DNA from: Candidatus Gottesmanbacteria bacterium | GTDB lineage: Bacteria > Patescibacteriota > Microgenomatia > UBA10105 > UBA927 | Length of the DNA: 64,000 nucleotides | Reading direction: 5' to 3' | Assembly (NCBI GenBank): GCA_023245335.1 | Contig: JAHFKK010000001.1 | Span: 17,918 to 81,917 of the forward strand | Part shown: in pieces, positions 1-64,000 of the stretch | How the letters are laid out: the number at the start of each line of letters is the position of its first letter | Position numbering within the stretch: position 1 is the first letter of the stretch | Made by a program: the position numbers and the translations under genes | The notes under the pieces: model-generated | The model's input: only the letters and a program-made list of their open reading frames with translations | Databases searched by the model: none | Told to the model about the DNA's origin: nothing

Positions 1-656
1 AAAAGGTACGGCGCATCCCCCACGCTTTTGAAAAAGTCATGCAAACGATCGATATACTCAAAAAAGCAGGTGTAGCCGATATCGGACTCACGTATACCCT
101 TATGGGTATAAACCGACAGGACATGCGGAAGGTGTATGAATACTGCAGAAAACAAGGCCTCTCGTTTTCGTTAAACGTCGTTCATGATTCCCCTATCTAT
201 TTCGGCACCGGTAAAACACAATTACAACCGAAACCTACCAGTGTCAAAAAGGACTTTGAGTATCTCTTCAAACGGCAAATGAAAAGCGTAAACCCGAAAG
301 ACTGGGGGAAAGCGTGGTTTAACCGCTATTCATACGAGTATATGGTGCATCATCGACGCCCCCTCCCCTGCGGGGCCGGAGAAAACTTTTTTTATATGGA
401 TCCGTTTGCAAACGTTTTTATGTGCCAGATCAAAAACTGGCCTATCGGAAACTTACGTAATCAATCTTTTGAGGATATTTGGTACTCAAAAGCAAAACAA
501 CAATTCCTACCTAAAGCAAGCGTCTGTAATGATTGTTGGATTATCTGCACAGCGAAAGATGCCATCAAACAAAACAAAATCAAAGTGATGGGAGACATCG
601 CCTCCTTAATCACGACCGGCCGACCCCTTTATGCGCCCAAATCAATCCGCGTCTAA
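1..656 (+). CDS. Radical SAM/SPASM-domain protein, C-terminal part (5' end outside window)
   Basis: The frame is open back to position 3. The C-terminal region has a SPASM/twitch-like Cys pattern (PCGAGENFFYMDPFANVFMC...GNL...IWYS...CNDCWIIC). Confidence 0.55.
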   Translation, partial: KVRRIPHAFEKVMQTIDILKKAGVADIGLTYTLMGINRQDMRKVYEYCRKQGLSFSLNVVHDSPIYFGTGKTQLQPKPTSVKKDFEYLFKRQMKSVNPKDWGKAWFNRYSYEYMVHHRRPLPCGAGENFFYMDPFANVFMCQIKNWPIGNLRNQSFEDIWYSKAKQQFLPKASVCNDCWIICTAKDAIKQNKIKVMGDIASLITTGRPLYAPKSIRV

Positions 657-1548
657 GCCACTGTCAATAAGTGTCGTGGTCTTGACCGCCGACAGACCCG
701 AACTCCTCAACCGTTGCCTGGCAACAATTGCCGCACAAACAGTCAAACCGAAAGACGTAATGATTATTGACGGCTCCACAAAGCCCCATGCAACACGCGT
801 CATCACAAAACGGTGGCTCGGCAAACTCCCCCTCGCCTACCGAAAAGACGCCAGGCACTCCATAGCCGCGGCGCGCAATCTCGGAGCCGCCATGAGTCAT
901 GGAGATCTCGTTATCTATCTCGATGATGACCTCGCCGCGGATAGGAATTATCTTCTCCGCATGCGGAAACACTTTGTTAGAGACACCCACCTTGCTGCGG
1001 TCATGGGACGCATCACAAATGCGCTTCCCGAAAATGTGTGTGCTTCTACACAATACGCGTACTACGAACGCGGATTACGACAGCACTTCCCATCATTCAA
1101 AAAAAAACAAAAAATAACATCAGGCCGCATCCTTGATTGTGAAGTTATGGGTATCCGGAGGAGTATAGTGACACGCATCGGATTTCTTGGAGGCCGGCCT
1201 TTTCACTTCCGTCACGACGACGTCGAACTGGGATTACGGCTGATGGCGACAAAAGCGTCCGTCACATATGATCCTGCAATTGTCGCTTCCGCTTACCCCA
1301 GGAGTACGCTCTGGTCCCTTTGGACCGCCGCATTCTGGAACGGATACAGCGATGCATATATAGAAAAACTGTATGTCATAGATCTGCGTGCTTCCCCCCA
1401 TCCGTCAAAATTCCTCCCATGGTTTTGGCGACAGATACTATCCAAATCCCATTTCCGAGTATGGGAAAAAATTTTCTACGGACTTCTCCTCCTCTCGTTT
1501 CCCGCAGTATCGAGAATCGGTAAACTGTGGTGCCGGCTACACATATGA
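631..1548 (+). CDS. Family 2 glycosyltransferase
   Basis: GT2 N-terminal fold motifs: SISVVVLTADRPELL...MIIDGS...AARNLG...YLDDDL. A C-terminal hydrophobic segment is present. Confidence 0.7.
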   Translation: MRPNQSASKPLSISVVVLTADRPELLNRCLATIAAQTVKPKDVMIIDGSTKPHATRVITKRWLGKLPLAYRKDARHSIAAARNLGAAMSHGDLVIYLDDDLAADRNYLLRMRKHFVRDTHLAAVMGRITNALPENVCASTQYAYYERGLRQHFPSFKKKQKITSGRILDCEVMGIRRSIVTRIGFLGGRPFHFRHDDVELGLRLMATKASVTYDPAIVASAYPRSTLWSLWTAAFWNGYSDAYIEKLYVIDLRASPHPSKFLPWFWRQILSKSHFRVWEKIFYGLLLLSFPAVSRIGKLWCRLHI

Positions 1549-2630
1549 AAGTCGCCATTGTTCATGATAGCTTTGCGGAATTCGGCGGTGCCGAACGGGT
1601 TGTGAATGTTCTCCTGGAACTTTTTCCGGATGCGGATTTGTATACAGCGTTTAACAAAAAGGAATACCGGGTTCCCCGCATCCGACGGGAAAAATTCCAT
1701 ATGTCGTGGATTCAGCCGTTTCCGGTTGAGGGTCATACGTCGTTTGTCCAGGCCATAGCACCCCTCATCTGGCGCAGCTTCCGTTTCGACGCGTACGATC
1801 TCGTTATTTCTCACGGAAATCATCTCATGAGTAATCTCATCCACGTTCCGCATGCCGTTCATATAACCTTCATTGAAACACCTCCGAAAAACATCATCGG
1901 CATGACGCCGCTGACCCCGCTCCAACGATTCACGCATTACGAACGCATTATCGCACCGATCTATCGCCGGGCCCTTCGAGATACGCCGTACGTCGTCGTC
2001 AATTCTCAGCATATGCGTCGTGTCATACGACAGCGAACCGGCGTGGATACGGCTGTCATATATCCGCCGGTCATTGTCCCGCCTCGCATCCCGAAAAAGC
2101 GAATGGGGAAATTTTACCTTTGCGTATCCCGCCTCGCCCGGGAAAAAAATCTGGAACTCGCGATTCTTGCGGCGACCAAACTCCGCGTGCCCTTAAAAAT
2201 CGCCGGTATATCAAATAATCCCTCCTACGACCGATATCTGCATGCGATTGCCGGTCCGACCGTGACGTTTTTGGGGTTCCGTTTTGATGATATGGAAGAG
2301 TTGTATGCAGAGGCTATCGCATTTCTGTTTCCCTCACTAAGTGAAGACTTCGGTATTGCGCCCTTGGAAGCGACCGCACACGGTGTCCCGGTCATCGCCT
2401 ATTACGGAGGCGGGACCAAGGAAACGGTTATCGAGGGTAAGACCGGAACGTTTTTTCACGCCCACACGGCGGCCTCGCTTATCCAGGCAATCGGACGCAT
2501 CAAAGCCATGCGCTTCGATCCCAACATACTCTACGCGCACGCCAAACGATTCGGTGTTCCGAGATTCAAACGGGAATTCATGGACTATGTGAAGAAAGCA
2601 GTGGCAAACACGCCGTCATTCCCCTCCTGA
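1527..2630 (+). CDS. GT4 (group 1) glycosyltransferase
   Basis: N-terminus MKVAIVHDSFAEFGGAERVV. EX7E motif SEDFGIAPLEATAHGVPVIAY...KTGTFF. Confidence 0.8.
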   Translation: MVPATHMKVAIVHDSFAEFGGAERVVNVLLELFPDADLYTAFNKKEYRVPRIRREKFHMSWIQPFPVEGHTSFVQAIAPLIWRSFRFDAYDLVISHGNHLMSNLIHVPHAVHITFIETPPKNIIGMTPLTPLQRFTHYERIIAPIYRRALRDTPYVVVNSQHMRRVIRQRTGVDTAVIYPPVIVPPRIPKKRMGKFYLCVSRLAREKNLELAILAATKLRVPLKIAGISNNPSYDRYLHAIAGPTVTFLGFRFDDMEELYAEAIAFLFPSLSEDFGIAPLEATAHGVPVIAYYGGGTKETVIEGKTGTFFHAHTAASLIQAIGRIKAMRFDPNILYAHAKRFGVPRFKREFMDYVKKAVANTPSFPS

Positions 2631-3458
2631 TACTATCTCCGTGACACGTGGCTCAATCACTATTTGCGCAAATATGAGCGGTAATCTGCTGTTTACTTTG
2701 ACCGGAACACTGCCTAAAAACATCGGGCCGCCGCTCGTTCCCGTCACAGTAAGCTCAAGCGTCAGTCCGATAACAGGCCCCGAATTGCCGACGCCGGCAA
2801 TATTCGTTTTCCCGACTACTTTGGCAAGGACGGCCCCCTGGTCGCTTTTCACCTCATCACCTACATGAATCCGATCCGCGATAAATGACTCCACTCCGCC
2901 GGACTGTTGAAACGAACGATCACCGTCTAACTGGGACGACTCAAGAAGTGCATTCACGGTCATTGTCTCCATCGTTTTTTGCCGATATCGGCCGTTTATG
3001 TCCGATACAATTCCGGCAACCGCGACCGGACCGACTTCAAAACGGATCCAGTCACCCAAAAAAATCGGCACGCCCTGATAGGTATACCGGCCATCCTTGG
3101 CGTTATATACGGCAGGTACTTTCACTGTCACATACACCGTTTTATGTGCGTCAAAAGATGCTGATGGCGGACGGTCAAACGATTCTACCGAGATTATTTG
3201 GGAATCCGACTGCCCCAGTGCGCCCTTCCCGGATAAACCCCGGATAAAATATTGTGCATCATGTACGGACGGAGCGCCGTCATCGATGCCGAGCATATCC
3301 CTATTCGTTATCCGTACTTCTACGGTAACCATTGCGGTTTTAGATGAAGTCAGGGAAACGACAAAACCTGTGGCAAGGAGTATCAACACCAGAACCGTAT
3401 ACTCGAAAAACCCCCACTGTTTTGTGAAATCCCGGATGATCGCTCTCAACGTACTCAT
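2616..3458 (-). CDS. Hypothetical membrane-anchored protein
   Basis: 280-aa ORF with an N-terminal transmembrane helix (YTVLVLILLATGFVVSL). It overlaps the upstream gene by 4 nt, which suggests an operon. Confidence 0.5.
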   Translation of the reverse strand: MSTLRAIIRDFTKQWGFFEYTVLVLILLATGFVVSLTSSKTAMVTVEVRITNRDMLGIDDGAPSVHDAQYFIRGLSGKGALGQSDSQIISVESFDRPPSASFDAHKTVYVTVKVPAVYNAKDGRYTYQGVPIFLGDWIRFEVGPVAVAGIVSDINGRYRQKTMETMTVNALLESSQLDGDRSFQQSGGVESFIADRIHVGDEVKSDQGAVLAKVVGKTNIAGVGNSGPVIGLTLELTVTGTSGGPMFLGSVPVKVNSRLPLIFAQIVIEPRVTEIVSGGE

Positions 3459-4933
3459 ACGTATGATGCCTTTCGTGCCGCACTGAAGCTCGCGTATATC
3501 ATAACGAGTAACGTGAGCTCCTGCAAATCAGGCAGCAAGGGCTGAAGTTGACTGTTTACAAGGACCGCTATAACGCCGGCGGCGGCACCGCTTAGGTATA
3601 TAAGCCGGACGCCCCGGGATTTTTTCATCTCGCGCCACACTATCCATCCCAACCCAAAAAGAACCAAAACATACGGCCCGAAACCTACGATACCGGTCTC
3701 GACGAAAAGCTCCGCAAATCCATTGTGGACCGGTTCCGGGATAAAAACCGCATAGGGAACATGACGGACCACAGACCCAAGATACGACGCATAGACATCC
3801 ATTGAGAGCCCGACGCCAAAAAGGGGGTGCATACGGGCGCTTCGTATCGCATCTGTCAGTAATCCAAGGCGGGTTCCGCCGCTCCCGTACGGCGTAAATG
3901 TATACGCGGTACCCGCGAGCCTTGGAAATACGAGGTACCAGACCACCGCTAATATAATCGGGAGGGACATATAAAGTATCGGGCGAACGTCAACGGGAAT
4001 TGCCGGACGGTGACCGCGGACTTTTTCGATATAAAAGAAAAAAAATAATAGGGCAAAAACACCCGCTATCCAGGCGGAACGGCTCTGGGTCAACGTAAGC
4101 GCCATGAGCCCCAGCGTCACGGCAAACGCTCCGAACCTGCGTACGTACGCATGCCTGTCAAACAACACGGGAATAACGAGAAAGAGTGAAAATATGAGAT
4201 AGTGGGCTAATATATTTGCATGCGTAAATGTCCCACCGAAACGGTATGCAAACGTCGCGTCCGGATTCGTATCTACCGGGATAAATCCCGGAAAACCCTC
4301 TATAAGTAACCCCAGCGGTGCACCACGGACATATTGCGCTCCGGCGACGACACTTTCGAATCCTAACCCTGCGATAAGTACACTCATGACAAGCTGCAAA
4401 TCCAAACGGGGTAAGACGCGGGTGACATAGGTATACACAATAAACGGTTCGATAAACACCAGCGCTTGAACAAACGAAATATCCGGTATGACCGATCCGA
4501 GAAACGCGGACAGTGCCATTCCTACGGGTAGAACCAAGAGTATCCATCCGACCGCATCGCGCGGCCAAAAGAGCATCCGTTGTCGTATACTTTGCCGAAC
4601 ACTCAATACCCCCATAAGAACCACCGCTACATCACGCATGGTAACCGTGCTATGTGCGGTAATGCCCAAAAATCTATACGGGATGTTGAGCTGAATAGGA
4701 CTCACGAGGACGACCGGAAAAAATTTACCCAAACCTACGGGGATAAACGCCAGGTACGAAATAACAAGCGCCTGTGCCACATCCTGTAAGACCCACGCCA
4801 CTACCCCGACATAACACATCATCACGCCTATCGCTATTTTTTTGTCGGGAACGACCCAAAGAAGTGCATACAAGACGATCGTGATAACACAAATCCGTAC
4901 GGGGAGAAGTTTCATTTTGCCAAATTCTATCAT
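3455..4933 (-). CDS. O-antigen ligase/polymerase-like (Wzy_C-like) polytopic membrane protein
   Basis: At least 10 predicted TM helices and a LTLTQSRSAWIAG motif typical of the Wzy_C family. The start is chosen at MIEFGKMKLLP; the longer ORF reaching 5050 would overlap the divergent gene. Confidence 0.55.
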   Translation of the reverse strand: MIEFGKMKLLPVRICVITIVLYALLWVVPDKKIAIGVMMCYVGVVAWVLQDVAQALVISYLAFIPVGLGKFFPVVLVSPIQLNIPYRFLGITAHSTVTMRDVAVVLMGVLSVRQSIRQRMLFWPRDAVGWILLVLPVGMALSAFLGSVIPDISFVQALVFIEPFIVYTYVTRVLPRLDLQLVMSVLIAGLGFESVVAGAQYVRGAPLGLLIEGFPGFIPVDTNPDATFAYRFGGTFTHANILAHYLIFSLFLVIPVLFDRHAYVRRFGAFAVTLGLMALTLTQSRSAWIAGVFALLFFFFYIEKVRGHRPAIPVDVRPILYMSLPIILAVVWYLVFPRLAGTAYTFTPYGSGGTRLGLLTDAIRSARMHPLFGVGLSMDVYASYLGSVVRHVPYAVFIPEPVHNGFAELFVETGIVGFGPYVLVLFGLGWIVWREMKKSRGVRLIYLSGAAAGVIAVLVNSQLQPLLPDLQELTLLVMIYASFSAARKASYV

Positions 4934-4955
4934 ACAATGATCCACACTATTACGT

Positions 4956-5912
4956 ATGCGCCTCACGAACCGTCCGATTATCGCTATAGTGGGCTTAGGA
5001 GAATGGGGAGAAAAATTAGTTCGTATCGCCACGCACCTGAATGTGCCCATTCACGGCTTTGACATCGAGTCTTCAAAAACACGACGCATCAAACGCCTAT
5101 ATCCCATGTTAGAGACCCACACATCAGCCGCATCTCTTTTGAATGACGCTCGTATATCTGCTGTGATGATCGCCACCCCGCCACTGACCCATTACATGCT
5201 TTCCCGTCGGGCGCTCATTGCAGGCAAACACGTTCTTATCGAAAAACCCATGACCCAATCGGTCTCCCAAGCACAAGCGTTAACAACGCTTGCAACTGCT
5301 TCGGACCGCATTATCATGGTGGACCACACCTATATATTTTCACCGGCCCTTACGCGAGTACGACGGCTGGTGCACTCTGACTTCATCGGACGGCTCATAC
5401 GTATTGAAAGCGTACGAAACGGCGGCCATCCGCGCAAAGACAGTTCGGTACTCTGGGATTTTGCCCCGCATGACATCACTATCGCCCAATTTCTTATGGG
5501 CGCCCTCCCCACTGGCGTTCAAACACTGGCGTTGCCATACAAAAAAAATACACTCTTGGACGACGCCACAATCCAACTTGTCTTCACCGACTCGGACGTC
5601 CGGTATCTGGCGCACGTGAGCTGGAATGATTCGACCAAGACCCGGTCACTTATATGTGTCGGGGAAAAGGCCTCGCTCACGCTTTCCTGGGACGGCACCA
5701 GAGAAACACTCACACACGATGTCTCCGGCACGCGGCGCCTCATTCACACCGCCCAAAAAGAACCGTTAGAAGAAATGTTCCTGCATTTCATTTCTTCTAT
5801 ACGTAGCGGAAAACAGCCCGTCTCAAACGGGGAAATGGGATACCAAGTGGTCCGCATCATTGCAGCGCTCCACGAATCGTGGAAAAATGACGGTGCGAAG
5901 ATAATCCTATGA
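4956..5912 (+). CDS. Gfo/Idh/MocA-family NAD(P)-dependent sugar oxidoreductase (WbpB-like)
   Basis: N-terminal Rossmann motif IAIVGLGEWGEKLV with overall Gfo/Idh/MocA layout. Its end is coupled (4-nt overlap) to the following aminotransferase. Confidence 0.8.
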   Translation: MRLTNRPIIAIVGLGEWGEKLVRIATHLNVPIHGFDIESSKTRRIKRLYPMLETHTSAASLLNDARISAVMIATPPLTHYMLSRRALIAGKHVLIEKPMTQSVSQAQALTTLATASDRIIMVDHTYIFSPALTRVRRLVHSDFIGRLIRIESVRNGGHPRKDSSVLWDFAPHDITIAQFLMGALPTGVQTLALPYKKNTLLDDATIQLVFTDSDVRYLAHVSWNDSTKTRSLICVGEKASLTLSWDGTRETLTHDVSGTRRLIHTAQKEPLEEMFLHFISSIRSGKQPVSNGEMGYQVVRIIAALHESWKNDGAKIIL

Positions 5913-7063
5913 CGATACCTCTTGTTGATCTTGTTGCCCGCCATCTGCCGCTCCGTGGACGATACCTCGATGCGATAGATACCGTCCTAAAACACGGCAT
6001 GTTTGCACAGGGAAAAGAAGTAGAGATCTTTGAGCATACGTTTGCAAAATTTTGCGGGCGCCGCTATGCGGTCGGCGTCGGTTCGGGTACCGACGCGCTC
6101 AAGCTGACCCTACAGGCGCTCCATATAGGACCGGGAGATGAAGTCATTATCCCGGCTTTCACCTTCGTGAGTACGGCGTTTGCCGTGATAGCAGTCGGTG
6201 CCAAACCGGTATTTGTGGATATCGATCCCTTCTCTCTGACACTCGACCCCAAAAAACTCTTCCGCGCCGCCACAAAACACTCGCGCGTCATTATTCCCGT
6301 TCATCTCTATGGGAGACCCGCCGCGATGAAGGAAATCATGGCATTTGCAGACCGTCACCATCTCTTTGTCGTTGAAGACGCGGCACAAGCGCACGGCAGC
6401 AGCTATGACGGAAAACGCGCCGGGAGCTACGGTATCGCCGGATGCTTTTCGTTTTACCCCTCCAAAAACCTCGGCTCTTTCGGAGATGCCGGCGCCGTAG
6501 TAACAAATGATGCTTCTGTCGCTTATTCCGTCCGGGCATTAGGGAATAACGGACAGCGTACAAAATACGTTCACACAGAAATCGGAACAACAAGCAGACT
6601 CGATACCATTCAGGCCGCTGTCCTTTCGCTCGCCTTGCGCCATCTGGATCGTGATAATGCCCGAAGGCGACTGCACGCGGCCCTCTATCAAGCTCTGCTT
6701 CACGATCTTCCTATAACCTTACCGACCGAAAACGCGTCTCATTGCATCACCAATTATCATCTCTATGTGATCCGGACGAGAAAACGGGATGCGCTGCGTC
6801 GGTATCTCAAAACCCGCGGTATCGAGACCGGCATTCATTACCCGTCCCCTATGCACCTCACCCCCGCACTCAAGTATCTCGGGTACCCTGAAGGCTCCTT
6901 CCCCGAGAGTGAACAGGCAGCGAAAGAAGTCCTAAGCCTTCCGATGTATCCGGAGTTAAAAGAGGAACAAATCCGCACCGTCGCACATGCAATCCGATCT
7001 TTTTTTACCGAAAAGCATGCGTCTGCAAAGAAAAGAACGGCGCTACGAAAACAGAACATCTAA
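5909..7063 (+). CDS. DegT/DnrJ/EryC1/StrS-family PLP-dependent sugar aminotransferase
   Basis: Motifs GSGTDALKLTLQAL, IIPAFTFVSTA and PLP-lysine region FSFYPSKNLGSFGDAGAVVTND. Confidence 0.85.
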   Translation: MTIPLVDLVARHLPLRGRYLDAIDTVLKHGMFAQGKEVEIFEHTFAKFCGRRYAVGVGSGTDALKLTLQALHIGPGDEVIIPAFTFVSTAFAVIAVGAKPVFVDIDPFSLTLDPKKLFRAATKHSRVIIPVHLYGRPAAMKEIMAFADRHHLFVVEDAAQAHGSSYDGKRAGSYGIAGCFSFYPSKNLGSFGDAGAVVTNDASVAYSVRALGNNGQRTKYVHTEIGTTSRLDTIQAAVLSLALRHLDRDNARRRLHAALYQALLHDLPITLPTENASHCITNYHLYVIRTRKRDALRRYLKTRGIETGIHYPSPMHLTPALKYLGYPEGSFPESEQAAKEVLSLPMYPELKEEQIRTVAHAIRSFFTEKHASAKKRTALRKQNI

Positions 7064-7636
7064 CACATACTGTAGCGGCGAGGAGAAAAAGAGATATAAC
7101 GAATTTTTCACTCTCACGGACCTTCTTCCGTACGACATCCTGAAATGCTTACTGTACAACTTGCCGGAAAAATTCAAAACCGGCGTATCCTTCGATTCAT
7201 CAAATTCGTAATCTCCGGTATCGGCAAAAAGCCGGACCAACAAACTATAACTCGACTTTGCCGTTGTCCAATCGTACACCTCCCAAACGTTCGGCAAAAT
7301 CGGTGTATATTCAAAAGGAAAAATAATATCACGGTAATACCCCGGAGGGAGATATGGAGAGTGTCCGACGATCCGCGTTCCGCCTTCGTCCAGATATAAT
7401 GCGACAAACCCGCCTTTTTTCAGCCGGACGGAGGTCAGATGGACGACCGTACTGGTCGGCTGGTCAAACACCACAACACGATTGTATGGGGCCCATATAA
7501 GGATACACGCAACGATAACACCGACAAGCATGCCGATCGTGAGGACGGTAACAAAAAAAGGGAATATCCGACCATCCCGATGGCGCAATATATTTGAAGC
7601 GCCCGGTGCGCTTGCATTTCCGGAAGGAACATCCAT
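7043..7636 (-). CDS. Hypothetical membrane-anchored protein
   Basis: 197-aa ORF with one TM helix (FFVTVLTIGMLVGVIVACILIW). No recognisable domain. Confidence 0.4.
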   Translation of the reverse strand: MDVPSGNASAPGASNILRHRDGRIFPFFVTVLTIGMLVGVIVACILIWAPYNRVVVFDQPTSTVVHLTSVRLKKGGFVALYLDEGGTRIVGHSPYLPPGYYRDIIFPFEYTPILPNVWEVYDWTTAKSSYSLLVRLFADTGDYEFDESKDTPVLNFSGKLYSKHFRMSYGRRSVRVKNSLYLFFSSPLQYVLDVLFS

Positions 7637-7645
7637 ACAATAAAA

Positions 7646-8467
7646 TTGTATCTCATCTTGCCCATGGCAACAATTGCACCAAATCCAACGATCACTCCCG
7701 GCGCCCCGGCACCTTTGCAGGCGACGAACTTCCCCATTCCCGCCAAACGTACATACCCAATTTCACTATCCCCCCCGTCTAAATACACGATGCTGCGTAT
7801 CCTCTCTATATCGATTGGGCTTATCGTCGCATATAGCGTATTCCGGTTTGGGAGTATCGACGGCTTCATGGTTCCGAAATTATTTCAGGTCGAACACATG
7901 CGGGTAGATAATGCGGTCTTCTCACCAACGACTGCGTTTATCCGGATGGAAGAAAACAAGGATACCGTAACCTCTATTACGATAGACAACCGTGATTTCG
8001 TGCGGACCTTACCGGATAATATCGGAGCGCTTTATGCACTAAAAACCCTGACCATCATAAACCAGCCGCTGCAATCGCTCCCTGAATCTATCGGATCACT
8101 GCATAATCTCGAAAGCCTGACCGTCTATAACACACCTCTCAATTTCTTACCCGCGACAATCGGTAACCTCACGCATCTTAAAAAACTCGTAGTGGTCGGC
8201 ACACACATCACCTCTCTACCCTTTAGCGTAAGCAATCTTTCAAACCTCACCGACGTCAATATTTCGTATGATCGCCTCAGCACTATCCCGGCATCCGTGT
8301 ATAAGTTACCCAAATTGTACACTCTTGATATGACCCATAATCATCTGGCGTCGCTTGAACCGAAGTTTCAGGGAGATGTCAATTCAATCTTCCTGGGAGG
8401 AAACGGTATATCACAGAACATACTGGACAAAATTGATCATTTGGCCCTATACGACCTGTATTATTAA
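7646..8467 (+). CDS. Leucine-rich-repeat protein (start uncertain; possible TTG at 7646 or ATG at 7790)
   Basis: Tandem ~23-aa LRRs (LxxLxxLxLxxNxLxxLPxxIGx: LKTLTIINQPLQSLPESIGSLHNLESLTVYNTPLNFLPATIGNLTHLKKL...). A hydrophobic N-terminal anchor begins at MLRILSISIGLIV. Confidence 0.65.
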   Translation: MYLILPMATIAPNPTITPGAPAPLQATNFPIPAKRTYPISLSPPSKYTMLRILSISIGLIVAYSVFRFGSIDGFMVPKLFQVEHMRVDNAVFSPTTAFIRMEENKDTVTSITIDNRDFVRTLPDNIGALYALKTLTIINQPLQSLPESIGSLHNLESLTVYNTPLNFLPATIGNLTHLKKLVVVGTHITSLPFSVSNLSNLTDVNISYDRLSTIPASVYKLPKLYTLDMTHNHLASLEPKFQGDVNSIFLGGNGISQNILDKIDHLALYDLYY

Positions 8468-8477
8468 AACCCTGCGT

Positions 8478-8510
8478 TCTTCTTCATGGCTTTTTAGCCA
8501 CGAGAAGAAG
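8478..8510. terminator. Imperfect hairpin between convergent LRR and methyltransferase genes (possible bidirectional terminator)
   Basis: CTTCTTC(A)TGGC - TTTTTA loop - GCCA(CGA)GAAGAAG. It lies in the 16-nt gap between stop codons at 8465..8467 (+) and 8484..8486 (-). Confidence 0.3.
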
Positions 8511-9251
8511 CGATGACCCCCACGGATAAGAAATGGTGGAGAGAAGTGAAGCCTCTACCCCGCATACGGAAGATAAAAAAGCATTCCATGAGTTTCTCAA
8601 CGGAGCGACGTCGGAACGCTCGGGCATGCCCTGTATGAAAACCCGACCCCAAGCTATTTTGAGCACAAATAACGGAAAAAGAAAAAAATACGTATACGTT
8701 TGTTTCGTTATATCAAATCCAGATTCCCGAACCTCTGTCACTAAATCCGATAAGATATAACGCTTTCGCGCACTCACCGCCTGATCGTGTGGTCCGACTA
8801 ACCAGGGAATGGCACAGACGGTTATGACGAGGAGTCCCCCATGACGGAGTACCCGGTATGCTTCCGCAAACACCCTGTCATCATGAATTCCTTTATGGTA
8901 TAAAACATCAAGCGAACATACCATATCCAAACTATTCGTCTTGAGTCCCGTCGCTTCCGCTTTCCCGAAAAAAATCGGCATATGTCGTTTTCTGGCGTAC
9001 ATTCTTCCCAAGGGATGAGGCTCTATACCGACAACACGGCCGTACTGGGACAAAAATGCGTACATCCCTCCGGTTCCAGCGCCGATATCCGCTATCCGAA
9101 GGCTCCCGCCTGTTTTGACGCCTAATGCCCGAAATACAACAGCAAGAAACGCGCGGCGGCTGATAAACCACCAGTGTGTAAGTTCCACCTCATACATGAT
9201 GTGGTATTCACGGGCTCGCATGAAGAATTCTGCCGGAAATGGCGCCGGCAA
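8484..9251 (-). CDS. Class I SAM-dependent methyltransferase
   Basis: Motif I IADIGAGTGGM and motif II/III region VLRHGGLLVITV. The N-terminal YEVELTHWWF is typical of this MTase subgroup. The start may be the internal Met at 9221. Confidence 0.75.
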   Translation of the reverse strand: MPAPFPAEFFMRAREYHIMYEVELTHWWFISRRAFLAVVFRALGVKTGGSLRIADIGAGTGGMYAFLSQYGRVVGIEPHPLGRMYARKRHMPIFFGKAEATGLKTNSLDMVCSLDVLYHKGIHDDRVFAEAYRVLRHGGLLVITVCAIPWLVGPHDQAVSARKRYILSDLVTEVRESGFDITKQTYTYFFLFPLFVLKIAWGRVFIQGMPERSDVAPLRNSWNAFLSSVCGVEASLLSTISYPWGSSLLLVAKKP

Positions 9252-10239
9252 AAATAAAACAGTACAGGATTAGCCCCACAAAAAACCCTTTGACCGCAAA
9301 CCCTATCCCCTTTTCTTCATAGACGAAGATCAAAAACTTGCGGATTAGAAAAATATGGATAACAAGTGCGCCCGCACATAACAATAATAGAATTTTGAGT
9401 CCAACAGTCATGACCCCGAGCGTCGCAACTGCACCAATGACACTTGCGACCGCTAACACGATGCTTCCGACCCCGGAAATTGCCGTTATCGCCTCAGTCA
9501 TAGTGGTTGCTACCGGATCGAATCGTTTACGACGCTGGTAGAGCTTCGTCCAATAATACGCGCGGAGAAAATATTTTTTGGCTATGGGCCAAAATCCTTC
9601 AAATTCATGCCGGACGCGGACGTGCGGCGCGAATATTATGGCGTACCGCCGGGCTATCCGATATGTCAGCTCAATATCCTCGACCAGTGGCGCCGGGTAC
9701 GTCTCATCGAAACCCCCGAGACGCTGAAATACGGTCTTTTTGATGGAAGCGATGCGGGTTGAGAACAAGAAGTAGTACCCGCTTTTATCCCGCTCGTTTA
9801 TCCAATAGCTCCAGTCACGCAGCGCTTTAAAATTGGGGAAAAAATCATGACTTCTTTGCTCTTTGACCCAGACTCCCGTGAGAGCTACGACATCAGGATC
9901 GTCCCCGTAAATCTTTGCGATTTCCGAAAGCGTGTCGGGAAACACTTCGACGTCTCCGTCCAGAAACACAACAAATTTCCCTTTCGCACTTCCTACCCCC
10001 CTGTTTCGCGCGATCGCCGGACCTTTATTCGCTTTGAGGGTCACGACCCGTATAAGAAGCGTTCTAAATTTTTTTCTATATTCGGGGCCTGACGCCCGAT
10101 ACTCACGTTTACTGCCGTCATCGACGATGATTACTTCAAACTCGGGGGCTTTTTTGCTTCTGCCGAGCGACACCAGTAACCGTTCAATTTTTTCGGGTGC
10201 GTTGTAATACGGGATGATGACAGATAAATACGGTCTCAT
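9208..10239 (-). CDS. GT2 polyprenyl-phosphate sugar synthase-like glycosyltransferase with C-terminal TM helices (GtrB/ArnC-like)
   Basis: LSVIIPYYNAPEKI...EVIIVDDGS...ARNRGV...FLDGDV, followed by two C-terminal TM helices. Confidence 0.75.
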   Translation of the reverse strand: MRPYLSVIIPYYNAPEKIERLLVSLGRSKKAPEFEVIIVDDGSKREYRASGPEYRKKFRTLLIRVVTLKANKGPAIARNRGVGSAKGKFVVFLDGDVEVFPDTLSEIAKIYGDDPDVVALTGVWVKEQRSHDFFPNFKALRDWSYWINERDKSGYYFLFSTRIASIKKTVFQRLGGFDETYPAPLVEDIELTYRIARRYAIIFAPHVRVRHEFEGFWPIAKKYFLRAYYWTKLYQRRKRFDPVATTMTEAITAISGVGSIVLAVASVIGAVATLGVMTVGLKILLLLCAGALVIHIFLIRKFLIFVYEEKGIGFAVKGFFVGLILYCFIFAGAISGRILHASP

Positions 10240-10247
10240 CTTAACTC

Positions 10248-11384
10248 TTACAGTGCCTGAAGCACTTTTTGGGCAGTGGATATGACATACGTCAGTTCAT
10301 TGGCCTTCATACCCGCATACATGGGCATACGAATGAGTGTAGAAGCGACATTGTCGGTCACCGGCAATGCCCGTTTCGCTCCCCCAAGCGTTTTTCCCAT
10401 CGGCGCCGTATGAAGCGGTACATAATGAGTCGATACTTCTATATGATGTTCCCGCATTTTTGATACAAATTTTTTACGTGCTTCCAAAGAGCGAAACTTC
10501 AGCGCATATATGTGCCAATTAGGGTTCGTCATGCCTCGGGGGACAACCGGTAACTGCACGTTCGATGAAAATCGCTTCCATGCGTTAGTATACTCTGTAG
10601 CAATATGTAGTCTATCTTTATTGATTATATCAATTTGATCTAATTGTACATTGAGTAAAGCCGCAAATATATCAGAAAGATAGTAACTACTTCCTTCCCC
10701 TACCCACTGATATATGGACACCTTTCCCTGCAAGAAGGCCTGCCGATCTGTCCCTATCGCACGAAAAATTTCCAGCTTGTCCGCCAAACGACGGTCGTTA
10801 GTCACGATAGCACCGCCTTCGCCGCATGCAACATTTTTGGTACCGTGAAAGCTGAATGCCCCGGCCGAACCAAATGTTCCCAGCGCCTTTCCTTTATATG
10901 TTGCGCCTATACAATGAGCCGCGTCCTCTACCAGCCACAATTTATGATCTTTAGCAAGCCTACGAAGAGCGTCAAACGCTGGTCCTGCCATGCCCGCATA
11001 ATGGACCGTCATTATCCCGACCGTACGTTTCGTTATGACCCGCTCGACATCTTTCGGATCCAGGCAGTACGTCACCGGATCTATGTCCGCGAATACCGGT
11101 TTTGCGCCCCGAAGCATAACCCCTGTCGCAGTTGAAGCAAGCGTGAAACTCGGTACGATTACCTCATCGCCGGTTTTAGTTCCCAGTGTCGCCACAGCCA
11201 TATCCATCGCGTGTGTACATGAAGTTACCGGCAAGGCAAACTTCGCTCCGGTCATTTTTTTCAGCTTTTCCCTGAAAATTTGACTATTTGGTCCGTCTGC
11301 CGTGCCGGAACCCGTCCGCATAGCGTGAATGACGGCATCTTCCGCCTCCTTACCCCAATATGGTTTGTGAAGAGGGATATTCAT
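10248..11384 (-). CDS. DegT/DnrJ/EryC1/StrS-family PLP-dependent sugar aminotransferase
   Basis: MNIPLHKPYW..., VIVPSFTLASTA, FSFHGTKNVACGEGGAIVTND. Confidence 0.85.
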   Translation of the reverse strand: MNIPLHKPYWGKEAEDAVIHAMRTGSGTADGPNSQIFREKLKKMTGAKFALPVTSCTHAMDMAVATLGTKTGDEVIVPSFTLASTATGVMLRGAKPVFADIDPVTYCLDPKDVERVITKRTVGIMTVHYAGMAGPAFDALRRLAKDHKLWLVEDAAHCIGATYKGKALGTFGSAGAFSFHGTKNVACGEGGAIVTNDRRLADKLEIFRAIGTDRQAFLQGKVSIYQWVGEGSSYYLSDIFAALLNVQLDQIDIINKDRLHIATEYTNAWKRFSSNVQLPVVPRGMTNPNWHIYALKFRSLEARKKFVSKMREHHIEVSTHYVPLHTAPMGKTLGGAKRALPVTDNVASTLIRMPMYAGMKANELTYVISTAQKVLQAL

Positions 11385-11920
11385 ATATGAAGTTTCTTTA
11401 TTTCTCTCGCCGGGACGCCAACGACGACGACGTGATCCGGCACATTTTTCGTTACGACGGCCCCTGCACCAATCACGCTTTCTCGCCCGATCGTCACACC
11501 GGGCAAAATAATGGCACCCGTACCTATATAGGAGCCTCGTTTCATGACAACCGGTGATTCTTTCGTGGGATATGCCTTCTGAAGCGGATGGTCCGCATAG
11601 CCGACGTTTATATGGGTGACCGTGGTCGTCCTGTTTGACAACGTCACATCATCCTCAATGGTAACCCCACCGCGCACATCCAGCATAACGTCATCTCCTA
11701 CAAAGCATCTGCTGCCAATGGTCAATTTTCTAAAACCATAGTGATAGAGATTCTCAAAACGAACGTCAAATATAACGGTATCTCTACCGATCTTCGCCCC
11801 GGCCAAACGCAGGAGCCATACCCGGACAGGCGGCAAAGAAACGTGGATGAGCCACATATACCACCCATACCACAGGAACCGCAATGCTTTACCCATACCG
11901 ATACTCTCGAGAGCTCTCAT
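11381..11920 (-). CDS. Hexapeptide-repeat (LbH) sugar N/O-acetyltransferase (WbpD/PglD-like)
   Basis: Left-handed beta-helix hexapeptide repeats (GAIILPGVTIGRESVIGAGAVVTKNVPDHVVVVGVPA). 4-nt overlaps with both neighbours. Confidence 0.8.
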   Translation of the reverse strand: MRALESIGMGKALRFLWYGWYMWLIHVSLPPVRVWLLRLAGAKIGRDTVIFDVRFENLYHYGFRKLTIGSRCFVGDDVMLDVRGGVTIEDDVTLSNRTTTVTHINVGYADHPLQKAYPTKESPVVMKRGSYIGTGAIILPGVTIGRESVIGAGAVVTKNVPDHVVVVGVPAREIKKLHI

Positions 11921-11921
11921 A

Positions 11922-12707
11922 TCACGTCCGCCTTCCTAACTGACTCCGGAGCTTCCATAAGTTTACCAGATAATCCGTCGTATCCCGAATGATATTAACG
12001 GATGAATGCTTATCAAACCGCCGCAAAAACAAGACCGGCTCTTCTTTAATCCTCAGTCCCGCGCGCCTCGCATATACCATGATCTCCGTATCCCAAAACC
12101 ATCCCGGGTTTCTGGCTTTCGACAACACCGGAAGGATCTTTTTCCGGGAAAAAAATTTGTACCCAGTTTCAGTGTCTAAGCCCCCCGTGCCGATCATTTT
12201 ATCCGACAACCACTGATAACCGCGGCTTAAAATCTCCCGCAGCGCCGCGCGCGGACTGGTACGGTAGTACCGTTTACCTATGACGACATCCGCTTCTCCC
12301 GAAAGAACAAGCGAAACCAGCTTCGGCATATAGATAGGGTCTACTTCACAATCGATATCCATATATCCCACTATTTTCCCCTTTGCGGCCCGTATACCAT
12401 CCGATACGGTCCGTCCCCGACCGCGATTGACCGCATGGAAAACGGCCCGGTAACGGAAAATCCCGGTAGTTTTACACGTGTCCTTAATAAATTTTTGTGT
12501 TCCGTCGGAACTCGCATCATCGACAAATATCACCTCATGGGAAAGCTTCGAGGCCTCAAGGACAGATTGAATACGGGCTACACTACTCGTAAATAGTCCC
12601 GCTTCGTTATAACACGGTAAAATGAGGGATAAATCCAATCCGCGTTTCATCCTGGGGTATAGTACGATAGTTAGTGACCGTTGACAAGAATATTCATTAC
12701 CGCTCAT
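11922..12707 (-). CDS. GT2 glycosyltransferase, DPM1-like (polyprenyl-phosphate sugar synthase)
   Basis: LSLILPCYNEAGLF...VIFVDDASSDGT...DGIRAAKGKIVGYMDIDCE. Confidence 0.8.
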   Translation of the reverse strand: MSGNEYSCQRSLTIVLYPRMKRGLDLSLILPCYNEAGLFTSSVARIQSVLEASKLSHEVIFVDDASSDGTQKFIKDTCKTTGIFRYRAVFHAVNRGRGRTVSDGIRAAKGKIVGYMDIDCEVDPIYMPKLVSLVLSGEADVVIGKRYYRTSPRAALREILSRGYQWLSDKMIGTGGLDTETGYKFFSRKKILPVLSKARNPGWFWDTEIMVYARRAGLRIKEEPVLFLRRFDKHSSVNIIRDTTDYLVNLWKLRSQLGRRT

Positions 12708-14211
12708 ACATACCGGGTATCACCGGAACGGAATGAAAATGAGCCGTGATATAGGAAACGTCAGCGGCAGGAAGACCCTGCAGTCGACCCAATTTCCCTT
12801 CATACATATAGTGGGTTTGCGTCACTTCCAGAGCTTTGGAAAGGGACGGTAGCGAGCGGCTAAGGAACGGTATCCATTGTCCGAACGGCACACCCGACAC
12901 ATAGTACGGATCCTTGTAATAAATGGTAGAGCCCACAAGATCAAAAACATACGAATCCTTCGGAACCGCCGTTATGACGTCGTGAAGAATCGTATAATCA
13001 CTTCTATTCGTAAGTGCCAGTTTGGGCTCATTTACCCGAATGTTTACCTCAAAGAGAACAAAAAGCAGTGTGATACACGTAACGGCAAAAAGTATCGATC
13101 CCGCGACAGTACGCATGAGGCGCAGTCGAAGTACGTGTATAAAATCCGCAGCATAAAACGCGGCAAACACGGAAACGGGAATGAGGTATTGTTCATTTCG
13201 CATCGGATAGCCATGAGTAAATGTCAGGACATAGGCAAGCATCGATCCCCCGATTAGGACCTCTGCCCACGCGCCCTTCTTCCCGTTGGGCAAAAACGGC
13301 GTCACGAGACGAACTGATCCCATGATAAGTCCTGTGAGCCAAATTGCATGATTCGCGATAAGACCGCTTCCTACTCCATCCCCTCCGTATAGGAGGCCGT
13401 TGGGATAAAAAAACTGATACGGCATAATCGGAAATATCTCGCCCAAACGGTTGACTTCGAGCGGCAACTTTGTCAAAGAGTAGACGACCGTATTAAATTG
13501 TCCGAGATTCCTTGCTACTGCCGCTATCCAAATGCCGAATACGACAATCGGCATCCCCAACCCGAAAATGAAATACCACATACTCCTCCCCCGACTCCTC
13601 CGCTCACCGCAAAAAAACCACACTGCTGTTATCGCAAGTGCGACAGCCACCTGGGGTAATGTTTTCGGCAATATAAGAAGTGAAGCCGAGTACGACAGGC
13701 CGCTCAATAACCACGATCGATATTTCTTATCGTCTGAGAATGCATGAATATGGAATATCATGCCGAGAATTACAAGGAGCATAGAGAGGCTATCCGGCCT
13801 GATCTCCAAAAATTTATCTGCCGGGATCGGCATGAACGCGAGAAAGACTCCCGCAAGAAGTGCCACCCAGGTTTTTCGAACCTGCCAAAATAGAATAACT
13901 GTGGACGTCACGATCCCGGTAAATACGACTCCCGCAAATACCCTTCCGGCAAGTAATATGGACGTGCCTCTTGCAAGCCAAAATAGTGGAGCGAGGGTAT
14001 ACAAAAATCCCGGCGGGACATACGAAAGGAAATCGACAAACGGAAGCCGTCCTACGAACACGTTGTGCGCCCAATGGAGGTAGGCCATTTCATCGGCGTC
14101 AAAATACCGAATCATACCGACCCGCCACCGCCACCACAAAAAAATGATACATAACAAGGCAGTCAGGAAAATAGGTATACTTCGGACAATGCCGCGCATT
14201 TGTTTTGTCAT
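12697..14211 (-). CDS. GT-C membrane glycosyltransferase, GT39/ArnT/PMT-like
   Basis: About 12 TM helices. First periplasmic loop carries the DE motif (RYFDADEMAYLHWAHN) characteristic of ArnT/PMT GT-C enzymes. Confidence 0.7.
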   Translation of the reverse strand: MTKQMRGIVRSIPIFLTALLCIIFLWWRWRVGMIRYFDADEMAYLHWAHNVFVGRLPFVDFLSYVPPGFLYTLAPLFWLARGTSILLAGRVFAGVVFTGIVTSTVILFWQVRKTWVALLAGVFLAFMPIPADKFLEIRPDSLSMLLVILGMIFHIHAFSDDKKYRSWLLSGLSYSASLLILPKTLPQVAVALAITAVWFFCGERRSRGRSMWYFIFGLGMPIVVFGIWIAAVARNLGQFNTVVYSLTKLPLEVNRLGEIFPIMPYQFFYPNGLLYGGDGVGSGLIANHAIWLTGLIMGSVRLVTPFLPNGKKGAWAEVLIGGSMLAYVLTFTHGYPMRNEQYLIPVSVFAAFYAADFIHVLRLRLMRTVAGSILFAVTCITLLFVLFEVNIRVNEPKLALTNRSDYTILHDVITAVPKDSYVFDLVGSTIYYKDPYYVSGVPFGQWIPFLSRSLPSLSKALEVTQTHYMYEGKLGRLQGLPAADVSYITAHFHSVPVIPGMYER

Positions 14212-14218
14212 AGAAACG

Positions 14219-14227
14219 AATATAACA
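14219..14227 (-). promoter_or_regulatory. Extended -10 (TGtTATATT) for the divergent minus-strand GT39 operon; leaderless geometry
   Basis: The reverse complement of 14219..14227 reads TGTTATATT, ending 7 nt upstream of start codon 14209..14211. Confidence 0.3.
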
Positions 14228-14229
14228 AT

Positions 14230-14257
14230 TTAACAATATACGTATTTCGCCTACAAT
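14230..14257 (+). promoter_or_regulatory. Sigma70-like promoter (TTAACA-16-TACAAT) for the 14264 GT-C operon; leaderless geometry
   Basis: TACAAT at 14252..14257 ends 6 nt before ATG 14264. Confidence 0.4.
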
Positions 14258-14263
14258 ACGAGT

Positions 14264-15943
14264 ATGCGTAAAGGCCTCACGGAAAAATTCGCGGTTATTC
14301 TCATAGGCATTGCTATCGTCATCATCGATCTTTGGCACGTCATCACCCAGTGGATAGCAAACCCACCCGACCGGTATTTCACCGGAATCGCTCACTATTA
14401 TGCGGACTATTTTCTCTACATATCCCAAATTGCCCAAGGAATTTCCGGAAATTGGATCATGGCCAATCACATGTATACGAACGAAAAATTACCGCCGGCA
14501 TGGATATACTGGCCGAATGTCCTTGCGGGCCGGATCGGGAGCGTCTTCACTCATTCTCCATTTCTCATCTATACCATCGGTTTAATACTCGCAGTCATCC
14601 TCCTCCTTATACTCATGTGGAGACTCGTGACGGAAATATTTCCGAAACGCCCAACCACACAAATCGTCGCATTTTTTCTTGCCTGTACAGCATCAAATTT
14701 TGCCGATATGCGGGCGTTATTTTCCCAAAATTCTTTCCGCATCGTCGGCGATACATGGTTTTCCCCGACACCGGCCCTCAACCGATTTGGGGGCGTCCCC
14801 CACCAAACACTCCAAACGATTCTCCTCCTTTTAACCGTCTTCCTTTATACCCGAATACCTCATAAACCATCCCTGAAATCGACGGCGCACCTGTGGCGCA
14901 TCGCGGGATTTATCGCTGTAAGCTTCCTCTCGGCGACACTATCTCCAATTCAGATGCTATTAGTGTGTGCGTCCTTGTCCATAACAACACTCATCTCCGA
15001 ACGATTCAAATTCACTCACCGTCTCTATTACCTTGCTATCGCTTCCGGCCTCGCGTCTGCTTTCCTCGGCGCATTTCTTGTCAATCACGCCTTTGATACG
15101 ACTCCTATTTTTGCCGCGGCCAAATCATTTGAACTTTCTCAACGCGTTTCCATGGCCTTGGTGCCGTTTCTCATCGCTATGGGACCGATAATCCTTCTTA
15201 TTCCTTTCGGGGTATACGCCTATCTTCGGAAACCAACTCCTCTCAAAATCGCTCTCCTTATATACGGCGTCGCATCGCTTGTCGCCTTTTTCTCGCCCTT
15301 GCCGCTTTTTTTGGGTACCGCCAACGTGCGTTGGCTGCATCCTGCTTCATACATTATTTTCCCACTTCTTGCGGCTGAAGCTATTATGACGGTATCTACA
15401 TGGTTGAGTTCCCGATTCCTTCACACCCAAAGAAAAATATTCTTCACGCTTTTTTATACGTTGATAATCAGCGCATACCTCTGTACGACAATTCCTTCGC
15501 TCATCGCCCAAGTCGTCGCCCGTAGTAGCCGGGAAACCGCCCCGGTTTTATTTAGCGATCTTAACCACGTCCCCAAAGATGCGGTAGCCGCATTTGCGGC
15601 ACTCAAAACATACCCGCAGAGCGGAATTGTGCTCACCGATCCCGGCCTACCGTATGACCTCCTTGTACCCATATTTACCGGTAAACCGTCTTTTACCGGT
15701 CATCCCATCCATACGCTCTACCCCTCGACGAAAGAAACGTTGCGCCAAACATTTTTTGGCGGGAAGATGACTGAAAGAGAGGCAAAACAATTCCTTAATG
15801 ATCACCGAATCGCGTATCTACTCGTCGCAACGGCAAATAAATCTGCCGTGTTACGATATTCCTTCGTCTCTCAACGATTTGACAATGGCTCACTGACGAT
15901 CTGCGCCATAGATACTGCCCACATAAACGTGCGGACGCAGTAA
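14264..15943 (+). CDS. Polytopic membrane protein, putative GT-C glycosyltransferase (paralog family member 1)
   Basis: About 12 TM helices. N-terminal loop motif DYFLYISQIAQG and FGGVPHQ. Paralogous to 21812..23497 and 25531..27090. Confidence 0.55.
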   Translation: MRKGLTEKFAVILIGIAIVIIDLWHVITQWIANPPDRYFTGIAHYYADYFLYISQIAQGISGNWIMANHMYTNEKLPPAWIYWPNVLAGRIGSVFTHSPFLIYTIGLILAVILLLILMWRLVTEIFPKRPTTQIVAFFLACTASNFADMRALFSQNSFRIVGDTWFSPTPALNRFGGVPHQTLQTILLLLTVFLYTRIPHKPSLKSTAHLWRIAGFIAVSFLSATLSPIQMLLVCASLSITTLISERFKFTHRLYYLAIASGLASAFLGAFLVNHAFDTTPIFAAAKSFELSQRVSMALVPFLIAMGPIILLIPFGVYAYLRKPTPLKIALLIYGVASLVAFFSPLPLFLGTANVRWLHPASYIIFPLLAAEAIMTVSTWLSSRFLHTQRKIFFTLFYTLIISAYLCTTIPSLIAQVVARSSRETAPVLFSDLNHVPKDAVAAFAALKTYPQSGIVLTDPGLPYDLLVPIFTGKPSFTGHPIHTLYPSTKETLRQTFFGGKMTEREAKQFLNDHRIAYLLVATANKSAVLRYSFVSQRFDNGSLTICAIDTAHINVRTQ

Positions 15944-15944
15944 T

Positions 15945-17600
15945 ATGCTTGTGATGAAAAAAATACTTCATTGGATGACTATCAATCCCGGCTTCGTGTT
16001 GGTTTTCGTTTTTTTGGTGGTAGAGCTTGCCGTCATGAATGATTACGGCCTGACGTGGGATTTTCATTTCCATTTCTTCGGCGGAGGAAAACTCTTGGGC
16101 TACAGCTGGCAACAACTCGAATCCCGCCCGCTCCCTTATGTAGAGCCGGATCCAAGAAACGCTTGGACATTGCCGTACGGTCCCCTCATGAGCATACCCC
16201 CGGTCGCATCATTCCTCCTTTTGCATAATGCGTGGCACGTTTTAGCCTTCGACAATGCATACAATCTCCCGATTATTCTCTGGGGTGCAATTGGCGTCGC
16301 CATACTCTATCTCTTTCTTGATGAAGCATTTGGGAAACGGGTCGCATTACTCGGCGCGTTGTTTTTAGCATTGACCCCCCGATACGTAGGAGACTTGCAC
16401 AACAACATGAAGGATGTGCCATCCGCAGTGTCGTTTGCACTCAATATATGGCTTCTCTGGCGCCTCGCGAAATTCCGTAAGCCAATCGACCTCCTGTGGG
16501 CCATCCTTGCCTTTGCACTAGCTTTCAATGTCAAAATCAACAGTGTCTTCATACCGGTCGTCTTTGGTATATGGCTGCTTCTTACCCATGCGACAATTCC
16601 CAAAATAAAAACGCTTCTCAACCTGAAAAAACCGTTTATTTGGTTTTTTGTCCTCGCGCCGCTTGCTGCGTTCTGGGTATGGGCTATCTTTTGGCAGCAT
16701 CCGATTGCCCAAATTATCCAGGCATACTCAACCTTCGGCATCGGGACCAATAATATCGAAGTCTTACTGAACGGTTCGTGGTACTGCTCCGGCTCTACCG
16801 TCCCGTGGTATTACCCGTATTGGTATATGGCCATTACGACGCCTCTCCCCATCCTCCTCCTTTTTCTCACGAGTATCGCCGTGACCATTGCCGGCCGTAC
16901 ATCAAAGCTTGCACCGACACTCTTTCTTTTTCTGCTGTGGTTCTTTATCCCACTCACCCGGTATTTCCTCCCGACAATCGGAGTCATAGATGGCGTACGG
17001 CACTTCGAAGAAGTTCTCTTCCCCATTGCAGCACTTGCTGCAGTTACACTCGACATCCTGCTTACACTCATGGGGCGCGTTAGAAAACGAGGCATGGGAA
17101 TAGCTCTTTTGATAGGAATCATGGCGTGGTTAGGATGGAATATTGTTTCGTACCATCCGTATGAAATTACGTACTTTAACGAATTAGTGGGGGGTGTCCA
17201 TGGAGCATTCAGTAAATACGACCTGGACTACTGGGGCACGAGTCAGAAGGCGGCAATAAAATGGGTAAATTCTCACGCGCCGCAGAATGCAAAAGTGCAT
17301 ATCGTCATGGCCGCAGATGTCGCGGGGATGTATCTTCGGTCGGATTTACTTCCCAACCTCAATAAATTCGGGTACGACGAGTCAGACTTTGTTGTATTTC
17401 TTAACCGCCAATCATTCTTTTATCGGTTTTTCTACGCATACGAATACTTATTGCGGCATACACCGACGTACACAGTAAGCGTCCACAACACACCGCTAAC
17501 TTGGGTATTTGATAACCGGACCCATAACACGACACCGCGTCAGACCCCGTGGTGGCAGGCAGAAGATCCGTGCATCTTGCCATACTGGCACGCGAGATAA
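15945..17600 (+). CDS. Polytopic membrane protein, GT-C/PMT_2-like glycosyltransferase
   Basis: 551 aa with many TM helices and ArnT/PMT-like topology. Starts 2 nt after the upstream gene. Confidence 0.55.
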   Translation: MLVMKKILHWMTINPGFVLVFVFLVVELAVMNDYGLTWDFHFHFFGGGKLLGYSWQQLESRPLPYVEPDPRNAWTLPYGPLMSIPPVASFLLLHNAWHVLAFDNAYNLPIILWGAIGVAILYLFLDEAFGKRVALLGALFLALTPRYVGDLHNNMKDVPSAVSFALNIWLLWRLAKFRKPIDLLWAILAFALAFNVKINSVFIPVVFGIWLLLTHATIPKIKTLLNLKKPFIWFFVLAPLAAFWVWAIFWQHPIAQIIQAYSTFGIGTNNIEVLLNGSWYCSGSTVPWYYPYWYMAITTPLPILLLFLTSIAVTIAGRTSKLAPTLFLFLLWFFIPLTRYFLPTIGVIDGVRHFEEVLFPIAALAAVTLDILLTLMGRVRKRGMGIALLIGIMAWLGWNIVSYHPYEITYFNELVGGVHGAFSKYDLDYWGTSQKAAIKWVNSHAPQNAKVHIVMAADVAGMYLRSDLLPNLNKFGYDESDFVVFLNRQSFFYRFFYAYEYLLRHTPTYTVSVHNTPLTWVFDNRTHNTTPRQTPWWQAEDPCILPYWHAR

Positions 17601-17611
17601 CATACGCACAT

Positions 17612-19027
17612 ATGCAGATCACACCACATACATCCCGGATTTCCTTCCGGACTCTCATCTCTGCGATAAGTTTGTATGCCCTGATCCATTTCTTTTTTTT
17701 GTGGATGTATACCAACATCGATGGATATTTTTACTGGGCAATAGGTCAATACCTCAAAACCGGTGTATATCCATTTGTCTCTCCGTTTATATACGCAATG
17801 CCAATCACCATATCGCCGCCTTTGTACGGAATATTCATTGCGTTTATCGGCTCGATACCGGCAGGAGATATCATCCTGCATGGAATACAGATTCTTCTCA
17901 TGACGACCACAACACTTCTACTGTACCGTCTACTTCTCACGTCAATCAAACCATATGCAGCGACCATTATAAGCATCCTCTTTCTTTTGTTTCCGGTTAA
18001 CGTCATCTACACCGGCTCCATGATGACCGAATTGGCGGCCCAAACCACGATGACAATATATCTTTTCCTTGTCTATCGGTTTACCAAAACAAAGAATATT
18101 TCTTTTCTGGCTTCCGCGATACTTCTTACCGGATGCATGACGCTCCTCAAATATCAATTTGTAATCCTTTTTATCTTTACAATAAGCTATCTGGTAGTTT
18201 CTTTCCCTAAAAAACAGTCACTCTCTCATTTCAATGGACTAAAGGTTTTCTTTGCGGTCGTTGTCATCACCACCTGGATTATCACCAACCACTCGATGAC
18301 CGGCGTCTGGGGGCTATCCGATACCAAAAAAATGCCATTTTATACGAACTTCGTATGGGATGGGAGGCACTTTCCCAAAAAAACAGATCCGTCAGTTATC
18401 GCTTTACGTCAATATGTTCCCCCTACAGCTGACCGCTACGCTGAATATTGGGATTTGCAGGGATATATCCTTCCCTATGCGCATAATGACTGGCGGGTCG
18501 TGGATGAACTTCTGGGGAATGTCGGGATTGCGGCAATCAAAACATATCCGATCGAATACATGCTGAACGGTATACGGGTATTTGTGCAAACGCTCGCCAG
18601 TCATAGCCCCTGGTGGTACAACCTACAGACCTTCGGATCCATTGACCCCGTACAACCGGTCAATTGCACCCGATTAGGAACCATTCAGTTCTGCCGGCCC
18701 ATCATCATGACCCCCTGGTCATACCCTATCTGGAACCGATATGTTGCCATATCAGCGAAGATATATAACATACTCGTTCCTTTATTACTCCTCTTTCTAT
18801 TCTTACCTTCACTGGTGATTACGTTACTGGATAAACGGATACGTATATACAGTATCATCTATCTTGTAAGTCTCGTTCCCATCTCCTATCTTGCCATGGT
18901 GGAATCACGCTACCTTATCCCGTATTATCCGCTCATAATTATCATTTGCGTCCAGGGAGTGAAAAATGCACGCGCCATACTGTCGCGCCTTGCGAACCGA
19001 ATGCAAACCAAAAAAGCAAAAGAATAG
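17612..19027 (+). CDS. Polytopic membrane protein, putative GT-C glycosyltransferase
   Basis: Multi-TM protein with loop motif TNIDGYFYWAIGQYL. Start chosen at the Met after the upstream stop; the longer ORF from 17549 overlaps the upstream gene. Confidence 0.5.
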   Translation: MQITPHTSRISFRTLISAISLYALIHFFFLWMYTNIDGYFYWAIGQYLKTGVYPFVSPFIYAMPITISPPLYGIFIAFIGSIPAGDIILHGIQILLMTTTTLLLYRLLLTSIKPYAATIISILFLLFPVNVIYTGSMMTELAAQTTMTIYLFLVYRFTKTKNISFLASAILLTGCMTLLKYQFVILFIFTISYLVVSFPKKQSLSHFNGLKVFFAVVVITTWIITNHSMTGVWGLSDTKKMPFYTNFVWDGRHFPKKTDPSVIALRQYVPPTADRYAEYWDLQGYILPYAHNDWRVVDELLGNVGIAAIKTYPIEYMLNGIRVFVQTLASHSPWWYNLQTFGSIDPVQPVNCTRLGTIQFCRPIIMTPWSYPIWNRYVAISAKIYNILVPLLLLFLFLPSLVITLLDKRIRIYSIIYLVSLVPISYLAMVESRYLIPYYPLIIIICVQGVKNARAILSRLANRMQTKKAKE

Positions 19028-21071
19028 AAATAACGCTGATCCCTCCCCCGATAAGAAAAATTTTCGGGCGGTATTCATAAATGATCACATGATTTCCCGG
19101 TAATACATAAAGTGTTCGGAACGTACCATTTAGCTTGTTAATAGGTACTTCTTTCCCATCTACGGTCGCGTGCCAGCCCGGATACCATACCTCTGAACTG
19201 TTGAGTTCGCTATTGCAGGAAGAGGTGAGACTGATCCGTACCGTATTGGGTGTGTATGAAGTGACTAACGGCGTTCCGCAGGCAGGATTTGCCAGAAAAA
19301 ATCTGGGTTGGACCGTCTGATTTTGGTACACATGAAAACGCGCGGCTGTATTCACCATTACGGGGAGGTATCGTGAATTACCAGCAAAGGGATCGTACTC
19401 CATGGGCACGATAATGTATTTAATATTGAGAAAATCCAAAGCTTCTGGGCTTTGGGGAGTCAGATATGGCACTTGTACGTCCTGCAAAAGAATCGCTTTG
19501 TCACTCGCCATCATGGCAGAACGGGACATGAAGTCGTAGTAGCGACGAAGTATGGACGGGTCATAACCGGTCGCAGAAAATATTTCGTAACTCATCACCC
19601 CATCAAAATCCAGAGCGTCCCGCTGGGGCAACCAAACCCCAAAATCCTGCAAGACCCGATATGGCTGCGTATCTTTTTTCAGTAAGGCAATAAGCGCCTG
19701 ATCATGTCGCGCTTCCGGTACCGGTTTCAACTCGATAAATCCTCGACCGAACCACATCAACTCTCCGACAACACACACTGCCAATATTATCTGGATCACT
19801 TTCGGCCGCACCGCCGACAAACCTATACCAGCGAGCCCCGCAAGCCCAAACACTACCAAAATAAGATGTCTCGTGGGAATCCGCAGGTACTTATACATAG
19901 GAAGGAATTTCCAGAGGAAGTACTGCAAATCCAATGGCGCATTCGGTCCGAGACTCATCCAGATACCAAAAATAACAATGAAAATAAATACCATTCCCGC
20001 GAACATATCCGGATTTTTCTCTTTTATAACCCGGTGACCTCCAAATAATCTCCGCACGATACGTACTCCCCCAATGATTGCGAGTAACAAACCACCGATC
20101 CCCACAAATACGCTGTGTTCTATAAAGTTCGGCGGCGGGCCTATATACGTATGCTGATTACCGAAAAAAAACGGATTCAAAAACTGCATCAGGCTCTGCC
20201 AGGTCCAAGATCCGTATGAAATCCACGAATAGGGAAACGAATATGTGCGTATGCTGGATCGAAAAAATTCTTGTTCCGGCAAGATTTGGAGAGCGGCAAG
20301 ACCCAAGCCCAGCACCCCGGCTGCCATCGCACAGATAACCGGTATAAAACTGCGGCGGATCACACTAACGACCACAGTCATCAGTCCGACAATATAAACC
20401 GTAAAAAACGCCATCGTCTGATACCCGGCAAACAGTTGCATGGCAAACACAAACGAGGCAAGTGCCAGACGCCTCGACGCACCGGGAGAAAAGAATTTTT
20501 CGCGGGATGTAATTAACCGGTAAAACGCCCACGCTACCCACGGCATCCAGCTCGCCGCAGCGATGACATCCACATGCCCGGCCCACGTACGAGCCATGAA
20601 GAATCCGGACAACCCGAAGACCAAGCCGCTCACCCAAGCAGCCAAATTAAATTCATTCCTTCTTTTTGTTAACGGTAAACTGTTACCTGTTACCTGTTTA
20701 CTAAGTACATACATCCCCGTCATAGCCCAAAGCACATGAAATGCGACGTGCCATGAATACGCGGTGTTGATGGGTAAAAGGACAAACAACCAATTAGGCG
20801 GATACCATATATTGACGATGGGATCTGCAATAAACGGCTGTCCCCCAAATAGATATGGATTCCACCACGGGAATATGCCCAAACGTAACCAGTAGTTAAA
20901 AAATTCTCTGAAATAATAGTACTGATGATGAATGTCATCACCAAAAAGAAGCATCCCCTTCCCTGGGATTAAGGCTCCCCCAAAAACAAGAGATATGACG
21001 ATGCCGTAGGAAACGATCGGTATTCCCCAACGAACGAGTGAGCGCTTCATGCGATGCCCCAAGCGTATCAT
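18942..21071 (-). CDS. YfhO-family membrane protein (putative glycosyltransferase for cell-surface glycopolymer/protein glycosylation)
   Basis: N-terminal YfhO signature GDDIHHQYYYFREFFNYW...PWWNPYLFGGQPF and C-terminal WYPGWHATVDGKEVP motif. 709 aa, polytopic. Confidence 0.7.
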   Translation of the reverse strand: MIRLGHRMKRSLVRWGIPIVSYGIVISLVFGGALIPGKGMLLFGDDIHHQYYYFREFFNYWLRLGIFPWWNPYLFGGQPFIADPIVNIWYPPNWLFVLLPINTAYSWHVAFHVLWAMTGMYVLSKQVTGNSLPLTKRRNEFNLAAWVSGLVFGLSGFFMARTWAGHVDVIAAASWMPWVAWAFYRLITSREKFFSPGASRRLALASFVFAMQLFAGYQTMAFFTVYIVGLMTVVVSVIRRSFIPVICAMAAGVLGLGLAALQILPEQEFFRSSIRTYSFPYSWISYGSWTWQSLMQFLNPFFFGNQHTYIGPPPNFIEHSVFVGIGGLLLAIIGGVRIVRRLFGGHRVIKEKNPDMFAGMVFIFIVIFGIWMSLGPNAPLDLQYFLWKFLPMYKYLRIPTRHLILVVFGLAGLAGIGLSAVRPKVIQIILAVCVVGELMWFGRGFIELKPVPEARHDQALIALLKKDTQPYRVLQDFGVWLPQRDALDFDGVMSYEIFSATGYDPSILRRYYDFMSRSAMMASDKAILLQDVQVPYLTPQSPEALDFLNIKYIIVPMEYDPFAGNSRYLPVMVNTAARFHVYQNQTVQPRFFLANPACGTPLVTSYTPNTVRISLTSSCNSELNSSEVWYPGWHATVDGKEVPINKLNGTFRTLYVLPGNHVIIYEYRPKIFLIGGGISVISILLLFWFAFGSQGATVWRVHFSLPGRK

Positions 21072-21808
21072 ACTTTTTCTGCGACGACGACGAGGCTGGC
21101 GCCAAAAGGCAGATGACCCCGGAAAATAATAGTGTCTGCACGCAATATGGTCAGTAATATCCTATTGAAAAGCGGGTTTGGCATCGTAAGGTACTGCATG
21201 ATAAGATCCTCCCTCCCCTTGCCCGCCATCAAACGCCACATGATGTATGCGGGTAATAATATCGAATTCCAATACCCCATATGCCTCACCCGCAAACCGG
21301 ATTCCGCAAAAAGCTCCCGGAGTCCGTCTTTGGTGTATCGGCGTTTATGACCGGACAGCACATCGACTGATGACCATAAATACTTTTCTGCTGGGACAGT
21401 CAAAAAAAGTAGTCCTCCCGATATCAGTAAATTTTTGCACTGCCGTAAAAACGCCGCGTCATCACCGATGTGTTCCATGACGTCAAATGCGCCTAACGCG
21501 GCAAATGGACGTTTGGGGTGATACTGGAATATCGTGGAACGTACGAGCGTGCTGTCTGTTCTCCGTTTCGCATAGGAGAGTGCACGCGCGTTTATGTCGA
21601 GCCCAGTAGCCACAAATTTCAGCTGTTCCAGGTATTCCAGCGTTACCCCTGTCCCGCATCCGATATCCAAAAATGTTTTTCCCTGAGGGTTCTGCACATA
21701 TCGACCGATAAGTCCTCTGATCATTTCATCCCTGCCGACAAACCAAAAGTGTTCGGCTTCAACCTCATGAATATGCTGATAGTGTGACGCGCGGTAGAAT
21801 CGGGACAT
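21068..21808 (-). CDS. Class I SAM-dependent methyltransferase
   Basis: Motif I FLDIGCGTGVTLEYL and post-I acidic residue, then LLISGGLLFLTV. Its start overlaps the stop of the downstream gene by 4 nt. Confidence 0.75.
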   Translation of the reverse strand: MSRFYRASHYQHIHEVEAEHFWFVGRDEMIRGLIGRYVQNPQGKTFLDIGCGTGVTLEYLEQLKFVATGLDINARALSYAKRRTDSTLVRSTIFQYHPKRPFAALGAFDVMEHIGDDAAFLRQCKNLLISGGLLFLTVPAEKYLWSSVDVLSGHKRRYTKDGLRELFAESGLRVRHMGYWNSILLPAYIMWRLMAGKGREDLIMQYLTMPNPLFNRILLTILRADTIIFRGHLPFGASLVVVAEKV

Positions 21809-21811
21809 AGT

Positions 21812-23497
21812 TCAACGGGAAGTATACACGGTGACCGTCGGATTTGTGTACGCCTCGGTCAGAAACGGATAGCACTCTGTAAGCACTTTGCCCCCGGCTT
21901 CTTCCCGTTCCTGTGGGCCAAAGAATATCACATGCGTCGGTATCGTACTCAGCCAGGCCTTCGCTTCTTCGGCACTCATCGCGCCCGAATAGAATTTCGA
22001 GACGAGAACTTTCTTCACTTCTGCATTCACAGTGTTGTCATGACCCACGTAGACCGTATTGCCGCTGTAGACCGGCATGTAATTCCCGGCCGTCGTTTCC
22101 GACAGAATGACGTCGGTCCTTTTTGTCTGATCTTCAAGATAGAGCATCGCGGTATAAAAGTCCTTCAATGGATACATAACATAACTGCCGGTAGGGACCA
22201 GTGGCGTCGTTGCCCGGATTTTGTGATCCACGAAGTCCTTTTGCCACAGAAACGACGAATACATTTGTCCTATTCCCAAAATAATAAGTGCTGTCGGGAG
22301 GAGTACGGCGAGAAACCGGACCGCGGAACGCGTTTTTTCATACATTACCGAGACTGCATACGCCGTGAGTATCCCCAGGGGTACATGAGGAATCATTTCC
22401 GAAAACCGTAACGGACTTTGCTGCGGGACAAATTGAAATACTCCCAAAAGGATGAGCCACGCCAAAACCCAGGCGACCGCGGGGTACATAGCGGTTTCAC
22501 CGCTCACGAGGGCGACGATAACGCCAATAACTCCAAGCGGCAGCATCGGCCCTAAAGCTTTGCCGTATTCCCCATACTGAAACGGTAATGGGTGCAGGAC
22601 ATCCAACTCCGTCAGACGTTTCCACGGATAAACGCTCGTTATGAGGGCAAGATATATAAGCGCGATACTGCTCATGACGGCTATCGCAGCATACGGCGTG
22701 AGCCACGCACGCATTTTGGCAAATCGAAGGAGGCCATATACCCCAAGGACGGCGAATAAAAATATAAGTCCGGGAGGAAATATGACACCAAGGACACATG
22801 CCAAAACTCCCAAAAATAAAACATTGCCGGACTTACGTATGACGGAGAAATCAGTGAGCGCCATAACCAAAAAGATGATGAGACTCTGTCCTGCCAATAA
22901 ATGCGGGATAAAGGTAATCCGTTGAAGACTGTCCATGACGGACCACCAAGGCATGTAACCTCCGAATCTTGGAGATCCATCGACAGAGGTGAGAATTGGC
23001 CAGGAGCTTGCGGTGACCGCCAGAAGAAATCCAATGATCGCAATACTTTTGCGGCGGCCCGCAGTAAATATGCTCTGACTAAATGCGGCAATAAGGGCAA
23101 GGATAGTAAATCCCAATATCACACGAGCCGCATGATAAACATCCCCACTTCTCCCCTGCGGCACGCCTATCCAACGGCCCATATCTCCCATGAGGACATA
23201 CATTTCCTGAATGACTGATCCGTTATGCGGTTCCGAAGTGTACTTTTCTACGACCGTCCAGCGCCCTTCCAAACCTTCACGGATGCGGGACAAATAGAAG
23301 TTGTAGTCCGTATAGAAATTGTGGACTAATTCGAAGTGACGATCCGGCTGAAGGTCCCCCGCATGGTTCAGCTCATAAAATGTCGAGATCAAAGAAAATA
23401 CGACAAATGCTGTGATAAGTATCTGCCACGTCCACCTCATGCGTTTCGCGTTTCCCTCGGCTGTTTTCTCGATGCCTTCCCTGCTCATACGTACCAT
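21812..23497 (-). CDS. Polytopic membrane protein, putative GT-C glycosyltransferase (paralog family member 2)
   Basis: Shares DYNFYLSRIREG and FGGYMPWW motifs and a C-terminal soluble domain with 14264..15943 and 25531..27090. Confidence 0.55.
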   Translation of the reverse strand: MVRMSREGIEKTAEGNAKRMRWTWQILITAFVVFSLISTFYELNHAGDLQPDRHFELVHNFYTDYNFYLSRIREGLEGRWTVVEKYTSEPHNGSVIQEMYVLMGDMGRWIGVPQGRSGDVYHAARVILGFTILALIAAFSQSIFTAGRRKSIAIIGFLLAVTASSWPILTSVDGSPRFGGYMPWWSVMDSLQRITFIPHLLAGQSLIIFLVMALTDFSVIRKSGNVLFLGVLACVLGVIFPPGLIFLFAVLGVYGLLRFAKMRAWLTPYAAIAVMSSIALIYLALITSVYPWKRLTELDVLHPLPFQYGEYGKALGPMLPLGVIGVIVALVSGETAMYPAVAWVLAWLILLGVFQFVPQQSPLRFSEMIPHVPLGILTAYAVSVMYEKTRSAVRFLAVLLPTALIILGIGQMYSSFLWQKDFVDHKIRATTPLVPTGSYVMYPLKDFYTAMLYLEDQTKRTDVILSETTAGNYMPVYSGNTVYVGHDNTVNAEVKKVLVSKFYSGAMSAEEAKAWLSTIPTHVIFFGPQEREEAGGKVLTECYPFLTEAYTNPTVTVYTSR

Positions 23498-23513
23498 TCT
23501 AGCCGAACTCGTG

Positions 23514-23542
23514 TTGACTTTACACCTGCCTACTTAGATAAT
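23514..23542 (+). promoter_or_regulatory. Sigma70-like promoter (TTGACT-17-GATAAT) directly abutting the ATG of the RmlC-like gene; leaderless or very short leader
   Basis: TTGACT at 23514..23519, a 17-nt spacer, GATAAT at 23537..23542, ATG at 23550. AAGGAG at 23544..23549 lies too close to the ATG to act as a spaced SD. Confidence 0.45.
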
Positions 23543-23549
23543 TAAGGAG

Positions 23550-24104
23550 ATGAGCGCCCCACTTACGGATGAATCCATTGATAATAAAGTCAGAAATACC
23601 GTCTATGTCCAAGACTACAGCGCGAAACCCAAAATTGACGGTGTGGTCATCCTGACCATCAAAAATTTTGTCGGGGAAAACGGTGATTTTTCCGAACTCC
23701 TGCGTTTAAATGATGAGGGTGAATCAGAGCAGATTCCGGGATTCCGGCCCCGCCAGATAAACAGAAGCAAACAATATAACAAAGCAATCAAAGCGTGGCA
23801 TCTTCATTATCGCCAAGATGAAATCTGGTACGTCCCCCCGGACGAACATCTCCTTTTGGGCTTATGGGATGTGCGGGAGGGTTCTGCTACCAAAGATACG
23901 ACACAAAAAATTCCTCTGGGCGGCGGCAACTCCATCGCTGTCTACATCCCCCGGGGTGTCGCCCATGGGGCGGTAAATTTTTCAGGCAAAAAAACGAACG
24001 TCTACTACTTCGTAAATAATCAGTTTGACCCCGCCAATCCTGACGAACAACGTTTACCATGGGACGCCCGTGGTGCTGATTTTTGGCTTGCCCAGCGTGA
24101 CTAA
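23550..24104 (+). CDS. RmlC-like cupin (dTDP-4-dehydrorhamnose 3,5-epimerase / sugar 3,4-ketoisomerase family)
   Basis: Alignable to RmlC: WHLHYRQDEIWYV...IPRGVAHGAVNFSGKKTNVYYFVNNQFDPANPDEQRLPWD, compared with E. coli RmlC ...[38 protein letters not shown]. Confidence 0.75.
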   Translation: MSAPLTDESIDNKVRNTVYVQDYSAKPKIDGVVILTIKNFVGENGDFSELLRLNDEGESEQIPGFRPRQINRSKQYNKAIKAWHLHYRQDEIWYVPPDEHLLLGLWDVREGSATKDTTQKIPLGGGNSIAVYIPRGVAHGAVNFSGKKTNVYYFVNNQFDPANPDEQRLPWDARGADFWLAQRD

Positions 24105-24802
24105 TGCGGCAAATTACAAGTCTCTCCATCTTTTTCCCAAGCCTCAACGACGCCCAATCACTCCCCTACATGGTTACCCGCGCATACGAAGCCGCCCGGT
24201 CTATCACTCATAATTTTGAAATCATCATCATAGACGACGGCTCGACGGACGACACCCTACGGGTCGTCTCGGAATTACGGCGACACTATCGTCACCTCCG
24301 GCTTGTCACGCATCCCAAAAACCGCGGATATGGCGGTGCGTTGATATCGGGATTTACGGCGGCAAAAAAAGAATGGGTATTTTATACCGACGGAGACGGC
24401 CAATATGACCCATCGGAACTCACACTCCTTATCAACAAGGCCTCTTCACGTACGGACGTCGTGAACGGATATAAGGAAAAAAGACACGATCCGCTCATGA
24501 GAATCATCGCCGGATCTATCTATAACTGGTTCATCCGGATTATTTATCACCCGCCGATACGTGATATTGATTGTGATTTCCGTCTCATTCGACGCTCACT
24601 GTTGAAACGGTTGGACCTCACATCACAATCAGGAGCAATTTGTCTGGAACTCGTGACCAAACTCCATCACCGGGGTGCACGATTCCGAGAGGTCGCCGTG
24701 CATCACTATCCCCGGCTATTCGGACGATCTCAATTTTTCTCACTCCGGCGGATTGCCAAAACTATCGAACAACTTCCTCCGGTAACGCATCATATGTATT
24801 AA
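24104..24802 (+). CDS. GT2 glycosyltransferase (DPM1/GtrB-like)
   Basis: SIFFPSLNDAQ...EIIIIDDGSTDDT...GGALISGF...YTDGDGQYDP. Start overlaps the upstream stop (ATGA-type junction). Confidence 0.75.
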   Translation: MRQITSLSIFFPSLNDAQSLPYMVTRAYEAARSITHNFEIIIIDDGSTDDTLRVVSELRRHYRHLRLVTHPKNRGYGGALISGFTAAKKEWVFYTDGDGQYDPSELTLLINKASSRTDVVNGYKEKRHDPLMRIIAGSIYNWFIRIIYHPPIRDIDCDFRLIRRSLLKRLDLTSQSGAICLELVTKLHHRGARFREVAVHHYPRLFGRSQFFSLRRIAKTIEQLPPVTHHMY

Positions 24803-24820
24803 AAAAGAATATGCCCGTCA

Positions 24821-24850
24821 TTGAAATACCCGTAACATATTCTTTATACT
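24821..24850 (+). promoter_or_regulatory. Sigma70-like promoter (TTGAAA-18-TATACT) 7 nt upstream of ATG 24858
   Basis: TTGAAA at 24821..24826 and TATACT at 24845..24850, with no SD between the -10 and the ATG. Confidence 0.35.
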
Positions 24851-24857
24851 GCAGACA

Positions 24858-25526
24858 ATGGAAACCGAACCCGATGCACCTTCCAATATTCTCTTTCCCG
24901 CGCTTCTCATAAGTATCGTGTTACTCGGGATAGTTTATATCGCCTTCCAGGCGGCGAAAGCCCGTCCCGACAGGATAATTTTGCCCGGCGGTATTACGTA
25001 TCTCGGTCCTTCCGTGACACCGACGCCTGCTGCAAACTCCTCGACAGGCAACCTTGATGCCATTCTCATTCCTTCAAATCCCACATGGGCAACGTATAAA
25101 GGAAAACTTTTCCCCTACACATTCACCTACCCATCGACACTTTCTTTAGGCTGGTTTCCGAACGATCCGTATGACGCAGTCACCGTGTTTTACGGAAAAA
25201 CCGATGCAAACAAAAATGTATTCTTCCGCGTCGATGACCTCACCAAGCTTCATAAAACCGCATATACCGGGAACGTAAAAGGATATGCCCAAAGCTGGTG
25301 GAAAGACTATTCGTGGAAGGGAATTTCTTCCATCACACCATTTACAAATGGTAAAGGGCTGAAAGGATATCGCGCAACATATATCGACCAGTCGGACAAA
25401 ACGCCGTACGATCACGTATTTTTCGAGACTCCCCAAAGACGCGACCTCATTATATGGATAAGCGGCAAAATCTTTCCGCGGGAAATGTTCGATAAGATAG
25501 TTGATAGTGTCCAGTGGAGCGACTAA
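24858..25526 (+). CDS. Hypothetical membrane-anchored (signal-anchor) exported protein
   Basis: N-terminal TM helix (ILFPALLISIVLLGIVYIAF) followed by an aromatic-rich soluble domain. No recognised family. Confidence 0.45.
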   Translation: METEPDAPSNILFPALLISIVLLGIVYIAFQAAKARPDRIILPGGITYLGPSVTPTPAANSSTGNLDAILIPSNPTWATYKGKLFPYTFTYPSTLSLGWFPNDPYDAVTVFYGKTDANKNVFFRVDDLTKLHKTAYTGNVKGYAQSWWKDYSWKGISSITPFTNGKGLKGYRATYIDQSDKTPYDHVFFETPQRRDLIIWISGKIFPREMFDKIVDSVQWSD

Positions 25527-25530
25527 ATTC

Positions 25531-27090
25531 ATGCAACTTACTCTTGCGTTCATCATTATCCTTCTTGCTACCCTAGAAAACGTCTGGCCGATAATCGCGG
25601 GGTTCCAAGCGGCACCCAAGGGTGTGGTGTTTTTGGGCACCATACACCATTCCGGCGACTACTTCTATTATTTATCGCAGTTTGCCCAAGGGGCGACGCA
25701 CTGGCTTATGGGGCGGGATCTCTATACGTCTGAATCCGTTCCCCCAGTCCTCGTCGGATGGTCTAATATATTTTTCGGGCACATCTTCCATCTCGTCGGT
25801 TTCTCGCAGATCAGCGCGTATCACACCAGTGTCATTATCCTAACGATACTCCTTATGGCTTGCGGCTATAGACTGGCATTCTCCGTATTCGGATCCCGAC
25901 GTCCGTCGATCCTCACCCTCTACCTTTTTGTCCTCTATCATGCATTCCCGATACGGGATCACGGAACACTTACCTACAGCGATTATTGGAATAACTACGC
26001 AATCCCGAACGTCCGTTTGGGCGGCGTGCCACACCAGCTCTTCACAGCAATTATCTCAATAATCGCTCTTTTTGGAATAATCGACTGGTTGAAAGCCTCC
26101 CAAAAACGACAATGGGGGCATATATCCATCCTCACGGTATCCGGATTAATGCTTGCTTCACTACAGCCGGTCTTGTGGGCATTGCTTGTGATAAGTTCCG
26201 GTGCGACTTTACTTATATATGGACTATCACAAAAGTATAAACTAAAACAATTGAGTACTTTGTGTATACCTGTTATATGTATAGGAATCGGCGGAATTTT
26301 TCCGGCTTTATACCTGACTAAATTATTTTCCCAACTCCCGTTTTTGCAACTCAAGCTCTGGGAATCTGTCCAACAGAATCAATTGTCGTTTTCGCATTTC
26401 ATTCTTGCGACCGGACCGATATTCCTTATCGCCATAATTGCAGTGCCTTCTTTTCTGAAGGCAAAAACTCCGGAAAAGCTCATCCTTGCGATATTTGCCG
26501 GCAGCTCACTGCTTCTTTCAATCTCCCCGATCCCCGCACTCATAGGCATCACCCAAGTCCGCTTCATGTCGACCCTCACTATTCTCGCCTTTTCTATAAT
26601 CGCCGCGTACGGCTTATGGAAATGCTTCCACGGGAAGCCACTTATCATCATTCTTGCGCTTCTTACTGCCATCCTCCTTCCGAGTCATCTCAAAACGATC
26701 AGTCTCACTAGCGCATTTGATCCGGGGAACGCGTACCAGTACCTATCCGCTTCTGACTACACATTTTTACAAACCGCAGCGAAAGTAAGTAAGGATGATG
26801 AGGATGTCTTCCTTATTATATGGCCGTACGACGTCATTTTCCCCGGGCTCACCGGCAGGCGCAGCTTCAACGGACACACACTCCTCACAATTCATTCGGC
26901 CCAAAAAGACAGCATGTCCCAACTTTTTTTTGACGGATCTATGTCGGAGGTTGAAATGCGTAATCTTCTGATCACAAACCATGTCGGCTATGTATTAGGC
27001 TACACCTGGAGTCCCAAACTTGAACTTCTCCCGTTCCTTACGCGCGTAACTTCTTCACCGAATCTGGTTTTATACCGGGTCGATAAATAA
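25531..27090 (+). CDS. Polytopic membrane protein, putative GT-C glycosyltransferase (paralog family member 3)
   Basis: Shares DYFYYLSQFAQG, LGGVPHQ and a C-terminal FDGSMSEVEMRNLL region with the other two paralogs. Start taken at MQLTLAFIIILL just after the upstream stop. Confidence 0.55.
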   Translation: MQLTLAFIIILLATLENVWPIIAGFQAAPKGVVFLGTIHHSGDYFYYLSQFAQGATHWLMGRDLYTSESVPPVLVGWSNIFFGHIFHLVGFSQISAYHTSVIILTILLMACGYRLAFSVFGSRRPSILTLYLFVLYHAFPIRDHGTLTYSDYWNNYAIPNVRLGGVPHQLFTAIISIIALFGIIDWLKASQKRQWGHISILTVSGLMLASLQPVLWALLVISSGATLLIYGLSQKYKLKQLSTLCIPVICIGIGGIFPALYLTKLFSQLPFLQLKLWESVQQNQLSFSHFILATGPIFLIAIIAVPSFLKAKTPEKLILAIFAGSSLLLSISPIPALIGITQVRFMSTLTILAFSIIAAYGLWKCFHGKPLIIILALLTAILLPSHLKTISLTSAFDPGNAYQYLSASDYTFLQTAAKVSKDDEDVFLIIWPYDVIFPGLTGRRSFNGHTLLTIHSAQKDSMSQLFFDGSMSEVEMRNLLITNHVGYVLGYTWSPKLELLPFLTRVTSSPNLVLYRVDK

Positions 27091-27204
27091 TTACTATAGG
27101 TATCAATCTGAAAATAACTGAGGTACGCGTATTCTATCAATTTCAGGCAAACGAAGTATCTAAAAGGCAACCTGACGGCGAGGAGGCACATCTCGTTTCT
27201 CCTC

Positions 27205-27233
27205 TTGCTATAAGCCATAATATAGGCTATACT
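27205..27233 (+). promoter_or_regulatory. Sigma70-like promoter (TTGCTA-17-TATACT) 12 nt upstream of ATG 27246
   Basis: TTGCTA at 27205..27210 and TATACT at 27228..27233. The predicted TSS near 27240 leaves a ~6-nt leader with no SD. Confidence 0.45.
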
Positions 27234-27245
27234 ACTACGCTTGAA

Positions 27246-28058
27246 ATGGGCACACCCGACAACCTACCAGGCAGAGAAGTATTTAACCGCGGGGCTCCAG
27301 GCTACAGCGAGCTCCATTATCATGTCCGTATAGACGCCATGACCCCTGAAGAAAAACTTGACTGGCTTTCGAGTCACATCCTGAAAGAAGAACATCGATT
27401 GTTACGGGAACCATATAACCTCCCGCAGGTGCGGAGAGAAGGAAAGGTTATGTTCCTCACGGGCGGGCCGAAAAGCGATGTCACCGAAGCCAGAGACTTT
27501 GAAGGCAACCTTATTCATACACGCCATCTGGATCATCCTCGGCCGATGTTCGCAGAGATTCCTGAAGCCCTCAATTCCATATCCCATTGGTTTGACCTCA
27601 ACACACAGAGCCAGGAACAAAACACACCCCCGCCATCTGTGGTCGCACCGCTTTCGGAAATATCGGATGTCGTCTATAACGTTTCGCATCTCCTCACCCT
27701 GGATCCCAGCTTCGGGGAGAATTATACCGAATATCTCAACCGCATCTCTGGGTCGCTGGGTTATTCCCTGGACCAACTGCTGACGCTTGCTGTTTACAAA
27801 TACAACTTTCGCCTGGGTCAGGGCAAATCCCAAAAAAATATTGCCGTCGAAAACAATATCCTTGAAAAGGTCATCTCCCAAAAAGGGGTTGACGGCAAAC
27901 TCCTCTATTCTCCGCCGACGGAGACACAGCTCCAAAAGACCTACCATACCCTCGCAGAAGTTCAGGGTCTTCTCAATACCCGACTTGAACAAATGCGTCA
28001 GGATTACGAATGGAACATAGAAAAAACCGCGAGAATCCCCTCGTCCCTCACCCCATAA
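27246..28058 (+). CDS. Hypothetical soluble protein
   Basis: 270-aa ORF filling the gap between membrane-protein genes. A strong sigma70-like promoter lies immediately upstream. No recognisable domain. Confidence 0.45.
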   Translation: MGTPDNLPGREVFNRGAPGYSELHYHVRIDAMTPEEKLDWLSSHILKEEHRLLREPYNLPQVRREGKVMFLTGGPKSDVTEARDFEGNLIHTRHLDHPRPMFAEIPEALNSISHWFDLNTQSQEQNTPPPSVVAPLSEISDVVYNVSHLLTLDPSFGENYTEYLNRISGSLGYSLDQLLTLAVYKYNFRLGQGKSQKNIAVENNILEKVISQKGVDGKLLYSPPTETQLQKTYHTLAEVQGLLNTRLEQMRQDYEWNIEKTARIPSSLTP

Positions 28059-28100
28059 CGTCCTCTCGATTCATCCCGCCATTTTCCGTATGATAGAGGC

Positions 28101-29963
28101 ATGCGACTTCATGCTACGGTAAAGCGTCACATTTTACAGCTAGCCATCCTGTTTGCTCTTTTCTTGCGCATCTCACTTATATTCAACCCCGGATTTGAAG
28201 CGGATGTTTCATTCTGGAAATCATGGGGGCTTGCCACATACGATAAAGGCATTGTTGAAGGGATGAAAATCACCAACAATAACTACCCTACCCCATTTGC
28301 GTATGTCCTGGGCGGCATGGTGTGGATCTACAGCCGTTTTGCCGACCCGCATAGCTTCAACACGTTTTGGAATAGTACGAATGTCCTTTTTCTTGCGGTC
28401 AGTAAAGCATTCCCGATACTCGCTGACTTTGGTATTGCCGCTCTCATTTTATACATCGGTAAAAATACAAAGAAGTTAGGATTTCCAGATATACCGTTTT
28501 CCGTATTTGGTTTGCCTTTCTATGAGCTATTAACTATTTGCTATTTACTGAGTCCATTAAGTCTTATAGACGGGGCGTGGTGGGGCCAGGTTGACTCACT
28601 CGGCGTCTTCGTATTTTTTTGCTCGCTCATCTTCGCTCTCAAGCGTCGGCCGTTCTTTGCCGGACTCTTTTTTGTAGTGGCCATGATGACCAAACTTCAG
28701 AATATGATCTACGGACCGATATTTTTTTTGTTCATCTGGCAGATGGAGGGATACAACGGACTCATTCAGGCGCTTGGGGGGGCGGTCATAGGATTTTTTG
28801 GACTCAACATAGAATTTTTCCTCACCCGCAATATGGATCGGGTGCTTGCAAACCTCACGGAAAATTTTGATTACTTTCCCTGGATGAGCCTCAACGCTTT
28901 CAACCTCTGGTGGATAGTGAGCGGCGGCCACGGCATGCAGGTATCGGATAAGCTTCTTGCTCTTGGGATAGTGAACGCAAAAACAGTGGGATTAATACTA
29001 TTTTCGGGTTTTTATCTTTTCGCCATGATCCAACAGTTTTTTACCGGAAGTACCTCCGTAACCCGTCGGACAACGGTGCAGGGATTTCTTACGAGTCTCA
29101 TACTCGTCAATGCCGCATTTTTTCTATTCCAGACCCAGTCACACGACCGGTATGCATTCCCCCTCTCGGTTTTTCTCCTTCTCTGGGCGCCGTTTTATAT
29201 ATCACAATTCTCGTCACCCGCTACTCAGAACTCGCGCCTCAAACTATTTACTATTTACTATTTACTCTTTACTCTCTTCTATTTTTATAACCTCCACACA
29301 GCGCTCGTCGTCAACTATCCGCTCAATGGTTTACCCATTCTCTCCTCCTTCACCCAACCGGCGTTTACGATGACGACCGCGGTCATACTCCTTGTGCTTT
29401 TTGGGGTATTTATCATGACGGTAATCCGTTCTTCCCGGCGCTCAATGAACTATGCACTGCTCTCGACGGGTGTCGTCGTCGTGGCTCTCATATTTCTCAA
29501 TAAACCGCTTCTGACTAAACAACCGGTCTCCCTGACAAAATTCGTGCCGTATATAAGCGAACAAGCCTATGGAACGCGCCAAACCAATAGGTCTGTCCAA
29601 AGTTCGTTCGGCGGGCCCACCAGCTGGACCAGACTTTCAGACCAGTACGTATTTTATCGCCTCGGCATAGGAACACACGCTAACTCCCGTCATGTCTTTG
29701 ACCTCAATGGACTGTTTAAACGATTTACGACAGATTTCGGTATCGACACGGAGGCCGGCACGAAATCGAGCGCTGTGTTTGAAGTCTATGGCGACGGCAA
29801 GCTCCTGTTCCGATCAGGAGAGGCCATGGGCCGCTTCGACCTACCAAAACACGCCGACGTGAACGTTATCGGCGTCAAATCGCTCACCCTCATCACGACC
29901 GACGCGGGAGACGGCAACTATGACGATCACACCGACTGGTTCAATCCGCAGCTTTGGCCATAA
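28101..29963 (+). CDS. Polytopic membrane protein (GT-C-like) with C-terminal NPCBM carbohydrate-binding module
   Basis: Roughly 400 aa of TM helices, then a ~120-aa NPCBM/NEW2-like domain (GIGTHANSRHVFDLNG...FGIDTEAG...FEVYGDGKLLFRSG...GVKSLTLITTDAGDGNYDDHTDWFNPQL). Confidence 0.6.
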   Translation: MRLHATVKRHILQLAILFALFLRISLIFNPGFEADVSFWKSWGLATYDKGIVEGMKITNNNYPTPFAYVLGGMVWIYSRFADPHSFNTFWNSTNVLFLAVSKAFPILADFGIAALILYIGKNTKKLGFPDIPFSVFGLPFYELLTICYLLSPLSLIDGAWWGQVDSLGVFVFFCSLIFALKRRPFFAGLFFVVAMMTKLQNMIYGPIFFLFIWQMEGYNGLIQALGGAVIGFFGLNIEFFLTRNMDRVLANLTENFDYFPWMSLNAFNLWWIVSGGHGMQVSDKLLALGIVNAKTVGLILFSGFYLFAMIQQFFTGSTSVTRRTTVQGFLTSLILVNAAFFLFQTQSHDRYAFPLSVFLLLWAPFYISQFSSPATQNSRLKLFTIYYLLFTLFYFYNLHTALVVNYPLNGLPILSSFTQPAFTMTTAVILLVLFGVFIMTVIRSSRRSMNYALLSTGVVVVALIFLNKPLLTKQPVSLTKFVPYISEQAYGTRQTNRSVQSSFGGPTSWTRLSDQYVFYRLGIGTHANSRHVFDLNGLFKRFTTDFGIDTEAGTKSSAVFEVYGDGKLLFRSGEAMGRFDLPKHADVNVIGVKSLTLITTDAGDGNYDDHTDWFNPQLWP

Positions 29964-29966
29964 TCT

Positions 29967-32501
29967 ATGAAACAATTGGAGAAATACGCCGGGATATTGA
30001 TGCTTATCTTTGCCGTCGGATGTAATCTCTGGGTCTATCGGGTGGAACCCACAGTCCAGACGGACCCTAATGACAATACGTTTCAGTACGCCCTTGTGGA
30101 CCGTACAAACCAGATATGGGACTACGCAAATACCAATTGTTCAGGCCTTATGAAGCCGTTTTGCATGCTCTCGCTCCTTACCGATCATTGGGTCCCGAAC
30201 TGGGCAGAAGGATATAACCTCCCATATTACTACTCGCATATTCCTCAAGTCGTCATTGTCTCCTCGTACCGTTTGTTTTCTCTCTTGAGTCCTCACGCTT
30301 CTCTCTTTCTTTATTATCACTGGATTACCTATCTCCTGTTGTCTTTTTTCCCGTTGGCTTTGTTTGCGGCATTTACGGTCATAGGCGTATCACCCATTAC
30401 CGCCGGATTTGGGGCCATTGTCGCGACCCAAATTTCGACCGACGGGTTATACGGATTGGATCCTTCATCATTTCTGTGGCGGGGATACGGATTAACCAGT
30501 CAGTTATATGCGATGGTATTTTTTCCCCTGGCTCTCGCCTACATCTCAAAATTATTCCAATCCGAATCGAACGATCGGGAGTACATCATATGGCACTCAC
30601 GCTTCATACTCCCTGACATAAAAACCTTCATACTCGCGACTCTGTTTTTGGCGGCGACGACCGCCGGCCATTTAGGCATCGGCATCATCGCATTTTTAAG
30701 CGCCGGAGTTATAGCAATGAGCCCGACGGTACAATCCGTACTACAAAATACATGGGATAGGGAGGCATGGCGCAGATTCCAATCCGACGTTCTCAAATTA
30801 TGTATATTATTTACCGGCGTCGGACTCCTCCTCGGATACTGGATTCTCCCCATCCTCAAAGACGGCAACTACCATAACACCTCGGTGTGGGATCCCATTT
30901 GGAAATTTGATTCTTATGGATACCGTGAGATACTCAAAAACTTTTTTAACGGTGATTTATTTGATTTCCACCGATTCCCCACGTTAACTATTTTTGTCAT
31001 CATTGGCCTCTTTACCGGCTTCTTGAGCGCGGGGAGGCAAGCATTTTTGAGAACCGTCACGCAGCGTAGCAACAATAAAAAACTTAATGACGGCATGCCT
31101 GACGGAGACGCAAAAAATGTCTTGCCGACCTCAGCGCAATATTTTCCCTTCGCACTTCTTTTTGTCTTCTGGCTCCTTCTCTACTTCGGCACCACGACGT
31201 GGGGCTCTATCCTCTACCTCATTCCCGGCATGCGAGACTTCCATATATCGCGCTTCATCGTCGGGGTCCACATGGCGGGACTCTTCCTCATCCCCATCGG
31301 ATTTCAATGGATTATTACAGCAATGTGGCGAGTCGGAACAAAATTACTGCAGCTCCTTACGCGCCGGCTGACGGGGCTTCCCGAAAAAGTAACGGAGCAA
31401 GAAAATTTTGCTTACGCCGTCGGCCAAGTACTCCTTACGATTATCATCGTCTTTTCCATATATCCCCAAACCATCTCCTATGCCACATATAATGACTTCC
31501 TTATTAAACGCGGGAATACAAATTACCTGAAAGTACAATCTGATACCGAACTGCTTCTCACTACGCTCCGAAAATACGAGGCTCAAAAACCCGGCCGGGT
31601 TTTTGCAGGCCGGGGAGGCTCATGGGGCAAAGACTTCCGGGTTGCAGAAACGCCCTATTTTATGTATCTTTCGACCTATGGCATCCCCACAGTCCTGTGG
31701 CTCCCGGAAACTTGGTCTCCCAACTCTGATATAGAACAGTATTTCAGCGAAAATAAGGCCGCAGACTACAGCCTCTACAACATCCGCTACGTGGTGACCC
31801 CCGCTAACATGTCTCTCGATCTGATCCAACCCTTCTGGAAGCCTCTCACCGCCTCAAAAACGTGGAAACTATACGAGGTGACGACGGAGGGATATATAAC
31901 GACGGGAATCCGGCCGGCAATCGTCTCCACGGCCAAAGATAACTACATAAATGTGGTCCGGTTATGGATCCAGTCCGACTTTCCCAAAAACAGACTCTAT
32001 CCGGAGTTGACCTTTGACAAAAACTATCCCGTGAGCTCCGGCCTTCCCAATTTCCGCATGACCGATGAAGTCACGTACAAAGTGCCGGGCGGCTCACTAC
32101 ACGACCTTTTCGCGGAAAACCCAACGTATATCGCACCAACAGGAGAAAAATTTGTTTCCCCGAGCGTATCCGATCAATCTGACGATCATGACATGCGCTT
32201 TACCGCAACATTCACGGTTCCTCCGAACTGCGTGGAATGTCTTGTCGTCCTGGGCCAAAGCTTCCATCCGTCGTGGCGCGCCGCAGTAGACGGGAAAGCA
32301 ACCGACACATTTGCCGTATTTCCGTTTTTTACGGCAATAGAGGTGACAGAACCGGGAACGCATACTGTCGTGTTTTCATACCAAGCTTCCCCGCTAAAAA
32401 TAGTGCTTCTCGCGGTTTCGATTCTAAGCTTGGGTGGAATTGTGTGGTGGATGCGACCAAAAAAAATGCACAATGATCCGCACAAAAGGCAACATGAATG
32501 A
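29967..32501 (+). CDS. YfhO-family large polytopic membrane protein (second paralog)
   Basis: N-terminal PNDNTFQYALVDRTNQIW and C-terminal HPSWRAAVDGKATD...PGTHTVVFSYQASPLKIVLLAVSILSL align with the YfhO-like protein at 18942..21071. 844 aa. Confidence 0.55.
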   Translation: MKQLEKYAGILMLIFAVGCNLWVYRVEPTVQTDPNDNTFQYALVDRTNQIWDYANTNCSGLMKPFCMLSLLTDHWVPNWAEGYNLPYYYSHIPQVVIVSSYRLFSLLSPHASLFLYYHWITYLLLSFFPLALFAAFTVIGVSPITAGFGAIVATQISTDGLYGLDPSSFLWRGYGLTSQLYAMVFFPLALAYISKLFQSESNDREYIIWHSRFILPDIKTFILATLFLAATTAGHLGIGIIAFLSAGVIAMSPTVQSVLQNTWDREAWRRFQSDVLKLCILFTGVGLLLGYWILPILKDGNYHNTSVWDPIWKFDSYGYREILKNFFNGDLFDFHRFPTLTIFVIIGLFTGFLSAGRQAFLRTVTQRSNNKKLNDGMPDGDAKNVLPTSAQYFPFALLFVFWLLLYFGTTTWGSILYLIPGMRDFHISRFIVGVHMAGLFLIPIGFQWIITAMWRVGTKLLQLLTRRLTGLPEKVTEQENFAYAVGQVLLTIIIVFSIYPQTISYATYNDFLIKRGNTNYLKVQSDTELLLTTLRKYEAQKPGRVFAGRGGSWGKDFRVAETPYFMYLSTYGIPTVLWLPETWSPNSDIEQYFSENKAADYSLYNIRYVVTPANMSLDLIQPFWKPLTASKTWKLYEVTTEGYITTGIRPAIVSTAKDNYINVVRLWIQSDFPKNRLYPELTFDKNYPVSSGLPNFRMTDEVTYKVPGGSLHDLFAENPTYIAPTGEKFVSPSVSDQSDDHDMRFTATFTVPPNCVECLVVLGQSFHPSWRAAVDGKATDTFAVFPFFTAIEVTEPGTHTVVFSYQASPLKIVLLAVSILSLGGIVWWMRPKKMHNDPHKRQHE

Positions 32502-33417
32502 CCGACGGCTTATACTTATCGTTTTCCTGGGCATCGGCATAGGAAGCTTGGTACTCGCGGCCGTCGGACTCAAACCCTACCCGTCCCGGGCGGACGTGGT
32601 TATTTTTTCCCCGCATCCGGATGATTCTGTCTTATGCTGCGCTGGGGTTATAGAGCGGTCTCTAGCGGAGCATAAACGCGTATTGGTCGTCAACATAACA
32701 AACGGAGATGCGTATCCGCTTGCCGCTTCGCGGTTATTTGCAAAGCCGGAAAAACAGCTCACGCCCAAAGATATGATACGGTTGGCTATCGTACGTCAAA
32801 AAGAAGATATAAACGCTCTAAATACTCTTGGTTTAGACACTCAAAACATCATCTATTTAGCCTATCCGGATGGTGGGCTACCCGTTCTTTACCAGAGAGA
32901 TACGAAACCATATGTGAATCTATACACGCAAAAGTATGCAACGTATCGCGCAGCAATACGTGATTATCACTCCTCCATAAGTCCCATTCCCGCTGTATAT
33001 ACGAAGCCGTACGCCGTCGCCGACATATCCGAAATTATTCGACGGGCCAAACCCACGGAAATCTACACGACCGGAGACCACGACACCGCACCCGATCACG
33101 CCGTCGTCTACTTGCTGGTACGCGATGCAATAGCCCAAGTCGGATATACCGGAAAACTATTTACCACGGTCATCCACGCACCGAGTTGGCCGTCTCCGGA
33201 TGCTATCACACCCCGACAAGCCTTCCTGCCGATTGACATAGCCTATGGCTTATGGCAATCTACCGGCCTCCCCTGGCCACCGCCGGTACGCATCCCGATG
33301 ACAACCCAACAAGCGGAGAAAAAACGTATCGCGCTTTCGAAGTACCGCACGCAACTCATCCCCGGAGAACTTCCCCTCTCCTCTTTTGTGAAAAACGAAG
33401 AAATTTTTTGGCCTTAA
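32494..33417 (+). CDS. PIG-L/LmbE-family N-acetylglucosaminyl deacetylase with N-terminal membrane anchor
   Basis: VVIFSPHPDDSVLCCAGVI...VVNITNGD motif of the LmbE/PIG-L family. The ATGAATGA junction with the upstream gene suggests the start at 32494; the longer ORF begins at 32434. Confidence 0.75.
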   Translation: MNDRRLILIVFLGIGIGSLVLAAVGLKPYPSRADVVIFSPHPDDSVLCCAGVIERSLAEHKRVLVVNITNGDAYPLAASRLFAKPEKQLTPKDMIRLAIVRQKEDINALNTLGLDTQNIIYLAYPDGGLPVLYQRDTKPYVNLYTQKYATYRAAIRDYHSSISPIPAVYTKPYAVADISEIIRRAKPTEIYTTGDHDTAPDHAVVYLLVRDAIAQVGYTGKLFTTVIHAPSWPSPDAITPRQAFLPIDIAYGLWQSTGLPWPPPVRIPMTTQQAEKKRIALSKYRTQLIPGELPLSSFVKNEEIFWP

Positions 33418-33453
33418 CAGTTCATCATTCCCGTATCTTCTGAAAAAAACGAG

Positions 33454-36400
33454 TCATTTCTTTATCAACCAACCGCGGGCTTCGGCGAAACGATAGATCG
33501 GGAGTGCAATATAAGGAACAACCATGCCGATAGCGAACGCGGTGAAATCCTTAAAATCAAAAATATTTGTAGGTCTTAAGCGATAAAAAACGTATAGTTT
33601 TGCAGCAATAAACGCTGCAGTCGTAAATGGAATAAGGGCTAGTAGCTGTATAAGGCGCCTTTTGTTCAAATTAGGGTATAAGGCATCGACAGAAAGCTGG
33701 AAGAAGCCACCAAGCGCTATACCAGTCCCCAACCATCCAAGATTTTGCCTTAAAAAGGAAAAATTAAGATGTGCTAACACGGGAGCAAGATTCGCAATCT
33801 GTTGTGTAACGTTCTTATATATAGCGCTGGGTATACTCTCTATTGTTTCCCCGAGTTTATAGAACGCATCTCCCACAATAAGTGAGCTAACCGAAAGATC
33901 TGCTATGTCTTTTATCAACGATTTTGGTTTTGTATTTGAATTATTCTTAAGAAGTTCGTTAATGCGGGCTGTCAGCATGGGGCGGAGCTGGTCGGCGGTC
34001 ATGTTCGGGCTGTTTTCGAGGAGCGCCTGGTAGGCTTGGGTCTTTTCTACCGCTGCCACGAGCTGATCGACAGTAACCGGCTTCCCCTCTTGCTTTGCCG
34101 CAATCTGCTGTAGAGTTTGGATCGTATCTGCGGTCACAATGGCTTGGATTTGGGAATTAAGCTGCCCGTTCTGACCAGTAATTGACTGACTGTTATTCTC
34201 TCCAGGCCGCGTTAAAAACGCTACCCACTCCTGTGCGGTACCATGGGCTAGTAACGTTTGGTAACGTGGATCTGTACGCGGGGTTTTATACAGTCTATCT
34301 AAATCTAACTTATTCAATACGTTCCGTATCGCCTGCAATCCTACCTGCAAGTTTTCTCCCGATGGTGTATCCGCTGCGTTATGATAAATGAGTAAAAATA
34401 TCGTCGCGCCCTCCGAGTAATGATTCTGTTTGTCTATAAACAAACCGAATCGTTCAAAACGGATATTTTGAAACTCGTGAATATCTTCATCATTTAAGCC
34501 AAGTATCTGCGGCTGTCTTTGTGCCACTTCTGCGAAAAGCTGTTCCATCAGAACCGAAAACCCTTCACTAATCGCATCACTAACCTGTGATCCCACACCG
34601 CTTCCTCGCACACCTTTATCTGGACTTACAATCTGTTCAAAAATCGCGTGACCCAACTCGTGAATCATTGTTTCTACATCAAACACCTTCCTCTTTACCT
34701 TTTGGTGAGTCGAGGATTCCGTATATTCGTTCAGCGCAGCTAACCCGACATGTTCAAACGGCGTCGCTGAAATAATATCAATTTCGTGATTCGCATAGGA
34801 AGCATTCGGATCCTGGATTCCCCCTTCGTGAGGTATTTCCAATAAATCTCCGGGCTCATACTCATTAATCTTGATCACTTTCGGATCTATATATACTTCA
34901 GGAAAGAACCGCTGGTATGCAGTATTAGCAATTTTATACATTCCCACGACATACTGTGCCTTTGCATAGCGCCGAGCCGCATTCCAAACCGTCGTGAGGA
35001 TATAAGTCGGATCATTAAGTGGGTTACTGAGAGCCCATGTCGATTTCCCGAAGAAGACGCGGAATGTAATCCGCGCGAGATTGTTATAGACGTAAAAAAA
35101 TTGATCATATCGATCCAGGGAGGTATTCGTCATTCCAGTATCAAAAAAATTTCTCAAATACGCCGTTAAAGCTGCAATCTGCCCCGCGTCAAGCGTTCCT
35201 TTTGCAGCTGTTATCGCATGGTCGATAAATTCCGGAATCTCTGGCGGCATTTTCGCCTGATGCTGAATCCTCCACTCAAGAGGCTGACGCAAAAAATCTA
35301 TTATTTGGTCATTCATCATGAGCACAAATAATTCTGATCTCAGGGCCGATGATGAATATAATAAATGAACTACTGTATCTCTCGAGAGAGTGTTGGAAAA
35401 ATCAAATTGTCCCATTTCGAAGGCGATGGGTAATAATTCCGGATCCACGGAATGGTCCATAATGGACCACAACCGCTGCAAATCCTCTTGTGATACCTTG
35501 GGGAACATTTGGCGGAAAGCATTTTCATCAAGCAGATTTTCATTTGTATATTGCGCAATATGTAGTAAGCCCCCGTCTGAATATATTTGTGTGAAGATCT
35601 GTTTCATACGCGTGACTGAGGATATTAGATTATTCGGTAATGGCGTTGTAATTTGATTTTGCATTGAGTTATCACGATTATCGGCATTTACTGACTTAAT
35701 ATCGGATTGTAATGTCTCATCATTATTCACAATATTTCCGATTACGTGTCCACTCAAGCCCAGTTGAATTGTTTCATCTCGAGTTATATGCGGTATTATG
35801 GTTATTTGTGGACCGCTTCCCCGCTCACTCGGACCGCCGAAGTGGATAGCATTCCGGATCCTCTGCATCATCTCTCCCTCCCCCTGCCACAAATTCCTCC
35901 CCCGCCCGATCACCAAGCTGCTTGCCTTTTGCGTATAATGCCAAACCCACACGACTGAGCCGACACCGGTGGACATCAGGGACTTGAGAAACGTGCGGCC
36001 GACAAACGAACAGCCGCCGCCCAAATTTGCACCGTTTGAGGCAGCATATACGCGAGAGACTAATAGGTTGTATGTATAGCACTGATCATTATTTAACGTC
36101 TCTTTCATCGCCTCATACGCTGCTTTAAGGTCCTTCCCGGTTCGAATAGCGGAAGGAATAGCCTTCTCCAAAAATTTTGCCTGTGCGGCTACCTGTGCTT
36201 GGGCTTCCGGCTGTGCCGAAAGGATGGCGGCCTGACGGATTTTCTGATATCGTATTTCCGCGTTCATTGCGGCAAAAAGAGGGAGAAGAATGGCGTTTTG
36301 CGCCTCCGTAGACCGACGCAGGTAATTGGTGTTTGTGAATAATATTCCGAATTCACGGCTTGATAAAACCGCGTCAAATATTTCATCATTTGTATGTATC

Positions 36401-39400
36401 CGAATATCTTTTGTACTAGGTGAAATTGTTATACCCTCAACCGCCTTGGATATCACCGGCTCGAGTCGGTTATAGGCATCCCAAAGTACATAGTAACCCG
36501 AAAGATTCTTATTCTTGGAAAACGACGATTTTTGAGCATCAATACTATACTTACCCGACTCGACTGACGGACTCGTGGCAAATTGATTTTTCCGAAGCCT
36601 GCGCACCGTCCTTTTCCCATCTGCCAGCGTCACGTCATACAGAATAAGGGAGCCCTCGTTATATGGCTCGATCGCAGTCACGATCCCCGGCACCATTGTC
36701 CCATTCCCTTGCCCGACAAGGACAACGTCTTCAATTGCAATGCCCTCCGGCGTCGGAAGGTTTCGTTTCGTTATTGACCAAAGCCCGCGAATCGGTGCCG
36801 TTATGACTCCAATAAATCCCTTATTCGATTTATTGAGAATAGAATCGACACCCACCACTGCCTGACCAGTAAGGTAATCTTTCATCCATTTCCAATTCCA
36901 CTCCCACGCAATCGGTTTTTTCCACGTCCATGGCTTCCAACCGCCGGCAGTAAAGCGCTGCCAGTCTGTTTCGTAGAGAGGAAGCGTAACGCGGGCAATC
37001 TGTCGGGGGAATAGAAGCGGTGTCAATAACCTGGAACCAATCCATCCATATACGTTATGTATCGGTGTTGCGTTACGGATAAAATCCGGTAAACTGCGAT
37101 ACGTAAAATCCGCAGCGTCTAATACGTCAAATACCATCTGACCCACCTTCGCCTCATCCATCTTCCAGAAGGGAGATACCAGCTCGCCGCCTGACCGGAT
37201 GATGGAAACTACACCGTTTGCCACAAGTTCTCGGAACGATGTCGTCAATTGATCACTGAAAGTCTGAATGCTTGTATTTATATCGTCTCTGCGAGCGGCA
37301 ACCCACTGTGGAATTAGTCTCCACCAAACAGTATTCGTGGCTGGTACACTGGGACGGACAAACAATCGCAAATTTTCCTCCGCAGTTATGCTATATGTAT
37401 TCGTATCCGGCCTAGTAGACGCGTTCATCTGCTGGAATAGAGCTTGTGTCGGCAGCGGCTGAGGCCGAAGCTCCTCTTTCATTACACTAGGTTGATTAGA
37501 GTTTAGAATTCCTAAACGGGTTAACATATTTCTCACTGCGTTCCCTAGTCTTTGCCATAGTTGAGTAAGTAATGTCGAATTAGTTGTAGGCGAAGCCCTT
37601 ACGGACTGTTCTACTGGAAACACATATACTTTGGCAGCAGAATTGTACTGTCTGACGGTATCTGTTGCTTCGATATTCGGGCCATACACTAACCGTGCGC
37701 CATTTTGTAAAGTCGTCTGGATAAAGTTAGATCCGTGCAGATATCCCCAAAGTTGCGCGGAAAACGATGCCGAAAATTTCTTGAGTTGTGGGGCGTTGGT
37801 TGGTGATATTTTGGCATAGACACGCGGCGCTTCCAAAAGAAATCTCCTGGATGCCATCACGAACGCACGCGCTGTCTCCTGATCCGGTTGTCCTGATTGC
37901 GGGAGCGTCGCTATAACCCGAAGCAGTTCTAACCCGGCATCGGTATAGAGCTGCTTATATTCTTCATCGGTAGTTAAGCTTGACCGCAATGACGCAAATA
38001 TTCCCTGAAAATTTCGTATCGAAAGATCTAGCTGTAATATTTGCAGCCTGAGCGCTTTCCATAACTCATCATTCGTCGCGTGTTGTGTAACTGTTCCCCT
38101 CTGTTCTTTCTCAAATTCGATAGCCGGAATCCCCTCTGAGGCAAGCTGAAAAAATGGAAACAGGAAGTTCACCTGCTGGAGCGTTTCATAATGACTCGCT
38201 ACATTCGAATTTTTGGCGAATATATTCCAAAGCAGTCGTATTTTTTGTTGATCGGGAGGGATGCTTAAAAAATCCATATACATGGCTTTTGATACGAGAA
38301 CGGCTTCCACATCCTGATCACTAAACAATTCAGAGTGCCCGCCATATGTTTTTGTTTTATATTCATCATTGGCAAACATATCCGTAATCTCCGCATAAAG
38401 CTTTTGTGCCGTATCGCTCAGCTTCAGATTGGCCCGAAGGGGGTGAACACTATCAACGATGAGGAAAATATCGGTGTCATTTGGTATGGGTCCGGTCACC
38501 GTGCTGCCGTATACCACTTCTCTGGGGTTGGTAATAGCACCTGCTATCTCTAACTCCCGTACTGCGCCATGAAGCGAAGCTAACTTTTGCTGAAGTACTC
38601 GTGGTTGATTTGCAAATAGCCTGATGTCTGTCGTTCCCTGCCGTAAATTTCCCGCCCTGCCCGTAACTACCTGCACCGCCTCCCCAGCCTGCTGCCATAG
38701 ATTCAGGACCAATCCCACAGGTTTCTGCCCATAGTGCCATACCCAAACTATCGAACCAATGCCGGTAGACATAATGGATTTAAGGAACGCGCGGCCGGCA
38801 AACGAACATCCACCATCTGGGTTTACCCCGCTTCCAGCTGCGTAAACGTGCGGCACCAATGAGTTATAGGCATAACACTGATCATTTGCTATAACAGTGA
38901 GAAGTAAATCAGGGAGATTTTGCTTCGGCGTGACCGCCGCGCGATCAGCTTGAATCGTATTGATGGTAAGTCTGGAAGAGCTTGCCGGGTTAAACGGAGG
39001 ACGGGATTTGAGTATCAACGCCTCCGGACCGTTTGTTTTGAGATACGTAGCCAAATCGGTAAGATACGTATTCCCACCTTGTGTTAGCGCGATTGAGGTA
39101 TCGTCTTTTATAATCCAATTAGACGTGGGATCATCCGACTTGGCTTGCTCTCGTGAAAATCCGTTCACTGCAATCCAATCCCCCGCCTGCTTCAGTGTAG
39201 GTGCGCCCTGCCCCGTTGATTTATATAGCAAGATTCTATTCCCTGTTGGAAGTTCTAATTCCAAAAAATCTCTATCTGACACTAGCTGTCTATCTAATAC
39301 TGCAACGTTCGCGGGATAAAACGGTACCCCGTTCAACCCGTTATTTCCGGTCACTTTTTGTTGAAGATTCGCGAGTACCTCTGTGGCAACCTGATCCGAC

Positions 39401-42400
39401 GGTACATTGATTCTCCACCGTGCCACTATCGTCCCCTTGTATGGTGCGACCGGTTCTGTCACACCGGTATAGAAGTTACTTGGGTTATACCCTTCTCCCT
39501 TTATTAAAATGGTAAAACTGGGATCTTCGGCGGCTAACGATATGTTTGAATACCCGAATAATCGTGCTTGTTCCGTGATTGCCAGTGGTGCATTTTTCAG
39601 TATAAGAAATCCGTTCAGTTCGAGAGTCCTTTGCGCCTCCGCCAAAATATCTGGAAGTGTCGCTATTGTTACATCCGAAGCGATCACTGCACCGACACTA
39701 TTATCGGGAAATGGTAAGTTTGTCCCGCTATCTACGAAATTCAATGGATGCGTGGCGCCAACAAAATCACCTAAAGCGGTTCCAGCATACGGACTTGATT
39801 TGGCGGGGACCATCTGGGAACTTGATACTGTCTTACTGAATCCTACGCCATCAACCGCTTGTCCGGTAATATCTATATACAGACCACGGGGCGGATGCAT
39901 GTTTGCTGCGAATTCCACAATATCCACTACATTCTGCGGTATCGTGAGTAGCGGTTGAATGAGAGTCTTCTCGACGGACATCGACGACACATTCAATACG
40001 CCTGTCGGCTGCGGCTTGGGCGGATTTTCTGTCACCAATACACCCTCCTCACGCGATGTATTGGTAAGATACCGCTGCATGGCGGCCATGAATATCGCTT
40101 TCACCCGAGCCTCATTTTCCGCATGCACTAATGGAGCACCGGGCGGCTCGTTGGCGGGATTCGCATACAGTACCGTAATCTCCAGATCTTCCGGATTGGT
40201 CATATCCAGCTTCCATGATCGGATGGTACCGCGAGTCGAGAAAGGATCCAAGAAGCTAAATACGCCGTCTCCGGACAGATTGTCTGCCACCATGCCCTGT
40301 ATAGTTTCCCGCCAGTCCGCCTGAGCTAAATCATTTTCCGCCGCGCCAAACGCCTCAGTGAACTGCGTCTGACCTATGAGACGGCCGTCTGAAACAATGC
40401 CGAGATCCTTTCCGACCACCGTCGCACGTACATCGTACGAGATCCCATCGCGCACTTGATATATTCCGGCAAGCGATCTCGAAATTTGATTGATCAGCGC
40501 CTGCGCTTCTTGCGGGCTACCGACAATCGTTAGCTCGAAATCTCCGCCTTTTCTGAGGATGTCATACCAGGCAGCCGACCCCGTCTCTCCCATGTGGTTA
40601 GCCACAGAAAGCCTATGAAACATCTCTTTGATAAACGCGTTCCCTGCCGCATCGCCATAGGTATCATTGATAAGCTTCAATATTCCCGGCACACTGACGT
40701 GGAGTAGATATACTGACTTCCCGTTTGACGAAGCCTTCGTGAGTCGGTCAGTTAACGTACGGAACGCATGATCGAGGTAGTCCTGACGGTAGAGAAACGA
40801 CTCCATGTTCTCCTGTGCGGCTTCGGTAAAAAGTACCGGATCAAGGAGTGCCTCCTCGATAAACAGCTCGTATTTCGTCCTCACTGCCCACGGTATTTTA
40901 TCCAGGGCGGCAAAAAAATCAGCAAGTTCCGGGTGTATGGCGATGACTCTACTCCGCTGTAGACCCGCAGGTAACGGCTCGCTACGGTCCAGTAGTTCGG
41001 CCCATTCGTCAGCGGCTCCCGGGAGCGCCCGTACACGGGCCTGGTCATAGGCTACCGTTCCGCCTTTGACACCATATAGGGCAAATACTCCGCGTAGTTT
41101 AGCGTTCAGCTCGCTCACAATATCCCCCAGTGGCGTACGCGAAACAATCGCTAACGTATCCCCGTTTACCCGTATATCCCAAGTCGTGAGATTGTGCGAT
41201 TTTTGCAAATCGATAATCGTTTGAGCAATGTCATGTATGAGGACATCTCCGGTGACGCCGTATGGCTTCGCCCCGGTTTGATTTGCGCTGTACACGTCTT
41301 TGATGTCGACGGTTGCCACATAGAAGTTTGCACGGACCAGGCGGGGGAAAACGAATGAGGAAAGTATAGAAATCGCATTTCTGACAGTGCCGAAATGCGA
41401 TAAGATGGTTTGTGTCCGGTCCGGAGTCGCTACGTTGCCGTTTTCCGTAATCCTTGGAGTCTTCGGAAATGTTGCACCGGCGATGTCACGATTCAATCCT
41501 GGATCCAAAAGCCGGTTGTTGGCAAATAGATTAAAAAAGTTTATTTGAGATACCGGCATACCCGCCAAATCTGTCTCAGGGTTGAGATAATAGAGTGTCT
41601 TGATGACATCTTTGACCGTCGGATCTAGGGGTGCTATTGGACCTCTCGCAGCCGGTGCGCCCGTGGGAAGCGGAATGTTTTCGGGCGCTTCCTGAACCGG
41701 TTGGACTCTGGGTTCAATACCAAATAGTGGATTAGTATATACTTTGAACCATTCTGTAGCCTTTTGTATCACTGTGTTAATCGCTACCGTTACGAATTGG
41801 GAGTTCGATAACGATTCAGGAGTGATGTCTTCCGCCGGACTCGTGTTTCCGTACCTTTCGTTCGGTAATATGACGATCGGCTCATTGAGATTAGGTATAT
41901 CTAATACATAGGTCTGGTCGTATATCGTAAACTCTGCCACGTATCGCCTCGTAAGACCTACGGCAACGGTCCGTAGCGTCGGCGCAAAGGTTGCCAGATA
42001 GGGATCCCGTTTCATCGCCGCCACAAGTGCAACCACACCGGCATCCCGCTGAGAAATAGTCCGGCTAACATCCGGTATCGCCCGAATCGCTCCACGAACA
42101 GCAGATTCGTTTGCTGCCAACTGACTAATCACTGCATCCCGCAGGCTATCCTGGTAATACGGTCCGATTTTCTGCTTCCAGACAGCTGCGGTCGGATAGT
42201 GACCGATCACGGAGTCTATAACCGGTATACCGTGCTCGTCCGCAAACGCATGCGTAGGAATTTGGTTTACGATATGATCCTGCCCGTTTTGGGTCGCGAA
42301 GATGCGCACCCGCTTCTGGGCAACCAAAGTGACCAGGGTGGTATCCCATTGGATGACCGGCTTATGTTGGAGGATGTCATACCACCGAAGCGTATACGGT

Positions 42401-45400
42401 ATATTCTGCTGATTCTGCCGGTGCACAAAATCCGCATCGGATACCGCCGGATCACGGGTAAGTCCGCTTAACCGGGTATCAACGATCAATTTATCTACCC
42501 CCAACAATTTTGCGAAAAATAAAAGCGGAACCCGTACTAATTCCGGAGTCTTAGAGTCATTGACGGTCCGATATGCCGTGCCTAACCAGGGTACGCGAGA
42601 CCACTTATCATCAAATGCCGTGATCGTATCCGGTCCCAGGAGATACGGCGATAACAAACTGAAGTCCGAATTCATGTCTTCTACTAGATTAGGGTTCGCC
42701 TTTGCGTACTCGAGGACTATTTGCGCGCCAGTCGAATGCCCCAGGAAACGAACCCGTGTTTTTCCGTTTCCGAATGCAAATGTCGCCTGATCAGCGCTAG
42801 TTGCGGTCAATGCTTTCATGAAGTCGTTAAATTGCCCAAGCATACGTTCGTATTGGTATGTACTCGATGTCCCGGCAAAACTTCCCTCTCCGCCGCCCAT
42901 GGTTGGTGCCACGGCTATCTGGCGAATTCCATCCGTCCCGTACGGCACAAGATCCTCGCTCATGGGTTCGGCAAATACCCTGCGGTCCGCCTGAAATCCA
43001 TGCTGGGCAACGATGACTTCCGTCGCCCGTTCTATGCGTGTCTGTGCTTCGTCACGAAGTTGGTCGGGAGATACGTCCGCAAGTCTCGATCGATCGCCCG
43101 GAGTCAGCTTCGCCATCCACAAAACCGGTGTGTATTTGGCGCCGTAAAATGATGGATTCTTCACGGGCTGATACCCGGAAACATACAACATATCGCCTTC
43201 TACCCGCGCTACCCCTACGAACTGATGTTTGGCATCACTCGGACCGGCTTTCACCGCCTGTGCTAGATCCTGTCCCAAGCGATCCGGCAAGTTGTACTGC
43301 CGTGCCGTCCACCACGTCCCGACATAAGTTGTAATCTGCTGTATGAGGGGGGTTACGCTGTTTAATGCTGCGGCAATCGACCCAAGCCACCCAGGTAACA
43401 CGTGAATAAAAGATGACGGTAACAAGCTCAGTGGTCCTTGATTTGATAAGTGAGAGGCCTTAAGCGGTGGATTAACTTCTGCAGGTTTTTCATCAACGCC
43501 GTTTAGATAGTTTAGATATTCAAGTTTTGGATACATGTGCTTACTTACGAAGTAATAGTTATCCTTATACGGCGCGTTATATAGAGCCGCCAAATTGATA
43601 TCGTTCGGAAAAACACTTTCCTGAGTAAACCGCAAAAGCCCCTGAACATCACCCGGTAATGTCTGCACTGGAGACGACAATAATTTGCCGTTCGCATCGC
43701 GGATGTTTATCCGCAGGCCATATGTGATAAAGGCTTGTGTGCGCAAAATACCAAAATTCACACTAACATCTGTTATTTCCGCAATGGGATATGCTCCATC
43801 CTGAAAGGTTGCACCACTCTTACTTTTATAACTTAGCCACGACCCGACACCCTCCGTATACTCTTTTACATTCCCATCTGGAGTAAGAGACAATACATTT
43901 TCAATGCCGGAGCTAATGGTGCGCACATCTGGTCGTGATTGGGCGTATGTCAATACTGCTCCCTGCAACAATTTCCCCAACCCGGCGTTGCGGGTGTCCG
44001 GAGAAACGTAAATAAATTGTGTATAAAGATCCGATTTTTCTTTGTTGTACTCTCCTCCAACAAATCCAAGGGCTTTTCCACTCAAATCAGATATAACTAA
44101 TGTAAAAAATCCTGGTTTCGCTTGGTCAACCCATTGTCTGACTTCTGTTAACTGAGCAAAGGCTTCCGGAACCTTTGCAGAAACGGTGACTCTGTATTGC
44201 CCGGAGGAGTCAGCCATAAACGTATTATTCAAAGGTACGGTCGGATTTATTACTGAAACCGCCTGCGGCGGCGGTTGGGATTGAGGCTCGATATTTTCCG
44301 TTACTGACAGTTGCGGCGTCTTTAGGTATTGCCGTATCGGCGAAAGCGCCTGTAGATTATCCTTGTGCTGGATGACATCTTCAAACCCCACGACATGACT
44401 ATTTAACCACTCGCGCACGGTCACCCCGTCCGGATAGCGTCCCCTATCTTCAAGTCCAAATCCACCAAGATGATTCCAGGCATCGGAAAGAATCCATTGC
44501 TTAAATAGCTCCGCATCTTTGCGTGTACCAACGATATAGAGCAGGTAATCCGGTGGAATAAAGGTCTGATTCAACTTTTCATCAGTCACTTGGATATCCG
44601 ACTCTGATACTCCCTCAGGCAAAACCGTGACAACGGCATATCCGTTGAAAAAATCTCCTGCTGAGGCACCGATTGTGGACTTGCCAAAACCACCTAGCCA
44701 TAGCGGCTCATGTTCATTGGTACGGAGCCCAAAATCTAAAATATTGCGCAGTCCCTGGGCAAATTCGCCTATATTAGTCGCATTTATCGTAACGGAATGA
44801 CCGTTAATTTCGGCGTTTTCCAATATTTGACGCACTTCTTCGCTCAAAGAGCGAAACGTACTATCTCTGATATTAGCCGTCATCGTTTTTTCTAAGGCCC
44901 GGTACCCTGCCGAGTCTATCCAATACGACTCGCCCTTTCCGTTCGATAAGGTTAGCGGATGCGCACGAAGTCCCGTGGTAAATCCGAGTTGACCATAGGT
45001 TGCTGACTGGGCTATCATCGGACTCAAATGGGTATATTGCAGCCCGCCAACCGTCATTTCTTGAGGATTGATAGAAGGATTGACATGCAGAAGTAATTTG
45101 CCAATCGTCGGTTGCTCTGTTGGACTCAGCGCCTGGACAATCGTCACTACTGGTGGATCTACCAACATTGCCGCAAACTTCCCCGTCGCAACAATTACGT
45201 CCCCGACTGCACAATCATTTAATCCTGCAACATTGTTTCCCTGTGCATAGACGGGAGGAATAAGCCTCATCGCACTCTCACCACAGGCTTTTTCCCGTAA
45301 TGCTTCCGCTTGCGTTGTGATTGTCTTCTTCGCAGGATCCGTGATCGGTGCATATACTGCTTTTAATGATTTATCCGTCTGGACAAGTGGTACGACAATC

Positions 45401-48400
45401 GCGCCGTTTCCGCGAACGAGTCCGAAATAGCGGTGCAACTCATTATTAATAACTCCGTTCGCCTGCCACCAGAATTTAGCCGTAACCACAATCCAATCCC
45501 AAATACTTGGCGCATTCGCTGGTATACTGCCTATCCCCCGCTGCAAATCAGGCGCTTGCTGGACTAAACGGGTGAGGTATTGAAGGTATCGCACCTGCTG
45601 CTGCCACAGCTTCCAGATGCGCGAGAACGTGTCAGATACACCATACGCAGCAAGATCTGCTATCGCATTTTGGTTTGCCTGTATGTGTTGCGTATTGGTG
45701 GCTTTAACCACCGCGTGCTTCAAGAGATTACCTGCGACCTGTGTGCGAAAAATAGCTTGCGGAAGGATATCCGGTTGCACTTTGACCGCTGCCCCACCAG
45801 TAAGTACCCCTGTGTCTGGCGCGATTACACTCGCGTAGGAAACATTACTTGCGACTGCGGGCGGATCAGCTTTATTCCGTAAAAATAGCGTCGTCCGAAT
45901 GGGCGCCACGACGGACTCAAAATTCGCCGCTGCCACAAGATACGTATGAGGTAGACCATCCGCATTCCTATTCGCCTCGGAAACTAGAAAGTATTTACCA
46001 GCCGGTAGGTTATATACGTTACTCTGCTCAAGATCGAGTACGTGTAAGACGGTAAACGTATGATTTAAATCTGCCATCCATCCCACATCGCCATCACGAA
46101 TATCATCAACAGAACCAAGCCGGTATGCATCGTTCGCACGCTGAGCCCCACTGAAAAGAATTTTTCCTGCCGTGCGCTTAAGGTAATTTATAACAATATC
46201 AATTTTGTTATCACCCTTCTTCGCTTGAGGGAATATTCCCTGTGCCTTATTTGCGTCATATATTGCAGCAAACATCCCCTTCGCATCAGGTCGCAACGGG
46301 TAATCGGTAATATTGCCGGCCATGTAGACCCCAGGAATAGTATTAAGAAGCTTGTCCCAATCGACACACTGAACTAATTGCGACACCGGTTGCTTATTGA
46401 CCGTCACAATTGTGTAATCGCTTTCAAGATCAAGCAATTTTGCCGTAAAGTCTGGATATTTCGCCTGATCCAAAAGATACGCCAATGGAGATCTGCTTAT
46501 CCGTGCCTGGAAGTAAAGCCGGAACGTCGTCCCATTATCCTTAGTCGTTATATCAGCACCGGATTGATACGCGTGAATTGTCTGCTGTATTTCGGGAAGT
46601 GATTTCTGACTGTAGTCCGTAACAAAAGATTCCAATGTAGTTATCGTCTTAACATCATCCGTACGGGCCGTCTGTGACGTAATAGTTATCATCTCAGACT
46701 GAGCGTCAGCTTTTGGATTCGTCCCTACGGGAACGGTATTTGGTGCGATTACAGACTGCGGGCTCGTTGTGTTCGCCACAGTTTGTTGCGGTGATCCAGG
46801 TGGAGTTGTAGCAATCGTAAAGGCATCTGCAGAAATTTTCTGCATTACCGGCACAATATCATTTACTTGCTCCTGCGAGCTAAATTTACTTAAAAACACC
46901 ATGATATATGCCCCGCCTTTCGGCAACCTCACGATAGCGATATCGTTTGCAGTATTGAGTCCTCCTTGTTCAAAGACGTACCCAATTTTATGCAACATTT
47001 GTGCTCGGACGCTTGCCGGCAGCGGCTCGCCGATCCACCATTTATCATCAGCGGTAGGCGTAGTTAACAACGTCGTGATATATCTGGTACTACTGTCCGA
47101 TATTCCGAGTGACTTATCGTAAAATTTCTCCAGCAATGTACCCACATCATCTGCAGTCATATATCGTGTTTGGATATCAATATGGGTTAGATTCCATTGC
47201 TGGAAAATTTTCTCCTGGGAAAATCCCGGCTGGAGCAATAAATACTGCAGTAACACCTGAGCAGCGGTGTCATCTGACCGAACTAAGGCGCGTTTCATGA
47301 GGTCAGCTGTCGTGCTGTTATTCCAGGACGGGTTATCAAACCACAATTTGTTATGTTCTGCTAAAAACTTTACCGGCCGTTGACTCAGGATCTGCTGATT
47401 CGTGAGACCCTGCTGCTCAAAAAACGAAAAGTACGCAATGACAAGAGGCCATTTAATGGTTGATGCACCATGAAAAGTTACATCGGAATTTATACGAACG
47501 GTATCCGCATCTGTTCCCCCTATCTTATGTATATAAACTCCGATATCACCCGGTAACGATGAGAGTTTGTTCAGAATAACTACCTGCTCTTTCCCATAGG
47601 AAAGCGGCATGGCGTCCAGACCTACCGTGACAGCCTGCTCATTATCGACAGGAACAGGAACATAAAATGCTTTAGCCCTGCTATCAGTTACAGATGTTTG
47701 TTCAGAATTTAACGTATCCGCTAATTTTCCAAAGGCTTTTGTCTGCAACTTGGTAACCAAATCTGTCACCTCTGCTGATTTCGGCAATACGGTAAATTGT
47801 CCCGTTAAGACCTGGTCAGTTGGTGCGTTGTGTGTAGGATCCGAAGAATACGCAAAATATTTGACCGGTGCTGTGTATTCATTTGGTGTATATAGGCCCG
47901 CAAACACGTTAGGAGCAAACATGTTTAGGATCGTCCCGTCGGAACGGAGTTGAAGTGCGTGCGCGTTCATATGCTCCCATGGCATAACATATCGCCATGC
48001 AACCTCCACCCCGGAATCATTTATAAATGGTATAACATTACCGGTAAACGTTCCGTTCTGCACTGCAAGTAAAGTCTCCTGTGACACATATAACTGTTCG
48101 TATGTACCATCGCCCGAAATTTGCAGGTCCGTCCAAGGCACAGAGTACGCAACCGTATAGTCAGCAGAAATTCCCGTTTCGGATACCGCCGGAAACAATA
48201 ATAGACTCGTCTGATTCGCAAGCGGAGCTCCTGAAGAATCTAGCCCCAATAATAACGGATGAAGCGTCCCCTGACGAAGAAACTCATGAGTAGAAATCCA
48301 CACCTCACGCATTGATGGTTTATAGATGCTTACCGGGAATATATCGTCTGTACCATCAGCGATATTGGGTAGATTGATGATTAACCGTATGTACGAAGGA

Positions 48401-51400
48401 AGGTTTAATGTTTCATTATTGACAGCTAACTTTTCCTGACCCAATCCGACCAGTTCCATTTTGCCGTCCCGAATTATGACAAACTTGCCTATCGAGACGT
48501 CTTTCCCGTTCTGATAATCAAATAGTTCATACACCGAACTCACGAATCCGGGCACGTCCTGATTAAATTGGTGCCAAGGGACACCGCTATTAGTTATGTC
48601 GTCTCGCCGCCGCATGAGAAGATTTCCATTCTGATCAACATACTCAAGCGGTTCGTAAAGCAGGATGGATTTATCCCATGTCGAAACATCCGCCTTATTT
48701 TGGGTAAGTCGCGTTCCCAAATCATCGATGGATGTGATTGTGGACACGTCAATATCTGCTGCTAGAGCCGGGTGATCGACGGTAGTGACTGTATTATTCT
48801 GACTGTCAAAACCGATAATTTTCCCGTCTCCATTAACGTACAGTGTAAATCCTTGATGATATACAGCGTAGAGAGTCTGATTAAGCCAGCTAAAGTTCGT
48901 CCGGTATGCATATAGGGATCCGGTCCGATCGAAACCAAATTTAGCCGCAATCGGATGGCGCTCGCTATTGTAGTAACCTAATTTTCCATCGATATCCATA
49001 AGCACTCCGGTTTGTAATTGACCTCCAGTGGCTTCTCGGAGCACGAACGGGGCAGAAGAACCAATGATTCGCTGCGATTTCCCATCCAGACCGTTAACGT
49101 CCTCATAAAATCCGGCGGATTCAGGGTAAAACATGGTACCCTGCAACTTTCCCTGTTGTGTTACTGCAAGTAATGATCCGTCCGCCTGGTTACGTTCGGC
49201 CGTTATATGATCAGTCTGTCCGTAGTCAAAATTATACGAACCGGTTTTGGCGTCATAGGAATAGGCCTTTCTCGCACCCACGATAGGCGATTTGCGTTCC
49301 GGTAGAGTTTGCACCATTGCAGGTCGAACTGAAAGACTCGGCGGCGGCTGATAATGCGTTCCCATTATCAAAAGAGCACTACCGACAACGAAAGACATCA
49401 CCATCATGCTTCCGACATACGAGATGAGACCAAAGCCGGTTACAATCATGAGCGTGAAATAGAAATTCCGGAGTGTTCGGTTTTGCAAAAACCATCCGTC
49501 CAGAAACTGATAGGCATGGAGCGCCTGCTGCCCGAATGTCGGACGCTGAGCGTTTACCGCATCATACGTCTGACGGAGCGTGCTATCGGAAAGCACAGCA
49601 TACGCCTCATCAAACACCCGCTGGTGATTCCGTACGCGGAAAAGTATGGTACGCACTAATCTGCTTATTGGTACTTGCCACTTGAATAGGTATACATCTT
49701 CAAATGCAAACGGTCGGTTCAAATTTTCCGACTGGTCTCGATAGGCGGTTTCGATTTCCGCGGTTGTTGCGTTAGGCCGCACACCTAGTTCACGATAATA
49801 ATCTCTAGACCGCGCTGAAATATGCGCTTCAAGCGTTACCCGATCGGGAATTTGTATGACTGCAACAGGTGTCGTGTCTGCACCGATACGGTACTCCAGA
49901 CGGTACCCTTCGTTACTATTGCCTCCAATATGTACCGCTATGGCTTTTTCGGCCGGACGCATCTGAAGTAATGCGACCGCTGGACTGATTTCTGCTGTCT
50001 GCCAAAAGTTTGCCCGGAACATTGTTGGAACCGGAAGCGATATCGCTTTTCTGTCAACCGTATTCACTGTCATTGCATTACCGACTTGTTTCGTTACCGG
50101 AGCGGACGTAATACCGTTTAATAAGAATGTTGCTAATACAGTCGCACGTTTTATTTCCGGAGTGAGGTCATCAGGCGTACGGACGCTTATAAGCAACCGG
50201 GTTAATACATTCGCTTCTTCTTCGGGGCTTCTGCCATCAATCACCCATTCGTCATATCTCGAACCCGAGAAGTCTCGGTTCCGCAACGCATCGACAACAT
50301 CATGGATCTGTGCCACCAAATCAGTATCTACGGAAATGTTTACGACATTCTGTACCTGATTGGTAATGATATCTGTAACTGATTCCTGAAATGCCGTGTC
50401 GGCAAAGACACTGGGCAACTGATGCAACCAGATATCCATGCGTTCATGGATAAGAGTCAGGGCGGCGTCTGTCTGATCGGTTCTTAATAGTTCAAATATT
50501 CTACTTCCTAACGGGTCGGACGGGTCGGTAAAGGCTATCCGCAGATTCCGAAACTCTCGTATAGACACGAGTGCGTCTGTCGAACTCATAGACCTCCACG
50601 CGGTTAGAAGCGTACTCTGTGCAGATCGAGGTAACCGATCCAAAGCCCATGCAAGTTCAGTTACCTGATCGGTTAAGGTCGCCTGAGCCGCATTTAATTG
50701 TGTTGTGTATGCTGACGGAGTCATTCTGGGAGCATACGAGAGAGCATTTTTTCCGCCGACATCGGTTACTCCCAGCTTCTGCCTGATCATGAGACTTAAT
50801 GCATTCGTCACGTGTAAAAGAGACTTACTCGACCCTTCACGCTCCTCCCAAATGCGCTTTTGTGCAAGACCAATCAGATCCGAATCAAGTCTCAACTGTT
50901 CTGTGACAATCGGGAAAAACCGTGATAATTCATTTGCTGTGGTTAGCTGATCCATCTGTATAGTGAGTGCACCGCTTCGATATTGATTAAAAAGCCACAC
51001 CGTATGTTCTGCGGCGACCAAGTTTGCTTCACCGGCCGGAATACCGGGGTGTGTGGTTTGGAGTCGAGCTTCAAAAAAGTTCACTATTGCATCTTGCGCA
51101 TTAGTAGAAAATAACTGCAGTATGTGTTCAAGTTCGGTATCGGAAATATTTCGGAGTTCCTGACGGTACGCGTAAAATCTTGTTGCTGCCTGCTCTATAC
51201 GGTTGAAGTGCTTCTTTGCACGGAGATTTATATTCGAAGCGGAAAATATACCTACAGAGATAAACGCGTCAGCGGGCAGCCGCTGCTTGATCTGGGCATA
51301 TTGCACCCGGTCATCAGAAGAAATAATTCCGAGGACGACCGCCTGTTCAATGCGGGGCGTAACGTTGGTATCCCATACGATCAGTTGTGTCATCGCCTGT

Positions 51401-54400
51401 GCCGCCATCGTACGCGCTGTTGTAGAAACCACATCACTGGCGCCCGACTGCCGCAGGCGGGAATCAGAACGCAGGATATTGGTTATTCCATCTTCTATGC
51501 CTCGTTCCAAAATTTGTTGATCAACATTCTTATTCAATAATGACTGAATAAGCTGATTTAGCTGTGTTGTGTGACTATTTAATATACCTGTTATGATACT
51601 GCTCACTGCAGGCGGCTCTCCTATAGACTGTGGTAGTTGATGTCCATTTACTAATTCATTCGCCAATTGATCAATGGCTATCCTTTTCTGTTGCGCTTGT
51701 TGTGCTTGTTGACGCGCAAGCGTTTCTGCTTCTTGTATCCGGGATTGTTCGGTAATATTGCGAAGACGCGCGACTAACGGATCAGTAACCGCGCGAGTCA
51801 CTGAGTATTGCTTGCCCATCGCAGTTAACCCTTCGGTTACCGCTTCTTCGAGATCAATAAATAAACTATTTGAAGTTTTTGGAACTGGTTGTGGACTTCT
51901 CATTCCTCCACCGCCGGGCCCTGCTCCGCCGCCTCCCTCCGCCCCTGGGCTACCATCATCATGATGTATTACTTCGATATCCTTTCGATCAGACGGGGTA
52001 GGTCCGTTATTGGTAAATACCACCACCTCGCCCGTAAGTAGTTTTTGTGGTTTTGTTATATCAATTGGTGCGCTGCCAAGGTCGTCAAATGCATAATATT
52101 TTTCGGTAAACAACCCGTCATACACGACAACCCGGCCATCCTGAAGCTCAAAAAGTTTGTACCGCAGTGGCATTAATTGCGGCGAGGCAACAAACGGTGA
52201 TCCTGCAGGACTTTCCATGAGCGCCGTGTGTGCACTCTGCACATCTTGCTTACGCATCTCCCGCGCCTGTTCTCCATTTATGAGCCACACGGATCCACCA
52301 GCGAAGTAGGAATCACTGTTGAGAATTTCTATTTTTTTCGGTTTTGTATAGACTGCACCACTTGCCCCCACCACCGCGTATATACTTCTTCCCTGTGCTA
52401 ATACCATCCCGGACGTGAGATAACGTGTGGTTCCAGAAGTTAAATCAAACAAGAATGAATATCCCACATCGTCCACAGTGGTTGTGTACACATCAAAACC
52501 AACGTCCCAAAGAGGAATAAGAGACCTATTTGGTAACGCCCGGTGAAACTGTTTATCTACGGAACTGTATACATATATAACGGGCCTTTTAATAATTGTG
52601 TTTGAAAAAATAATCTGGTGCGGTTCATCCGGCTGAATCACAATAGGTCCATTAACCTCAACCCCATCAACCATAACTTTACTTCCTATAAGAAAACCGA
52701 GATGAATTCCACCTGGCTGTATCGTTTCGTATATGGCGGTTTCCGGAAGAAATACTGCATTCTGAGGAACGGAGGATACATCGGAAATACGGTTTTGAAT
52801 TATGGTCAATACCTGCTTACCAACCGCATCAGTGTCCAAGACACTTAATTGTCCATTGTCTCTTCCGATGTTAGAGTCGCTACCACCCAGACCGGCATCT
52901 TGGATATATCCGCGCATTCGGCCGTACCGATCTACGTCCTCTATCGAAAAATTATCCGATGGCAAACCCACATCCCTATCGGGTTCTTGCACGTCAGTGC
53001 TTATGGCTTTAAACACAATAAACAGGGTGTCGGGATGTCCATTCCAATCAGCGTGTCCAAAACCGTAAATAGGAGTCTGTAAATCTCTGAACTCCGATAA
53101 ATATTGGTAGATTAATAATTCGACATCATTACCGCCGGTGCCCGTAATTGTGTGGGTTATCTCTCTAAACTTAATAATATAATCGGTATTTTCTACACGA
53201 TATACATACGGACGCGAAGACAGAGGTATTAACCTATGCCCCGCGTAAGTTATTGTGTCTGTCGCCGTATCAGTTACCAGCGATGTACTTACGTCCGGAA
53301 TTGTTGGAATCCAGGGAGTCGTTGCTGTTTTTCGGTCAGCGTTCGTTCCTCCCTCTCCGCCTGCCCCCGTTCCTCCACCGTCCGGTTTTGCCCCACCACC
53401 TTCCCCGCCCTGTTTCGGCAAGCCAAAAAGATACTCCCCGATTGTATGGGTAAGGGCAGCAAGTTCTGTATCGGAAATACCCAGATGATCCGGGGCTTGC
53501 TCATTGGTTTCCAGCTGTTGTTTGAGCGTCTGGTAGAGAAATGCTTGGACTGTGGGAGTAACGGTGTTATCAACTTTGGCGTCAGAGAGGGGCGCGTCGA
53601 GGAATCTCTGTAATGTGTCGGCTTGTATGTCTCTCAATGACGTATTTTTTTCTAGTGCCTCTATCGCCTTTTGTGTCGCGGAAAGAGTCTTGGGGACATC
53701 GGTGATGTTGGCAGAACCGATGATCCGGATATAGACAGGTATACGCGTGAGAAACTGCTGTACGGCGACATCCGCGGGCGTTCCCTTCACGCGGACATAT
53801 ATCGAGGAAATGGTATCCCGGATTGCTTTTCCGGCATCCTGACTGCCGAGTCGCATGACGAGTGCGACCGGCGGAATGGTGCTGACGCCTGCCTCAGACA
53901 TCGCTTTCAGCGTCGTATTCACGACTTGTCTAATTTGGGATTGTTGTTCGTCGGTCTTTAGACCCGTCGTGTTTACGATAAGGGTAGTGATTTGACTGGA
54001 AACTGTGTTGGGGCGTTCAAAAAAATTGGCAGGTTTTGCGGGCGTCCGGAGCCATAGATAGTGAGAGATCTCCTGAACTAACGGCTGAAATTCATCAGAG
54101 AAGATGCCGTACCGCTCTTGCAGTGCCGCGAGTGTCTCGGGATTTGATACCTGTAAATTCGTCTCGGTCGGGAATATCTGTCGGAGAAGCTCCGTGGTGA
54201 TTGCGGCTTCGTGTGCCGCGAGAAAATCCGCCTCTTCTTGACTTGCCGGCCGCACCCATCCGTCGTTTGCCTTTTCCAACGCCTCTAGAGCCAATAATTC
54301 CTGCCGCACAAAAGTCGGCACCTGGTCCGTGTGATCAACTCCTACAAGGAGTATTGTCCTGGTATAAAAAGCGAGTAACGCCTGCTGTGCCGGAAGGTTA

Positions 54401-57400
54401 TTTGCCAGTTGAGTTCTCTGTGCCGTCATGCGCTGCAATGGATTTACATCGTTTTGCGGGATCAGATATCCGTTCATCTCGTCCACCGTCATGTCGCGGT
54501 GTATACCTAACTCATCGGCCAGAATCTGCGCATTCCATTGGAAATCATCCAGGGTTTGTAACTGCTCGGGAGATGCGTTTGGAATGGGTTTCGGTGTTTC
54601 CTTCCCTATCCGGATCGGTGTGAGGGCGAGTTGGTTTGTGGAAGTTATGTTTACTCGGGCGACAACATCGCGTCCCAAAAGAATCTGCGTTCCGTCTCGT
54701 AGTATTCTTCCTTCCACGGGGACAACTATCAAAGGAAAATCCTCCATGCCGGGATATACTATCTGCGTGCTCGTTCCCGGACTGAGTTCCGCGTCATCTA
54801 CCATCCATGTCTTCGATTCGAGGTTAAAGTATATTACCGCGTGTTTTCCCAATACCGTTGGGATGGTTGCAGGATCAAACTGTATCGCATTATCTACATC
54901 CGTACCCAAACTAATCCAACTGCTCTTAGTAAAATGTTCAGTCGGATAAAACACCCGAACAGTTCCCACATTTACTGCAGCCGCGGTTTTCCCCTTCCCC
55001 GTCCGGCGCCAGACCCGGAATGCATTATCAGGTTCTTCCTTCACAAATCCCGCTGCTTGGTAAAATGCATTGAGCCGGGCCGATAAATCGACGAGGTTGT
55101 CGCCTGCTTTATATCCCGCCGGAGACGGTATGACGCGTACTCCCACACTCCCGGTATTGAGATTTTTGGCGGCTTCCAATAGGCGGGTACCGATATTTAC
55201 CCCCTGATAACTAGGATCCACAAACAGTACGCTTATCTCATCCAAATCGCCCGTAGGAGAAGTCTGTACCGCGACAAATCCGGCAACCGCACCGTTATAT
55301 TCGTCTCTTGCGATAAGGATCGCAGCGTTATTGAGTGATGCCGCCAACGGGAGATTCGTGATACCAGGATTTTCTTTTTGAACGCGCGCAAGCATCCCGA
55401 CGACGTCATCCGCTGTCCCTTGTTGTACCGTCACATCGACCGCAGTAAACAAGTTACGAAGTGGCGTGACCATGTCCAAATATTGTTGATCAGTGATGCT
55501 CTCGTCTCTCTGTAAATTATCGACTTCACGACCCAATTGGTTCACCCGGATTTGTCTCGCTGCAGCGCGCTCGGTGGCCGCACTCTTCGTATTGCCTACG
55601 CCGGTATATGCTTCCGCGAGCATTTGGTGGATATACATCTGGGCCGCAGAAAAGATGAGCGGGTTACTGTCCGTACGCTTGCCGTATTCCGCATTTACTG
55701 CCGTGAGCGTCGTCGTCAGATCCTGTATTGCCTGATCAAATTCTCCGTTGGCAAGCCGTGCGTCAATTGCCGAAAATTGTCGGATGAGGCTTGCGACATA
55801 CTTTCCGCAGTCGTCACAATTTTGGTAATATTCGTCCGGTTGACCATCCGAAGTTTTGGGAAGTATGGCTGCCCGTTGCAGCATCGCAACGATGACTGCG
55901 GTCAAAAATGACGGCTGCGACGGGGACTCCGGGATGCTCGCCGGGAGGTAGATAACCGGGCTATCCTCCTCCGGCATCATTTGAGCTACCTCACGGATAA
56001 TGTTCGCTTCACGCTGGGCGGCTGGATTTTTCCTGAGTATTGCCTCAAGCGTTTTGAGGTCCTGGAGGCCTCGTTGATAGTTCGCGGTACCGGGCTTCAT
56101 TAACGCTGACTCAAGTGACGTAAGGAATTCATGCATATTCTCGGTAGGCCCGACGGGAATACCGACTTGCGCAAGTGCAGTTGTCGCCTCTTTGATTGCC
56201 GCTCTCGTCTCTTGAGTATTCTCGAAAGGTGCCTCCACAGTCTCTACCGCGTTCACGATCACGCGGCGTACGCTCTGCACAAAATCCGGGGATTCTATGT
56301 GCTTGTTTTCCGACGCCAACGTATCCCGCACCAACTCCAATGCGCCTAAAAGTTTCGTGGCTGCCTGCGTATCGGTTATGGCATCCACCTGGCCTGTTAC
56401 CTCAGGACGCGTGAGGGCAAGAAACACCGAGAACACAGTAGGGTTAGTTTCCGGTATCGTGACGCCGGCATTGGTAAACGCCCGGACGACCTGACCCGTG
56501 AGCGTCCGTAGGTCTGCTTCACTCATATCCCCGCGTACAATATGGCCATTTATTATCGCCATTTCCCGTACCACTTCGAGCATCACGCTTTTTATCTGAT
56601 TAATTGCCGCAAGCAGCTCAAGCGTCACTGCAGCCGTCGTTTGAGGAGTAACGATGATAGGGGCTGGGCTTTCTTCTTCCGCAGCAAATTCACTTATTGT
56701 TGTCGTATTGTCTACGCTTACCGGGACTAAATGCAGCTGCTTTTCCAGATTATCTATCTCGACAGTTAGACTTTGTAACACGGCAGTGATACGACCAAGG
56801 GTAAATACGCTCTGTGCATCCGATTTATCCGCAAGACTGAGTTGATAATCGGATAGTATCGACGCTAATTCCTGAGTGACCTCCAACTCACTTATTGGCT
56901 CCAAACCTTGTGTCAGCTGCCGTACTACCGGATCTATGTCGGCGGCTATCGCGGGGTCAAAAGTGGCGCTTCCCATATCCGCCACCAACTGTGCTGCTAT
57001 GGATAGCAACTGTTGAACGGGTCGTTGCGGCAATGGATTCACTTCATTTTGGATAAACGATCCCACTATGTTTGCCTCATACTCGGAAGAGGCAACTACT
57101 TCAACCGATGCAACATGAGACAACATCGGTGCCACTTCTGCTATTGCGCGATACGTTGCTGCTAGACTGTCCGAAATATCGACTCCGCCTTTTCCGGATC
57201 CCATAATCGGCAATGCTATCGTCTGAACCCCTGCAGCATCCGCCTCCAAAAGGGCATTCTTTATGCTCTGATAAATCGTATCGGTAGTCATAGGTATACG
57301 GCCCGCATAGGTTGTATCTGGAATGTAGCCTGTCGCTATAGCCTGAATAATGTATTTAATTTTTGTCTGAGAAAAACCCCGAGCTATCTGCACTACTGCA

Positions 57401-60400
57401 GAACCTATATCAAACGGCCCGTGATTTTCCACAAGCGCAACCGCGTCTACTTGAGCCAAACTGACTGAATTCGCTGGAACAAGCCGGAGATTTGCGTATG
57501 CCGGGTGATTTTGCCAATATGAGTCCGCTGACGAAACGACTCCGGATGCACGGCTTATTCTTCCTGCAGTGCCCGATACCATTGCTAAAAAGTTATTTGC
57601 AGAATTAACGACAGCGTCAACGTCAGCTTTACCTATATTTCCTACCGCTACACCGATCTCAATAGGCGTCCCGTTCTGACGGGACAGTGAATGACTCAAG
57701 CGAACGACAGGAATCTTTTCATCAACCAGTATTTCCCATGCAGTCCGAAGCGCATTTTCTTTATCTTTAAGGGTAACCCCAGCTGGCAGCCGTCCTTCAA
57801 TTCGGCTTGCTACCTCTGCATCAACAGCAACCTGGGGCGCGTTCTTCCAACTGTCTTCCGAAATAACCGCTTTATATGTTTCATATACATCGCGAATAAT
57901 TGGATTTGTTAACTTATTTTGTATCGCATTAGCTGTTACAGGACCCGTTGGGATTTCTGTATCAAGCGTCAAGAGCATAGGATCCTGTAAATACGTTTCT
58001 ATATCGTGGCGTTCGGTCAGCAAACTCTGTAACTGCGTTTCAATTTCCCGAATGACAAATTTCGCTTGCTCTATCTTTGAAGTTAAACTTTGATCAATAC
58101 TCTTTATTTGATTTCGTAGCGCAATGACACGGGCGTCAGCCTGATCAACACTCCCTTGTATGTCGGCAAGTTGCTCTTCGGCTCTCCGCAAATCAGCTTC
58201 TGCTTTTGCCTGTTGTTGTACGAGATCAGTTTCATTACTTTGAACCGCCGCCACGACCTGCGTTCCTTGCTTATCAATACGTAGAAGGCTCATATCCCGC
58301 TCTCTCCTAGCGAGGTAACTGAAATACGTTATTTGTTCTTGCTCAAACGCATTCCTTCCTGCAAAATTCATCCAACTTCCATGATCCTGTGAGCCACGAT
58401 TCAATCCCATCTCCTGATTCAGCCGGATGACCTCTTCTGCTACTTGATTATCATCCATTCGATCCAATCTGACCGTCGGTAGACTATCCAACACGTGTGC
58501 CCCCGTCAAATATTTACGCAAATACACATGGAAATCATCTTTCTTCTCACCCGAATTTTGCGGCCCGTTATATACTATCTTTCTCCCGTATTTTGATGAC
58601 AGTTCTTCGGCGATAATCGTACCTATGCCGACAAACCGCCTGGAAGCGCGGAGTGCATTGCTTTTGTCATGGAGAAAATATGCGGCAGACTCACCCATGT
58701 ATTCAAGTGCAGTTTTCCCAGTCGAAGCTACTAAAATCTGTATATTATTCTGATGAGCTAATGATTGAATTTGTGCAAATTCTGCTCGTTGCGCTACAAA
58801 CTCTGGCACGATCATTGCGGAAATCGCCTCGGTAGGAACAATGGCAGAGGTTTCTCGTACGGTCAGATCTGCATTCAGACCCCGTAATTTCGCCATTGCT
58901 CTTATGCGGTCTTCGTACGTCTTAAGCTCATCAGGACGAACGCCGATATTAAGCTGGGCCCCTTTGTTTGGATCTATCTGCGCTTTACCGAGCCAGTCCA
59001 ACGATCGCTGGCGGGTAGCTTCGACGAGCGCCTTTGTCCCACGACTCAGGACGTCATTGAACCCGCCCCAAAGAGCTTCCGCTTTGGATCTGCCATTCAC
59101 ACCGGAAAGATCCAATACGTTCCATGGATGTTTTATCCCGGGCTTCCACTTATCTGACGTACCCGGCATGGTTACCTGATCATCAAAAACCGTCGCATCC
59201 AAACCTTTGCCAATAAGCGTGATGAACCCATAATCAGATCCGATGCCACCGACTTTAAAATTCACTCCCCGTTTGTAGTCATATGAATAAATAATTTTGC
59301 TTGTAAGAATTCCAAGCAAAGACTGTAAGTCAGTTCTGTGTGTCGGTAACACCAATGAAAAAATATTTGTTTCTTTGTCGTTTCTGAAGCTCTCTTCACG
59401 ATAGACTCTGGCCATTTCACGATTATATGTATCAAGAGTTTGATACAAACTCCGTTCTCGCGAACTTTTTGTTTGATCACGAAGATCCACATAATATTCC
59501 CGTAAGGCTTCGTGACGCGCAGCTAACAAATCACTACTTGTAGAAGACGTGAGTAACGCGTTATTTTTCTTCACACCGGCTATATCCGCTCTGTTTAAGG
59601 CATATAAAGCATTTATGTCGTCTTCTGAAGTAATGGATTTAGCAAAATCCTGGACATATCTTCTCCATGCCGCATCTACTGATTCTCCCGGTTTGGCGCC
59701 AAACACCTCCCGAGCTTTTTGTTCATCGGAATAATTTTTATAGACAGCGATATTCCCTAACACTTCATGATACTGAACGAGGAAAAGAATACGTTGTTGC
59801 CGATCCGAAGATACACTAAGCTCATCAAGAATCGTTTTTGTGAGTCTGGTTGATTCTACTACGTGATTCGGCTCCCTCCCTCGTTTTTGCGGATCAAGTC
59901 CTAATCTATTGGCCTCCTGTGCTCCTACTTTACCGATATCATGAAGTTGAGCAGCCAGTATGAGATCTTCTGCGTTGTATCCCTCGGGGATAATTAAATT
60001 CCTTACGACCGCATCCGTGTGGCCTCCGATCGTAAAGTCGTGAAAACTATGTTGCGCCTCATCTTTAATTTGGGCCCAACGACGTGCGTACGTCGGGGAA
60101 GTATTCAAAGCCGCTTGAGCGGCTGCCACATCAGTATCGGTAACTGGTCGCGTTGTGGGGATATCAGACCGCGCTCTCAATCCGCACGATACACAATCAA
60201 TCCGCTCCTTTAGTTGGGATAACTGGCTCGTAAATGCGCTTACGAGTTGTGACAATCTTGATTTATCCTTCTCAAGGAGGGCCTTTTGATCCTGTAGAGC
60301 TTTTTGCTGATTCACTTCGCTCAAAAGATCTCGCTCTAATTGTTGTTTCTGATTTGAACGTATCACTTGAGCTTCAAAATCACTCTGCTGTGTCTTCAAC

Positions 60401-63400
60401 CGTTGTAGTTCCTGCTGAGCCCATGTTTGTTTTCCTTTCACGGTTCCGAGGTTATTTTGCTCTTGGACAAGTAATAATTGCCGTATATCTATGACCATCT
60501 CATTGACCTGACGTACATATCCGGCTACCACGACAACTGGCTGGCTCTCTAAAAGTTTTGCTGCAGAAAATGCTTCACGCAGATTCTCCTGCTGTTTCTG
60601 TCGGATTTCCTGCATGAGACCCTGAACGACTATTTGGGCATTTTGGACATTAACTCCGACGCTTCGGGTATCAGGCGTTATTCTTAACGGCTGGCTTGAT
60701 GTAACTGCGGGCTGTGATGGATTAGTACGGCTAACAGGTCCTACTGGCTGTACAACGGGCTGTGGTTGTTGAGGTTGAGCCAATCTCGGAGCAAGTGAGG
60801 TATTTAATTCGTCTATCACCGCCAATGTTGCGCCCACATTGGACAGATTGGCAATCGATGAGCGAATGAGGGTCAAAGCTTCTGTAATGCGTCGTGCCTG
60901 ATCAGAAGTCATTTGATCAATAGGCGTCTCTTGTAGCTCGACAAGCGCGACTTCTACATCACTCCGTTCCTTCTCTGTCACATTCACCTGCGGTTGTTCA
61001 AACGCCAACCGTATCTGCTGAACTTTTTGATTGAGATCCGGCAGTGACGCAGTCTGTTGCGGCTGAGCAGTATTTACCCGTAGCACGTTTCCAATTTGTG
61101 ACTGAAGTTGTTGGGATTGACCGTTGCGGAAATACAATCCTGCCCGGACGCCGTCATTTATTGCCGTTGCGATCCAGTTTACCCAAGCGGGCATCACAAA
61201 CAGGACGCGCTGGGTGACATATCTCCCCCACGCCGCGCCGTCTTGTCCCGCAGGGATCTGGAAAAAGTCAACGATTCCCTGCAGGGCCGGAACCGCCGCG
61301 ATAGCTTTGGCTGTCTCCAGGTAGGAAGCAGGATTGTTTCTATACCATACCGCCTGAACAAGATCGAATCCGAATACAACGGGCAAACGGATAAACCACG
61401 GAATCAGCGTACCCAGATTAAGTACGATACGACTCGTCGCATACCGGGTGGCTCCCCGTGCCCCACGGCCGAGCGGTCCCCGTGATATGTCGGCGAGCCC
61501 CGCTCCGAATGACTGCGACGGCGCTACTGCCGGCGCAGCGGTTACGGCCGGTGGTGAAACCGGTCGGGCGCCGGGGGGCACGGGCGTTACGCCGAGCACG
61601 ACATCTCCCTGCTTCACCCAACCGACTTTTTGCCCGTCGGCACGAACTACATACCACTGCGAGTTTGCAGGGTTACTGTCCGGAGACCATAACTGCAGTG
61701 TCGCGTCATCGGCCTGTGCCACCCCGTGTTCATCCGTATAGATGACCCGGACGACGGAATTGTTTTTCATTTCCTGCCCTGCGTAGAGCGTTACCGTGTT
61801 GACCCCCAATTGATTGGCCGACAGTGCTTGCGGCGTTGTTGTCGATTGCGTCCGTGGCTGTCCGTAGAAATTCACTTTTCGGAATACCTGATTCTTGACC
61901 ACCTGGCGATAAATATTGAAGACCTCGATGGCTCCGACCACGATCGGACGGACAAAAATACCGCCGGGGATAAATGATGCCGCATACATCGGCAGCCGTG
62001 CCGCGGCAAATCGTCCAAGGGTACCGGGAACATTTGCTTCGGTATTCAAGAATACCGTATCCCCCACGCCCTTCAAGAAGTCCGACACGCCGCGCAGGAA
62101 GTTCGTAAACGCGTCATGTCTAGTGGAATCAATAATTCTCGGCAAAGAAATCGGAGAAGATCCCGACGCGCGAAATGCGTACATAACACCCTCGACCACC
62201 GCATGTCCCCCGTCAAAGATCAACGAGATTATAGATCCTCCGAACATCCGCAGCGCCGTCCGGCCGACATATCGCCCCACCCCGCGCCAGCCCTGACCCC
62301 AGAAAAACGCGTCCCACGTGTCATGAAATCCTTGCGAGAACGTCGTCGTCTGCGGGTTTATCGGACCAGCCGGTTGAGCGGAAGGAATCGTCGCGGCAAT
62401 CGGTGTCGCCGGTTTATACGTCCACTTCCATTTCCATGGCGTATAGGTTGACAGTGAAAATATCGCTTTGTATCCGCCGCCATTCGTGAAACGGGTTACG
62501 TCGTTATGAATCATCGGCCCACCGACGATGCTTCCGATTATGGACGCGGTAACCGCCGCGGGACCTATGCCGAGCCCTATCAACCGCAGAACCCATGAAC
62601 CGGTTCCCAAAAGCGCAATCGGCGCGAGAAATACATGAAGCGCCGGTATGAGACCCACTATGACTCCTGCTATCGTAATGAGTGCCGGGATGACGATGAC
62701 GGCAAACGTGACAAGCGTGGGAACGATATAGAGTCCCACTGCAACAGCCCGCGATATGAGGAATCCAACGGTGTTATTTTTGAGTGTGGCATTTACAAGC
62801 GCATTCGGGATAAATCCAAACGTTCTTCCTTCCATACTCCAGTAGTCCGGCAACTCGTACCCATGGGTGTGAAGCGGCGACGCCCTGCCGGATACGTGCT
62901 CTACGTAGTGCTGCCATACACGGAATCCGTCCCAGTAAAGTAACGTGTGATTCCCGATCCGGCTAAAGACATAGGAAACGGTACTAAAAAACGCCGATAT
63001 GGGATTCCATTGCGGATCTCCTATCCCTAAAAATCTCGCGTTCGCGATGTCTTCCACAAATCCTTTATCACTGCCCGCCAAAATATTTTTGAGTGTTTGT
63101 ACCGGTTGTCCGGAGGTATCTTTCGTCAAAAAGTCCGTATACTTGGTCGCGATAAAGCGCACCAACGGTAGGAAAAGCTTCTGAACGGGATGCGTGGCGC
63201 TATTTCTGGCCATACTGTCTGCGACCGTCTGAAAATCAAGTAACATGAGGTTTTGGAACCATACGGCTCGTGCCAATCTATACGGGATGGCTTCGGCGAC
63301 AATCCGGACCAAATCAATGCCGGCTATGGTAAGCGTCACGGGAAGTCCCGCGCCGGGAATAGCAAGCGGCGCTGCATACCGAAGAACCGCACTGACAATA

Positions 63401-64000
63401 TACCCCCCCTTCGTGAGGATGGGTTTGGGAACGTTGGGATTTATGATATCAAAGTAATCCGGAAACAGGAGGACATTCCAGAGATAACTAAATCCCCGGA
63501 CAAACCAATTGGACCCGGGCGGCGTTTTGACATAGAGCGGATTGGGTCCGGCCGATTGGCCGGTGACGTTTTGTACGGACGGATGAACCAGCGCATAGGC
63601 GGAAATCGCGGCAGGCTGCGTCACAATCCCAAATACGGATGCGGGAGTGACGGTGCGTCCTTGGGACGATGCAAATGAGGTCATCGCCGCAAGTGCCGCT
63701 TGCCGCGCAGAATCGACGGCAGTATTGACATTGACGTCCTCTGTAAACGTCGTCACGGTATTGGTTGTCGTCGTGGACGGACTCCACCCCGCGGCCACCT
63801 GCATGAACGTCGATTCATAAGTAAACACTTTGGAAACTATATCGCTATCCGAACTGACGGTTAAGCCCAGGGCTGCTCCGGCACGCTTAGCTATATCCCC
63901 ACGCATCGCAGCAGTGAGTTTGGTGTTATCTGCCGTCTTGTTGTTTGCCCGTGCCGCTGCGATTGCCGTATACGCGTCGGCATATTTACTTTGGGCAATA
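33454..64000 (-). CDS. Giant multi-domain membrane protein (>10,180 aa; N-terminus lies beyond the window)
   Basis: A single uninterrupted reading frame of 30,450 nt runs from the stop at 33454..33456 to the ATG at 63904..63906, and the same frame stays open to position 63999. Contains TM segments, coiled coils and numerous enzymatic domains (see individual domain features and findings). Confidence 0.9.
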   Translation of the reverse strand, partial: IAQSKYADAYTAIAAARANNKTADNTKLTAAMRGDIAKRAGAALGLTVSSDSDIVSKVFTYESTFMQVAAGWSPSTTTTNTVTTFTEDVNVNTAVDSARQAALAAMTSFASSQGRTVTPASVFGIVTQPAAISAYALVHPSVQNVTGQSAGPNPLYVKTPPGSNWFVRGFSYLWNVLLFPDYFDIINPNVPKPILTKGGYIVSAVLRYAAPLAIPGAGLPVTLTIAGIDLVRIVAEAIPYRLARAVWFQNLMLLDFQTVADSMARNSATHPVQKLFLPLVRFIATKYTDFLTKDTSGQPVQTLKNILAGSDKGFVEDIANARFLGIGDPQWNPISAFFSTVSYVFSRIGNHTLLYWDGFRVWQHYVEHVSGRASPLHTHGYELPDYWSMEGRTFGFIPNALVNATLKNNTVGFLISRAVAVGLYIVPTLVTFAVIVIPALITIAGVIVGLIPALHVFLAPIALLGTGSWVLRLIGLGIGPAAVTASIIGSIVGGPMIHNDVTRFTNGGGYKAIFSLSTYTPWKWKWTYKPATPIAATIPSAQPAGPINPQTTTFSQGFHDTWDAFFWGQGWRGVGRYVGRTALRMFGGSIISLIFDGGHAVVEGVMYAFRASGSSPISLPRIIDSTRHDAFTNFLRGVSDFLKGVGDTVFLNTEANVPGTLGRFAAARLPMYAASFIPGGIFVRPIVVGAIEVFNIYRQVVKNQVFRKVNFYGQPRTQSTTTPQALSANQLGVNTVTLYAGQEMKNNSVVRVIYTDEHGVAQADDATLQLWSPDSNPANSQWYVVRADGQKVGWVKQGDVVLGVTPVPPGARPVSPPAVTAAPAVAPSQSFGAGLADISRGPLGRGARGATRYATSRIVLNLGTLIPWFIRLPVVFGFDLVQAVWYRNNPASYLETAKAIAAVPALQGIVDFFQIPAGQDGAAWGRYVTQRVLFVMPAWVNWIATAINDGVRAGLYFRNGQSQQLQSQIGNVLRVNTAQPQQTASLPDLNQKVQQIRLAFEQPQVNVTEKERSDVEVALVELQETPIDQMTSDQARRITEALTLIRSSIANLSNVGATLAVIDELNTSLAPRLAQPQQPQPVVQPVGPVSRTNPSQPAVTSSQPLRITPDTRSVGVNVQNAQIVVQGLMQEIRQKQQENLREAFSAAKLLESQPVVVVAGYVRQVNEMVIDIRQLLLVQEQNNLGTVKGKQTWAQQELQRLKTQQSDFEAQVIRSNQKQQLERDLLSEVNQQKALQDQKALLEKDKSRLSQLVSAFTSQLSQLKERIDCVSCGLRARSDIPTTRPVTDTDVAAAQAALNTSPTYARRWAQIKDEAQHSFHDFTIGGHTDAVVRNLIIPEGYNAEDLILAAQLHDIGKVGAQEANRLGLDPQKRGREPNHVVESTRLTKTILDELSVSSDRQQRILFLVQYHEVLGNIAVYKNYSDEQKAREVFGAKPGESVDAAWRRYVQDFAKSITSEDDINALYALNRADIAGVKKNNALLTSSTSSDLLAARHEALREYYVDLRDQTKSSRERSLYQTLDTYNREMARVYREESFRNDKETNIFSLVLPTHRTDLQSLLGILTSKIIYSYDYKRGVNFKVGGIGSDYGFITLIGKGLDATVFDDQVTMPGTSDKWKPGIKHPWNVLDLSGVNGRSKAEALWGGFNDVLSRGTKALVEATRQRSLDWLGKAQIDPNKGAQLNIGVRPDELKTYEDRIRAMAKLRGLNADLTVRETSAIVPTEAISAMIVPEFVAQRAEFAQIQSLAHQNNIQILVASTGKTALEYMGESAAYFLHDKSNALRASRRFVGIGTIIAEELSSKYGRKIVYNGPQNSGEKKDDFHVYLRKYLTGAHVLDSLPTVRLDRMDDNQVAEEVIRLNQEMGLNRGSQDHGSWMNFAGRNAFEQEQITYFSYLARRERDMSLLRIDKQGTQVVAAVQSNETDLVQQQAKAEADLRRAEEQLADIQGSVDQADARVIALRNQIKSIDQSLTSKIEQAKFVIREIETQLQSLLTERHDIETYLQDPMLLTLDTEIPTGPVTANAIQNKLTNPIIRDVYETYKAVISEDSWKNAPQVAVDAEVASRIEGRLPAGVTLKDKENALRTAWEILVDEKIPVVRLSHSLSRQNGTPIEIGVAVGNIGKADVDAVVNSANNFLAMVSGTAGRISRASGVVSSADSYWQNHPAYANLRLVPANSVSLAQVDAVALVENHGPFDIGSAVVQIARGFSQTKIKYIIQAIATGYIPDTTYAGRIPMTTDTIYQSIKNALLEADAAGVQTIALPIMGSGKGGVDISDSLAATYRAIAEVAPMLSHVASVEVVASSEYEANIVGSFIQNEVNPLPQRPVQQLLSIAAQLVADMGSATFDPAIAADIDPVVRQLTQGLEPISELEVTQELASILSDYQLSLADKSDAQSVFTLGRITAVLQSLTVEIDNLEKQLHLVPVSVDNTTTISEFAAEEESPAPIIVTPQTTAAVTLELLAAINQIKSVMLEVVREMAIINGHIVRGDMSEADLRTLTGQVVRAFTNAGVTIPETNPTVFSVFLALTRPEVTGQVDAITDTQAATKLLGALELVRDTLASENKHIESPDFVQSVRRVIVNAVETVEAPFENTQETRAAIKEATTALAQVGIPVGPTENMHEFLTSLESALMKPGTANYQRGLQDLKTLEAILRKNPAAQREANIIREVAQMMPEEDSPVIYLPASIPESPSQPSFLTAVIVAMLQRAAILPKTSDGQPDEYYQNCDDCGKYVASLIRQFSAIDARLANGEFDQAIQDLTTTLTAVNAEYGKRTDSNPLIFSAAQMYIHQMLAEAYTGVGNTKSAATERAAARQIRVNQLGREVDNLQRDESITDQQYLDMVTPLRNLFTAVDVTVQQGTADDVVGMLARVQKENPGITNLPLAASLNNAAILIARDEYNGAVAGFVAVQTSPTGDLDEISVLFVDPSYQGVNIGTRLLEAAKNLNTGSVGVRVIPSPAGYKAGDNLVDLSARLNAFYQAAGFVKEEPDNAFRVWRRTGKGKTAAAVNVGTVRVFYPTEHFTKSSWISLGTDVDNAIQFDPATIPTVLGKHAVIYFNLESKTWMVDDAELSPGTSTQIVYPGMEDFPLIVVPVEGRILRDGTQILLGRDVVARVNITSTNQLALTPIRIGKETPKPIPNASPEQLQTLDDFQWNAQILADELGIHRDMTVDEMNGYLIPQNDVNPLQRMTAQRTQLANNLPAQQALLAFYTRTILLVGVDHTDQVPTFVRQELLALEALEKANDGWVRPASQEEADFLAAHEAAITTELLRQIFPTETNLQVSNPETLAALQERYGIFSDEFQPLVQEISHYLWLRTPAKPANFFERPNTVSSQITTLIVNTTGLKTDEQQSQIRQVVNTTLKAMSEAGVSTIPPVALVMRLGSQDAGKAIRDTISSIYVRVKGTPADVAVQQFLTRIPVYIRIIGSANITDVPKTLSATQKAIEALEKNTSLRDIQADTLQRFLDAPLSDAKVDNTVTPTVQAFLYQTLKQQLETNEQAPDHLGISDTELAALTHTIGEYLFGLPKQGGEGGGAKPDGGGTGAGGEGGTNADRKTATTPWIPTIPDVSTSLVTDTATDTITYAGHRLIPLSSRPYVYRVENTDYIIKFREITHTITGTGGNDVELLIYQYLSEFRDLQTPIYGFGHADWNGHPDTLFIVFKAISTDVQEPDRDVGLPSDNFSIEDVDRYGRMRGYIQDAGLGGSDSNIGRDNGQLSVLDTDAVGKQVLTIIQNRISDVSSVPQNAVFLPETAIYETIQPGGIHLGFLIGSKVMVDGVEVNGPIVIQPDEPHQIIFSNTIIKRPVIYVYSSVDKQFHRALPNRSLIPLWDVGFDVYTTTVDDVGYSFLFDLTSGTTRYLTSGMVLAQGRSIYAVVGASGAVYTKPKKIEILNSDSYFAGGSVWLINGEQAREMRKQDVQSAHTALMESPAGSPFVASPQLMPLRYKLFELQDGRVVVYDGLFTEKYYAFDDLGSAPIDITKPQKLLTGEVVVFTNNGPTPSDRKDIEVIHHDDGSPGAEGGGGAGPGGGGMRSPQPVPKTSNSLFIDLEEAVTEGLTAMGKQYSVTRAVTDPLVARLRNITEQSRIQEAETLARQQAQQAQQKRIAIDQLANELVNGHQLPQSIGEPPAVSSIITGILNSHTTQLNQLIQSLLNKNVDQQILERGIEDGITNILRSDSRLRQSGASDVVSTTARTMAAQAMTQLIVWDTNVTPRIEQAVVLGIISSDDRVQYAQIKQRLPADAFISVGIFSASNINLRAKKHFNRIEQAATRFYAYRQELRNISDTELEHILQLFSTNAQDAIVNFFEARLQTTHPGIPAGEANLVAAEHTVWLFNQYRSGALTIQMDQLTTANELSRFFPIVTEQLRLDSDLIGLAQKRIWEEREGSSKSLLHVTNALSLMIRQKLGVTDVGGKNALSYAPRMTPSAYTTQLNAAQATLTDQVTELAWALDRLPRSAQSTLLTAWRSMSSTDALVSIREFRNLRIAFTDPSDPLGSRIFELLRTDQTDAALTLIHERMDIWLHQLPSVFADTAFQESVTDIITNQVQNVVNISVDTDLVAQIHDVVDALRNRDFSGSRYDEWVIDGRSPEEEANVLTRLLISVRTPDDLTPEIKRATVLATFLLNGITSAPVTKQVGNAMTVNTVDRKAISLPVPTMFRANFWQTAEISPAVALLQMRPAEKAIAVHIGGNSNEGYRLEYRIGADTTPVAVIQIPDRVTLEAHISARSRDYYRELGVRPNATTAEIETAYRDQSENLNRPFAFEDVYLFKWQVPISRLVRTILFRVRNHQRVFDEAYAVLSDSTLRQTYDAVNAQRPTFGQQALHAYQFLDGWFLQNRTLRNFYFTLMIVTGFGLISYVGSMMVMSFVVGSALLIMGTHYQPPPSLSVRPAMVQTLPERKSPIVGARKAYSYDAKTGSYNFDYGQTDHITAERNQADGSLLAVTQQGKLQGTMFYPESAGFYEDVNGLDGKSQRIIGSSAPFVLREATGGQLQTGVLMDIDGKLGYYNSERHPIAAKFGFDRTGSLYAYRTNFSWLNQTLYAVYHQGFTLYVNGDGKIIGFDSQNNTVTTVDHPALAADIDVSTITSIDDLGTRLTQNKADVSTWDKSILLYEPLEYVDQNGNLLMRRRDDITNSGVPWHQFNQDVPGFVSSVYELFDYQNGKDVSIGKFVIIRDGKMELVGLGQEKLAVNNETLNLPSYIRLIINLPNIADGTDDIFPVSIYKPSMREVWISTHEFLRQGTLHPLLLGLDSSGAPLANQTSLLLFPAVSETGISADYTVAYSVPWTDLQISGDGTYEQLYVSQETLLAVQNGTFTGNVIPFINDSGVEVAWRYVMPWEHMNAHALQLRSDGTILNMFAPNVFAGLYTPNEYTAPVKYFAYSSDPTHNAPTDQVLTGQFTVLPKSAEVTDLVTKLQTKAFGKLADTLNSEQTSVTDSRAKAFYVPVPVDNEQAVTVGLDAMPLSYGKEQVVILNKLSSLPGDIGVYIHKIGGTDADTVRINSDVTFHGASTIKWPLVIAYFSFFEQQGLTNQQILSQRPVKFLAEHNKLWFDNPSWNNSTTADLMKRALVRSDDTAAQVLLQYLLLQPGFSQEKIFQQWNLTHIDIQTRYMTADDVGTLLEKFYDKSLGISDSSTRYITTLLTTPTADDKWWIGEPLPASVRAQMLHKIGYVFEQGGLNTANDIAIVRLPKGGAYIMVFLSKFSSQEQVNDIVPVMQKISADAFTIATTPPGSPQQTVANTTSPQSVIAPNTVPVGTNPKADAQSEMITITSQTARTDDVKTITTLESFVTDYSQKSLPEIQQTIHAYQSGADITTKDNGTTFRLYFQARISRSPLAYLLDQAKYPDFTAKLLDLESDYTIVTVNKQPVSQLVQCVDWDKLLNTIPGVYMAGNITDYPLRPDAKGMFAAIYDANKAQGIFPQAKKGDNKIDIVINYLKRTAGKILFSGAQRANDAYRLGSVDDIRDGDVGWMADLNHTFTVLHVLDLEQSNVYNLPAGKYFLVSEANRNADGLPHTYLVAAANFESVVAPIRTTLFLRNKADPPAVASNVSYASVIAPDTGVLTGGAAVKVQPDILPQAIFRTQVAGNLLKHAVVKATNTQHIQANQNAIADLAAYGVSDTFSRIWKLWQQQVRYLQYLTRLVQQAPDLQRGIGSIPANAPSIWDWIVVTAKFWWQANGVINNELHRYFGLVRGNGAIVVPLVQTDKSLKAVYAPITDPAKKTITTQAEALREKACGESAMRLIPPVYAQGNNVAGLNDCAVGDVIVATGKFAAMLVDPPVVTIVQALSPTEQPTIGKLLLHVNPSINPQEMTVGGLQYTHLSPMIAQSATYGQLGFTTGLRAHPLTLSNGKGESYWIDSAGYRALEKTMTANIRDSTFRSLSEEVRQILENAEINGHSVTINATNIGEFAQGLRNILDFGLRTNEHEPLWLGGFGKSTIGASAGDFFNGYAVVTVLPEGVSESDIQVTDEKLNQTFIPPDYLLYIVGTRKDAELFKQWILSDAWNHLGGFGLEDRGRYPDGVTVREWLNSHVVGFEDVIQHKDNLQALSPIRQYLKTPQLSVTENIEPQSQPPPQAVSVINPTVPLNNTFMADSSGQYRVTVSAKVPEAFAQLTEVRQWVDQAKPGFFTLVISDLSGKALGFVGGEYNKEKSDLYTQFIYVSPDTRNAGLGKLLQGAVLTYAQSRPDVRTISSGIENVLSLTPDGNVKEYTEGVGSWLSYKSKSGATFQDGAYPIAEITDVSVNFGILRTQAFITYGLRINIRDANGKLLSSPVQTLPGDVQGLLRFTQESVFPNDINLAALYNAPYKDNYYFVSKHMYPKLEYLNYLNGVDEKPAEVNPPLKASHLSNQGPLSLLPSSFIHVLPGWLGSIAAALNSVTPLIQQITTYVGTWWTARQYNLPDRLGQDLAQAVKAGPSDAKHQFVGVARVEGDMLYVSGYQPVKNPSFYGAKYTPVLWMAKLTPGDRSRLADVSPDQLRDEAQTRIERATEVIVAQHGFQADRRVFAEPMSEDLVPYGTDGIRQIAVAPTMGGGEGSFAGTSSTYQYERMLGQFNDFMKALTATSADQATFAFGNGKTRVRFLGHSTGAQIVLEYAKANPNLVEDMNSDFSLLSPYLLGPDTITAFDDKWSRVPWLGTAYRTVNDSKTPELVRVPLLFFAKLLGVDKLIVDTRLSGLTRDPAVSDADFVHRQNQQNIPYTLRWYDILQHKPVIQWDTTLVTLVAQKRVRIFATQNGQDHIVNQIPTHAFADEHGIPVIDSVIGHYPTAAVWKQKIGPYYQDSLRDAVISQLAANESAVRGAIRAIPDVSRTISQRDAGVVALVAAMKRDPYLATFAPTLRTVAVGLTRRYVAEFTIYDQTYVLDIPNLNEPIVILPNERYGNTSPAEDITPESLSNSQFVTVAINTVIQKATEWFKVYTNPLFGIEPRVQPVQEAPENIPLPTGAPAARGPIAPLDPTVKDVIKTLYYLNPETDLAGMPVSQINFFNLFANNRLLDPGLNRDIAGATFPKTPRITENGNVATPDRTQTILSHFGTVRNAISILSSFVFPRLVRANFYVATVDIKDVYSANQTGAKPYGVTGDVLIHDIAQTIIDLQKSHNLTTWDIRVNGDTLAIVSRTPLGDIVSELNAKLRGVFALYGVKGGTVAYDQARVRALPGAADEWAELLDRSEPLPAGLQRSRVIAIHPELADFFAALDKIPWAVRTKYELFIEEALLDPVLFTEAAQENMESFLYRQDYLDHAFRTLTDRLTKASSNGKSVYLLHVSVPGILKLINDTYGDAAGNAFIKEMFHRLSVANHMGETGSAAWYDILRKGGDFELTIVGSPQEAQALINQISRSLAGIYQVRDGISYDVRATVVGKDLGIVSDGRLIGQTQFTEAFGAAENDLAQADWRETIQGMVADNLSGDGVFSFLDPFSTRGTIRSWKLDMTNPEDLEITVLYANPANEPPGAPLVHAENEARVKAIFMAAMQRYLTNTSREEGVLVTENPPKPQPTGVLNVSSMSVEKTLIQPLLTIPQNVVDIVEFAANMHPPRGLYIDITGQAVDGVGFSKTVSSSQMVPAKSSPYAGTALGDFVGATHPLNFVDSGTNLPFPDNSVGAVIASDVTIATLPDILAEAQRTLELNGFLILKNAPLAITEQARLFGYSNISLAAEDPSFTILIKGEGYNPSNFYTGVTEPVAPYKGTIVARWRINVPSDQVATEVLANLQQKVTGNNGLNGVPFYPANVAVLDRQLVSDRDFLELELPTGNRILLYKSTGQGAPTLKQAGDWIAVNGFSREQAKSDDPTSNWIIKDDTSIALTQGGNTYLTDLATYLKTNGPEALILKSRPPFNPASSSRLTINTIQADRAAVTPKQNLPDLLLTVIANDQCYAYNSLVPHVYAAGSGVNPDGGCSFAGRAFLKSIMSTGIGSIVWVWHYGQKPVGLVLNLWQQAGEAVQVVTGRAGNLRQGTTDIRLFANQPRVLQQKLASLHGAVRELEIAGAITNPREVVYGSTVTGPIPNDTDIFLIVDSVHPLRANLKLSDTAQKLYAEITDMFANDEYKTKTYGGHSELFSDQDVEAVLVSKAMYMDFLSIPPDQQKIRLLWNIFAKNSNVASHYETLQQVNFLFPFFQLASEGIPAIEFEKEQRGTVTQHATNDELWKALRLQILQLDLSIRNFQGIFASLRSSLTTDEEYKQLYTDAGLELLRVIATLPQSGQPDQETARAFVMASRRFLLEAPRVYAKISPTNAPQLKKFSASFSAQLWGYLHGSNFIQTTLQNGARLVYGPNIEATDTVRQYNSAAKVYVFPVEQSVRASPTTNSTLLTQLWQRLGNAVRNMLTRLGILNSNQPSVMKEELRPQPLPTQALFQQMNASTRPDTNTYSITAEENLRLFVRPSVPATNTVWWRLIPQWVAARRDDINTSIQTFSDQLTTSFRELVANGVVSIIRSGGELVSPFWKMDEAKVGQMVFDVLDAADFTYRSLPDFIRNATPIHNVYGWIGSRLLTPLLFPRQIARVTLPLYETDWQRFTAGGWKPWTWKKPIAWEWNWKWMKDYLTGQAVVGVDSILNKSNKGFIGVITAPIRGLWSITKRNLPTPEGIAIEDVVLVGQGNGTMVPGIVTAIEPYNEGSLILYDVTLADGKRTVRRLRKNQFATSPSVESGKYSIDAQKSSFSKNKNLSGYYVLWDAYNRLEPVISKAVEGITISPSTKDIRIHTNDEIFDAVLSSREFGILFTNTNYLRRSTEAQNAILLPLFAAMNAEIRYQKIRQAAILSAQPEAQAQVAAQAKFLEKAIPSAIRTGKDLKAAYEAMKETLNNDQCYTYNLLVSRVYAASNGANLGGGCSFVGRTFLKSLMSTGVGSVVWVWHYTQKASSLVIGRGRNLWQGEGEMMQRIRNAIHFGGPSERGSGPQITIIPHITRDETIQLGLSGHVIGNIVNNDETLQSDIKSVNADNRDNSMQNQITTPLPNNLISSVTRMKQIFTQIYSDGGLLHIAQYTNENLLDENAFRQMFPKVSQEDLQRLWSIMDHSVDPELLPIAFEMGQFDFSNTLSRDTVVHLLYSSSALRSELFVLMMNDQIIDFLRQPLEWRIQHQAKMPPEIPEFIDHAITAAKGTLDAGQIAALTAYLRNFFDTGMTNTSLDRYDQFFYVYNNLARITFRVFFGKSTWALSNPLNDPTYILTTVWNAARRYAKAQYVVGMYKIANTAYQRFFPEVYIDPKVIKINEYEPGDLLEIPHEGGIQDPNASYANHEIDIISATPFEHVGLAALNEYTESSTHQKVKRKVFDVETMIHELGHAIFEQIVSPDKGVRGSGVGSQVSDAISEGFSVLMEQLFAEVAQRQPQILGLNDEDIHEFQNIRFERFGLFIDKQNHYSEGATIFLLIYHNAADTPSGENLQVGLQAIRNVLNKLDLDRLYKTPRTDPRYQTLLAHGTAQEWVAFLTRPGENNSQSITGQNGQLNSQIQAIVTADTIQTLQQIAAKQEGKPVTVDQLVAAVEKTQAYQALLENSPNMTADQLRPMLTARINELLKNNSNTKPKSLIKDIADLSVSSLIVGDAFYKLGETIESIPSAIYKNVTQQIANLAPVLAHLNFSFLRQNLGWLGTGIALGGFFQLSVDALYPNLNKRRLIQLLALIPFTTAAFIAAKLYVFYRLRPTNIFDFKDFTAFAIGMVVPYIALPIYRFAEARGWLIKK
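33487..33741 (-). other. C-terminal cluster of three TM helices of giant protein
   Basis: Hydrophobic stretches LGWLGTGIALGGFFQL, LIQLLALIPFTTAAFIAAKLYVFY and FTAFAIGMVVPYIALPIY in the last ~95 residues. Confidence 0.5.
34400..34900 (-). other. HExxH zinc-metallopeptidase-like region near C-terminus of giant protein
   Basis: FDVETMIHELGHAIFEQ with downstream SEGFSVLMEQ (possible third ligand E). HELGH codons verified at 34648..34662. Confidence 0.45.
35827..36129 (-). other. Cys/His (CHAP/papain-like) putative peptidase/amidase domain, copy 2 (aa ~9260-9360)
   Basis: NDQCYTYNLLV...GGCSFVGRTFLKSLMSTGVGSVVWVWHY. A clear internal duplicate of copy 1. Confidence 0.35.
38617..38919 (-). other. 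Cys/His (CHAP/papain-like) putative peptidase/amidase domain, copy 1 (aa ~8330-8430)
   Basis: NDQCYAYNSLV...GGCSFAGRAFLKSIMSTGIGSIVWVWHY. A Q-C pair, then a conserved His, in the order seen in CHAP/NlpC-P60-type cysteine hydrolases. Confidence 0.35.
40327..40809 (-). other. Degenerate GGDEF-like (diguanylate-cyclase fold) domain within giant protein (aa ~7700-7860)
   Basis: KLINDTYGDAAGNAFIKEMFHRL aligns with the GGDEF-domain KRINDTYGHAAGDEVLRQVAQRL region. The signature reads RKGGDFELTIVG (GGDFE rather than GG[DE]EF). Confidence 0.45.
42187..42939 (-). other. Alpha/beta-hydrolase (lipase/esterase-like) domain within giant protein (aa ~6990-7240)
   Basis: Nucleophile elbow VRFLGHSTGAQIVLEY (GxSxG). 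GHSTG codons verified at 42727..42741. Confidence 0.5.
43807..44229 (-). other. GNAT N-acetyltransferase domain 2 within giant protein (aa ~6560-6700)
   Basis: YTQFIYVSPDTRNAGLGKLLQGAVLTYA is a GNAT motif A. Confidence 0.5.
46807..47589 (-). other. Class-A beta-lactamase-like serine hydrolase domain within giant protein (aa ~5440-5700)
   Basis: Three motifs in canonical order and spacing: SxxK (FHGASTIKWP; STIK codons verified at 47452..47463), SDN-like (RSDDTAAQVLL, compare SDNTAANLLL) and K[ST]G-like (HKIGYVF). Confidence 0.5.
54997..55359 (-). other. GNAT N-acetyltransferase domain 1 within giant protein (aa ~2850-2970)
   Basis: ISVLFVDPSYQGVNIGTRLLEAA is the GNAT motif A (Q/RxxGxG/A acetyl-CoA pyrophosphate-binding loop). 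Confidence 0.55.
57067..57669 (-). other. Macro (ADP-ribose-binding/processing) domain within giant protein (aa ~2080-2280)
   Basis: AVVNSANNFLAMVSGTAGRI...IALPIMGSGKGGVD matches macro-domain motifs (VVNAAN..L..GGGV..AI and the G-rich phosphate loop). Confidence 0.6.
59737..60054 (-). other. HD phosphohydrolase domain within giant protein (aa ~1285-1390)
   Basis: HSFHDFTIGGHTDAVVRN...LILAAQLHDIGK metal-binding H...HD...K signature. The LHDIGK codons were verified at 59929..59946. Confidence 0.55.

Follow-up and report, generated by a model that had tools for sequence, protein, structure and literature searches.

Three anciently diverged Patescibacteria paralogues of a large membrane protein family with a predicted GT-C_A fold, encoded in a conserved gene island

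Three paralogues in one gene island

The locus lies on a contig of Candidatus Gottesmanbacteria (JAHFKK010000001.1), of which a stretch of 64,000 nucleotides, hereafter the window, was analysed. It carries three genes, A, B and C, for polytopic proteins of one family, set in an island of genes for sugar modification and sugar transfer (Table 1). Within about 20 kb, nine polytopic proteins are encoded: four GT-Cs recognised by Pfam (one of them, GT87, below threshold), A, B and C, and two others. The window also contains a Wzy_C gene and cytoplasmic GT2 and GT4 genes. Most of the 24 genomes compared retain this arrangement, as does a distant relative.

Table 1 Genes of the island, with positions in the window and residues conserved in the A/B/C family
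Feature	Position	Strand	Details	Conserved residues
GT2 with C-terminal TM helices	9208–10239	−	Pfam; conserved block 9208–12707	
DegT aminotransferase	10248–11384	−	Pfam; conserved block 9208–12707	
Hexapeptide acyltransferase	11381–11920	−	Pfam; conserved block 9208–12707	
DPMS/GtrB/ArnC-like GT2	11922–12707	−	261 aa; PDB sequence matches DPMS 5e-10, GtrB 3e-8, ArnC 1.5e-5	
poly504	12697–14211	−	504-aa polytopic protein; divergent from A (52-bp spacer); no Pfam match	
Paralogue A	14264–15943	+	559 aa; ORF confirmed	D48; R174-x4-P179-H180; R356; G479-H480..T484..K490
PMT_2 GT-C	15945–17600	+	Pfam; start follows A stop	
PMT_2 GT-C, second	17549–19027	+	Pfam	
YfhO GT-C	18942–21071	−	Pfam	
Methyltransferase	21068–21808	−	Pfam; between B and YfhO	
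Paralogue B	21812–23497	−	561 aa; ORF confirmed; most divergent of the three copies	D64; R193-x4-P198-H199; R364
RmlC-like cupin (dTDP-sugar 3,5-epimerase family)	23550–24104	+	First gene of C operon; Pfam dTDP_sugar_isom 1.7e-11	
GT2 of C operon	24104–24802	+	232 aa; same operon as C; Pfam Glycos_transf_2	
222-aa conserved protein	24858–25526	+	N-terminal membrane anchor; directly upstream of C; no Pfam match	
Paralogue C	25531–27090	+	519 aa from ATG; 529 aa from upstream TTG at 25501	D43; R162-x4-P167-H168; R344; K459
NPCBM protein	28101–29963	+	620-aa polytopic protein; Pfam C-terminal NPCBM 2.3e-29, weak GT87 0.0012	

By sequence comparison, A, B and C are true paralogues. An earlier note on this DNA had described them as aligning along their full length and had suggested pairwise alignment as a check; BLASTP is significant for all three pairs. 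A and C share 27% identity over ~520 residues, their full length (E = 6e-44), B and C share 22% identity over the full length (E = 4e-7), and A and B match at the N terminus (E = 2e-11) and again at the C terminus (2e-5). The similarity that had been noted in the C-terminal region is real both by alignment and by BLASTP. Searched against all six-frame ORFs of the window, an HMM of the family matched A, B and C only (536, 527 and 347 bits); the next match, to poly504 (E = 0.025), was taken as non-significant. The description of a three-member family is therefore correct for the window. A, B and C fall into separate clades, each with many genomes, and some genomes carry extra tandem copies. The best reading is that they are old, specialised and anciently diverged paralogues of one large family.

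Two small GT2 genes of the island are candidates for making lipid-linked donors. The GT2 in the operon of C finds ArnC as its best PDB sequence match (E = 9e-23, residues 4–217); as an ArnC-like candidate polyprenyl-phosphate glycosyltransferase, it could make a lipid-linked donor. The 261-aa GT2 is conserved beside the divergent poly504/A gene pair. It belongs to a block of four genes that is syntenic in at least 20 loci, and the enzymes of this block could jointly build and lipid-link an N-acyl amino sugar.

Other neighbours, among them the PMT_2, YfhO and methyltransferase genes, are conserved in synteny as well. Of the 11 fetched loci with a gene for the RmlC-like cupin, ten have it at 74–79% identity and L015 has it at 57%. 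The 222-aa protein is syntenic upstream of C orthologues in 7 of 24 fetched loci (L004–L007, L009, L016 and L019; 50–56% identity), C itself being visible before the end of the locus in five of the seven; it may serve C as an accessory protein or bind the acceptor. A distant family member (L027) likewise has an NPCBM protein in its island. A gene for poly504 adjoins A orthologues in 20 of 24 loci. poly504 has a YFDADEMAY motif after its first TM helix, and so is a possible further GT-C. Profile comparison of the A family with poly504 and with the PMT_2 neighbour using hhalign gave probabilities of at most 0.3% (0.3% for PMT_2); these two are therefore not detectable relatives of the A family.

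A large family without annotation

The family comprises at least 4316 cluster representatives at 50% identity. Homologues number 107 for A, none of them with a Pfam match, 471 for B and 63 for C, none of the latter annotated; the 119 matches listed for B besides B itself are 52–63% identical to it. All source names seen for the family read 'hypothetical protein'. The earlier note could assign the proteins to no named family, and our searches agree: Pfam-A and NCBIfam gave no match at E ≤ 1 for A, B or C. Among Pfam models, PMT and PMT_2 matched none of the three in the same search in which both neighbouring genes matched PMT_2, and the YfhO, GT87 and DUF-type GT-C models likewise matched none, whereas neighbours matched YfhO and, weakly, GT87. 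Pfam searches of 63 diverse family members returned nothing genuine (one spurious LpxB match at 0.0096). A family profile run against all PDB sequences found only the 5-HT6 receptor (E = 9.1), which is noise. An Rfam search of the whole window found nothing, and in the literature on GT-C enzymes in Patescibacteria, CPR or Gottesmanbacteria and on envelope glycosylation we found no description of this family. The suggestion that it is lineage-specific is plausible, as every named source of a homologue belongs to Patescibacteria, Gottesmanbacteria or Woesebacteria, although the family is a large one.

Conserved residues

Two sequence motifs had been proposed as common to the three proteins. The first, DY[FN][FL]Y[IL]S.I..G, describes both A (DYFLYISQIAQG) and B (DYNFYLSRIREG) but fails on C (DYFYYLSQFAQG); its general form is D-Y-[FN]-x-Y-[IL]-S-x-[IF]-x-x-G. 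The second, FGG[VY]P, does not hold as a common motif: it is literal in A only, and C reads LGGVPHQ. FGGYMPWW of B had been taken as the counterpart of FGGVPHQ through a mis-alignment. It aligns to 'IVGDT-WFSP' of A, and the true partners are 'LQRITFIPH' in B and 'LNRFGGVPH' in A. FGGYMPWW is a separate, B-specific element, and what is conserved at the second site is R-x4-P-H.

Across 63 diverse members, the only invariant acidic residue is the Asp at D48 of A, D64 of B and D43 of C. It is accompanied by invariant Arg, Arg and Lys residues (R174, R356 and K490 in A). The signature of the family is made up of D-Y-x-x-Y, R-x4-P-H, a conserved Arg in the TM9–TM10 loop and a C-terminal G-H..T.....K.

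Predicted structure and topology

AlphaFold2 models of A (pLDDT 94.8, pTM 0.93) and B (pLDDT 90.2) were compared with known structures, as the earlier note had proposed. The model of A is predicted to have 11 TM helices, with the N terminus inside and the C terminus outside. It begins with TM1 (3–31), two short helices (JM1, 46–60; JM2, 83–92), TM2 (99–125) and a split TM3 (130–142 and 149–155), and ends in an α/β domain of about 140 residues (422–559). The N-terminal layout of B is the same, with JM1 at 62–76 bearing D64; B has in addition a β-hairpin (168–179), the form that the FGGYMPWW element takes in the model, and after it a low-confidence loop at 181–187 (SPRFGGYMPWWS region). Lys and Arg account for 13 of 60 residues in the predicted cytoplasmic loops versus 9 of 139 in the external loops. 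By the positive-inside rule, EL1 and all conserved polar residues are thus predicted to lie on the outer face, and the conserved polar residues cluster there and in the C-terminal domain.

Foldseek searches of the PDB at E ≤ 1e-3 returned 21 matches for A and 26 for B, all of them GT-C_A enzymes: STT3/AglB/PglB, DPY19, ArnT, AftA and AftD (probability 1.0, TMq 0.40–0.56). Beyond this set there was one Pmt4 entry (for B, 0.012), and all others had E ≥ 0.04. STT3, AglB and PglB gave the lowest E-values for A and B alike, and TM-scores of both models to solved GT-Cs are only about 0.5. The GT-C_A class includes PglB/STT3, ArnT, PMT, DPY19, Aft/Emb, ALG6 and PimE. Its N-terminal module runs from TM1 to TM7, with TM1 and TM2 separated by a pair of juxtamembrane helices (JM1 and JM2), and a catalytically essential Asp sits at the tip of JM1 (PMC12041299). 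Both models contain this module. The invariant Asp (D48, D64 and D43 in A, B and C) comes third in the JM1 helix, at its tip, and is thus predicted to occupy the position of the catalytic Asp, as judged by secondary-structure placement rather than by 3D overlay. The predicted topology would also put the active site outside the membrane, as in GT-C_A enzymes.

The predicted fold of A, B and C is GT-C_A, and the family is best read as a new sequence family within GT-C_A, a new instance of a known fold class. The earlier suggestion of an uncharacterised glycosyl or polymer transferase of GT-C type is supported by the AlphaFold2 fold, the Foldseek matches and the position of the JM1 Asp, with A, B and C as putative transferases.

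A proposed role outside the membrane

A, B and C are probably paralogues of a large GT-C_A family that use polyprenyl-phosphate sugars outside the membrane, a reading in which we have good confidence. In the cytoplasm, the RmlC-like epimerase, DegT aminotransferases and the hexapeptide acyltransferase would produce modified nucleotide sugars, and the ArnC/DPMS/GtrB-like GT2s would then place single sugars on polyprenyl phosphate. A putative flippase would turn the lipid-linked sugar to the outer face, where A, B and C would each pass a sugar to an extracytoplasmic acceptor; cell-wall glycopolymers, lipid-linked glycans and surface proteins are all conceivable in this role. Catalysis would fall to the invariant Asp at the JM1 tip, and the invariant basic residues of the outer face (R174, R356 and K490 in A) would hold the donor phosphate. 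Acceptor specificity may be set by the C-terminal α/β domain and by subfamily loops such as the hairpin of B. We propose that the three copies are kept as separate orthologous lineages because their transfers differ. The scheme draws on predictions and sequence comparisons covering fold, topology, conservation and neighbourhood, from which we infer the chemistry.

A polyprenyl-(di)phosphate-linked donor is suggested indirectly by the neighbouring ArnC/DPMS/GtrB-like GT2 genes. The TM-scores of only about 0.5 to solved GT-Cs speak against the scheme, as does the fact that the structures scoring best are those of oligosaccharyltransferases (OSTs), whose donors are oligosaccharides on a diphosphate and not monosaccharides on a monophosphate. 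Multi-component transmembrane glycosylation systems, which consist of an activating GT2, a flippase and a GT-C (PMC8035078), offer a framework. A candidate sugar-activating GT2 is encoded with the GT-C-like genes twice, in the operon of C and next to the poly504/A pair. A further point against the scheme is that no gene for a GtrA- or Wzx-type flippase was found in the window, where the gene map is dense and all ORFs of at least 180 aa upstream of a giant ORF (1–33.4 kb) were scanned or read. By analogy with L. lactis, in which one flippase, CflA, is shared (PMC8035078), the flippase may be encoded elsewhere.

Alternative readings

A much less probable reading is that A, B and C and the other polytopic proteins of the island form a serial extracytoplasmic line like the mycobacterial Emb/Aft/PimE enzymes: each GT-C would contribute its own linkage as a Patescibacteria-specific envelope polymer grows, and would do more than decorate a finished one. 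We know of no such polymer, and this counts against a serial line; nor did the window show genes of UbiA type or of the decaprenyl-phosphoribose pathway. The density of polytopic proteins and the extra tandem copies in some genomes are consistent with it, as are the structural matches: by r.m.s.d. and TMt, the best structure for B is AftA (TMq 0.56, TMt 0.53, r.m.s.d. 7.0), and AftD is among the matches for A. However, the many GT-Cs could just as well belong to decoration systems that work independently of one another, like those of Listeria or Lactococcus (PMC8035078).

We consider it improbable that A, B and C are OSTs, analogues of PglB, AglB and STT3 that would transfer a preassembled glycan from a polyprenyl-diphosphate carrier to surface proteins. 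The ranking by Foldseek E-value points that way, and the window has a Wzy_C gene as well as GT2 and GT4 genes whose cytoplasmic products could assemble a lipid-linked oligosaccharide. However, the E-values for ArnT, DPY19 and AftA are comparable with those for OSTs, and the nearest partner genes encode ArnC/DPMS-like synthases of monophosphate-linked sugars. Membership was rejected on motif and HMM tests: WWD[YWFN]G, after the OST motif WWDxG, occurs in none of 403 family proteins, and the Pfam model STT3 has no match at E ≤ 1 in A, B or C and none in the 63 diverse members. The metal site of OSTs, as in PglB, uses three acidic residues, and the family has a single invariant one, with Arg, Arg and Lys invariant instead; its C-terminal domain is far below the size of the OST periplasmic domain.

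That A, B and C are non-catalytic proteins sharing a GT-C-like bundle, such as transporters, scaffolds or Wzy/SEDS-type polymerases, is very improbable: the isolation of the family from all curated models would fit, and transferase activity is something we infer, but the GT-C_A catalytic Asp position is invariant, the conserved polar residues gather at the outer face and within the C-terminal domain, and we rejected a transporter or SEDS/Wzy-like fold on the ground that Foldseek matches to such folds were non-significant (FtsW, E = 0.08 and TMq 0.21; others, TMq about 0.1).

Implications

With A, B and C read as GT-C_A members acting on polyprenyl-phosphate sugars, the conserved island is the probable site of extracytoplasmic envelope glycosylation. 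The surface chemistry of these organisms is central to their episymbiotic lifestyle and hardly characterised. Thousands of sequence clusters now stand without any annotation, having no Pfam or NCBIfam model; the GT-C_A assignment, the candidate catalytic Asp and the motif set would permit systematic annotation of Patescibacteria genomes. The assignment does not reveal a new mechanism. A bolder and rather doubtful extension is that all nine polytopic proteins of the island, A, B and C among them, are the core machinery for a Patescibacteria-specific envelope glycopolymer or glycoprotein coat outside the membrane, either as a serial GT-C line analogous to mycobacterial arabinan synthesis or as a new OST-like protein glycosylation without WWDYG. 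If true, either variant would amount to a new GT family for CAZy and would offer a first way into the chemistry of the envelope in these uncultured episymbionts.

Comparison with known systems

In its predicted structure, the family shares with the GT-C_A superfamily the two JM helices, the Asp at the JM1 tip, the split TM3, an outer face that bears the conserved residues and an extracytoplasmic domain at the C terminus, but it has its own signature set and no detectable sequence similarity to curated GT-C models or solved structures. With OSTs (STT3/AglB/PglB, GT66), the likeness is one of structure (best Foldseek E-values 1e-8 to 1e-9, TMq 0.40–0.56 over all OST entries), and A, B and C differ in motif, HMM match, C-terminal domain size and number of invariant acidic residues. 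The mycobacterial AftA and AftD likewise have a GT-C_A fold, AftA giving the lowest r.m.s.d. and highest TMt for B, and their many GT-C genes are clustered for an envelope polymer; they differ in the lack of sequence similarity, and the window showed no genes of the decaprenyl-phosphoryl-arabinose pathway. As a difference from the ArnT system, lipid A is, to our knowledge, not expected as an acceptor in Patescibacteria. ArnT (GT83) with ArnC and the CsbB/GtrB–GtcA/GtrA–YfhO/GtlB systems differ from A, B and C in their PMT, PMT_2 or YfhO HMM matches and in the GtrA-type flippase gene, which the window lacks, but they are alike in a small ArnC/DPMS/GtrB-like GT2 beside a polytopic GT-C and in amino-sugar modification genes (DegT, acyltransferase) in the same block, and ArnT also in its size of ~550 aa and its small C-terminal domain.

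Relationship of the three paralogs

The polytopic proteins A, B and C, judged by sequence, are homologous at a level far above chance. In BLASTP comparisons, A and C align over ~520 residues (27% identity, E=6e-44), B and C across their full length (22% identity, E=4e-7), and A and B at residues 35-180 (E=2e-11) and again in the C-terminal region (E=2e-5). A family HMM of 63 diverse members was scanned unfiltered against all six-frame ORFs of at least 80 aa in the window. Only the A, B and C ORFs scored (536, 527 and 347 bits; next ORF E=0.025), thereby confirming the three-member paralog family proposed in the earlier note. Proteins identical to A and B are present in a 5.8-billion-protein collection (P0001 and P0231; 1,218,111-bp NCBI contig). 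For C the collection gave no 100% match (best match 66%); the gene may have been called publicly from a different start, or not at all.

Paralogs and neighbouring features of the island (poly504 and hyp222 are named for their lengths in amino acids)
Feature	Coordinates	Strand	Description
poly504	12697..14211	-	polytopic, 504 aa; no Pfam or NCBIfam match
A	14264..15943	+	ORF, 559 aa
B	21812..23497	-	ORF, 561 aa
hyp222	24858..25526	+	222 aa; N-terminal membrane anchor; no Pfam match
C	25531..27090	+	ORF, 519 aa; alternative TTG start at 25501
GT87-like/NPCBM protein	28101..29963	+	polytopic; weak GT87 match; C-terminal NPCBM carbohydrate-binding domain
844-aa polytopic protein	29967..32501	+	no family match; follows the GT87-like/NPCBM protein
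Giant ORF	33454..63906	-	10,150 aa, uninterrupted

Two motifs had been described as shared. The first, DY[FN][FL]Y[IL]S.I..G, holds as written for A and B and not for C (DYFYYLSQFAQG). The equivalence behind the second, FGG[VY]P, is a mis-alignment: MAFFT and BLASTP both pair B 'LQRITFIPH' with A 'LNRFGGVPH', and B 'FGGYMPWW' lies ~10 residues upstream. The signature common to all three is R-x4-P-H. Across the 63 diverse members, D48, G59, G89, R174, G307 and R356 are invariant (A numbering) and H44, Y49, F50, Y52, Y103, P179, P228, P469, T484 and K490 nearly so. D48 (B D64, C D43), the third residue of juxtamembrane helix 1 (JM1), is the sole invariant acidic residue. A G-H..T.....K motif in the C-terminal domain is found in 351 of 403 family proteins. 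With the motifs so corrected, the core observation is confirmed.

The family has no name in the resources searched: Pfam-A and NCBIfam, searched down to E<=1, gave no match for A, B or C, and the family profile found nothing among 177,635 PDB sequences. The 63 diverse members likewise had no Pfam family match (one spurious hit at 0.0096 was discounted), and profile comparison of the A family with the adjacent polytopic genes was negative. We found no description of the family in the literature on GT-C enzymes or envelope glycosylation of Patescibacteria, CPR or Gottesmanbacteria. The 5.8-billion-protein collection holds 107 homologs of A, 471 of B and 63 of C, with identities of 37-56% for A, 52-63% for B (among the matches listed) and 41-66% for C. 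All homologs listed are named 'hypothetical protein', come from Patescibacteria, Gottesmanbacteria or 'bacterium', and carry no precomputed Pfam domains. When all 1.84 billion cluster-50 representatives were searched exhaustively with the profile, 4316 proteins passed E<=1e-3, of which 2745 reached E<=1e-10 and 746 reached E<=1e-30.

Predicted fold and topology

AlphaFold2 models of A (54 aligned sequences; pLDDT 94.8, pTM 0.93) and B (52 sequences; pLDDT 90.2, pTM 0.90) were compared with the PDB using Foldseek. At E<=1e-3 there were 21 matches for A and 26 for B (probability 1.0, TMq 0.40-0.56), all of them GT-C_A enzymes: the STT3, AglB or PglB oligosaccharyltransferases (OSTs), the C-mannosyltransferase DPY19, ArnT, AftA and AftD. 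Beyond this set E rises to about 0.04-0.07, except for a Pmt4 entry (0.012 for B), and the first non-GT-C matches are unrelated proteins with TMq of about 0.1.

GT-C_A is defined by two juxtamembrane helices between TM1 and TM2, a split TM3 and a conserved module of seven helices, and every such enzyme has a catalytically essential Asp at the JM1 tip (PMC12041299). The modelled layouts agree with this definition (A: TM1 3-31, JM1 46-60, JM2 83-92, TM2 99-125, TM3 130-142 and 149-155; B: JM1 62-76, JM2 98-109), and D48 likewise sits at the JM1 tip, an equivalence judged by secondary-structure position. The models thus predict the testable features of GT-C_A at fold level. The predicted topology has 11 TM helices, an internal N terminus and all conserved polar residues on the outer side; it is supported by the K/R distribution, which follows the positive-inside rule (13 in 60 cytoplasmic-loop residues versus 9 in 139 external-loop residues). 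The last 140 residues are predicted to form a small α/β domain outside the membrane that bears the G-H..T.....K motif.

The B subfamily shares a conserved insertion in the second external loop, modelled as a β-hairpin (168-179) and a low-confidence loop (181-187; pLDDT <50); 'FGGYMPWW' comes after the hairpin and spans the loop. G179, Y181, W184 and S186 are nearly invariant among B orthologs. Because A and C lack it, the modelled insertion is a candidate specificity determinant.

Gene island and conserved synteny

A, B and C lie within a ~33 kb island given to glycan synthesis. It encodes glycosyltransferases (four GT2, one GT4), a Wzy_C-type protein, a GFO/IDH oxidoreductase, two DegT aminotransferases, a hexapeptide acyltransferase, an RmlC-like epimerase, two methyltransferases, a PIG-L deacetylase, GT-C-type proteins (two PMT_2, YfhO and the GT87-like protein fused to NPCBM) and the 504- and 844-aa polytopic proteins, which have no family. 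The 232-aa GT2 in the operon of C matches ArnC over its whole length (E=9e-23), and a 261-aa GT2 beside the poly504/A pair matches DPMS, GtrB and ArnC. Among the genes of the window there is none for a GtrA-type flippase.

poly504 and A are divergent, with a 52-bp spacer, and are so paired in 20 of 24 related loci. Just past its first TM helix poly504 has the sequence YFDADEMAY; since it resembles the acidic motif in EL1 of GT-C enzymes, poly504 may represent a further unannotated GT-C family. hyp222 ends 4 bp before the ATG of C and overlaps its TTG start; its synteny holds in 7 of the 24 loci (50-56% identity), and it may serve C as an accessory or acceptor-binding subunit. The giant ORF starts right after the island; in its first 10,000 residues Pfam recognises only scattered enzymatic domains (Macro, a class-A-like β-lactamase domain, two GNAT acetyltransferase domains and a DnaJ fragment), and the greater part of the protein has no assignment.

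The 24 loci came from a genome-collection scan and are titled Gottesmanbacteria, Woesebacteria, Patescibacteria and, in some cases, 'uncultured Gammaproteobacteria'. Their conserved order is GT2, DegT, hexapeptide transferase, GT2 and poly504 (minus strand); A, PMT_2 and (PMT_2) (plus); YfhO, (methyltransferase) and B (minus); and RmlC-like, (GT2), hyp222 and C (plus). In the fetched loci, A orthologs are 34-46% identical, B orthologs 54-65% and C orthologs 40-58%, the majority of the C ORFs being truncated at the locus edge. The contigs titled 'uncultured Gammaproteobacteria bacterium' (L006-L008, L011-L013, L019-L021, L024 and L025; binchicken and TPA co-assemblies) have the Gottesmanbacteria MAG gene order and proteins 40-78% identical; the label is probably a placeholder or error.

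In a neighbour-joining tree, A, B and C form separate clades, each spanning many genomes, which argues from sequence that the triplication is old and that each copy has been maintained. Extra tandem copies just upstream of the A ortholog (L013, L018, L020 and L021) form a separate sister clade of A; the family therefore has at least four old subfamilies. A member 36% identical to C sits in a similar island (L027), together with a GT2 carrying a TM domain at its C terminus, another GT2 of 230 aa, an NPCBM protein, an 859-aa protein, several unannotated proteins of ~530-590 aa and others of 384-498 aa. The window's pair of GT87-like/NPCBM protein and 844-aa protein thus recurs there, as an NPCBM protein and one of ~859 aa, beside a distant family member.

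Assignment and proposed mechanism

Membership of ArnT/PMT, YfhO and GT87 fails at the HMM level for A, B and C; neighbouring genes, an internal positive control, match these models in the same searches. Given this and the fold, A, B and C therefore belong to a new sequence family within a known structural and mechanistic class, and the earlier reading as GT-C-type glycosyl or polymer transferases is supported as far as fold and context go. As predictions, the analyses support the fold and topology, the Asp with its position and its invariance, and the GT2 genes as partners. The donor would be a monophosphate-linked monosaccharide; in favour are the ArnC/DPMS-like partners and the replacement of an acidic metal triad by two invariant Arg and an invariant Lys. 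With DegT, hexapeptide transferase and RmlC-like enzymes encoded in the island, the transferred sugar could be an N-acylated amino sugar or a 6-deoxy sugar, and A, B and C probably differ in donor or acceptor.

The nine polytopic proteins encoded in 20 kb and the structural similarity to AftA would also suit a serial polymer-building line, with the GT-Cs of the island working like the Aft/Emb enzymes of mycobacteria. Action as an OST-like protein glycosylase is disfavoured: the best structural neighbours point to OSTs, but WWDxG occurs in none of the 403 family proteins and the STT3 HMM matches neither A, B, C nor any of the 63 diverse members, so OST membership was rejected; unlike OSTs, the family has one invariant acidic residue and a small C-terminal domain. 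A non-catalytic look-alike of GT-C is unlikely, because the invariant Asp occupies the predicted catalytic position.

We thus regard A, B and C as members of a new, large and unannotated family of predicted glycosyltransferases of a well-known class; the assignment helps annotation and the envelope biology of uncultured Patescibacteria, and the proposed mechanism is unsurprising. By analogy, the proteins and their island appear to fit the multi-component transmembrane glycosylation scheme, in which a GT-A enzyme loads sugar onto undecaprenyl phosphate, a flippase moves it outward and a GT-C enzyme transfers it to a surface polymer (PMC8035078). Here too, a GT-A enzyme would load the undecaprenyl phosphate, a flippase would carry the lipid-linked sugar outward and the GT-C would pass the sugar to an acceptor outside the membrane.

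Follow-up and report, generated by a model that had tools for sequence, protein, structure and literature searches.

A GT-C-fold membrane protein, probably a glycosyltransferase, with a C-terminal NPCBM/CBM51 module in Candidatus Gottesmanbacteria

A single uninterrupted ORF (28101–29963, forward strand) in the 64,000-nt stretch of Candidatus Gottesmanbacteria DNA analysed here (the window) encoded a 620-aa protein that joined a polytopic GT-C-fold transferase domain (aa 1–468; 28101–29504) to a C-terminal NPCBM/NEW2 module, a CBM51 beta-sandwich predicted to be extracytoplasmic (aa 487–618; 29559–29954). The window contained one copy of this gene. Based on the ORF, Pfam, an AlphaFold2 model, Foldseek and homologues, the protein was classified as a GT-C-fold membrane glycosyltransferase. 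With a probability of roughly 0.6, we consider it a GT-C transferase with a lipid-linked-sugar donor, whose CBM51 module holds the acceptor glycan at the outer membrane face.

The identity of the C-terminal module was determined by profile and structure comparison. PF08305 matched the protein with E = 2.3e-29 and 102.6 bits, far above the cut-off of 23.9, over profile positions 14–136 of 137 (Pfam), and the family profile matched solved CBM51 modules in the PDB (7JS4, E = 4e-30; 2VMG, E = 1e-19). In the AlphaFold2 model (pLDDT 83.7, pTM 0.82), the module superposed on 2VMG with a TM-score (TMt) of 0.80 at 32% identity (Foldseek, E = 1.3e-8); further matches on the CBM51 side were 7JS4, 7JRL, 8PVS, 2YGL and 2VNG. 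These results confirmed the initial annotation, which had assigned the last ~120 aa to NPCBM/NEW2: the peptide it quoted began at G522 (nt 29664) inside the ORF, and its span (29601–29960) fell within the domain, without only the first ~14 residues.

The invariant residues of the module were Y516, Y519, G522, G524, H526, D545, G547, D549, T550, D565, H584, D609, H610, D612 and W613, among which Y519 and H526 aligned with a Tyr and a His of 2VMG. The GTHAHS segment of 2VMG aligned to GTHANS, with its second His at the position of N528, which was variable (N/P/R); judging from this alignment, one of the two sugar-contacting His of GH95CBM51 may be replaced in the window protein. The Clostridium perfringens GH95, GH98 and ZmpB CBM51 modules (2VMG, 2VNG, 7JS4, 7JRL) belong to the same Pfam family, have the same beta-sandwich and share the GIGTH, G(I/V)D and DxxDH motifs. 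Characterised CBM51 members bind galactose, GlcNAc or blood-group antigens. Three binding modes are known for CBM51 (PMC9513282). While the C. perfringens modules are part of secreted glycoside hydrolases or M60 peptidases, the window module was the C-terminal part of a membrane transferase. The view that NPCBM is typical of secreted glycoside hydrolases was too narrow: M60 peptidases also carry the domain (PMC3267712), as do intracellular conflict systems (PMC8195603).

The membrane part was predicted to have ~13 TM helices and a cytoplasmic N-terminus. Its description as GT-C-like was borne out by both fold and profile comparisons. The fold matched ALG6 (6snh; Foldseek with the AlphaFold2 model, E = 1e-5, TM 0.63/0.50, TMt 0.63), and EmbA/B (7bvc), PIG-M (9wno), PimE (9dm5) and STT3 (8age) were also matched. 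A close-family profile found no GT-C protein by sequence in the PDB; a broader profile of 51 divergent relatives was needed, which matched GPI mannosyltransferase I (E = 2.8e-13). Among 57 wider relatives, Pfam matches were to GT87 (21/57, E ≤ 1e-3), Alg6_Alg8 (11/57), PIG-U (6/57) and PMT_2. The 620-aa protein itself scored 19.1 bits against GT87 (PF09594), under the cut-off of 25, and precomputed PF09594 matches existed for just a few close homologues. By sequence, the protein is thus related to GT87 and yet not fileable as a GT87 member, and an NCBIfam search returned no family for it or for the neighbouring membrane proteins. By profile, fold and Pfam, its nearest kin were PIG-M/Gpi14 (GT50), PimE (GT87) and ALG6 (GT57), which, unlike the window protein, have no lectin module. 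These enzymes use polyprenyl- or dolichyl-phosphate sugars on the non-cytoplasmic face, and their first external loop contains an Asp. We infer the use of a lipid-phosphate-linked donor by the 620-aa protein.

Conservation pointed to a putative active site on the predicted outer side. The first external loop contained the motif PGFEADVSFWKSWGL (aa 30–44; 28188–28232) with Asp35 as the candidate catalytic acid. E33, A34 and D35 (in PGFEAD) were invariant in 44 close homologues, and D35, W42 and G50 were invariant in 51 relatives at 20–56% identity. Asp35 directly follows TM1, the location of the catalytic Asp in GT-C enzymes. Other invariant polar motifs were on the same predicted side. In the outward-facing WGQVD (aa 161–165; 28581–28595), W161 and D165 were invariant across the divergent family, and G162 and Q163 reached at least 90% conservation. 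In the outward-facing SHDRY (aa 347–351; 29139–29153), H348 was invariant in the broad family, and conservation was 90% or higher at position 349, R350 and Y351. The motif MTKLQNMIYGP (aa 196–206; 28686–28718), inside the region aligned to GPI mannosyltransferase I, was invariant in close homologues, and its K198 and P206 were invariant in the broad family.

Topology was assessed from hydropathy, charge bias and fold analogy. A model with 13 TM helices, the N-terminus inside and the C-terminus outside fitted the positive-inside rule across the 44 homologues: the N-terminus was basic, and the K+R density was 0.18–0.70 in the predicted cytoplasmic loops and 0–0.14 in the short external ones, except for the inside loop 215–220 (0.02) and the external loop 198–202 (0.20, due to K198 alone). 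Ahead of the last TM helix was a short basic loop, RSSRRS (aa 443–448; 29427–29444), with a mean K+R density of 0.30 vs 0.008 for the preceding external loop in the 44 homologues. This predicted cytoplasmic loop placed the C-terminus outside. The N-terminal half allowed two alternative helix assignments; since both totalled 13 helices, the C-terminus remained outside in either case. An earlier count of seven TM helices, obtained with high-threshold hydropathy, was dropped for the AlphaFold2-guided model. The NPCBM module is accordingly predicted to lie outside the cell, in line with its earlier placement on the outer face.

A short conserved linker (aa 469–486; 29505–29558) joined the last TM helix to the lectin module. 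The spacing from N467 to G522 was 54 or 55 residues in 44/44 homologues, and linker identity was 61%. Across the family, the NPCBM module was more conserved than the TM part (67% vs 62% identity), which, together with the fixed spacing, argues from sequence conservation that the module is under selection. The pTM of 0.82 indicates a defined inter-domain arrangement in the model.

The gene was located among surface-glycan genes, which made up the initial 33 kb of the window. Within a genome of ~1.2 Mb, this region of ~33 kb contained at least five recognisable GT-C genes and several unannotated polytopic membrane proteins. A YfhO-like GT-C enzyme of 844 aa (29967–32501, forward strand) followed after a gap of 3 nt and was directly downstream in 41/41 loci with full flanks. 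Many of its homologues had precomputed PF09586 (YfhO) matches. Its model (pLDDT 82.2) had an external beta-rich domain of its own and a C-terminal TM anchor, and matched AftD, DPY19, AglB/STT3, AftA and PglB (Foldseek). A GT2 akin to polyprenyl-phosphate sugar synthases was encoded 3.3 kb upstream (24104–24802, forward strand; Glycos_transf_2, E = 1.4e-25), with PDB matches to ArnC (E = 9e-23), DPMS (3e-10) and the GtrB-like sll0501 (1e-9); it had no C-terminal TM helices. Judging from these matches, it is a plausible synthase of the lipid-sugar donor, although just 12/41 related loci had it within 8 kb. Also conserved were a divergently oriented 561-aa polytopic membrane protein (21812–23497, reverse strand; ~9 TM-like segments), present in 41/41 full-flank loci and without a Pfam match, and a 222-aa protein with an external domain and one TM-like segment, a TM helix at its N-terminus (24858–25526, forward strand), kept in 34/41 loci and without a match in Pfam or NCBIfam. 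ORF 21068–21808 encoded a SAM-dependent methyltransferase. The neighbouring polytopic proteins of 561, 529 and 844 aa are not close paralogues of the 620-aa enzyme, because hhalign showed no relationship to the family profile. A crude scan of the window (ORFs of 70–200 aa with at least three TM-like segments) detected no GtrA-like flippase, which may be encoded elsewhere. The window also encoded an LRR protein and a giant multidomain protein.

We propose that a GT2 such as the ArnC/DPMS-like protein would make a polyprenyl-phosphate-linked monosaccharide in the cytoplasm, that a flippase would move it across the membrane and that the 620-aa enzyme would use it at the outer face of the cytoplasmic membrane. 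With Asp35 as catalytic base, the enzyme would transfer the sugar to a glycan or glycoconjugate of the cell surface. The CBM51 module would bind the acceptor or the growing product and position the glycan over the active site; acceptor binding would raise the local concentration and set specificity, comparable to EmbC, whose activity requires a C-terminal CBM that binds the acceptor (PMC3044687). The 620-aa and the adjacent YfhO-like enzymes would probably act on one polymer in successive steps. Acceptor-glycan recognition, as the initial annotation had suggested, can reasonably be inferred by analogy.

Two groups of known systems resemble parts of this scheme. In AftD, a GT-C membrane domain is likewise followed by one or more extracytoplasmic carbohydrate-binding modules, on whose binding of the acceptor glycan the enzyme depends for activity (10.1101/2019.12.22.885152), and EmbA/B/C (GT53) have the same kind of architecture. 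In contrast to the window protein, Emb and AftD belong to another GT-C family and have an unrelated CBM fold (not CBM51) and much larger external domains. The fold match to EmbA/B (7bvc) spanned both domains at a low TM-score (791 columns, TMq 0.36, rmsd 19.8; Foldseek), and the PDB profile searches gave no sequence match to Emb or AftD; the window protein resembles these enzymes in architecture and is not a member of their families. Similar to the GtrA/GtrB/GtrC and CsbB/YfhO systems, for which a three-component scheme of GT2, flippase and GT-C has been described (PMC11127046), the window locus combined an ArnC/DPMS/GtrB-related GT2 with GT-C enzymes, including one of the YfhO family. It differed from these systems in that the window scan gave no GtrA-type flippase, the GT2 had no C-terminal TM helices and its synteny was limited to 12/41 loci.

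An extension of the proposed mechanism, which we regard as speculative and rather doubtful, is that the CBM51-bearing and the YfhO-like GT-C enzymes form a dedicated two-enzyme module for a Microgenomates-specific surface polymer. The lectin would then read the product of one enzyme and present it to the other, acting as a ruler of fixed geometry or a processivity clamp.

Alternatively, the GT-C enzyme could be active while its CBM51 module acts as a tether to a glycan layer, for localisation or adhesion, without selecting the acceptor; we consider this unlikely. The target would be a wall or S-layer glycan of the same cell or, given that an attached life on other cells is common among Patescibacteria, glycans on the surface of a host cell. 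A tether would be consistent with the role of CBM51 on hydrolases and peptidases as a targeting or adhesion module for host glycans (PMC3267712, PMC9513282) and with the predicted location of the module outside the cell, and the LRR and giant multidomain proteins would fit a surface-interaction region. However, a short stretch of constant length separated the last helix from the GIGTH motif in all 44 homologues, which, together with the pTM, places the module near the membrane and the transferase, with no stalk for reaching out. The fusion was also present in Planctomycetota and Eisenbacteria, which are not known as episymbionts.

Certain GT-C-fold proteins, such as PIG-U, have no enzyme activity. 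The window protein could similarly be an inactive scaffold, comparable to PIG-U of the GPI transamidase, serving as a membrane-anchored lectin or substrate-presenting subunit from which the YfhO-like enzyme would receive a glycan, either lipid-linked or polymeric. PIG-U chains were among the fold matches (7w72_U, 7wld_U, 8imx_U; Foldseek) and among the Pfam matches of wider relatives, the GT87 score was under its cut-off and the YfhO-like gene was strictly adjacent. The invariance of Asp35 and several other external polar motifs down to 20% identity is active-site-like and argues against a scaffold, as do the sequence-level relationship to real enzymes such as GPI mannosyltransferase I and the common occurrence of ~400-aa relatives without any lectin domain. 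We therefore find an inactive scaffold improbable and retain an active, acceptor-binding transferase as the preferred reading.

The fusion had initially been called unusual, which proved an overstatement. Homologues formed at least 383 clusters at 90% identity, a lower bound, mostly from Gottesmanbacteria and other Microgenomates, and the fusion was carried by 34 of the best 150 representatives at 50% identity, including the planctomycetotal and eisenbacterial proteins. That it results from mis-assembly or frameshifted read-through of two genes is practically negligible as an explanation, because the full-length GT-C and NPCBM architecture was common to 120/120 best homologues among the matches listed; moreover, the ORF was uninterrupted, the identical protein was present in an independent Logan assembly and 79 genome loci encoded the fusion. 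In databases, these proteins are automatically named 'NPCBM/NEW2 domain-containing protein' or 'Gpi18-like mannosyltransferase' (the latter by JGI). In literature searches that also covered GT-C enzymes of Patescibacteria, we found no description of an NPCBM/CBM51 module combined with a GT-C domain.

Nothing is overturned by these results, as databases already list the architecture under automatically assigned names and the proposed mechanism has a direct precedent. They extend the principle of a GT-C enzyme with an external CBM past the mycobacterial Emb and AftD to another GT-C lineage and another CBM family. To our knowledge, the cell-envelope glycans of Patescibacteria (CPR) are almost entirely uncharacterised, although the small genomes of these bacteria devote much coding space to them. 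A conserved GT-C enzyme with a built-in CBM51 lectin is experimentally tractable, and the soluble module could reveal the sugar of the envelope polymer. If the proposal of a lectin-guided GT-C pair is true, such a pair would be previously undescribed and would provide a first handle on the envelope glycans of Patescibacteria.

The 620-aa protein encoded at 28101–29963 (+), hereafter the NPCBM enzyme, carried a genuine NPCBM/NEW2 domain at its C-terminus, well above chance: its Pfam-A match to PF08305 scored 102.6 bits (E = 2.3e-29), where the curated cut-off is 23.9 bits. The match covered residues 487–618 (nt 29559–29954; profile positions 14–136 of 137), and the initial annotation, which had placed the domain at 29601–29960, was essentially right. 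CAZy family CBM51 corresponds to PF08305 (PMC3267712). A sequence profile of 44 close homologues matched the solved CBM51 of ZmpB (7JS4) at E = 4e-30 and GH95CBM51 (2VMG) at E = 1e-19. In the AlphaFold2 model of the protein (mean pLDDT 83.7, pTM 0.82), the module aligned with 2VMG at a TM-score of 0.80 and 32% identity. Three binding modes are described for CBM51, of which that of GH95CBM51 relies on two His residues and a Tyr platform (PMC9513282). In the family alignment, Y519 and H526 were invariant, and the counterpart of the second His in GTHAHS was variable (N/P/R). Within the family, the module was no less conserved than the transferase part (67% against 62% identity). G522 lay 54 or 55 residues beyond N467, where the last helix ends, in 44/44 sequences, and this constancy argues for a lectin held at a fixed position relative to the enzyme. 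A tethering or adhesion function of the module was argued against by the short linker of fixed length and by the occurrence of the fusion in non-episymbiotic phyla as well.

The membrane part was GT-C-like, as initially annotated. With Foldseek, the first ~470 residues matched yeast ALG6 (6snh; E = 1e-5; TM 0.63 by target and 0.50 by query over 504 columns), and further matches were to EmbA/EmbB, GPI mannosyltransferase I, PimE, PIG-U and STT3. When residues 1–475 were searched with HMMER against the complete set of 1.84 billion representatives clustered at 50% identity, 1518 relatives were found at E ≤ 1e-3; among 57 scanned with Pfam, matches were to GT87 (21), Alg6_Alg8 (11), PMT_2 (6) and PIG-U (6). 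In a PDB search, a profile of 51 divergent relatives (20–56% identity) matched GPI mannosyltransferase I with E = 2.8e-13. Together, these fold matches, Pfam families and the divergent-profile match place the core in the GT-C superfamily, and it was classified as an enzyme with a GT-C fold, related to GT87/GT50/GT57. The protein itself scored 19.1 bits against Pfam GT87, under the cut-off of 25, and was therefore not assigned to that family; an NCBIfam scan gave no match. Homologues are named 'Gpi18-like mannosyltransferase' by JGI. Residues D35, W42, G50, W161, D165, K198, P206, N268, W270 and H348 were invariant in the 51 relatives. D35 lies within the motif PGFEAD, immediately after transmembrane (TM) helix 1, and in GT-C enzymes the catalytic acid is located directly after the first TM helix. 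The invariance of Asp35 and the other motifs, and the enzymatic nature of the relatives, argue against the membrane part being an inactive PIG-U-like scaffold. Six relatives (P0152, P0155, P0160, P0171, P0176 and P0265; 836–1161 aa) had two tandem GT-C domains and no NPCBM domain, an alternative elaboration of the same core.

The initial annotation had the module outside the cytoplasm, and the topology prediction agreed. The AlphaFold2 helices, hydropathy and the positive-inside rule over the 44 homologues were combined in a model of 13 helices whose N-terminus is inside. K+R density was 0.23 at the predicted cytoplasmic N-terminus and 0.18, 0.70, 0.18, 0.25 and 0.30 in the predicted cytoplasmic loops 121–139, 181–183, 316–324, 369–381 and 443–449, respectively, and was 0–0.14 in short loops predicted to be external. 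Two loops were exceptions: inside loop 215–220 (only 0.02) and external loop 198–202 (0.20, due to the invariant K198 alone). All invariant polar motifs (PGFEAD, WGQVD, MTKLQNMIYGP, the 242–284 loop, SHDRY and NYPxN) were predicted to be external, and the variable, insertion-prone loops fell on the predicted cytoplasmic side. If the N-terminal half is instead read with 64–78 as a TM helix and 199–235 as one helix, the number of helices ahead of the large external loop is again seven, so the C-terminus stays on the same predicted side. Locally, the RSSRRS loop (aa 443–448) before the last helix pointed most directly to the predicted outside position of residues 470–620.

The initial description of the fusion as unusual was overstated. 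Homologues formed at least 383 90%-identity clusters, of which the best 120 were all full length with PF08305, and 79 loci in GTDB species genomes encoded the protein; together with the occurrence of an identical protein in an independent Logan assembly, these 120/120 homologues and 79 loci refute an artefactual fusion. Named sources were Gottesmanbacteria, Woesebacteria, Microgenomates and 'Patescibacteria group'. A local HMM of the module detected a C-terminal NPCBM in 34 of the 150 top-ranked 50%-identity representatives for the TM domain, including Planctomycetota MFH0981635.1 and Eisenbacteria MCB9465004.1 (UniRef A0A956NDR3), as named by NCBI; other relatives were about 400–450 aa without the extension or had two tandem TM domains. 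Given these counts across clusters, loci and phyla, the fusion is a recurrent conserved architecture. Public databases already contain it under automatically assigned names, and a literature search found no paper on an NPCBM/CBM51 plus GT-C architecture. Gottesmanbacteria contig CAVQFA010000001.1 contained two copies ~17 kb apart (L037, 5826–23691; L080, 23491–41356), which shows that one genome can hold paralogues of the family. Many related GTDB records (L002, L005, L007, L010 and others), from TPA co-assembly MAGs, are titled 'uncultured Gammaproteobacteria bacterium'. Their proteins were 50–67% identical, with the gene order of the Gottesmanbacteria records, and the title seems to be a placeholder or a mislabel, not true taxonomy.

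The gene lies in ~33 kb of contiguous surface-glycan genes (1–33417), with several GT2, one GT4, a Wzy_C protein, two DegT aminotransferases, a hexapeptide acyltransferase, methyltransferases, an RmlC-like cupin and a PIG-L deacetylase. At least five GT-C proteins were recognisable: two PMT_2 (15945–17600 and 17549–19027), two YfhO-type (18942–21071 (-) and 29967–32501) and the NPCBM enzyme. Four polytopic proteins had no Pfam match (12697–14211 (-), 14264–15943, 21812–23497 (-) and 25501–27090 (+)). The last two share a layout of TM1, an ~80-aa external loop, about eight more TMs and a soluble tail, with a similar first-loop motif (HNFYTDYNFYLSRIREG vs HHSGDYFYYLSQFAQG), which suggests paralogous GT-C-like enzymes of an undescribed family. 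A DUF7282 protein (7043–7636 (-)) and a leucine-rich-repeat protein (7646–8467 (+)) were also within the cluster, the latter unexpected amid sugar-biosynthesis genes.

Among 41 related loci with full flanks, all had the 844-aa gene (29967–32501) directly downstream, after a 3-nt gap in the window, and the 561-aa membrane protein (21812–23497) upstream and divergent. The 844-aa protein resembles YfhO. Many homologues carry a precomputed PF09586 hit, and the protein's AlphaFold2 model (pLDDT 82.2), which has an external beta-rich domain of its own, matched AftD, DPY19, AglB/STT3, AftA and PglB. Upstream of the NPCBM enzyme, a 222-aa protein (24858–25526 (+); 34/41 loci) with a single N-terminal TM helix, a ~180-aa external domain and no family match may be a further component or substrate. 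Immediately upstream, a 270-aa soluble protein (27246–28058 (+)) without a match in Pfam or NCBIfam was confined to the closest relatives (10/41 loci) and so seems to have been inserted recently into the conserved order of genes. The GT2 at 24104–24802, syntenic in only 12/41 loci, was most similar to ArnC (E = 9e-23), then to DPMS and a GtrB-like enzyme; enzymes of these types load sugars onto polyprenyl phosphate. Unlike ArnC/GtrB (about 320–340 aa with C-terminal helices), it has 232 aa and no TM-like segment, so as a loader it would have to attach to the membrane by other means. A crude scan of the window for ORFs of 70–200 aa with at least three TM-like segments found no GtrA-like flippase. 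Convergent with the cluster, 33454–63906 (-) was a single unbroken ORF of 10,150 aa, ~2.5% of the ~1.2 Mb genome. Its only Pfam matches were Macro (aa ~2156–2248), GNAT (~2860–2955 and ~6586–6664), Beta-lactamase2 (~5458–5671) and, below threshold, a DnaJ N-terminus; the C-terminal 3350 aa had no Pfam match, and a related C-terminus occurred in only 3/41 loci.

Computation shows a GT-C fold in which an invariant Asp lies on the predicted external side, and a CBM51, also predicted to be external, at a fixed distance. A polyprenyl-phosphate sugar would be synthesized in the cytoplasm, flipped and used by the NPCBM enzyme on the outer face, following the general GT2, flippase and GT-C scheme (PMC11127046). 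We infer that the CBM51 would bind the acceptor or product glycan and offer it to the active site, and the neighbouring YfhO-like enzyme may act on the same polymer. The direct precedent is EmbC, whose C-terminal lectin-like CBM binds arabinan acceptors and in which CBM point mutants block lipoarabinomannan extension (PMC3044687). AftD has several CBMs. A GT-C enzyme with an external CBM was thus already known, and a CBM51 on a GT87/GT50-like core is new here. The NPCBM enzyme is mainly useful as a handle on the envelope glycans of Patescibacteria.

Follow-up and report, generated by a model that had tools for sequence, protein, structure and literature searches.

The minus strand of the window, as we term the entire stretch of 64,000 nucleotides analyzed here, carries a genuine single giant gene, which occupies positions 33454..63999 and is truncated by the window edge. 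The visible part of its product is non-repetitive and Cys-poor, displays three transmembrane clusters, and belongs among the known 'giant proteins of ultra-small bacteria' as a variant with features not described there. The reading that we favor, and regard as probable, is that of an envelope-anchored, multi-enzyme product of a mosaic giant gene, which would act at the cell surface or host interface and might undergo processing; its topology, substrates, processing and role in host interaction are what we infer from the observations presented below.

Results and discussion

Reality and extent of the giant gene

The frame runs from 33457 to 63999 through 10,181 sense codons without a single stop, ends in a stop codon at 33454-33456, and is open at its 5' end at the window edge, just as an earlier, sequence-only reading of this DNA had claimed. 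The second-longest stop-free run within the window spans 845 codons and, given the base composition of the window, the probability of meeting no stop in 10,181 codons is approximately 1e-222. Codon-usage log-likelihoods, trained on 24 neighboring genes, were above zero in frame 0 and below zero in frames 1 and 2 in all 20 of the 500-codon bins; this signal, confined to frame 0 in every bin, indicates that the whole frame is coding rather than a chance ORF, and together with the above probability it upholds the earlier assertion that such a frame cannot arise by chance. Furthermore, a separately assembled contig of 17,138 bp (L089; Logan SRR14366796) is 100% identical to positions 25295-42432 of the window without any gap. 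The overlap takes in the final 8,979 bp of the ORF, and the other ~21.5 kb lie outside it.

It is highly improbable that the ORF is an artefact, be it an assembly chimera, adjacent genes fused through lost or mis-assembled stops, or a frame in which internal starts give rise to separate proteins. Such an explanation would draw on the ~21.5 kb that lack independent assembly support, on the long-read assembly of one relative (L087), in which gene calling breaks the matching region up into about 20 consecutive short ORFs on the same strand, and on another relative (L082), in which one module of the giant is a separate gene. However, the pattern in L087 is the one expected from uncorrected long-read indels, as has been noted for giant genes (10.1101/2023.11.21.568195), the frame-0 coding signal is uniform and unbroken, the independent contig agrees exactly over 9 kb, and in six relatives that were assembled independently and came from different samples an ORF of 7,176-13,507 aa occupies this position.

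The first ATG (63904-63906) is preceded by 31 in-frame sense codons, in exact agreement with the earlier description, which had also placed the start upstream of the window. The gene is likely to start past position 64000, given that its positional counterparts encode 11,849, 13,064, 13,507 and at least 11,274 aa, although this is a deduction from the longer giants and one relative's giant reaches only 7,176 aa. Shine-Dalgarno motifs are scarce in this genome (2 of 22 genes), and hence the lack of one before the first ATG is uninformative. The full-length giant probably comprises ~11,000-13,500 codons.

Host lineage and the conserved locus

The streamlined lineage guessed at in the sequence-only reading was borne out: the named homologs of a neighboring gene belong to Patescibacteria and Candidatus Gottesmanbacteria, and this gene is 100% identical to P0077, which is carried on a contig of 1,218,111 bp. 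[quoted passage not shown] Among the neighbors, the public gene call for an 844-aa protein begins 11 codons later, and a DegT protein recovered in the genome scan only matches of ~50% identity, spread over many phyla. Scans of the window for Rfam families and tRNAs gave no match, and PADLOC returned no defense-system match beyond a chance Cas8a fragment.

The giant is adjoined by an NPCBM/GT87 gene (28101-29963), a YfhO-like gene (29967-32501) and a PIG-L gene (32434-33417). The order NPCBM-GT, YfhO-like, (PIG-L), convergent giant recurs in six of seven relatives (L091, L092, L093, L094, L096 and L082; L095 is without the giant), and in the window, too, the giant converges on a YfhO-like gene preceded by an NPCBM-GT gene. 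The six giants are of 13,064, at least 11,274, at least 3,140 (up to a contig end), 11,849, 13,507 and 7,176 aa. Those of 7,176 aa (GCA_001780985.1; MFJV01000001.1), 13,507 aa (GCA_049322955.1) and 13,064 aa (ENA ERZ27237554) are same-locus giants that stand unannotated as 'hypothetical protein', and we found no description of these same-locus giants in the literature searched. The giants of these Gottesmanbacteria/Patescibacteria metagenome-assembled genomes have the locus, the order of the anchor modules and a ~1 Mb genome in common with the window protein, and most possess the Cys-loop motif described below. In contrast, lengths vary by thousands of residues; they carry LCP, M48, FHA and Cys-rich C-terminal domains, none of which was seen in it, and it has some modules unseen in the readable parts of theirs.

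Word-indexed homolog searches with aa 1-1033 and aa 5501-10181 gave no match, very long proteins being evidently unindexed there. This emptiness is no evidence that the protein is an orphan, because the database, although it yielded the neighboring gene at 100% identity, also missed the giant itself and the giant of L091, which has a 15-residue exact word in common with it. The N-terminal 500 aa found no match in scans of genome contigs and metagenome contigs, and neither did the alignment of the α/β-hydrolase module described below in metagenome contigs.

Overall architecture and membrane segments

The only coding tandem repeats are two trivial two-copy rows, and self-comparison of the protein revealed a sole internal duplication, a stretch of 75 aa. 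A repetitive giant adhesin of the Ig-like, cadherin, RCC1 or dockerin types was ruled out on account of the lack of tandem domain arrays, and an NRPS/PKS megasynthase likewise, as Pfam and NCBIfam scans detected no condensation, adenylation, ketosynthase or carrier domains. The frame had been said to translate into many recognizable domains. Several modules were indeed found, but the statement was too generous: only the Macro, two GNAT, Beta-lactamase2 and a borderline, partial DnaJ match exceed the Pfam thresholds, and such domains cover ~7% of the length. The recognizable portion rises to ~19% once weak and comparative evidence is included, and ~80% of the protein has no assignable fold. PDB sequence searches with the whole protein returned nothing beyond the macro and β-lactamase-like matches, and profiles A1 and A3 found no match in PDB.

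A Kyte-Doolittle scan with a 19-aa window delineated an N-proximal transmembrane cluster of 3-4 hydrophobic helices (62509..62775, minus strand; aa 409-497; peak 2.83). A central hydrophobic segment of 35-39 aa (49351..49467, minus strand; aa 4845-4883), with arginines on its N-terminal flank, would form one long or two short transmembrane helices; it could be a hairpin, the topology being that suggested by a simple hydropathy scan. The C-terminal region (33457..34071, minus strand) combines two hydrophobic helices (aa 10114-10139 and 10151-10172) with a basic tail, and is 25% identical to residues 2345-2582 of the L091 giant. The same scan placed no hydrophobic segment in the stretch from aa 4883 to 10114. 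The window showed neither a signal peptide nor a secretion-system gene or adhesin domain.

Modules of the N-terminal half

All modules described here and below are encoded on the minus strand. An HD phosphohydrolase-like module (59746..60042; aa ~1320-1418) possesses the H...HD...HE signature and scores just under the Pfam HD cut-off (E=8e-4; 20.2 against 22 bits). It is followed by a Macro domain of the ADP-ribose-binding/hydrolase type (57070..57663; aa ~2113-2310), which clears the Pfam cut-off (32.6 against 22 bits) and is further supported by the NCBIfam ADP-ribose-binding model (1e-11) and PDB 2dx6 (1e-5). A first GNAT acetyltransferase domain (55042..55329; aa 2891-2986) likewise lies above the cut-off (Pfam Acetyltransf_7, 1e-8). 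An FHA-like stretch at aa ~3004-3130 was spotted by eye, with HMM support absent. Just before the central hydrophobic segment lies a J-domain-like segment interrupted by an insertion (49555..49803; aa 4733-4815), which matches positions 1-26 only of the Pfam DnaJ profile at 27.6-28.2 bits against a cut-off of 27.8 bits. The hallmark of the J-domain of DnaJ/Hsp40 proteins is the HPD tripeptide between helices II and III. A functional J-domain was rejected, as the match is limited to helices I-II and there is no HPD in aa 4733-4815, the sole HPD of the protein being at aa 3655.

Modules of the C-terminal half

A module related to class A β-lactamases and penicillin-binding proteins (PBPs) (46819..47577; aa 5475-5727) was recovered with the Pfam Beta-lactamase2 profile (1e-17). 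Class A β-lactamases are marked by S70-x-x-K, S130-D-N, the general base E166 and K234-T/S-G. Alignment with a TEM-1 reference placed STIK, SDD (for SDN) and KIG (for KTG) at the corresponding positions, with no equivalent of Glu166 at the Omega loop. The NCBIfam bla_class_A model gave 8e-15 and 54.6 bits, far under its 200-bit cut-off, and with these motifs and scores a true class A β-lactamase was rejected. The motifs of the module would fit a PBP or serine-hydrolase relative. The nearest relatives of this domain are fused to VanW or LysM, and in L094 an LCP domain lies just upstream of it.

The adjacent module (45436..46713; aa 5763-6188) is homologous to P0001 (34% identity over 432 aa, E=1e-61), a stand-alone 529-aa protein of a relative with an N-terminal membrane anchor. 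Cys5878 (in VQCVxW) and His5980 (in NHTF) are invariant between the two. The module is a candidate papain/NlpC-P60-like Cys-His hydrolase; it has no Pfam or PDB match, and its structure predictions, with pLDDT of 31 from a single sequence and 40 from a two-row alignment, were both unusable.

Beyond a second GNAT domain (43915..44166; aa ~6612-6695; Pfam Acetyltransf_1, 1.4e-5, 25.8 against 20.7 bits) lies an α/β-hydrolase module (41851..43278; aa 6908-7383), the best-conserved block between the window and L091 giants (40% identity over 490 aa). Its G-x-S-x-G, acid and His occur in the expected order, and the triad of Ser (GHSTG), Asp (DHIV) and His (GHY) is intact and invariant between the two proteins; the Pfam Abhydrolase_6/Hydrolase_4 matches are weak (E=0.011), making this a sequence-level assignment.

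The region that follows (40141..41670; aa 7444-7953) contains tandem GGDEF-like versions of the nucleotidyl-cyclase palm (Pfam GGDEF 1e-4, 22.6 against a cut-off of 23.8 bits). It aligns with the L094 giant at 26.5% identity over 547 aa (30% by MAFFT), and its profile recovers diguanylate cyclases in PDB (3e-4). Diguanylate cyclases typically display a GG[DE]EF active-site loop and a metal-binding Asp in a DxD/DxLT region. The signature is degenerate in the window protein (NGDTL and GGDFE), whereas the first copy in L094 has a canonical RTGGDEF (Pfam GGDEF, 3e-8). With these loops, and VSVPG at the position expected for the Asp, an active diguanylate cyclase was rejected.

A weak SAM-methyltransferase-like stretch (39595..39744; aa ~8086-8135; Pfam Methyltransf_11, E=0.011) corresponds in its relative position to the L094 methyltransferase domain (Methyltransf_25/31). 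A Pol-β nucleotidyltransferase motif (GS...DTD, aa ~8498-8515) was noticed by eye, with no HMM behind it. Towards the C-terminus lies a zincin-type HExxH motif, MIHELGHAI (34537..34677; aa 9780-9788), with a Pfam Peptidase_M32 match under the cut-off (8e-4).

Mosaic conservation between relatives

The order of the anchors, namely the β-lactamase-like, GGDEF-like and methyltransferase-like modules and the C-terminal anchor, is kept in the relatives (BLAST against L094 and L091, Pfam on L094), and the window protein is colinear with them. The comparison covered the C-terminal ~3,000 aa of each of the relatives' giants. Within it, shared patches align at 25-40% identity and long intervals are without detectable similarity; residues 8437-9976 of the window protein match 865-2344 of L091 no better than shuffled controls, while the flanking gene is 63% identical. 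GC3 varies in blocks from 0.36 to 0.60 along the giant, with steps at aa ~1000, 2500, 3500, 7000 and 8000, against 0.53 +/- 0.02 in the neighboring genes. Patchwise alignment and blocky GC3 together point to a gene that evolves as a mosaic, with the qualification that 'not alignable' may partly reflect rearrangement outside the ~3,000 aa compared.

The Cys-loop motif and the question of processing

Cys makes up 0.11% of the giant as against 0.67% of its neighbors. We identified a motif, C-x8-10-[VA][YF]A[QAG]-x4-16-C, which occurs 14 times in the 34,271 aa of giant sequence analyzed, where shuffling predicts 0.15 occurrences. Three copies occur in the otherwise Cys-poor window protein, all in its C-terminal half: motif 1, C-GESAMRLIPP-VYAQ-GNNVAGLND-C (45211..45285; aa 6239-6263); motif 2 (38665..38877; aa 8375-8445), which with its conserved extension is homologous to L091 806-864; and motif 3, also with the conserved extension (35857..36081; aa 9307-9381). 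Motifs 2 and 3 are ~60-69% identical and constitute the only internal duplication of the protein.

One alternative, unlikely in our estimate, is that the giant is a secreted polyprotein, an 'operon in one polypeptide'. Cleavage, either at the Cys loops or by the protein's own zincin, would then release several enzymes or leave them disulfide-tethered. The loop center, V-[YF]-A|[QA], is reminiscent of the -3/-1 site of signal peptidase I, and a Gly-rich stretch often comes next; the motif departs strongly from chance, is found specifically in these giants, and every V[YF]A[QA] of the window protein falls within a Cys loop. In L082 one loop comes immediately after a transmembrane helix whose N-flank is basic, akin to a signal anchor preceding a cleavage site. 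Moreover, hhHExxH zincin motifs are present in 7 of 8 giant fragments, that of L093 with a Peptidase_M48 match, one module has a gene of its own in a relative (P0001), and earlier authors have proposed that giant proteins are processed (bioRxiv 10.1101/2023.11.21.568195; PMC13104272).

Most loops, however, have no preceding hydrophobic h-region, which signal peptidase I normally needs, and the motif could equally well serve in structure or binding. The L094 fragment is devoid of Cys and hence of the loop. In P0002 no transmembrane segment separates one of the loops from the SecA-like ATPase that precedes it, and this loop is probably cytoplasmic, an arrangement that argues against all loops being extracellular disulfides. 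The polyprotein reading is compatible with the envelope-anchored multi-enzyme giant that we favor, to which it adds a processing step.

Topology and a proposed role

Under the favored reading of an envelope-anchored giant, the central hydrophobic segment would divide the protein into two halves, with an N-terminal half bearing 'cytoplasmic-type' regulatory and nucleotide modules (HD, macro, GNAT and J-like) and a C-terminal half displayed outside the membrane. An extracytoplasmic C-terminal half is suggested by the VanW and LysM fusions of the closest relatives of its β-lactamase-like domain, by the LCP domain preceding the latter in L094, by the membrane anchor of the stand-alone homolog P0001, and by the presence of all three Cys loops in a half that is free of hydrophobic segments from aa 4883 to 10114. 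There, the PBP-like hydrolase, the Cys/His module, the α/β-hydrolase and the zincin may act on polymers of the cell wall or surface, belonging either to the cell itself or to a host to which it attaches, and the giant would probably work with the adjoining conserved surface-glycan cluster (YfhO-like, NPCBM-GT, PMT_2/GT-C). The few anchor modules would keep their order as the sequence between them is replaced, a mosaic turnover of the kind that diversifying pressure might be expected to cause in a surface or interaction protein, and the putative disulfide-type Cys loops with their internal site are candidate processing or bridging points. The suggestion in the sequence-only reading of host or prey interaction is an analogy drawn from the literature.

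Against an external location, GNAT, GGDEF-like, methyltransferase-like and nucleotidyltransferase-like modules are likewise found in the C-terminal half. Modules of the GNAT, GGDEF and methyltransferase types require the cytoplasmic cofactors acetyl-CoA, GTP and SAM; either the topology is wrong, or these modules are inactive or structural, or they act in another cell. A further alternative is a translocated array of effectors, in which the protein or its fragments enter a host cell and the macro, HD, GNAT, GGDEF-, methyltransferase- and J-like modules hit host targets in the manner of MARTX or other toxins with several effectors. We consider this quite improbable. It would account for cofactor-dependent modules sharing a transmembrane-free stretch with cell-wall-type modules, it suits the largely episymbiotic habit of CPR bacteria (PMC11665869), and cassette replacement with blocky GC3 would suit an arms race. 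On the other hand, there are no RTX repeats (a single GGxGxD is attributable to chance), no cysteine-protease autoprocessing domain, no LXG-, Rhs- or PT-type toxin markers, no secretion-system genes within the window and no toxin- or defense-like PADLOC match, and the J-like and GGDEF-like modules are without catalytic signatures.

Relationship to previously described giant proteins

The giant has a parallel in the 'Archaeovorins' of Omnitrophota, for which cell-wall attack and proteolytic processing have been proposed (West-Roberts et al. 2023; bioRxiv 10.1101/2023.11.21.568195). Like the window protein, these are very long, non-repetitive, transmembrane-containing proteins of ultra-small bacteria, with sparse, divergent enzyme domains (methyltransferases, peptidases, GNAT, hydrolases) amidst mostly unannotated sequence, and they pose the same puzzle of 'cytoplasmic' enzymes predicted outside the cell. 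A further link is P0002, which shares the β-lactamase-like domain and Cys loops and bears the kind of divergent SecA_DEAD domain that characterizes the Archaeovorins.

The Archaeovorins nevertheless belong to another phylum, and the likeness is one of description rather than of direct sequence comparison. With 'giant' set at 30,000 aa or more and 'large' at 10,000 aa or more (bioRxiv 10.1101/2023.11.21.568195), the window family, at 10-13.5 thousand aa and with at least 10,181 aa visible here, is 'large'. Archaeovorins also have numerous transmembrane segments; for the window protein a crude hydropathy scan predicts seemingly few, ~6-9 helices in three clusters. A SecA ATPase within the visible 10,181 aa was rejected, there being no SecA_DEAD/SecA Pfam match, Walker A or DEAD box, and Pfam scans with E up to 0.5 detected no HEAT, glycosyltransferase or NUDIX domains in the same stretch.

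MARTX toxins offer a 'works-like' parallel only: they too place an array of unrelated enzyme modules, with possible proteolytic release, in one polypeptide. The window protein differs in being without RTX repeats, a cysteine protease domain and type I secretion genes, in being anchored by internal and C-terminal hydrophobic segments, and in being two to three times longer; with a single isolated GGxGxD and no Pfam match, a MARTX/RTX toxin was rejected. Very large surface proteins are known from the CPR episymbionts Absconditicoccaceae and Vampirococcus (PMC8080830, PMC13059738), and 'huge proteins' are enriched in Peregrinibacteria (PMC11573180). These resemble the window protein as unusually long membrane or surface proteins of small genomes that are thought to mediate host contact. 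In contrast to it, most of them measure 1,500-5,000 aa, and they abound in adhesion repeats (fibronectin III, adhesin repeats, concanavalin), whereas the window protein is devoid of adhesion repeats and studded with enzymes.

Conclusions

The genomes of CPR/Patescibacteria are tiny, and few ways in which these cells deal with their hosts are known. The giant gene takes up ~2.5-4% of a ~1 Mb genome, and as a one-locus giant found lineage-wide and rewritten between relatives it is likely to be central to the lifestyle of these organisms. The locus, the anchor modules and the punctuating motif together define a testable family, tied to the Omnitrophota giants via a SecA-bearing relative. The PBP-like domain, the α/β-hydrolase and the Cys/His module are suited to expression and assay, and the Cys-loop motif offers proteomics a specific bond at which to study the processing of giant proteins. 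We also entertain, as an unlikely extension, that these are cassette-swapping surface polyproteins, in which an exported chain of enzymes would be nicked at the disulfide-bridged loops and the cassettes between the anchors replaced by inter-strain recombination. Were this true, a gene of 30-40 kb would be the hypervariable host-interaction organ of an episymbiotic CPR cell, and the Cys loop would be a new kind of processing or punctuation signal.

The reading frame and its counterparts in related genomes

The minus-strand frame at 33457-63999 comprises 10,181 sense codons with zero stops; it ends at a stop codon at 33454-33456, while its other end reaches the window edge without closing. Under the window's base composition such a run has a probability of ~1e-222, and the second-longest stop-free run in the window spans 845 codons. 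A codon-usage model trained on neighbouring genes (n=24) gave positive log-likelihoods for frame 0 and negative values for both other frames in 20 of 20 bins of 500 codons, and the entire frame is therefore coding. This upholds the stop-free giant frame described in the sequence-only reading, which was also correct in counting 31 sense codons before the first in-frame ATG (63904-63906); the gene likely starts upstream of the window. Residues are numbered here from the first visible codon, residue i beginning at window position 63999-3(i-1). The ORF contains no coding tandem repeats, and self-comparison of the protein revealed only one internal duplication, of 75 aa.

A separately assembled 17,138-bp contig of the same locus (L089, Logan SRR14366796) is identical and gap-free to window 25295-42432, taking in the 3'-terminal 9 kb of the ORF. 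Stronger evidence for a real gene comes from relatives: a giant ORF occupies the same place in six of the seven looked up, all independent assemblies from other samples. Their products measure 13,064 aa (L091), 11,849 aa (L082), 13,507 aa (L096) and 7,176 aa (L094), with at least 11,274 aa in L093 and at least 3,140 aa in L092, both of which run into contig ends; L095 is the sole exception, without a giant ORF at the syntenic place. This synteny was reached through P0001, a stand-alone 529-aa protein whose gene lies on L082, adjoining the 11,849-aa gene and with NPCBM and YfhO-like neighbours as in the window. An assembly artefact could be argued from a long-read assembly (L087) in which the homologous region is a series of short same-strand ORFs, but this is the pattern that indel errors give, and with six independently assembled counterparts and the identity over the 3' 9 kb we consider such an artefact very improbable. 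The earlier view of a genuine single gene cut by the window edge is thus essentially right. On L087 itself (ENA ERZ1286166 contig_442, 996 kb), positions 1-21026 hold ~20 successive same-strand ORFs without Pfam matches around two Beta-lactamase2 fragments, most likely the same kind of giant gene split by long-read indel errors. The giant genes are unannotated in public assemblies, e.g. GCA_001780985.1.

Lineage and genomic neighbourhood

The 844-aa neighbour gene is 100% identical to a public counterpart (P0077) on a 1,218,111-bp contig; the gene's named homologues, at 48-54% identity, belong to 'Patescibacteria group bacterium' and 'Candidatus Gottesmanbacteria bacterium'. If that 1.22-Mb contig represents the genome, what is visible of the giant gene alone takes up 2.5% of it by our own arithmetic; contigs of the relatives measure 0.99-1.09 Mb, and the 13,507-aa giant of L096 similarly accounts for 4.1% of its 0.99-Mb contig. 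On the plus strand C exceeds G in all 2-kb bins irrespective of gene orientation, and cumulative GC skew drops monotonically across window 1-64000; this fits the Patescibacteria/Gottesmanbacteria assignment, since whole-chromosome strand asymmetry has been described in Microgenomates genomes (PMC7143001).

Window 1-33417 is a surface-glycan/envelope gene cluster, encoding two DegT aminotransferases, GT2 and GT4 glycosyltransferases, a Wzy_C ligase, nine large polytopic PMT_2/GT-C/YfhO-type membrane proteins, a GT87+NPCBM protein and a PIG-L deacetylase. The nine polytopic proteins (PMT_2/GT-C-like, YfhO-like, GT87+NPCBM; 492-844 aa) lie in series at 12697-32501, interspersed with GT2, methyltransferase and sugar-modifying genes. 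This set of lipid-linked-sugar transferases adjoining the giant gene is unusually dense, and might glycosylate the giant protein or the wall. Two proteins encoded within the cluster, at 7043-8467, may be exposed on the surface or bind a host: one has DUF7282, the other leucine-rich repeats, and both carry a hydrophobic segment at the N-terminus. In relatives the locus seems to be bordered by toxin-antitoxin pairs: at L082 8865-11590, where the P0001 module is a gene of its own, a small YafQ-toxin-like pair separates it from the giant, and in L094 a HicA/HicB pair lies immediately upstream of the NPCBM gene.

Domain architecture

Three strong hydrophobic clusters were detected: 3-4 helices at aa 409-497; one long helix or two short ones at aa 4845-4883, in the centre, where arginines lie on the N-terminal flank; and, towards the C-terminus, two helices and a basic tail at aa 10114-10172. 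Pfam models reached their curated thresholds for a Macro domain (aa ~2113-2310), two GNAT domains (aa 2891-2986 and ~6612-6695), a Beta-lactamase2 domain (aa 5475-5727, 1e-17) and, at the borderline, a partial DnaJ match (aa 4733-4758); the J-like segment has no HPD motif. Further modules are indicated by weaker matches or by comparison with relatives. An HD domain (aa ~1320-1418) scored 20 bits against a 22-bit cut-off. A putative alpha/beta hydrolase (aa 6908-7383) shares 40% identity with its L091 orthologue, with GHSTG, Asp and His invariant, and a tandem GGDEF-like region (aa 7444-7953) is 26-30% conserved with L094, the window protein having NGDTL and GGDFE where L094 has canonical GGDEF. 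To these are added a methyltransferase-like stretch (aa ~8086-8135) and, at aa 9780-9788, an HExxH motif of the zincin type. The sequence-only reading spoke of many recognisable domains; several modules are indeed present, but together they cover ~19% of the protein, so that the phrase was an overstatement, and searches of Pfam, NCBIfam, PADLOC and PDB sequences matched nothing in the remainder. The N-terminal half's only cysteines form two isolated CxxC pairs, DCVSCG (60184-60195, aa 1269-1272) and NCDDCG (55807-55818, aa 2728-2731), possibly metal or redox sites; the L082 giant also has a CDDC pair.

The Beta-lactamase2-type domain retains STIK, SDD and KIG and has no equivalent of Glu166 (by comparison with TEM-1). 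With this combination of motifs it resembles a serine hydrolase of the penicillin-binding or DD-peptidase type, not a beta-lactamase. In a HMMER search of aa 4881-6080 against 1.84 billion representative proteins, its closest relatives were fused to VanW or LysM (P0003, P0005, P0012, P0016), and included a 4,445-aa protein, P0002, that also carries SecA_DEAD, P-loop_SecA and SecA_SW. P0002 is complete on L081 (JGI 3300013138, Ga0172371_10008871; 143-13480) and combines two HExxH motifs, a Beta-lactamase2+VanW pair, one hydrophobic segment in mid-protein and, at its C-terminus, a divergent SecA with DEAD, P-loop and wing/scaffold parts. Residues 5763-6188 are homologous to P0001 (34% identity over 432 aa), which has an N-terminal membrane anchor. 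Both proteins keep the Cys in VQCVxW and the His in NHTF unchanged, which suggests a candidate papain/NlpC-P60-type hydrolase of putative fold.

A cysteine-loop motif

The window protein has only 11 cysteines (0.11%, against 0.67% in neighbours). Six of these delimit three loops (aa 6239-6263, 8375-8398 and 9307-9330) with the pattern C-x8-10-V-Y-A-[QA]-x-C; all the protein's copies of V[YF]A[QA] lie within them. Further loops occur in P0002 (three), L082, L091 and L096 (two each), and L092 and L093 (one each), giving 14 in 34,271 aa where shuffles predict 0.15, with none in other ORFs of the window or the fetched loci. [SP]-x-F-x-R often follows the second Cys. This punctuation motif is previously unremarked. 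V or A at -3 and A at -1 is the rule for signal peptidase I, which V-[YF]-A matches, and one L082 loop immediately follows a transmembrane helix with a basic N-flank; from this we infer that the loops could be disulfide-bridged processing points. Against such processing, most loops are not preceded by a hydrophobic region, the L094 fragment has zero Cys, and one P0002 loop follows the SecA-like ATPase with no membrane segment between.

Mosaic evolution

The relatives' giants were compared through the last ~3,000 aa of each. L091, whose flanking gene is 63% identical, aligns with the window protein in three colinear patches: the alpha/beta hydrolase (40%), a Cys-loop module (44-47%) and the C-terminal hydrophobic region (25%). 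Between the last two of these anchors lie ~1,500 aa, of similar length in both, whose similarity does not rise above shuffled controls. L094 has Beta-lactamase2-like and GGDEF-like blocks in the window protein's order, followed by a methyltransferase. The visible parts of the L092, L093, L096 and L082 giants gave no BLAST match to the window protein, while flanking genes of these loci are 47-64% identical to the window's. The relatives also display differing modules: LytR_cpsA_psr (L094), Peptidase_M48 (L093) and FHA (L092). GC3 along the window ORF is blocky, ranging from 0.36 to 0.60 with an SD 2x the binomial expectation (22 neighbouring genes, 0.53 +/- 0.02); in 250-aa bins it is ~0.58 at aa 1-1000, ~0.40 at 1001-2500, ~0.55 at 2501-3500, ~0.41 at 3501-4750 and ~0.54 at 7001-8000. 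These blocks suggest segments imported from lower-GC relatives; related loci have a GC of 42-50%. Taken together, the colinear patches, non-alignable intervals, differing modules and blocky GC3 fit an evolution of giant genes by cassette replacement between conserved anchors.

Two Gly-rich linkers, GGEGGGAKPDGGGTGAGGEGG (53341-53412, aa 3530-3553), which falls on a GC3 step, and GAEGGGGAGPGGGG (51901-51945, aa 4019-4033), bound a ~470-aa segment without database match that looks like a discrete inserted cassette. Absent from the window protein is the Cys-rich domain that makes up the last ~650 aa of the L093 and L096 giants; it has 34-40 Cys and is 40% identical between them over 690 aa. L082 and L091 have in common another C-terminal module, of ~400 aa; the giants therefore have alternative C-terminal 'heads'.

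Topology, function and relation to known giant proteins

The product is one very long, membrane-anchored, non-repetitive protein beside a surface-glycan cluster, evolving as a mosaic, and several of its predicted hydrolase modules are probably active. The central hydrophobic segment would divide it in two. The upstream half, with HD, macro, GNAT and a J-like segment against the membrane, would carry cytoplasmic-type modules; the downstream half would open with modules related to proteins that are associated with the cell wall or anchored externally in the membrane. An external downstream half is suggested by the VanW, LysM and LCP fusions of the Beta-lactamase2-type relatives, the P0001 anchor and the location of all Cys loops there. 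We favour an envelope-displayed enzyme array, which would remodel or attack wall and surface polymers at the host-cell interface. The GNAT, GGDEF-like and methyltransferase-like modules within the downstream transmembrane-free stretch contradict this external placement, leaving room for the assumed topology to be wrong; and the co-occurrence of cytoplasmic-type and wall-type modules with no transmembrane segment between leaves room for protein fragments that act inside another cell. The same puzzle accompanies the Omnitrophota giants (West-Roberts et al., 10.1101/2023.11.21.568195).

Among these are the closest described kind, the 'Archaeovorins', non-repetitive, enzyme-studded giants with transmembrane segments; they have been proposed to degrade cell walls and to be processed by proteolysis (10.1101/2023.11.21.568195; PMC13104272). 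By description the window protein may be likened to them in outline, membership not being claimed: its phylum is another one, it counts as 'large' and not as 'giant' by the terms of 10.1101/2023.11.21.568195, and SecA_DEAD, Walker A, HEAT, glycosyltransferase and NUDIX domains are missing from its visible part. P0002 may connect the window protein's family to giants with SecA in other phyla. One CPR phylum, Peregrinibacteria, is on record as enriched in huge proteins (PMC11573180), Absconditicoccaceae have large adhesin-type surface proteins (PMC8080830, PMC13059738), and the largest membrane protein reported from a complete Microgenomates genome has only 2,228 aa (PMC7143001); the literature searched contained no paper on giant genes of Microgenomates or Gottesmanbacteria. 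The finding is notable to those who specialise in CPR biology or giant proteins, and no categorical surprise: Gottesmanbacteria-like CPR bacteria possess a lineage-specific, syntenic and mosaic giant-protein family, punctuated by Cys loops, whose function we infer.
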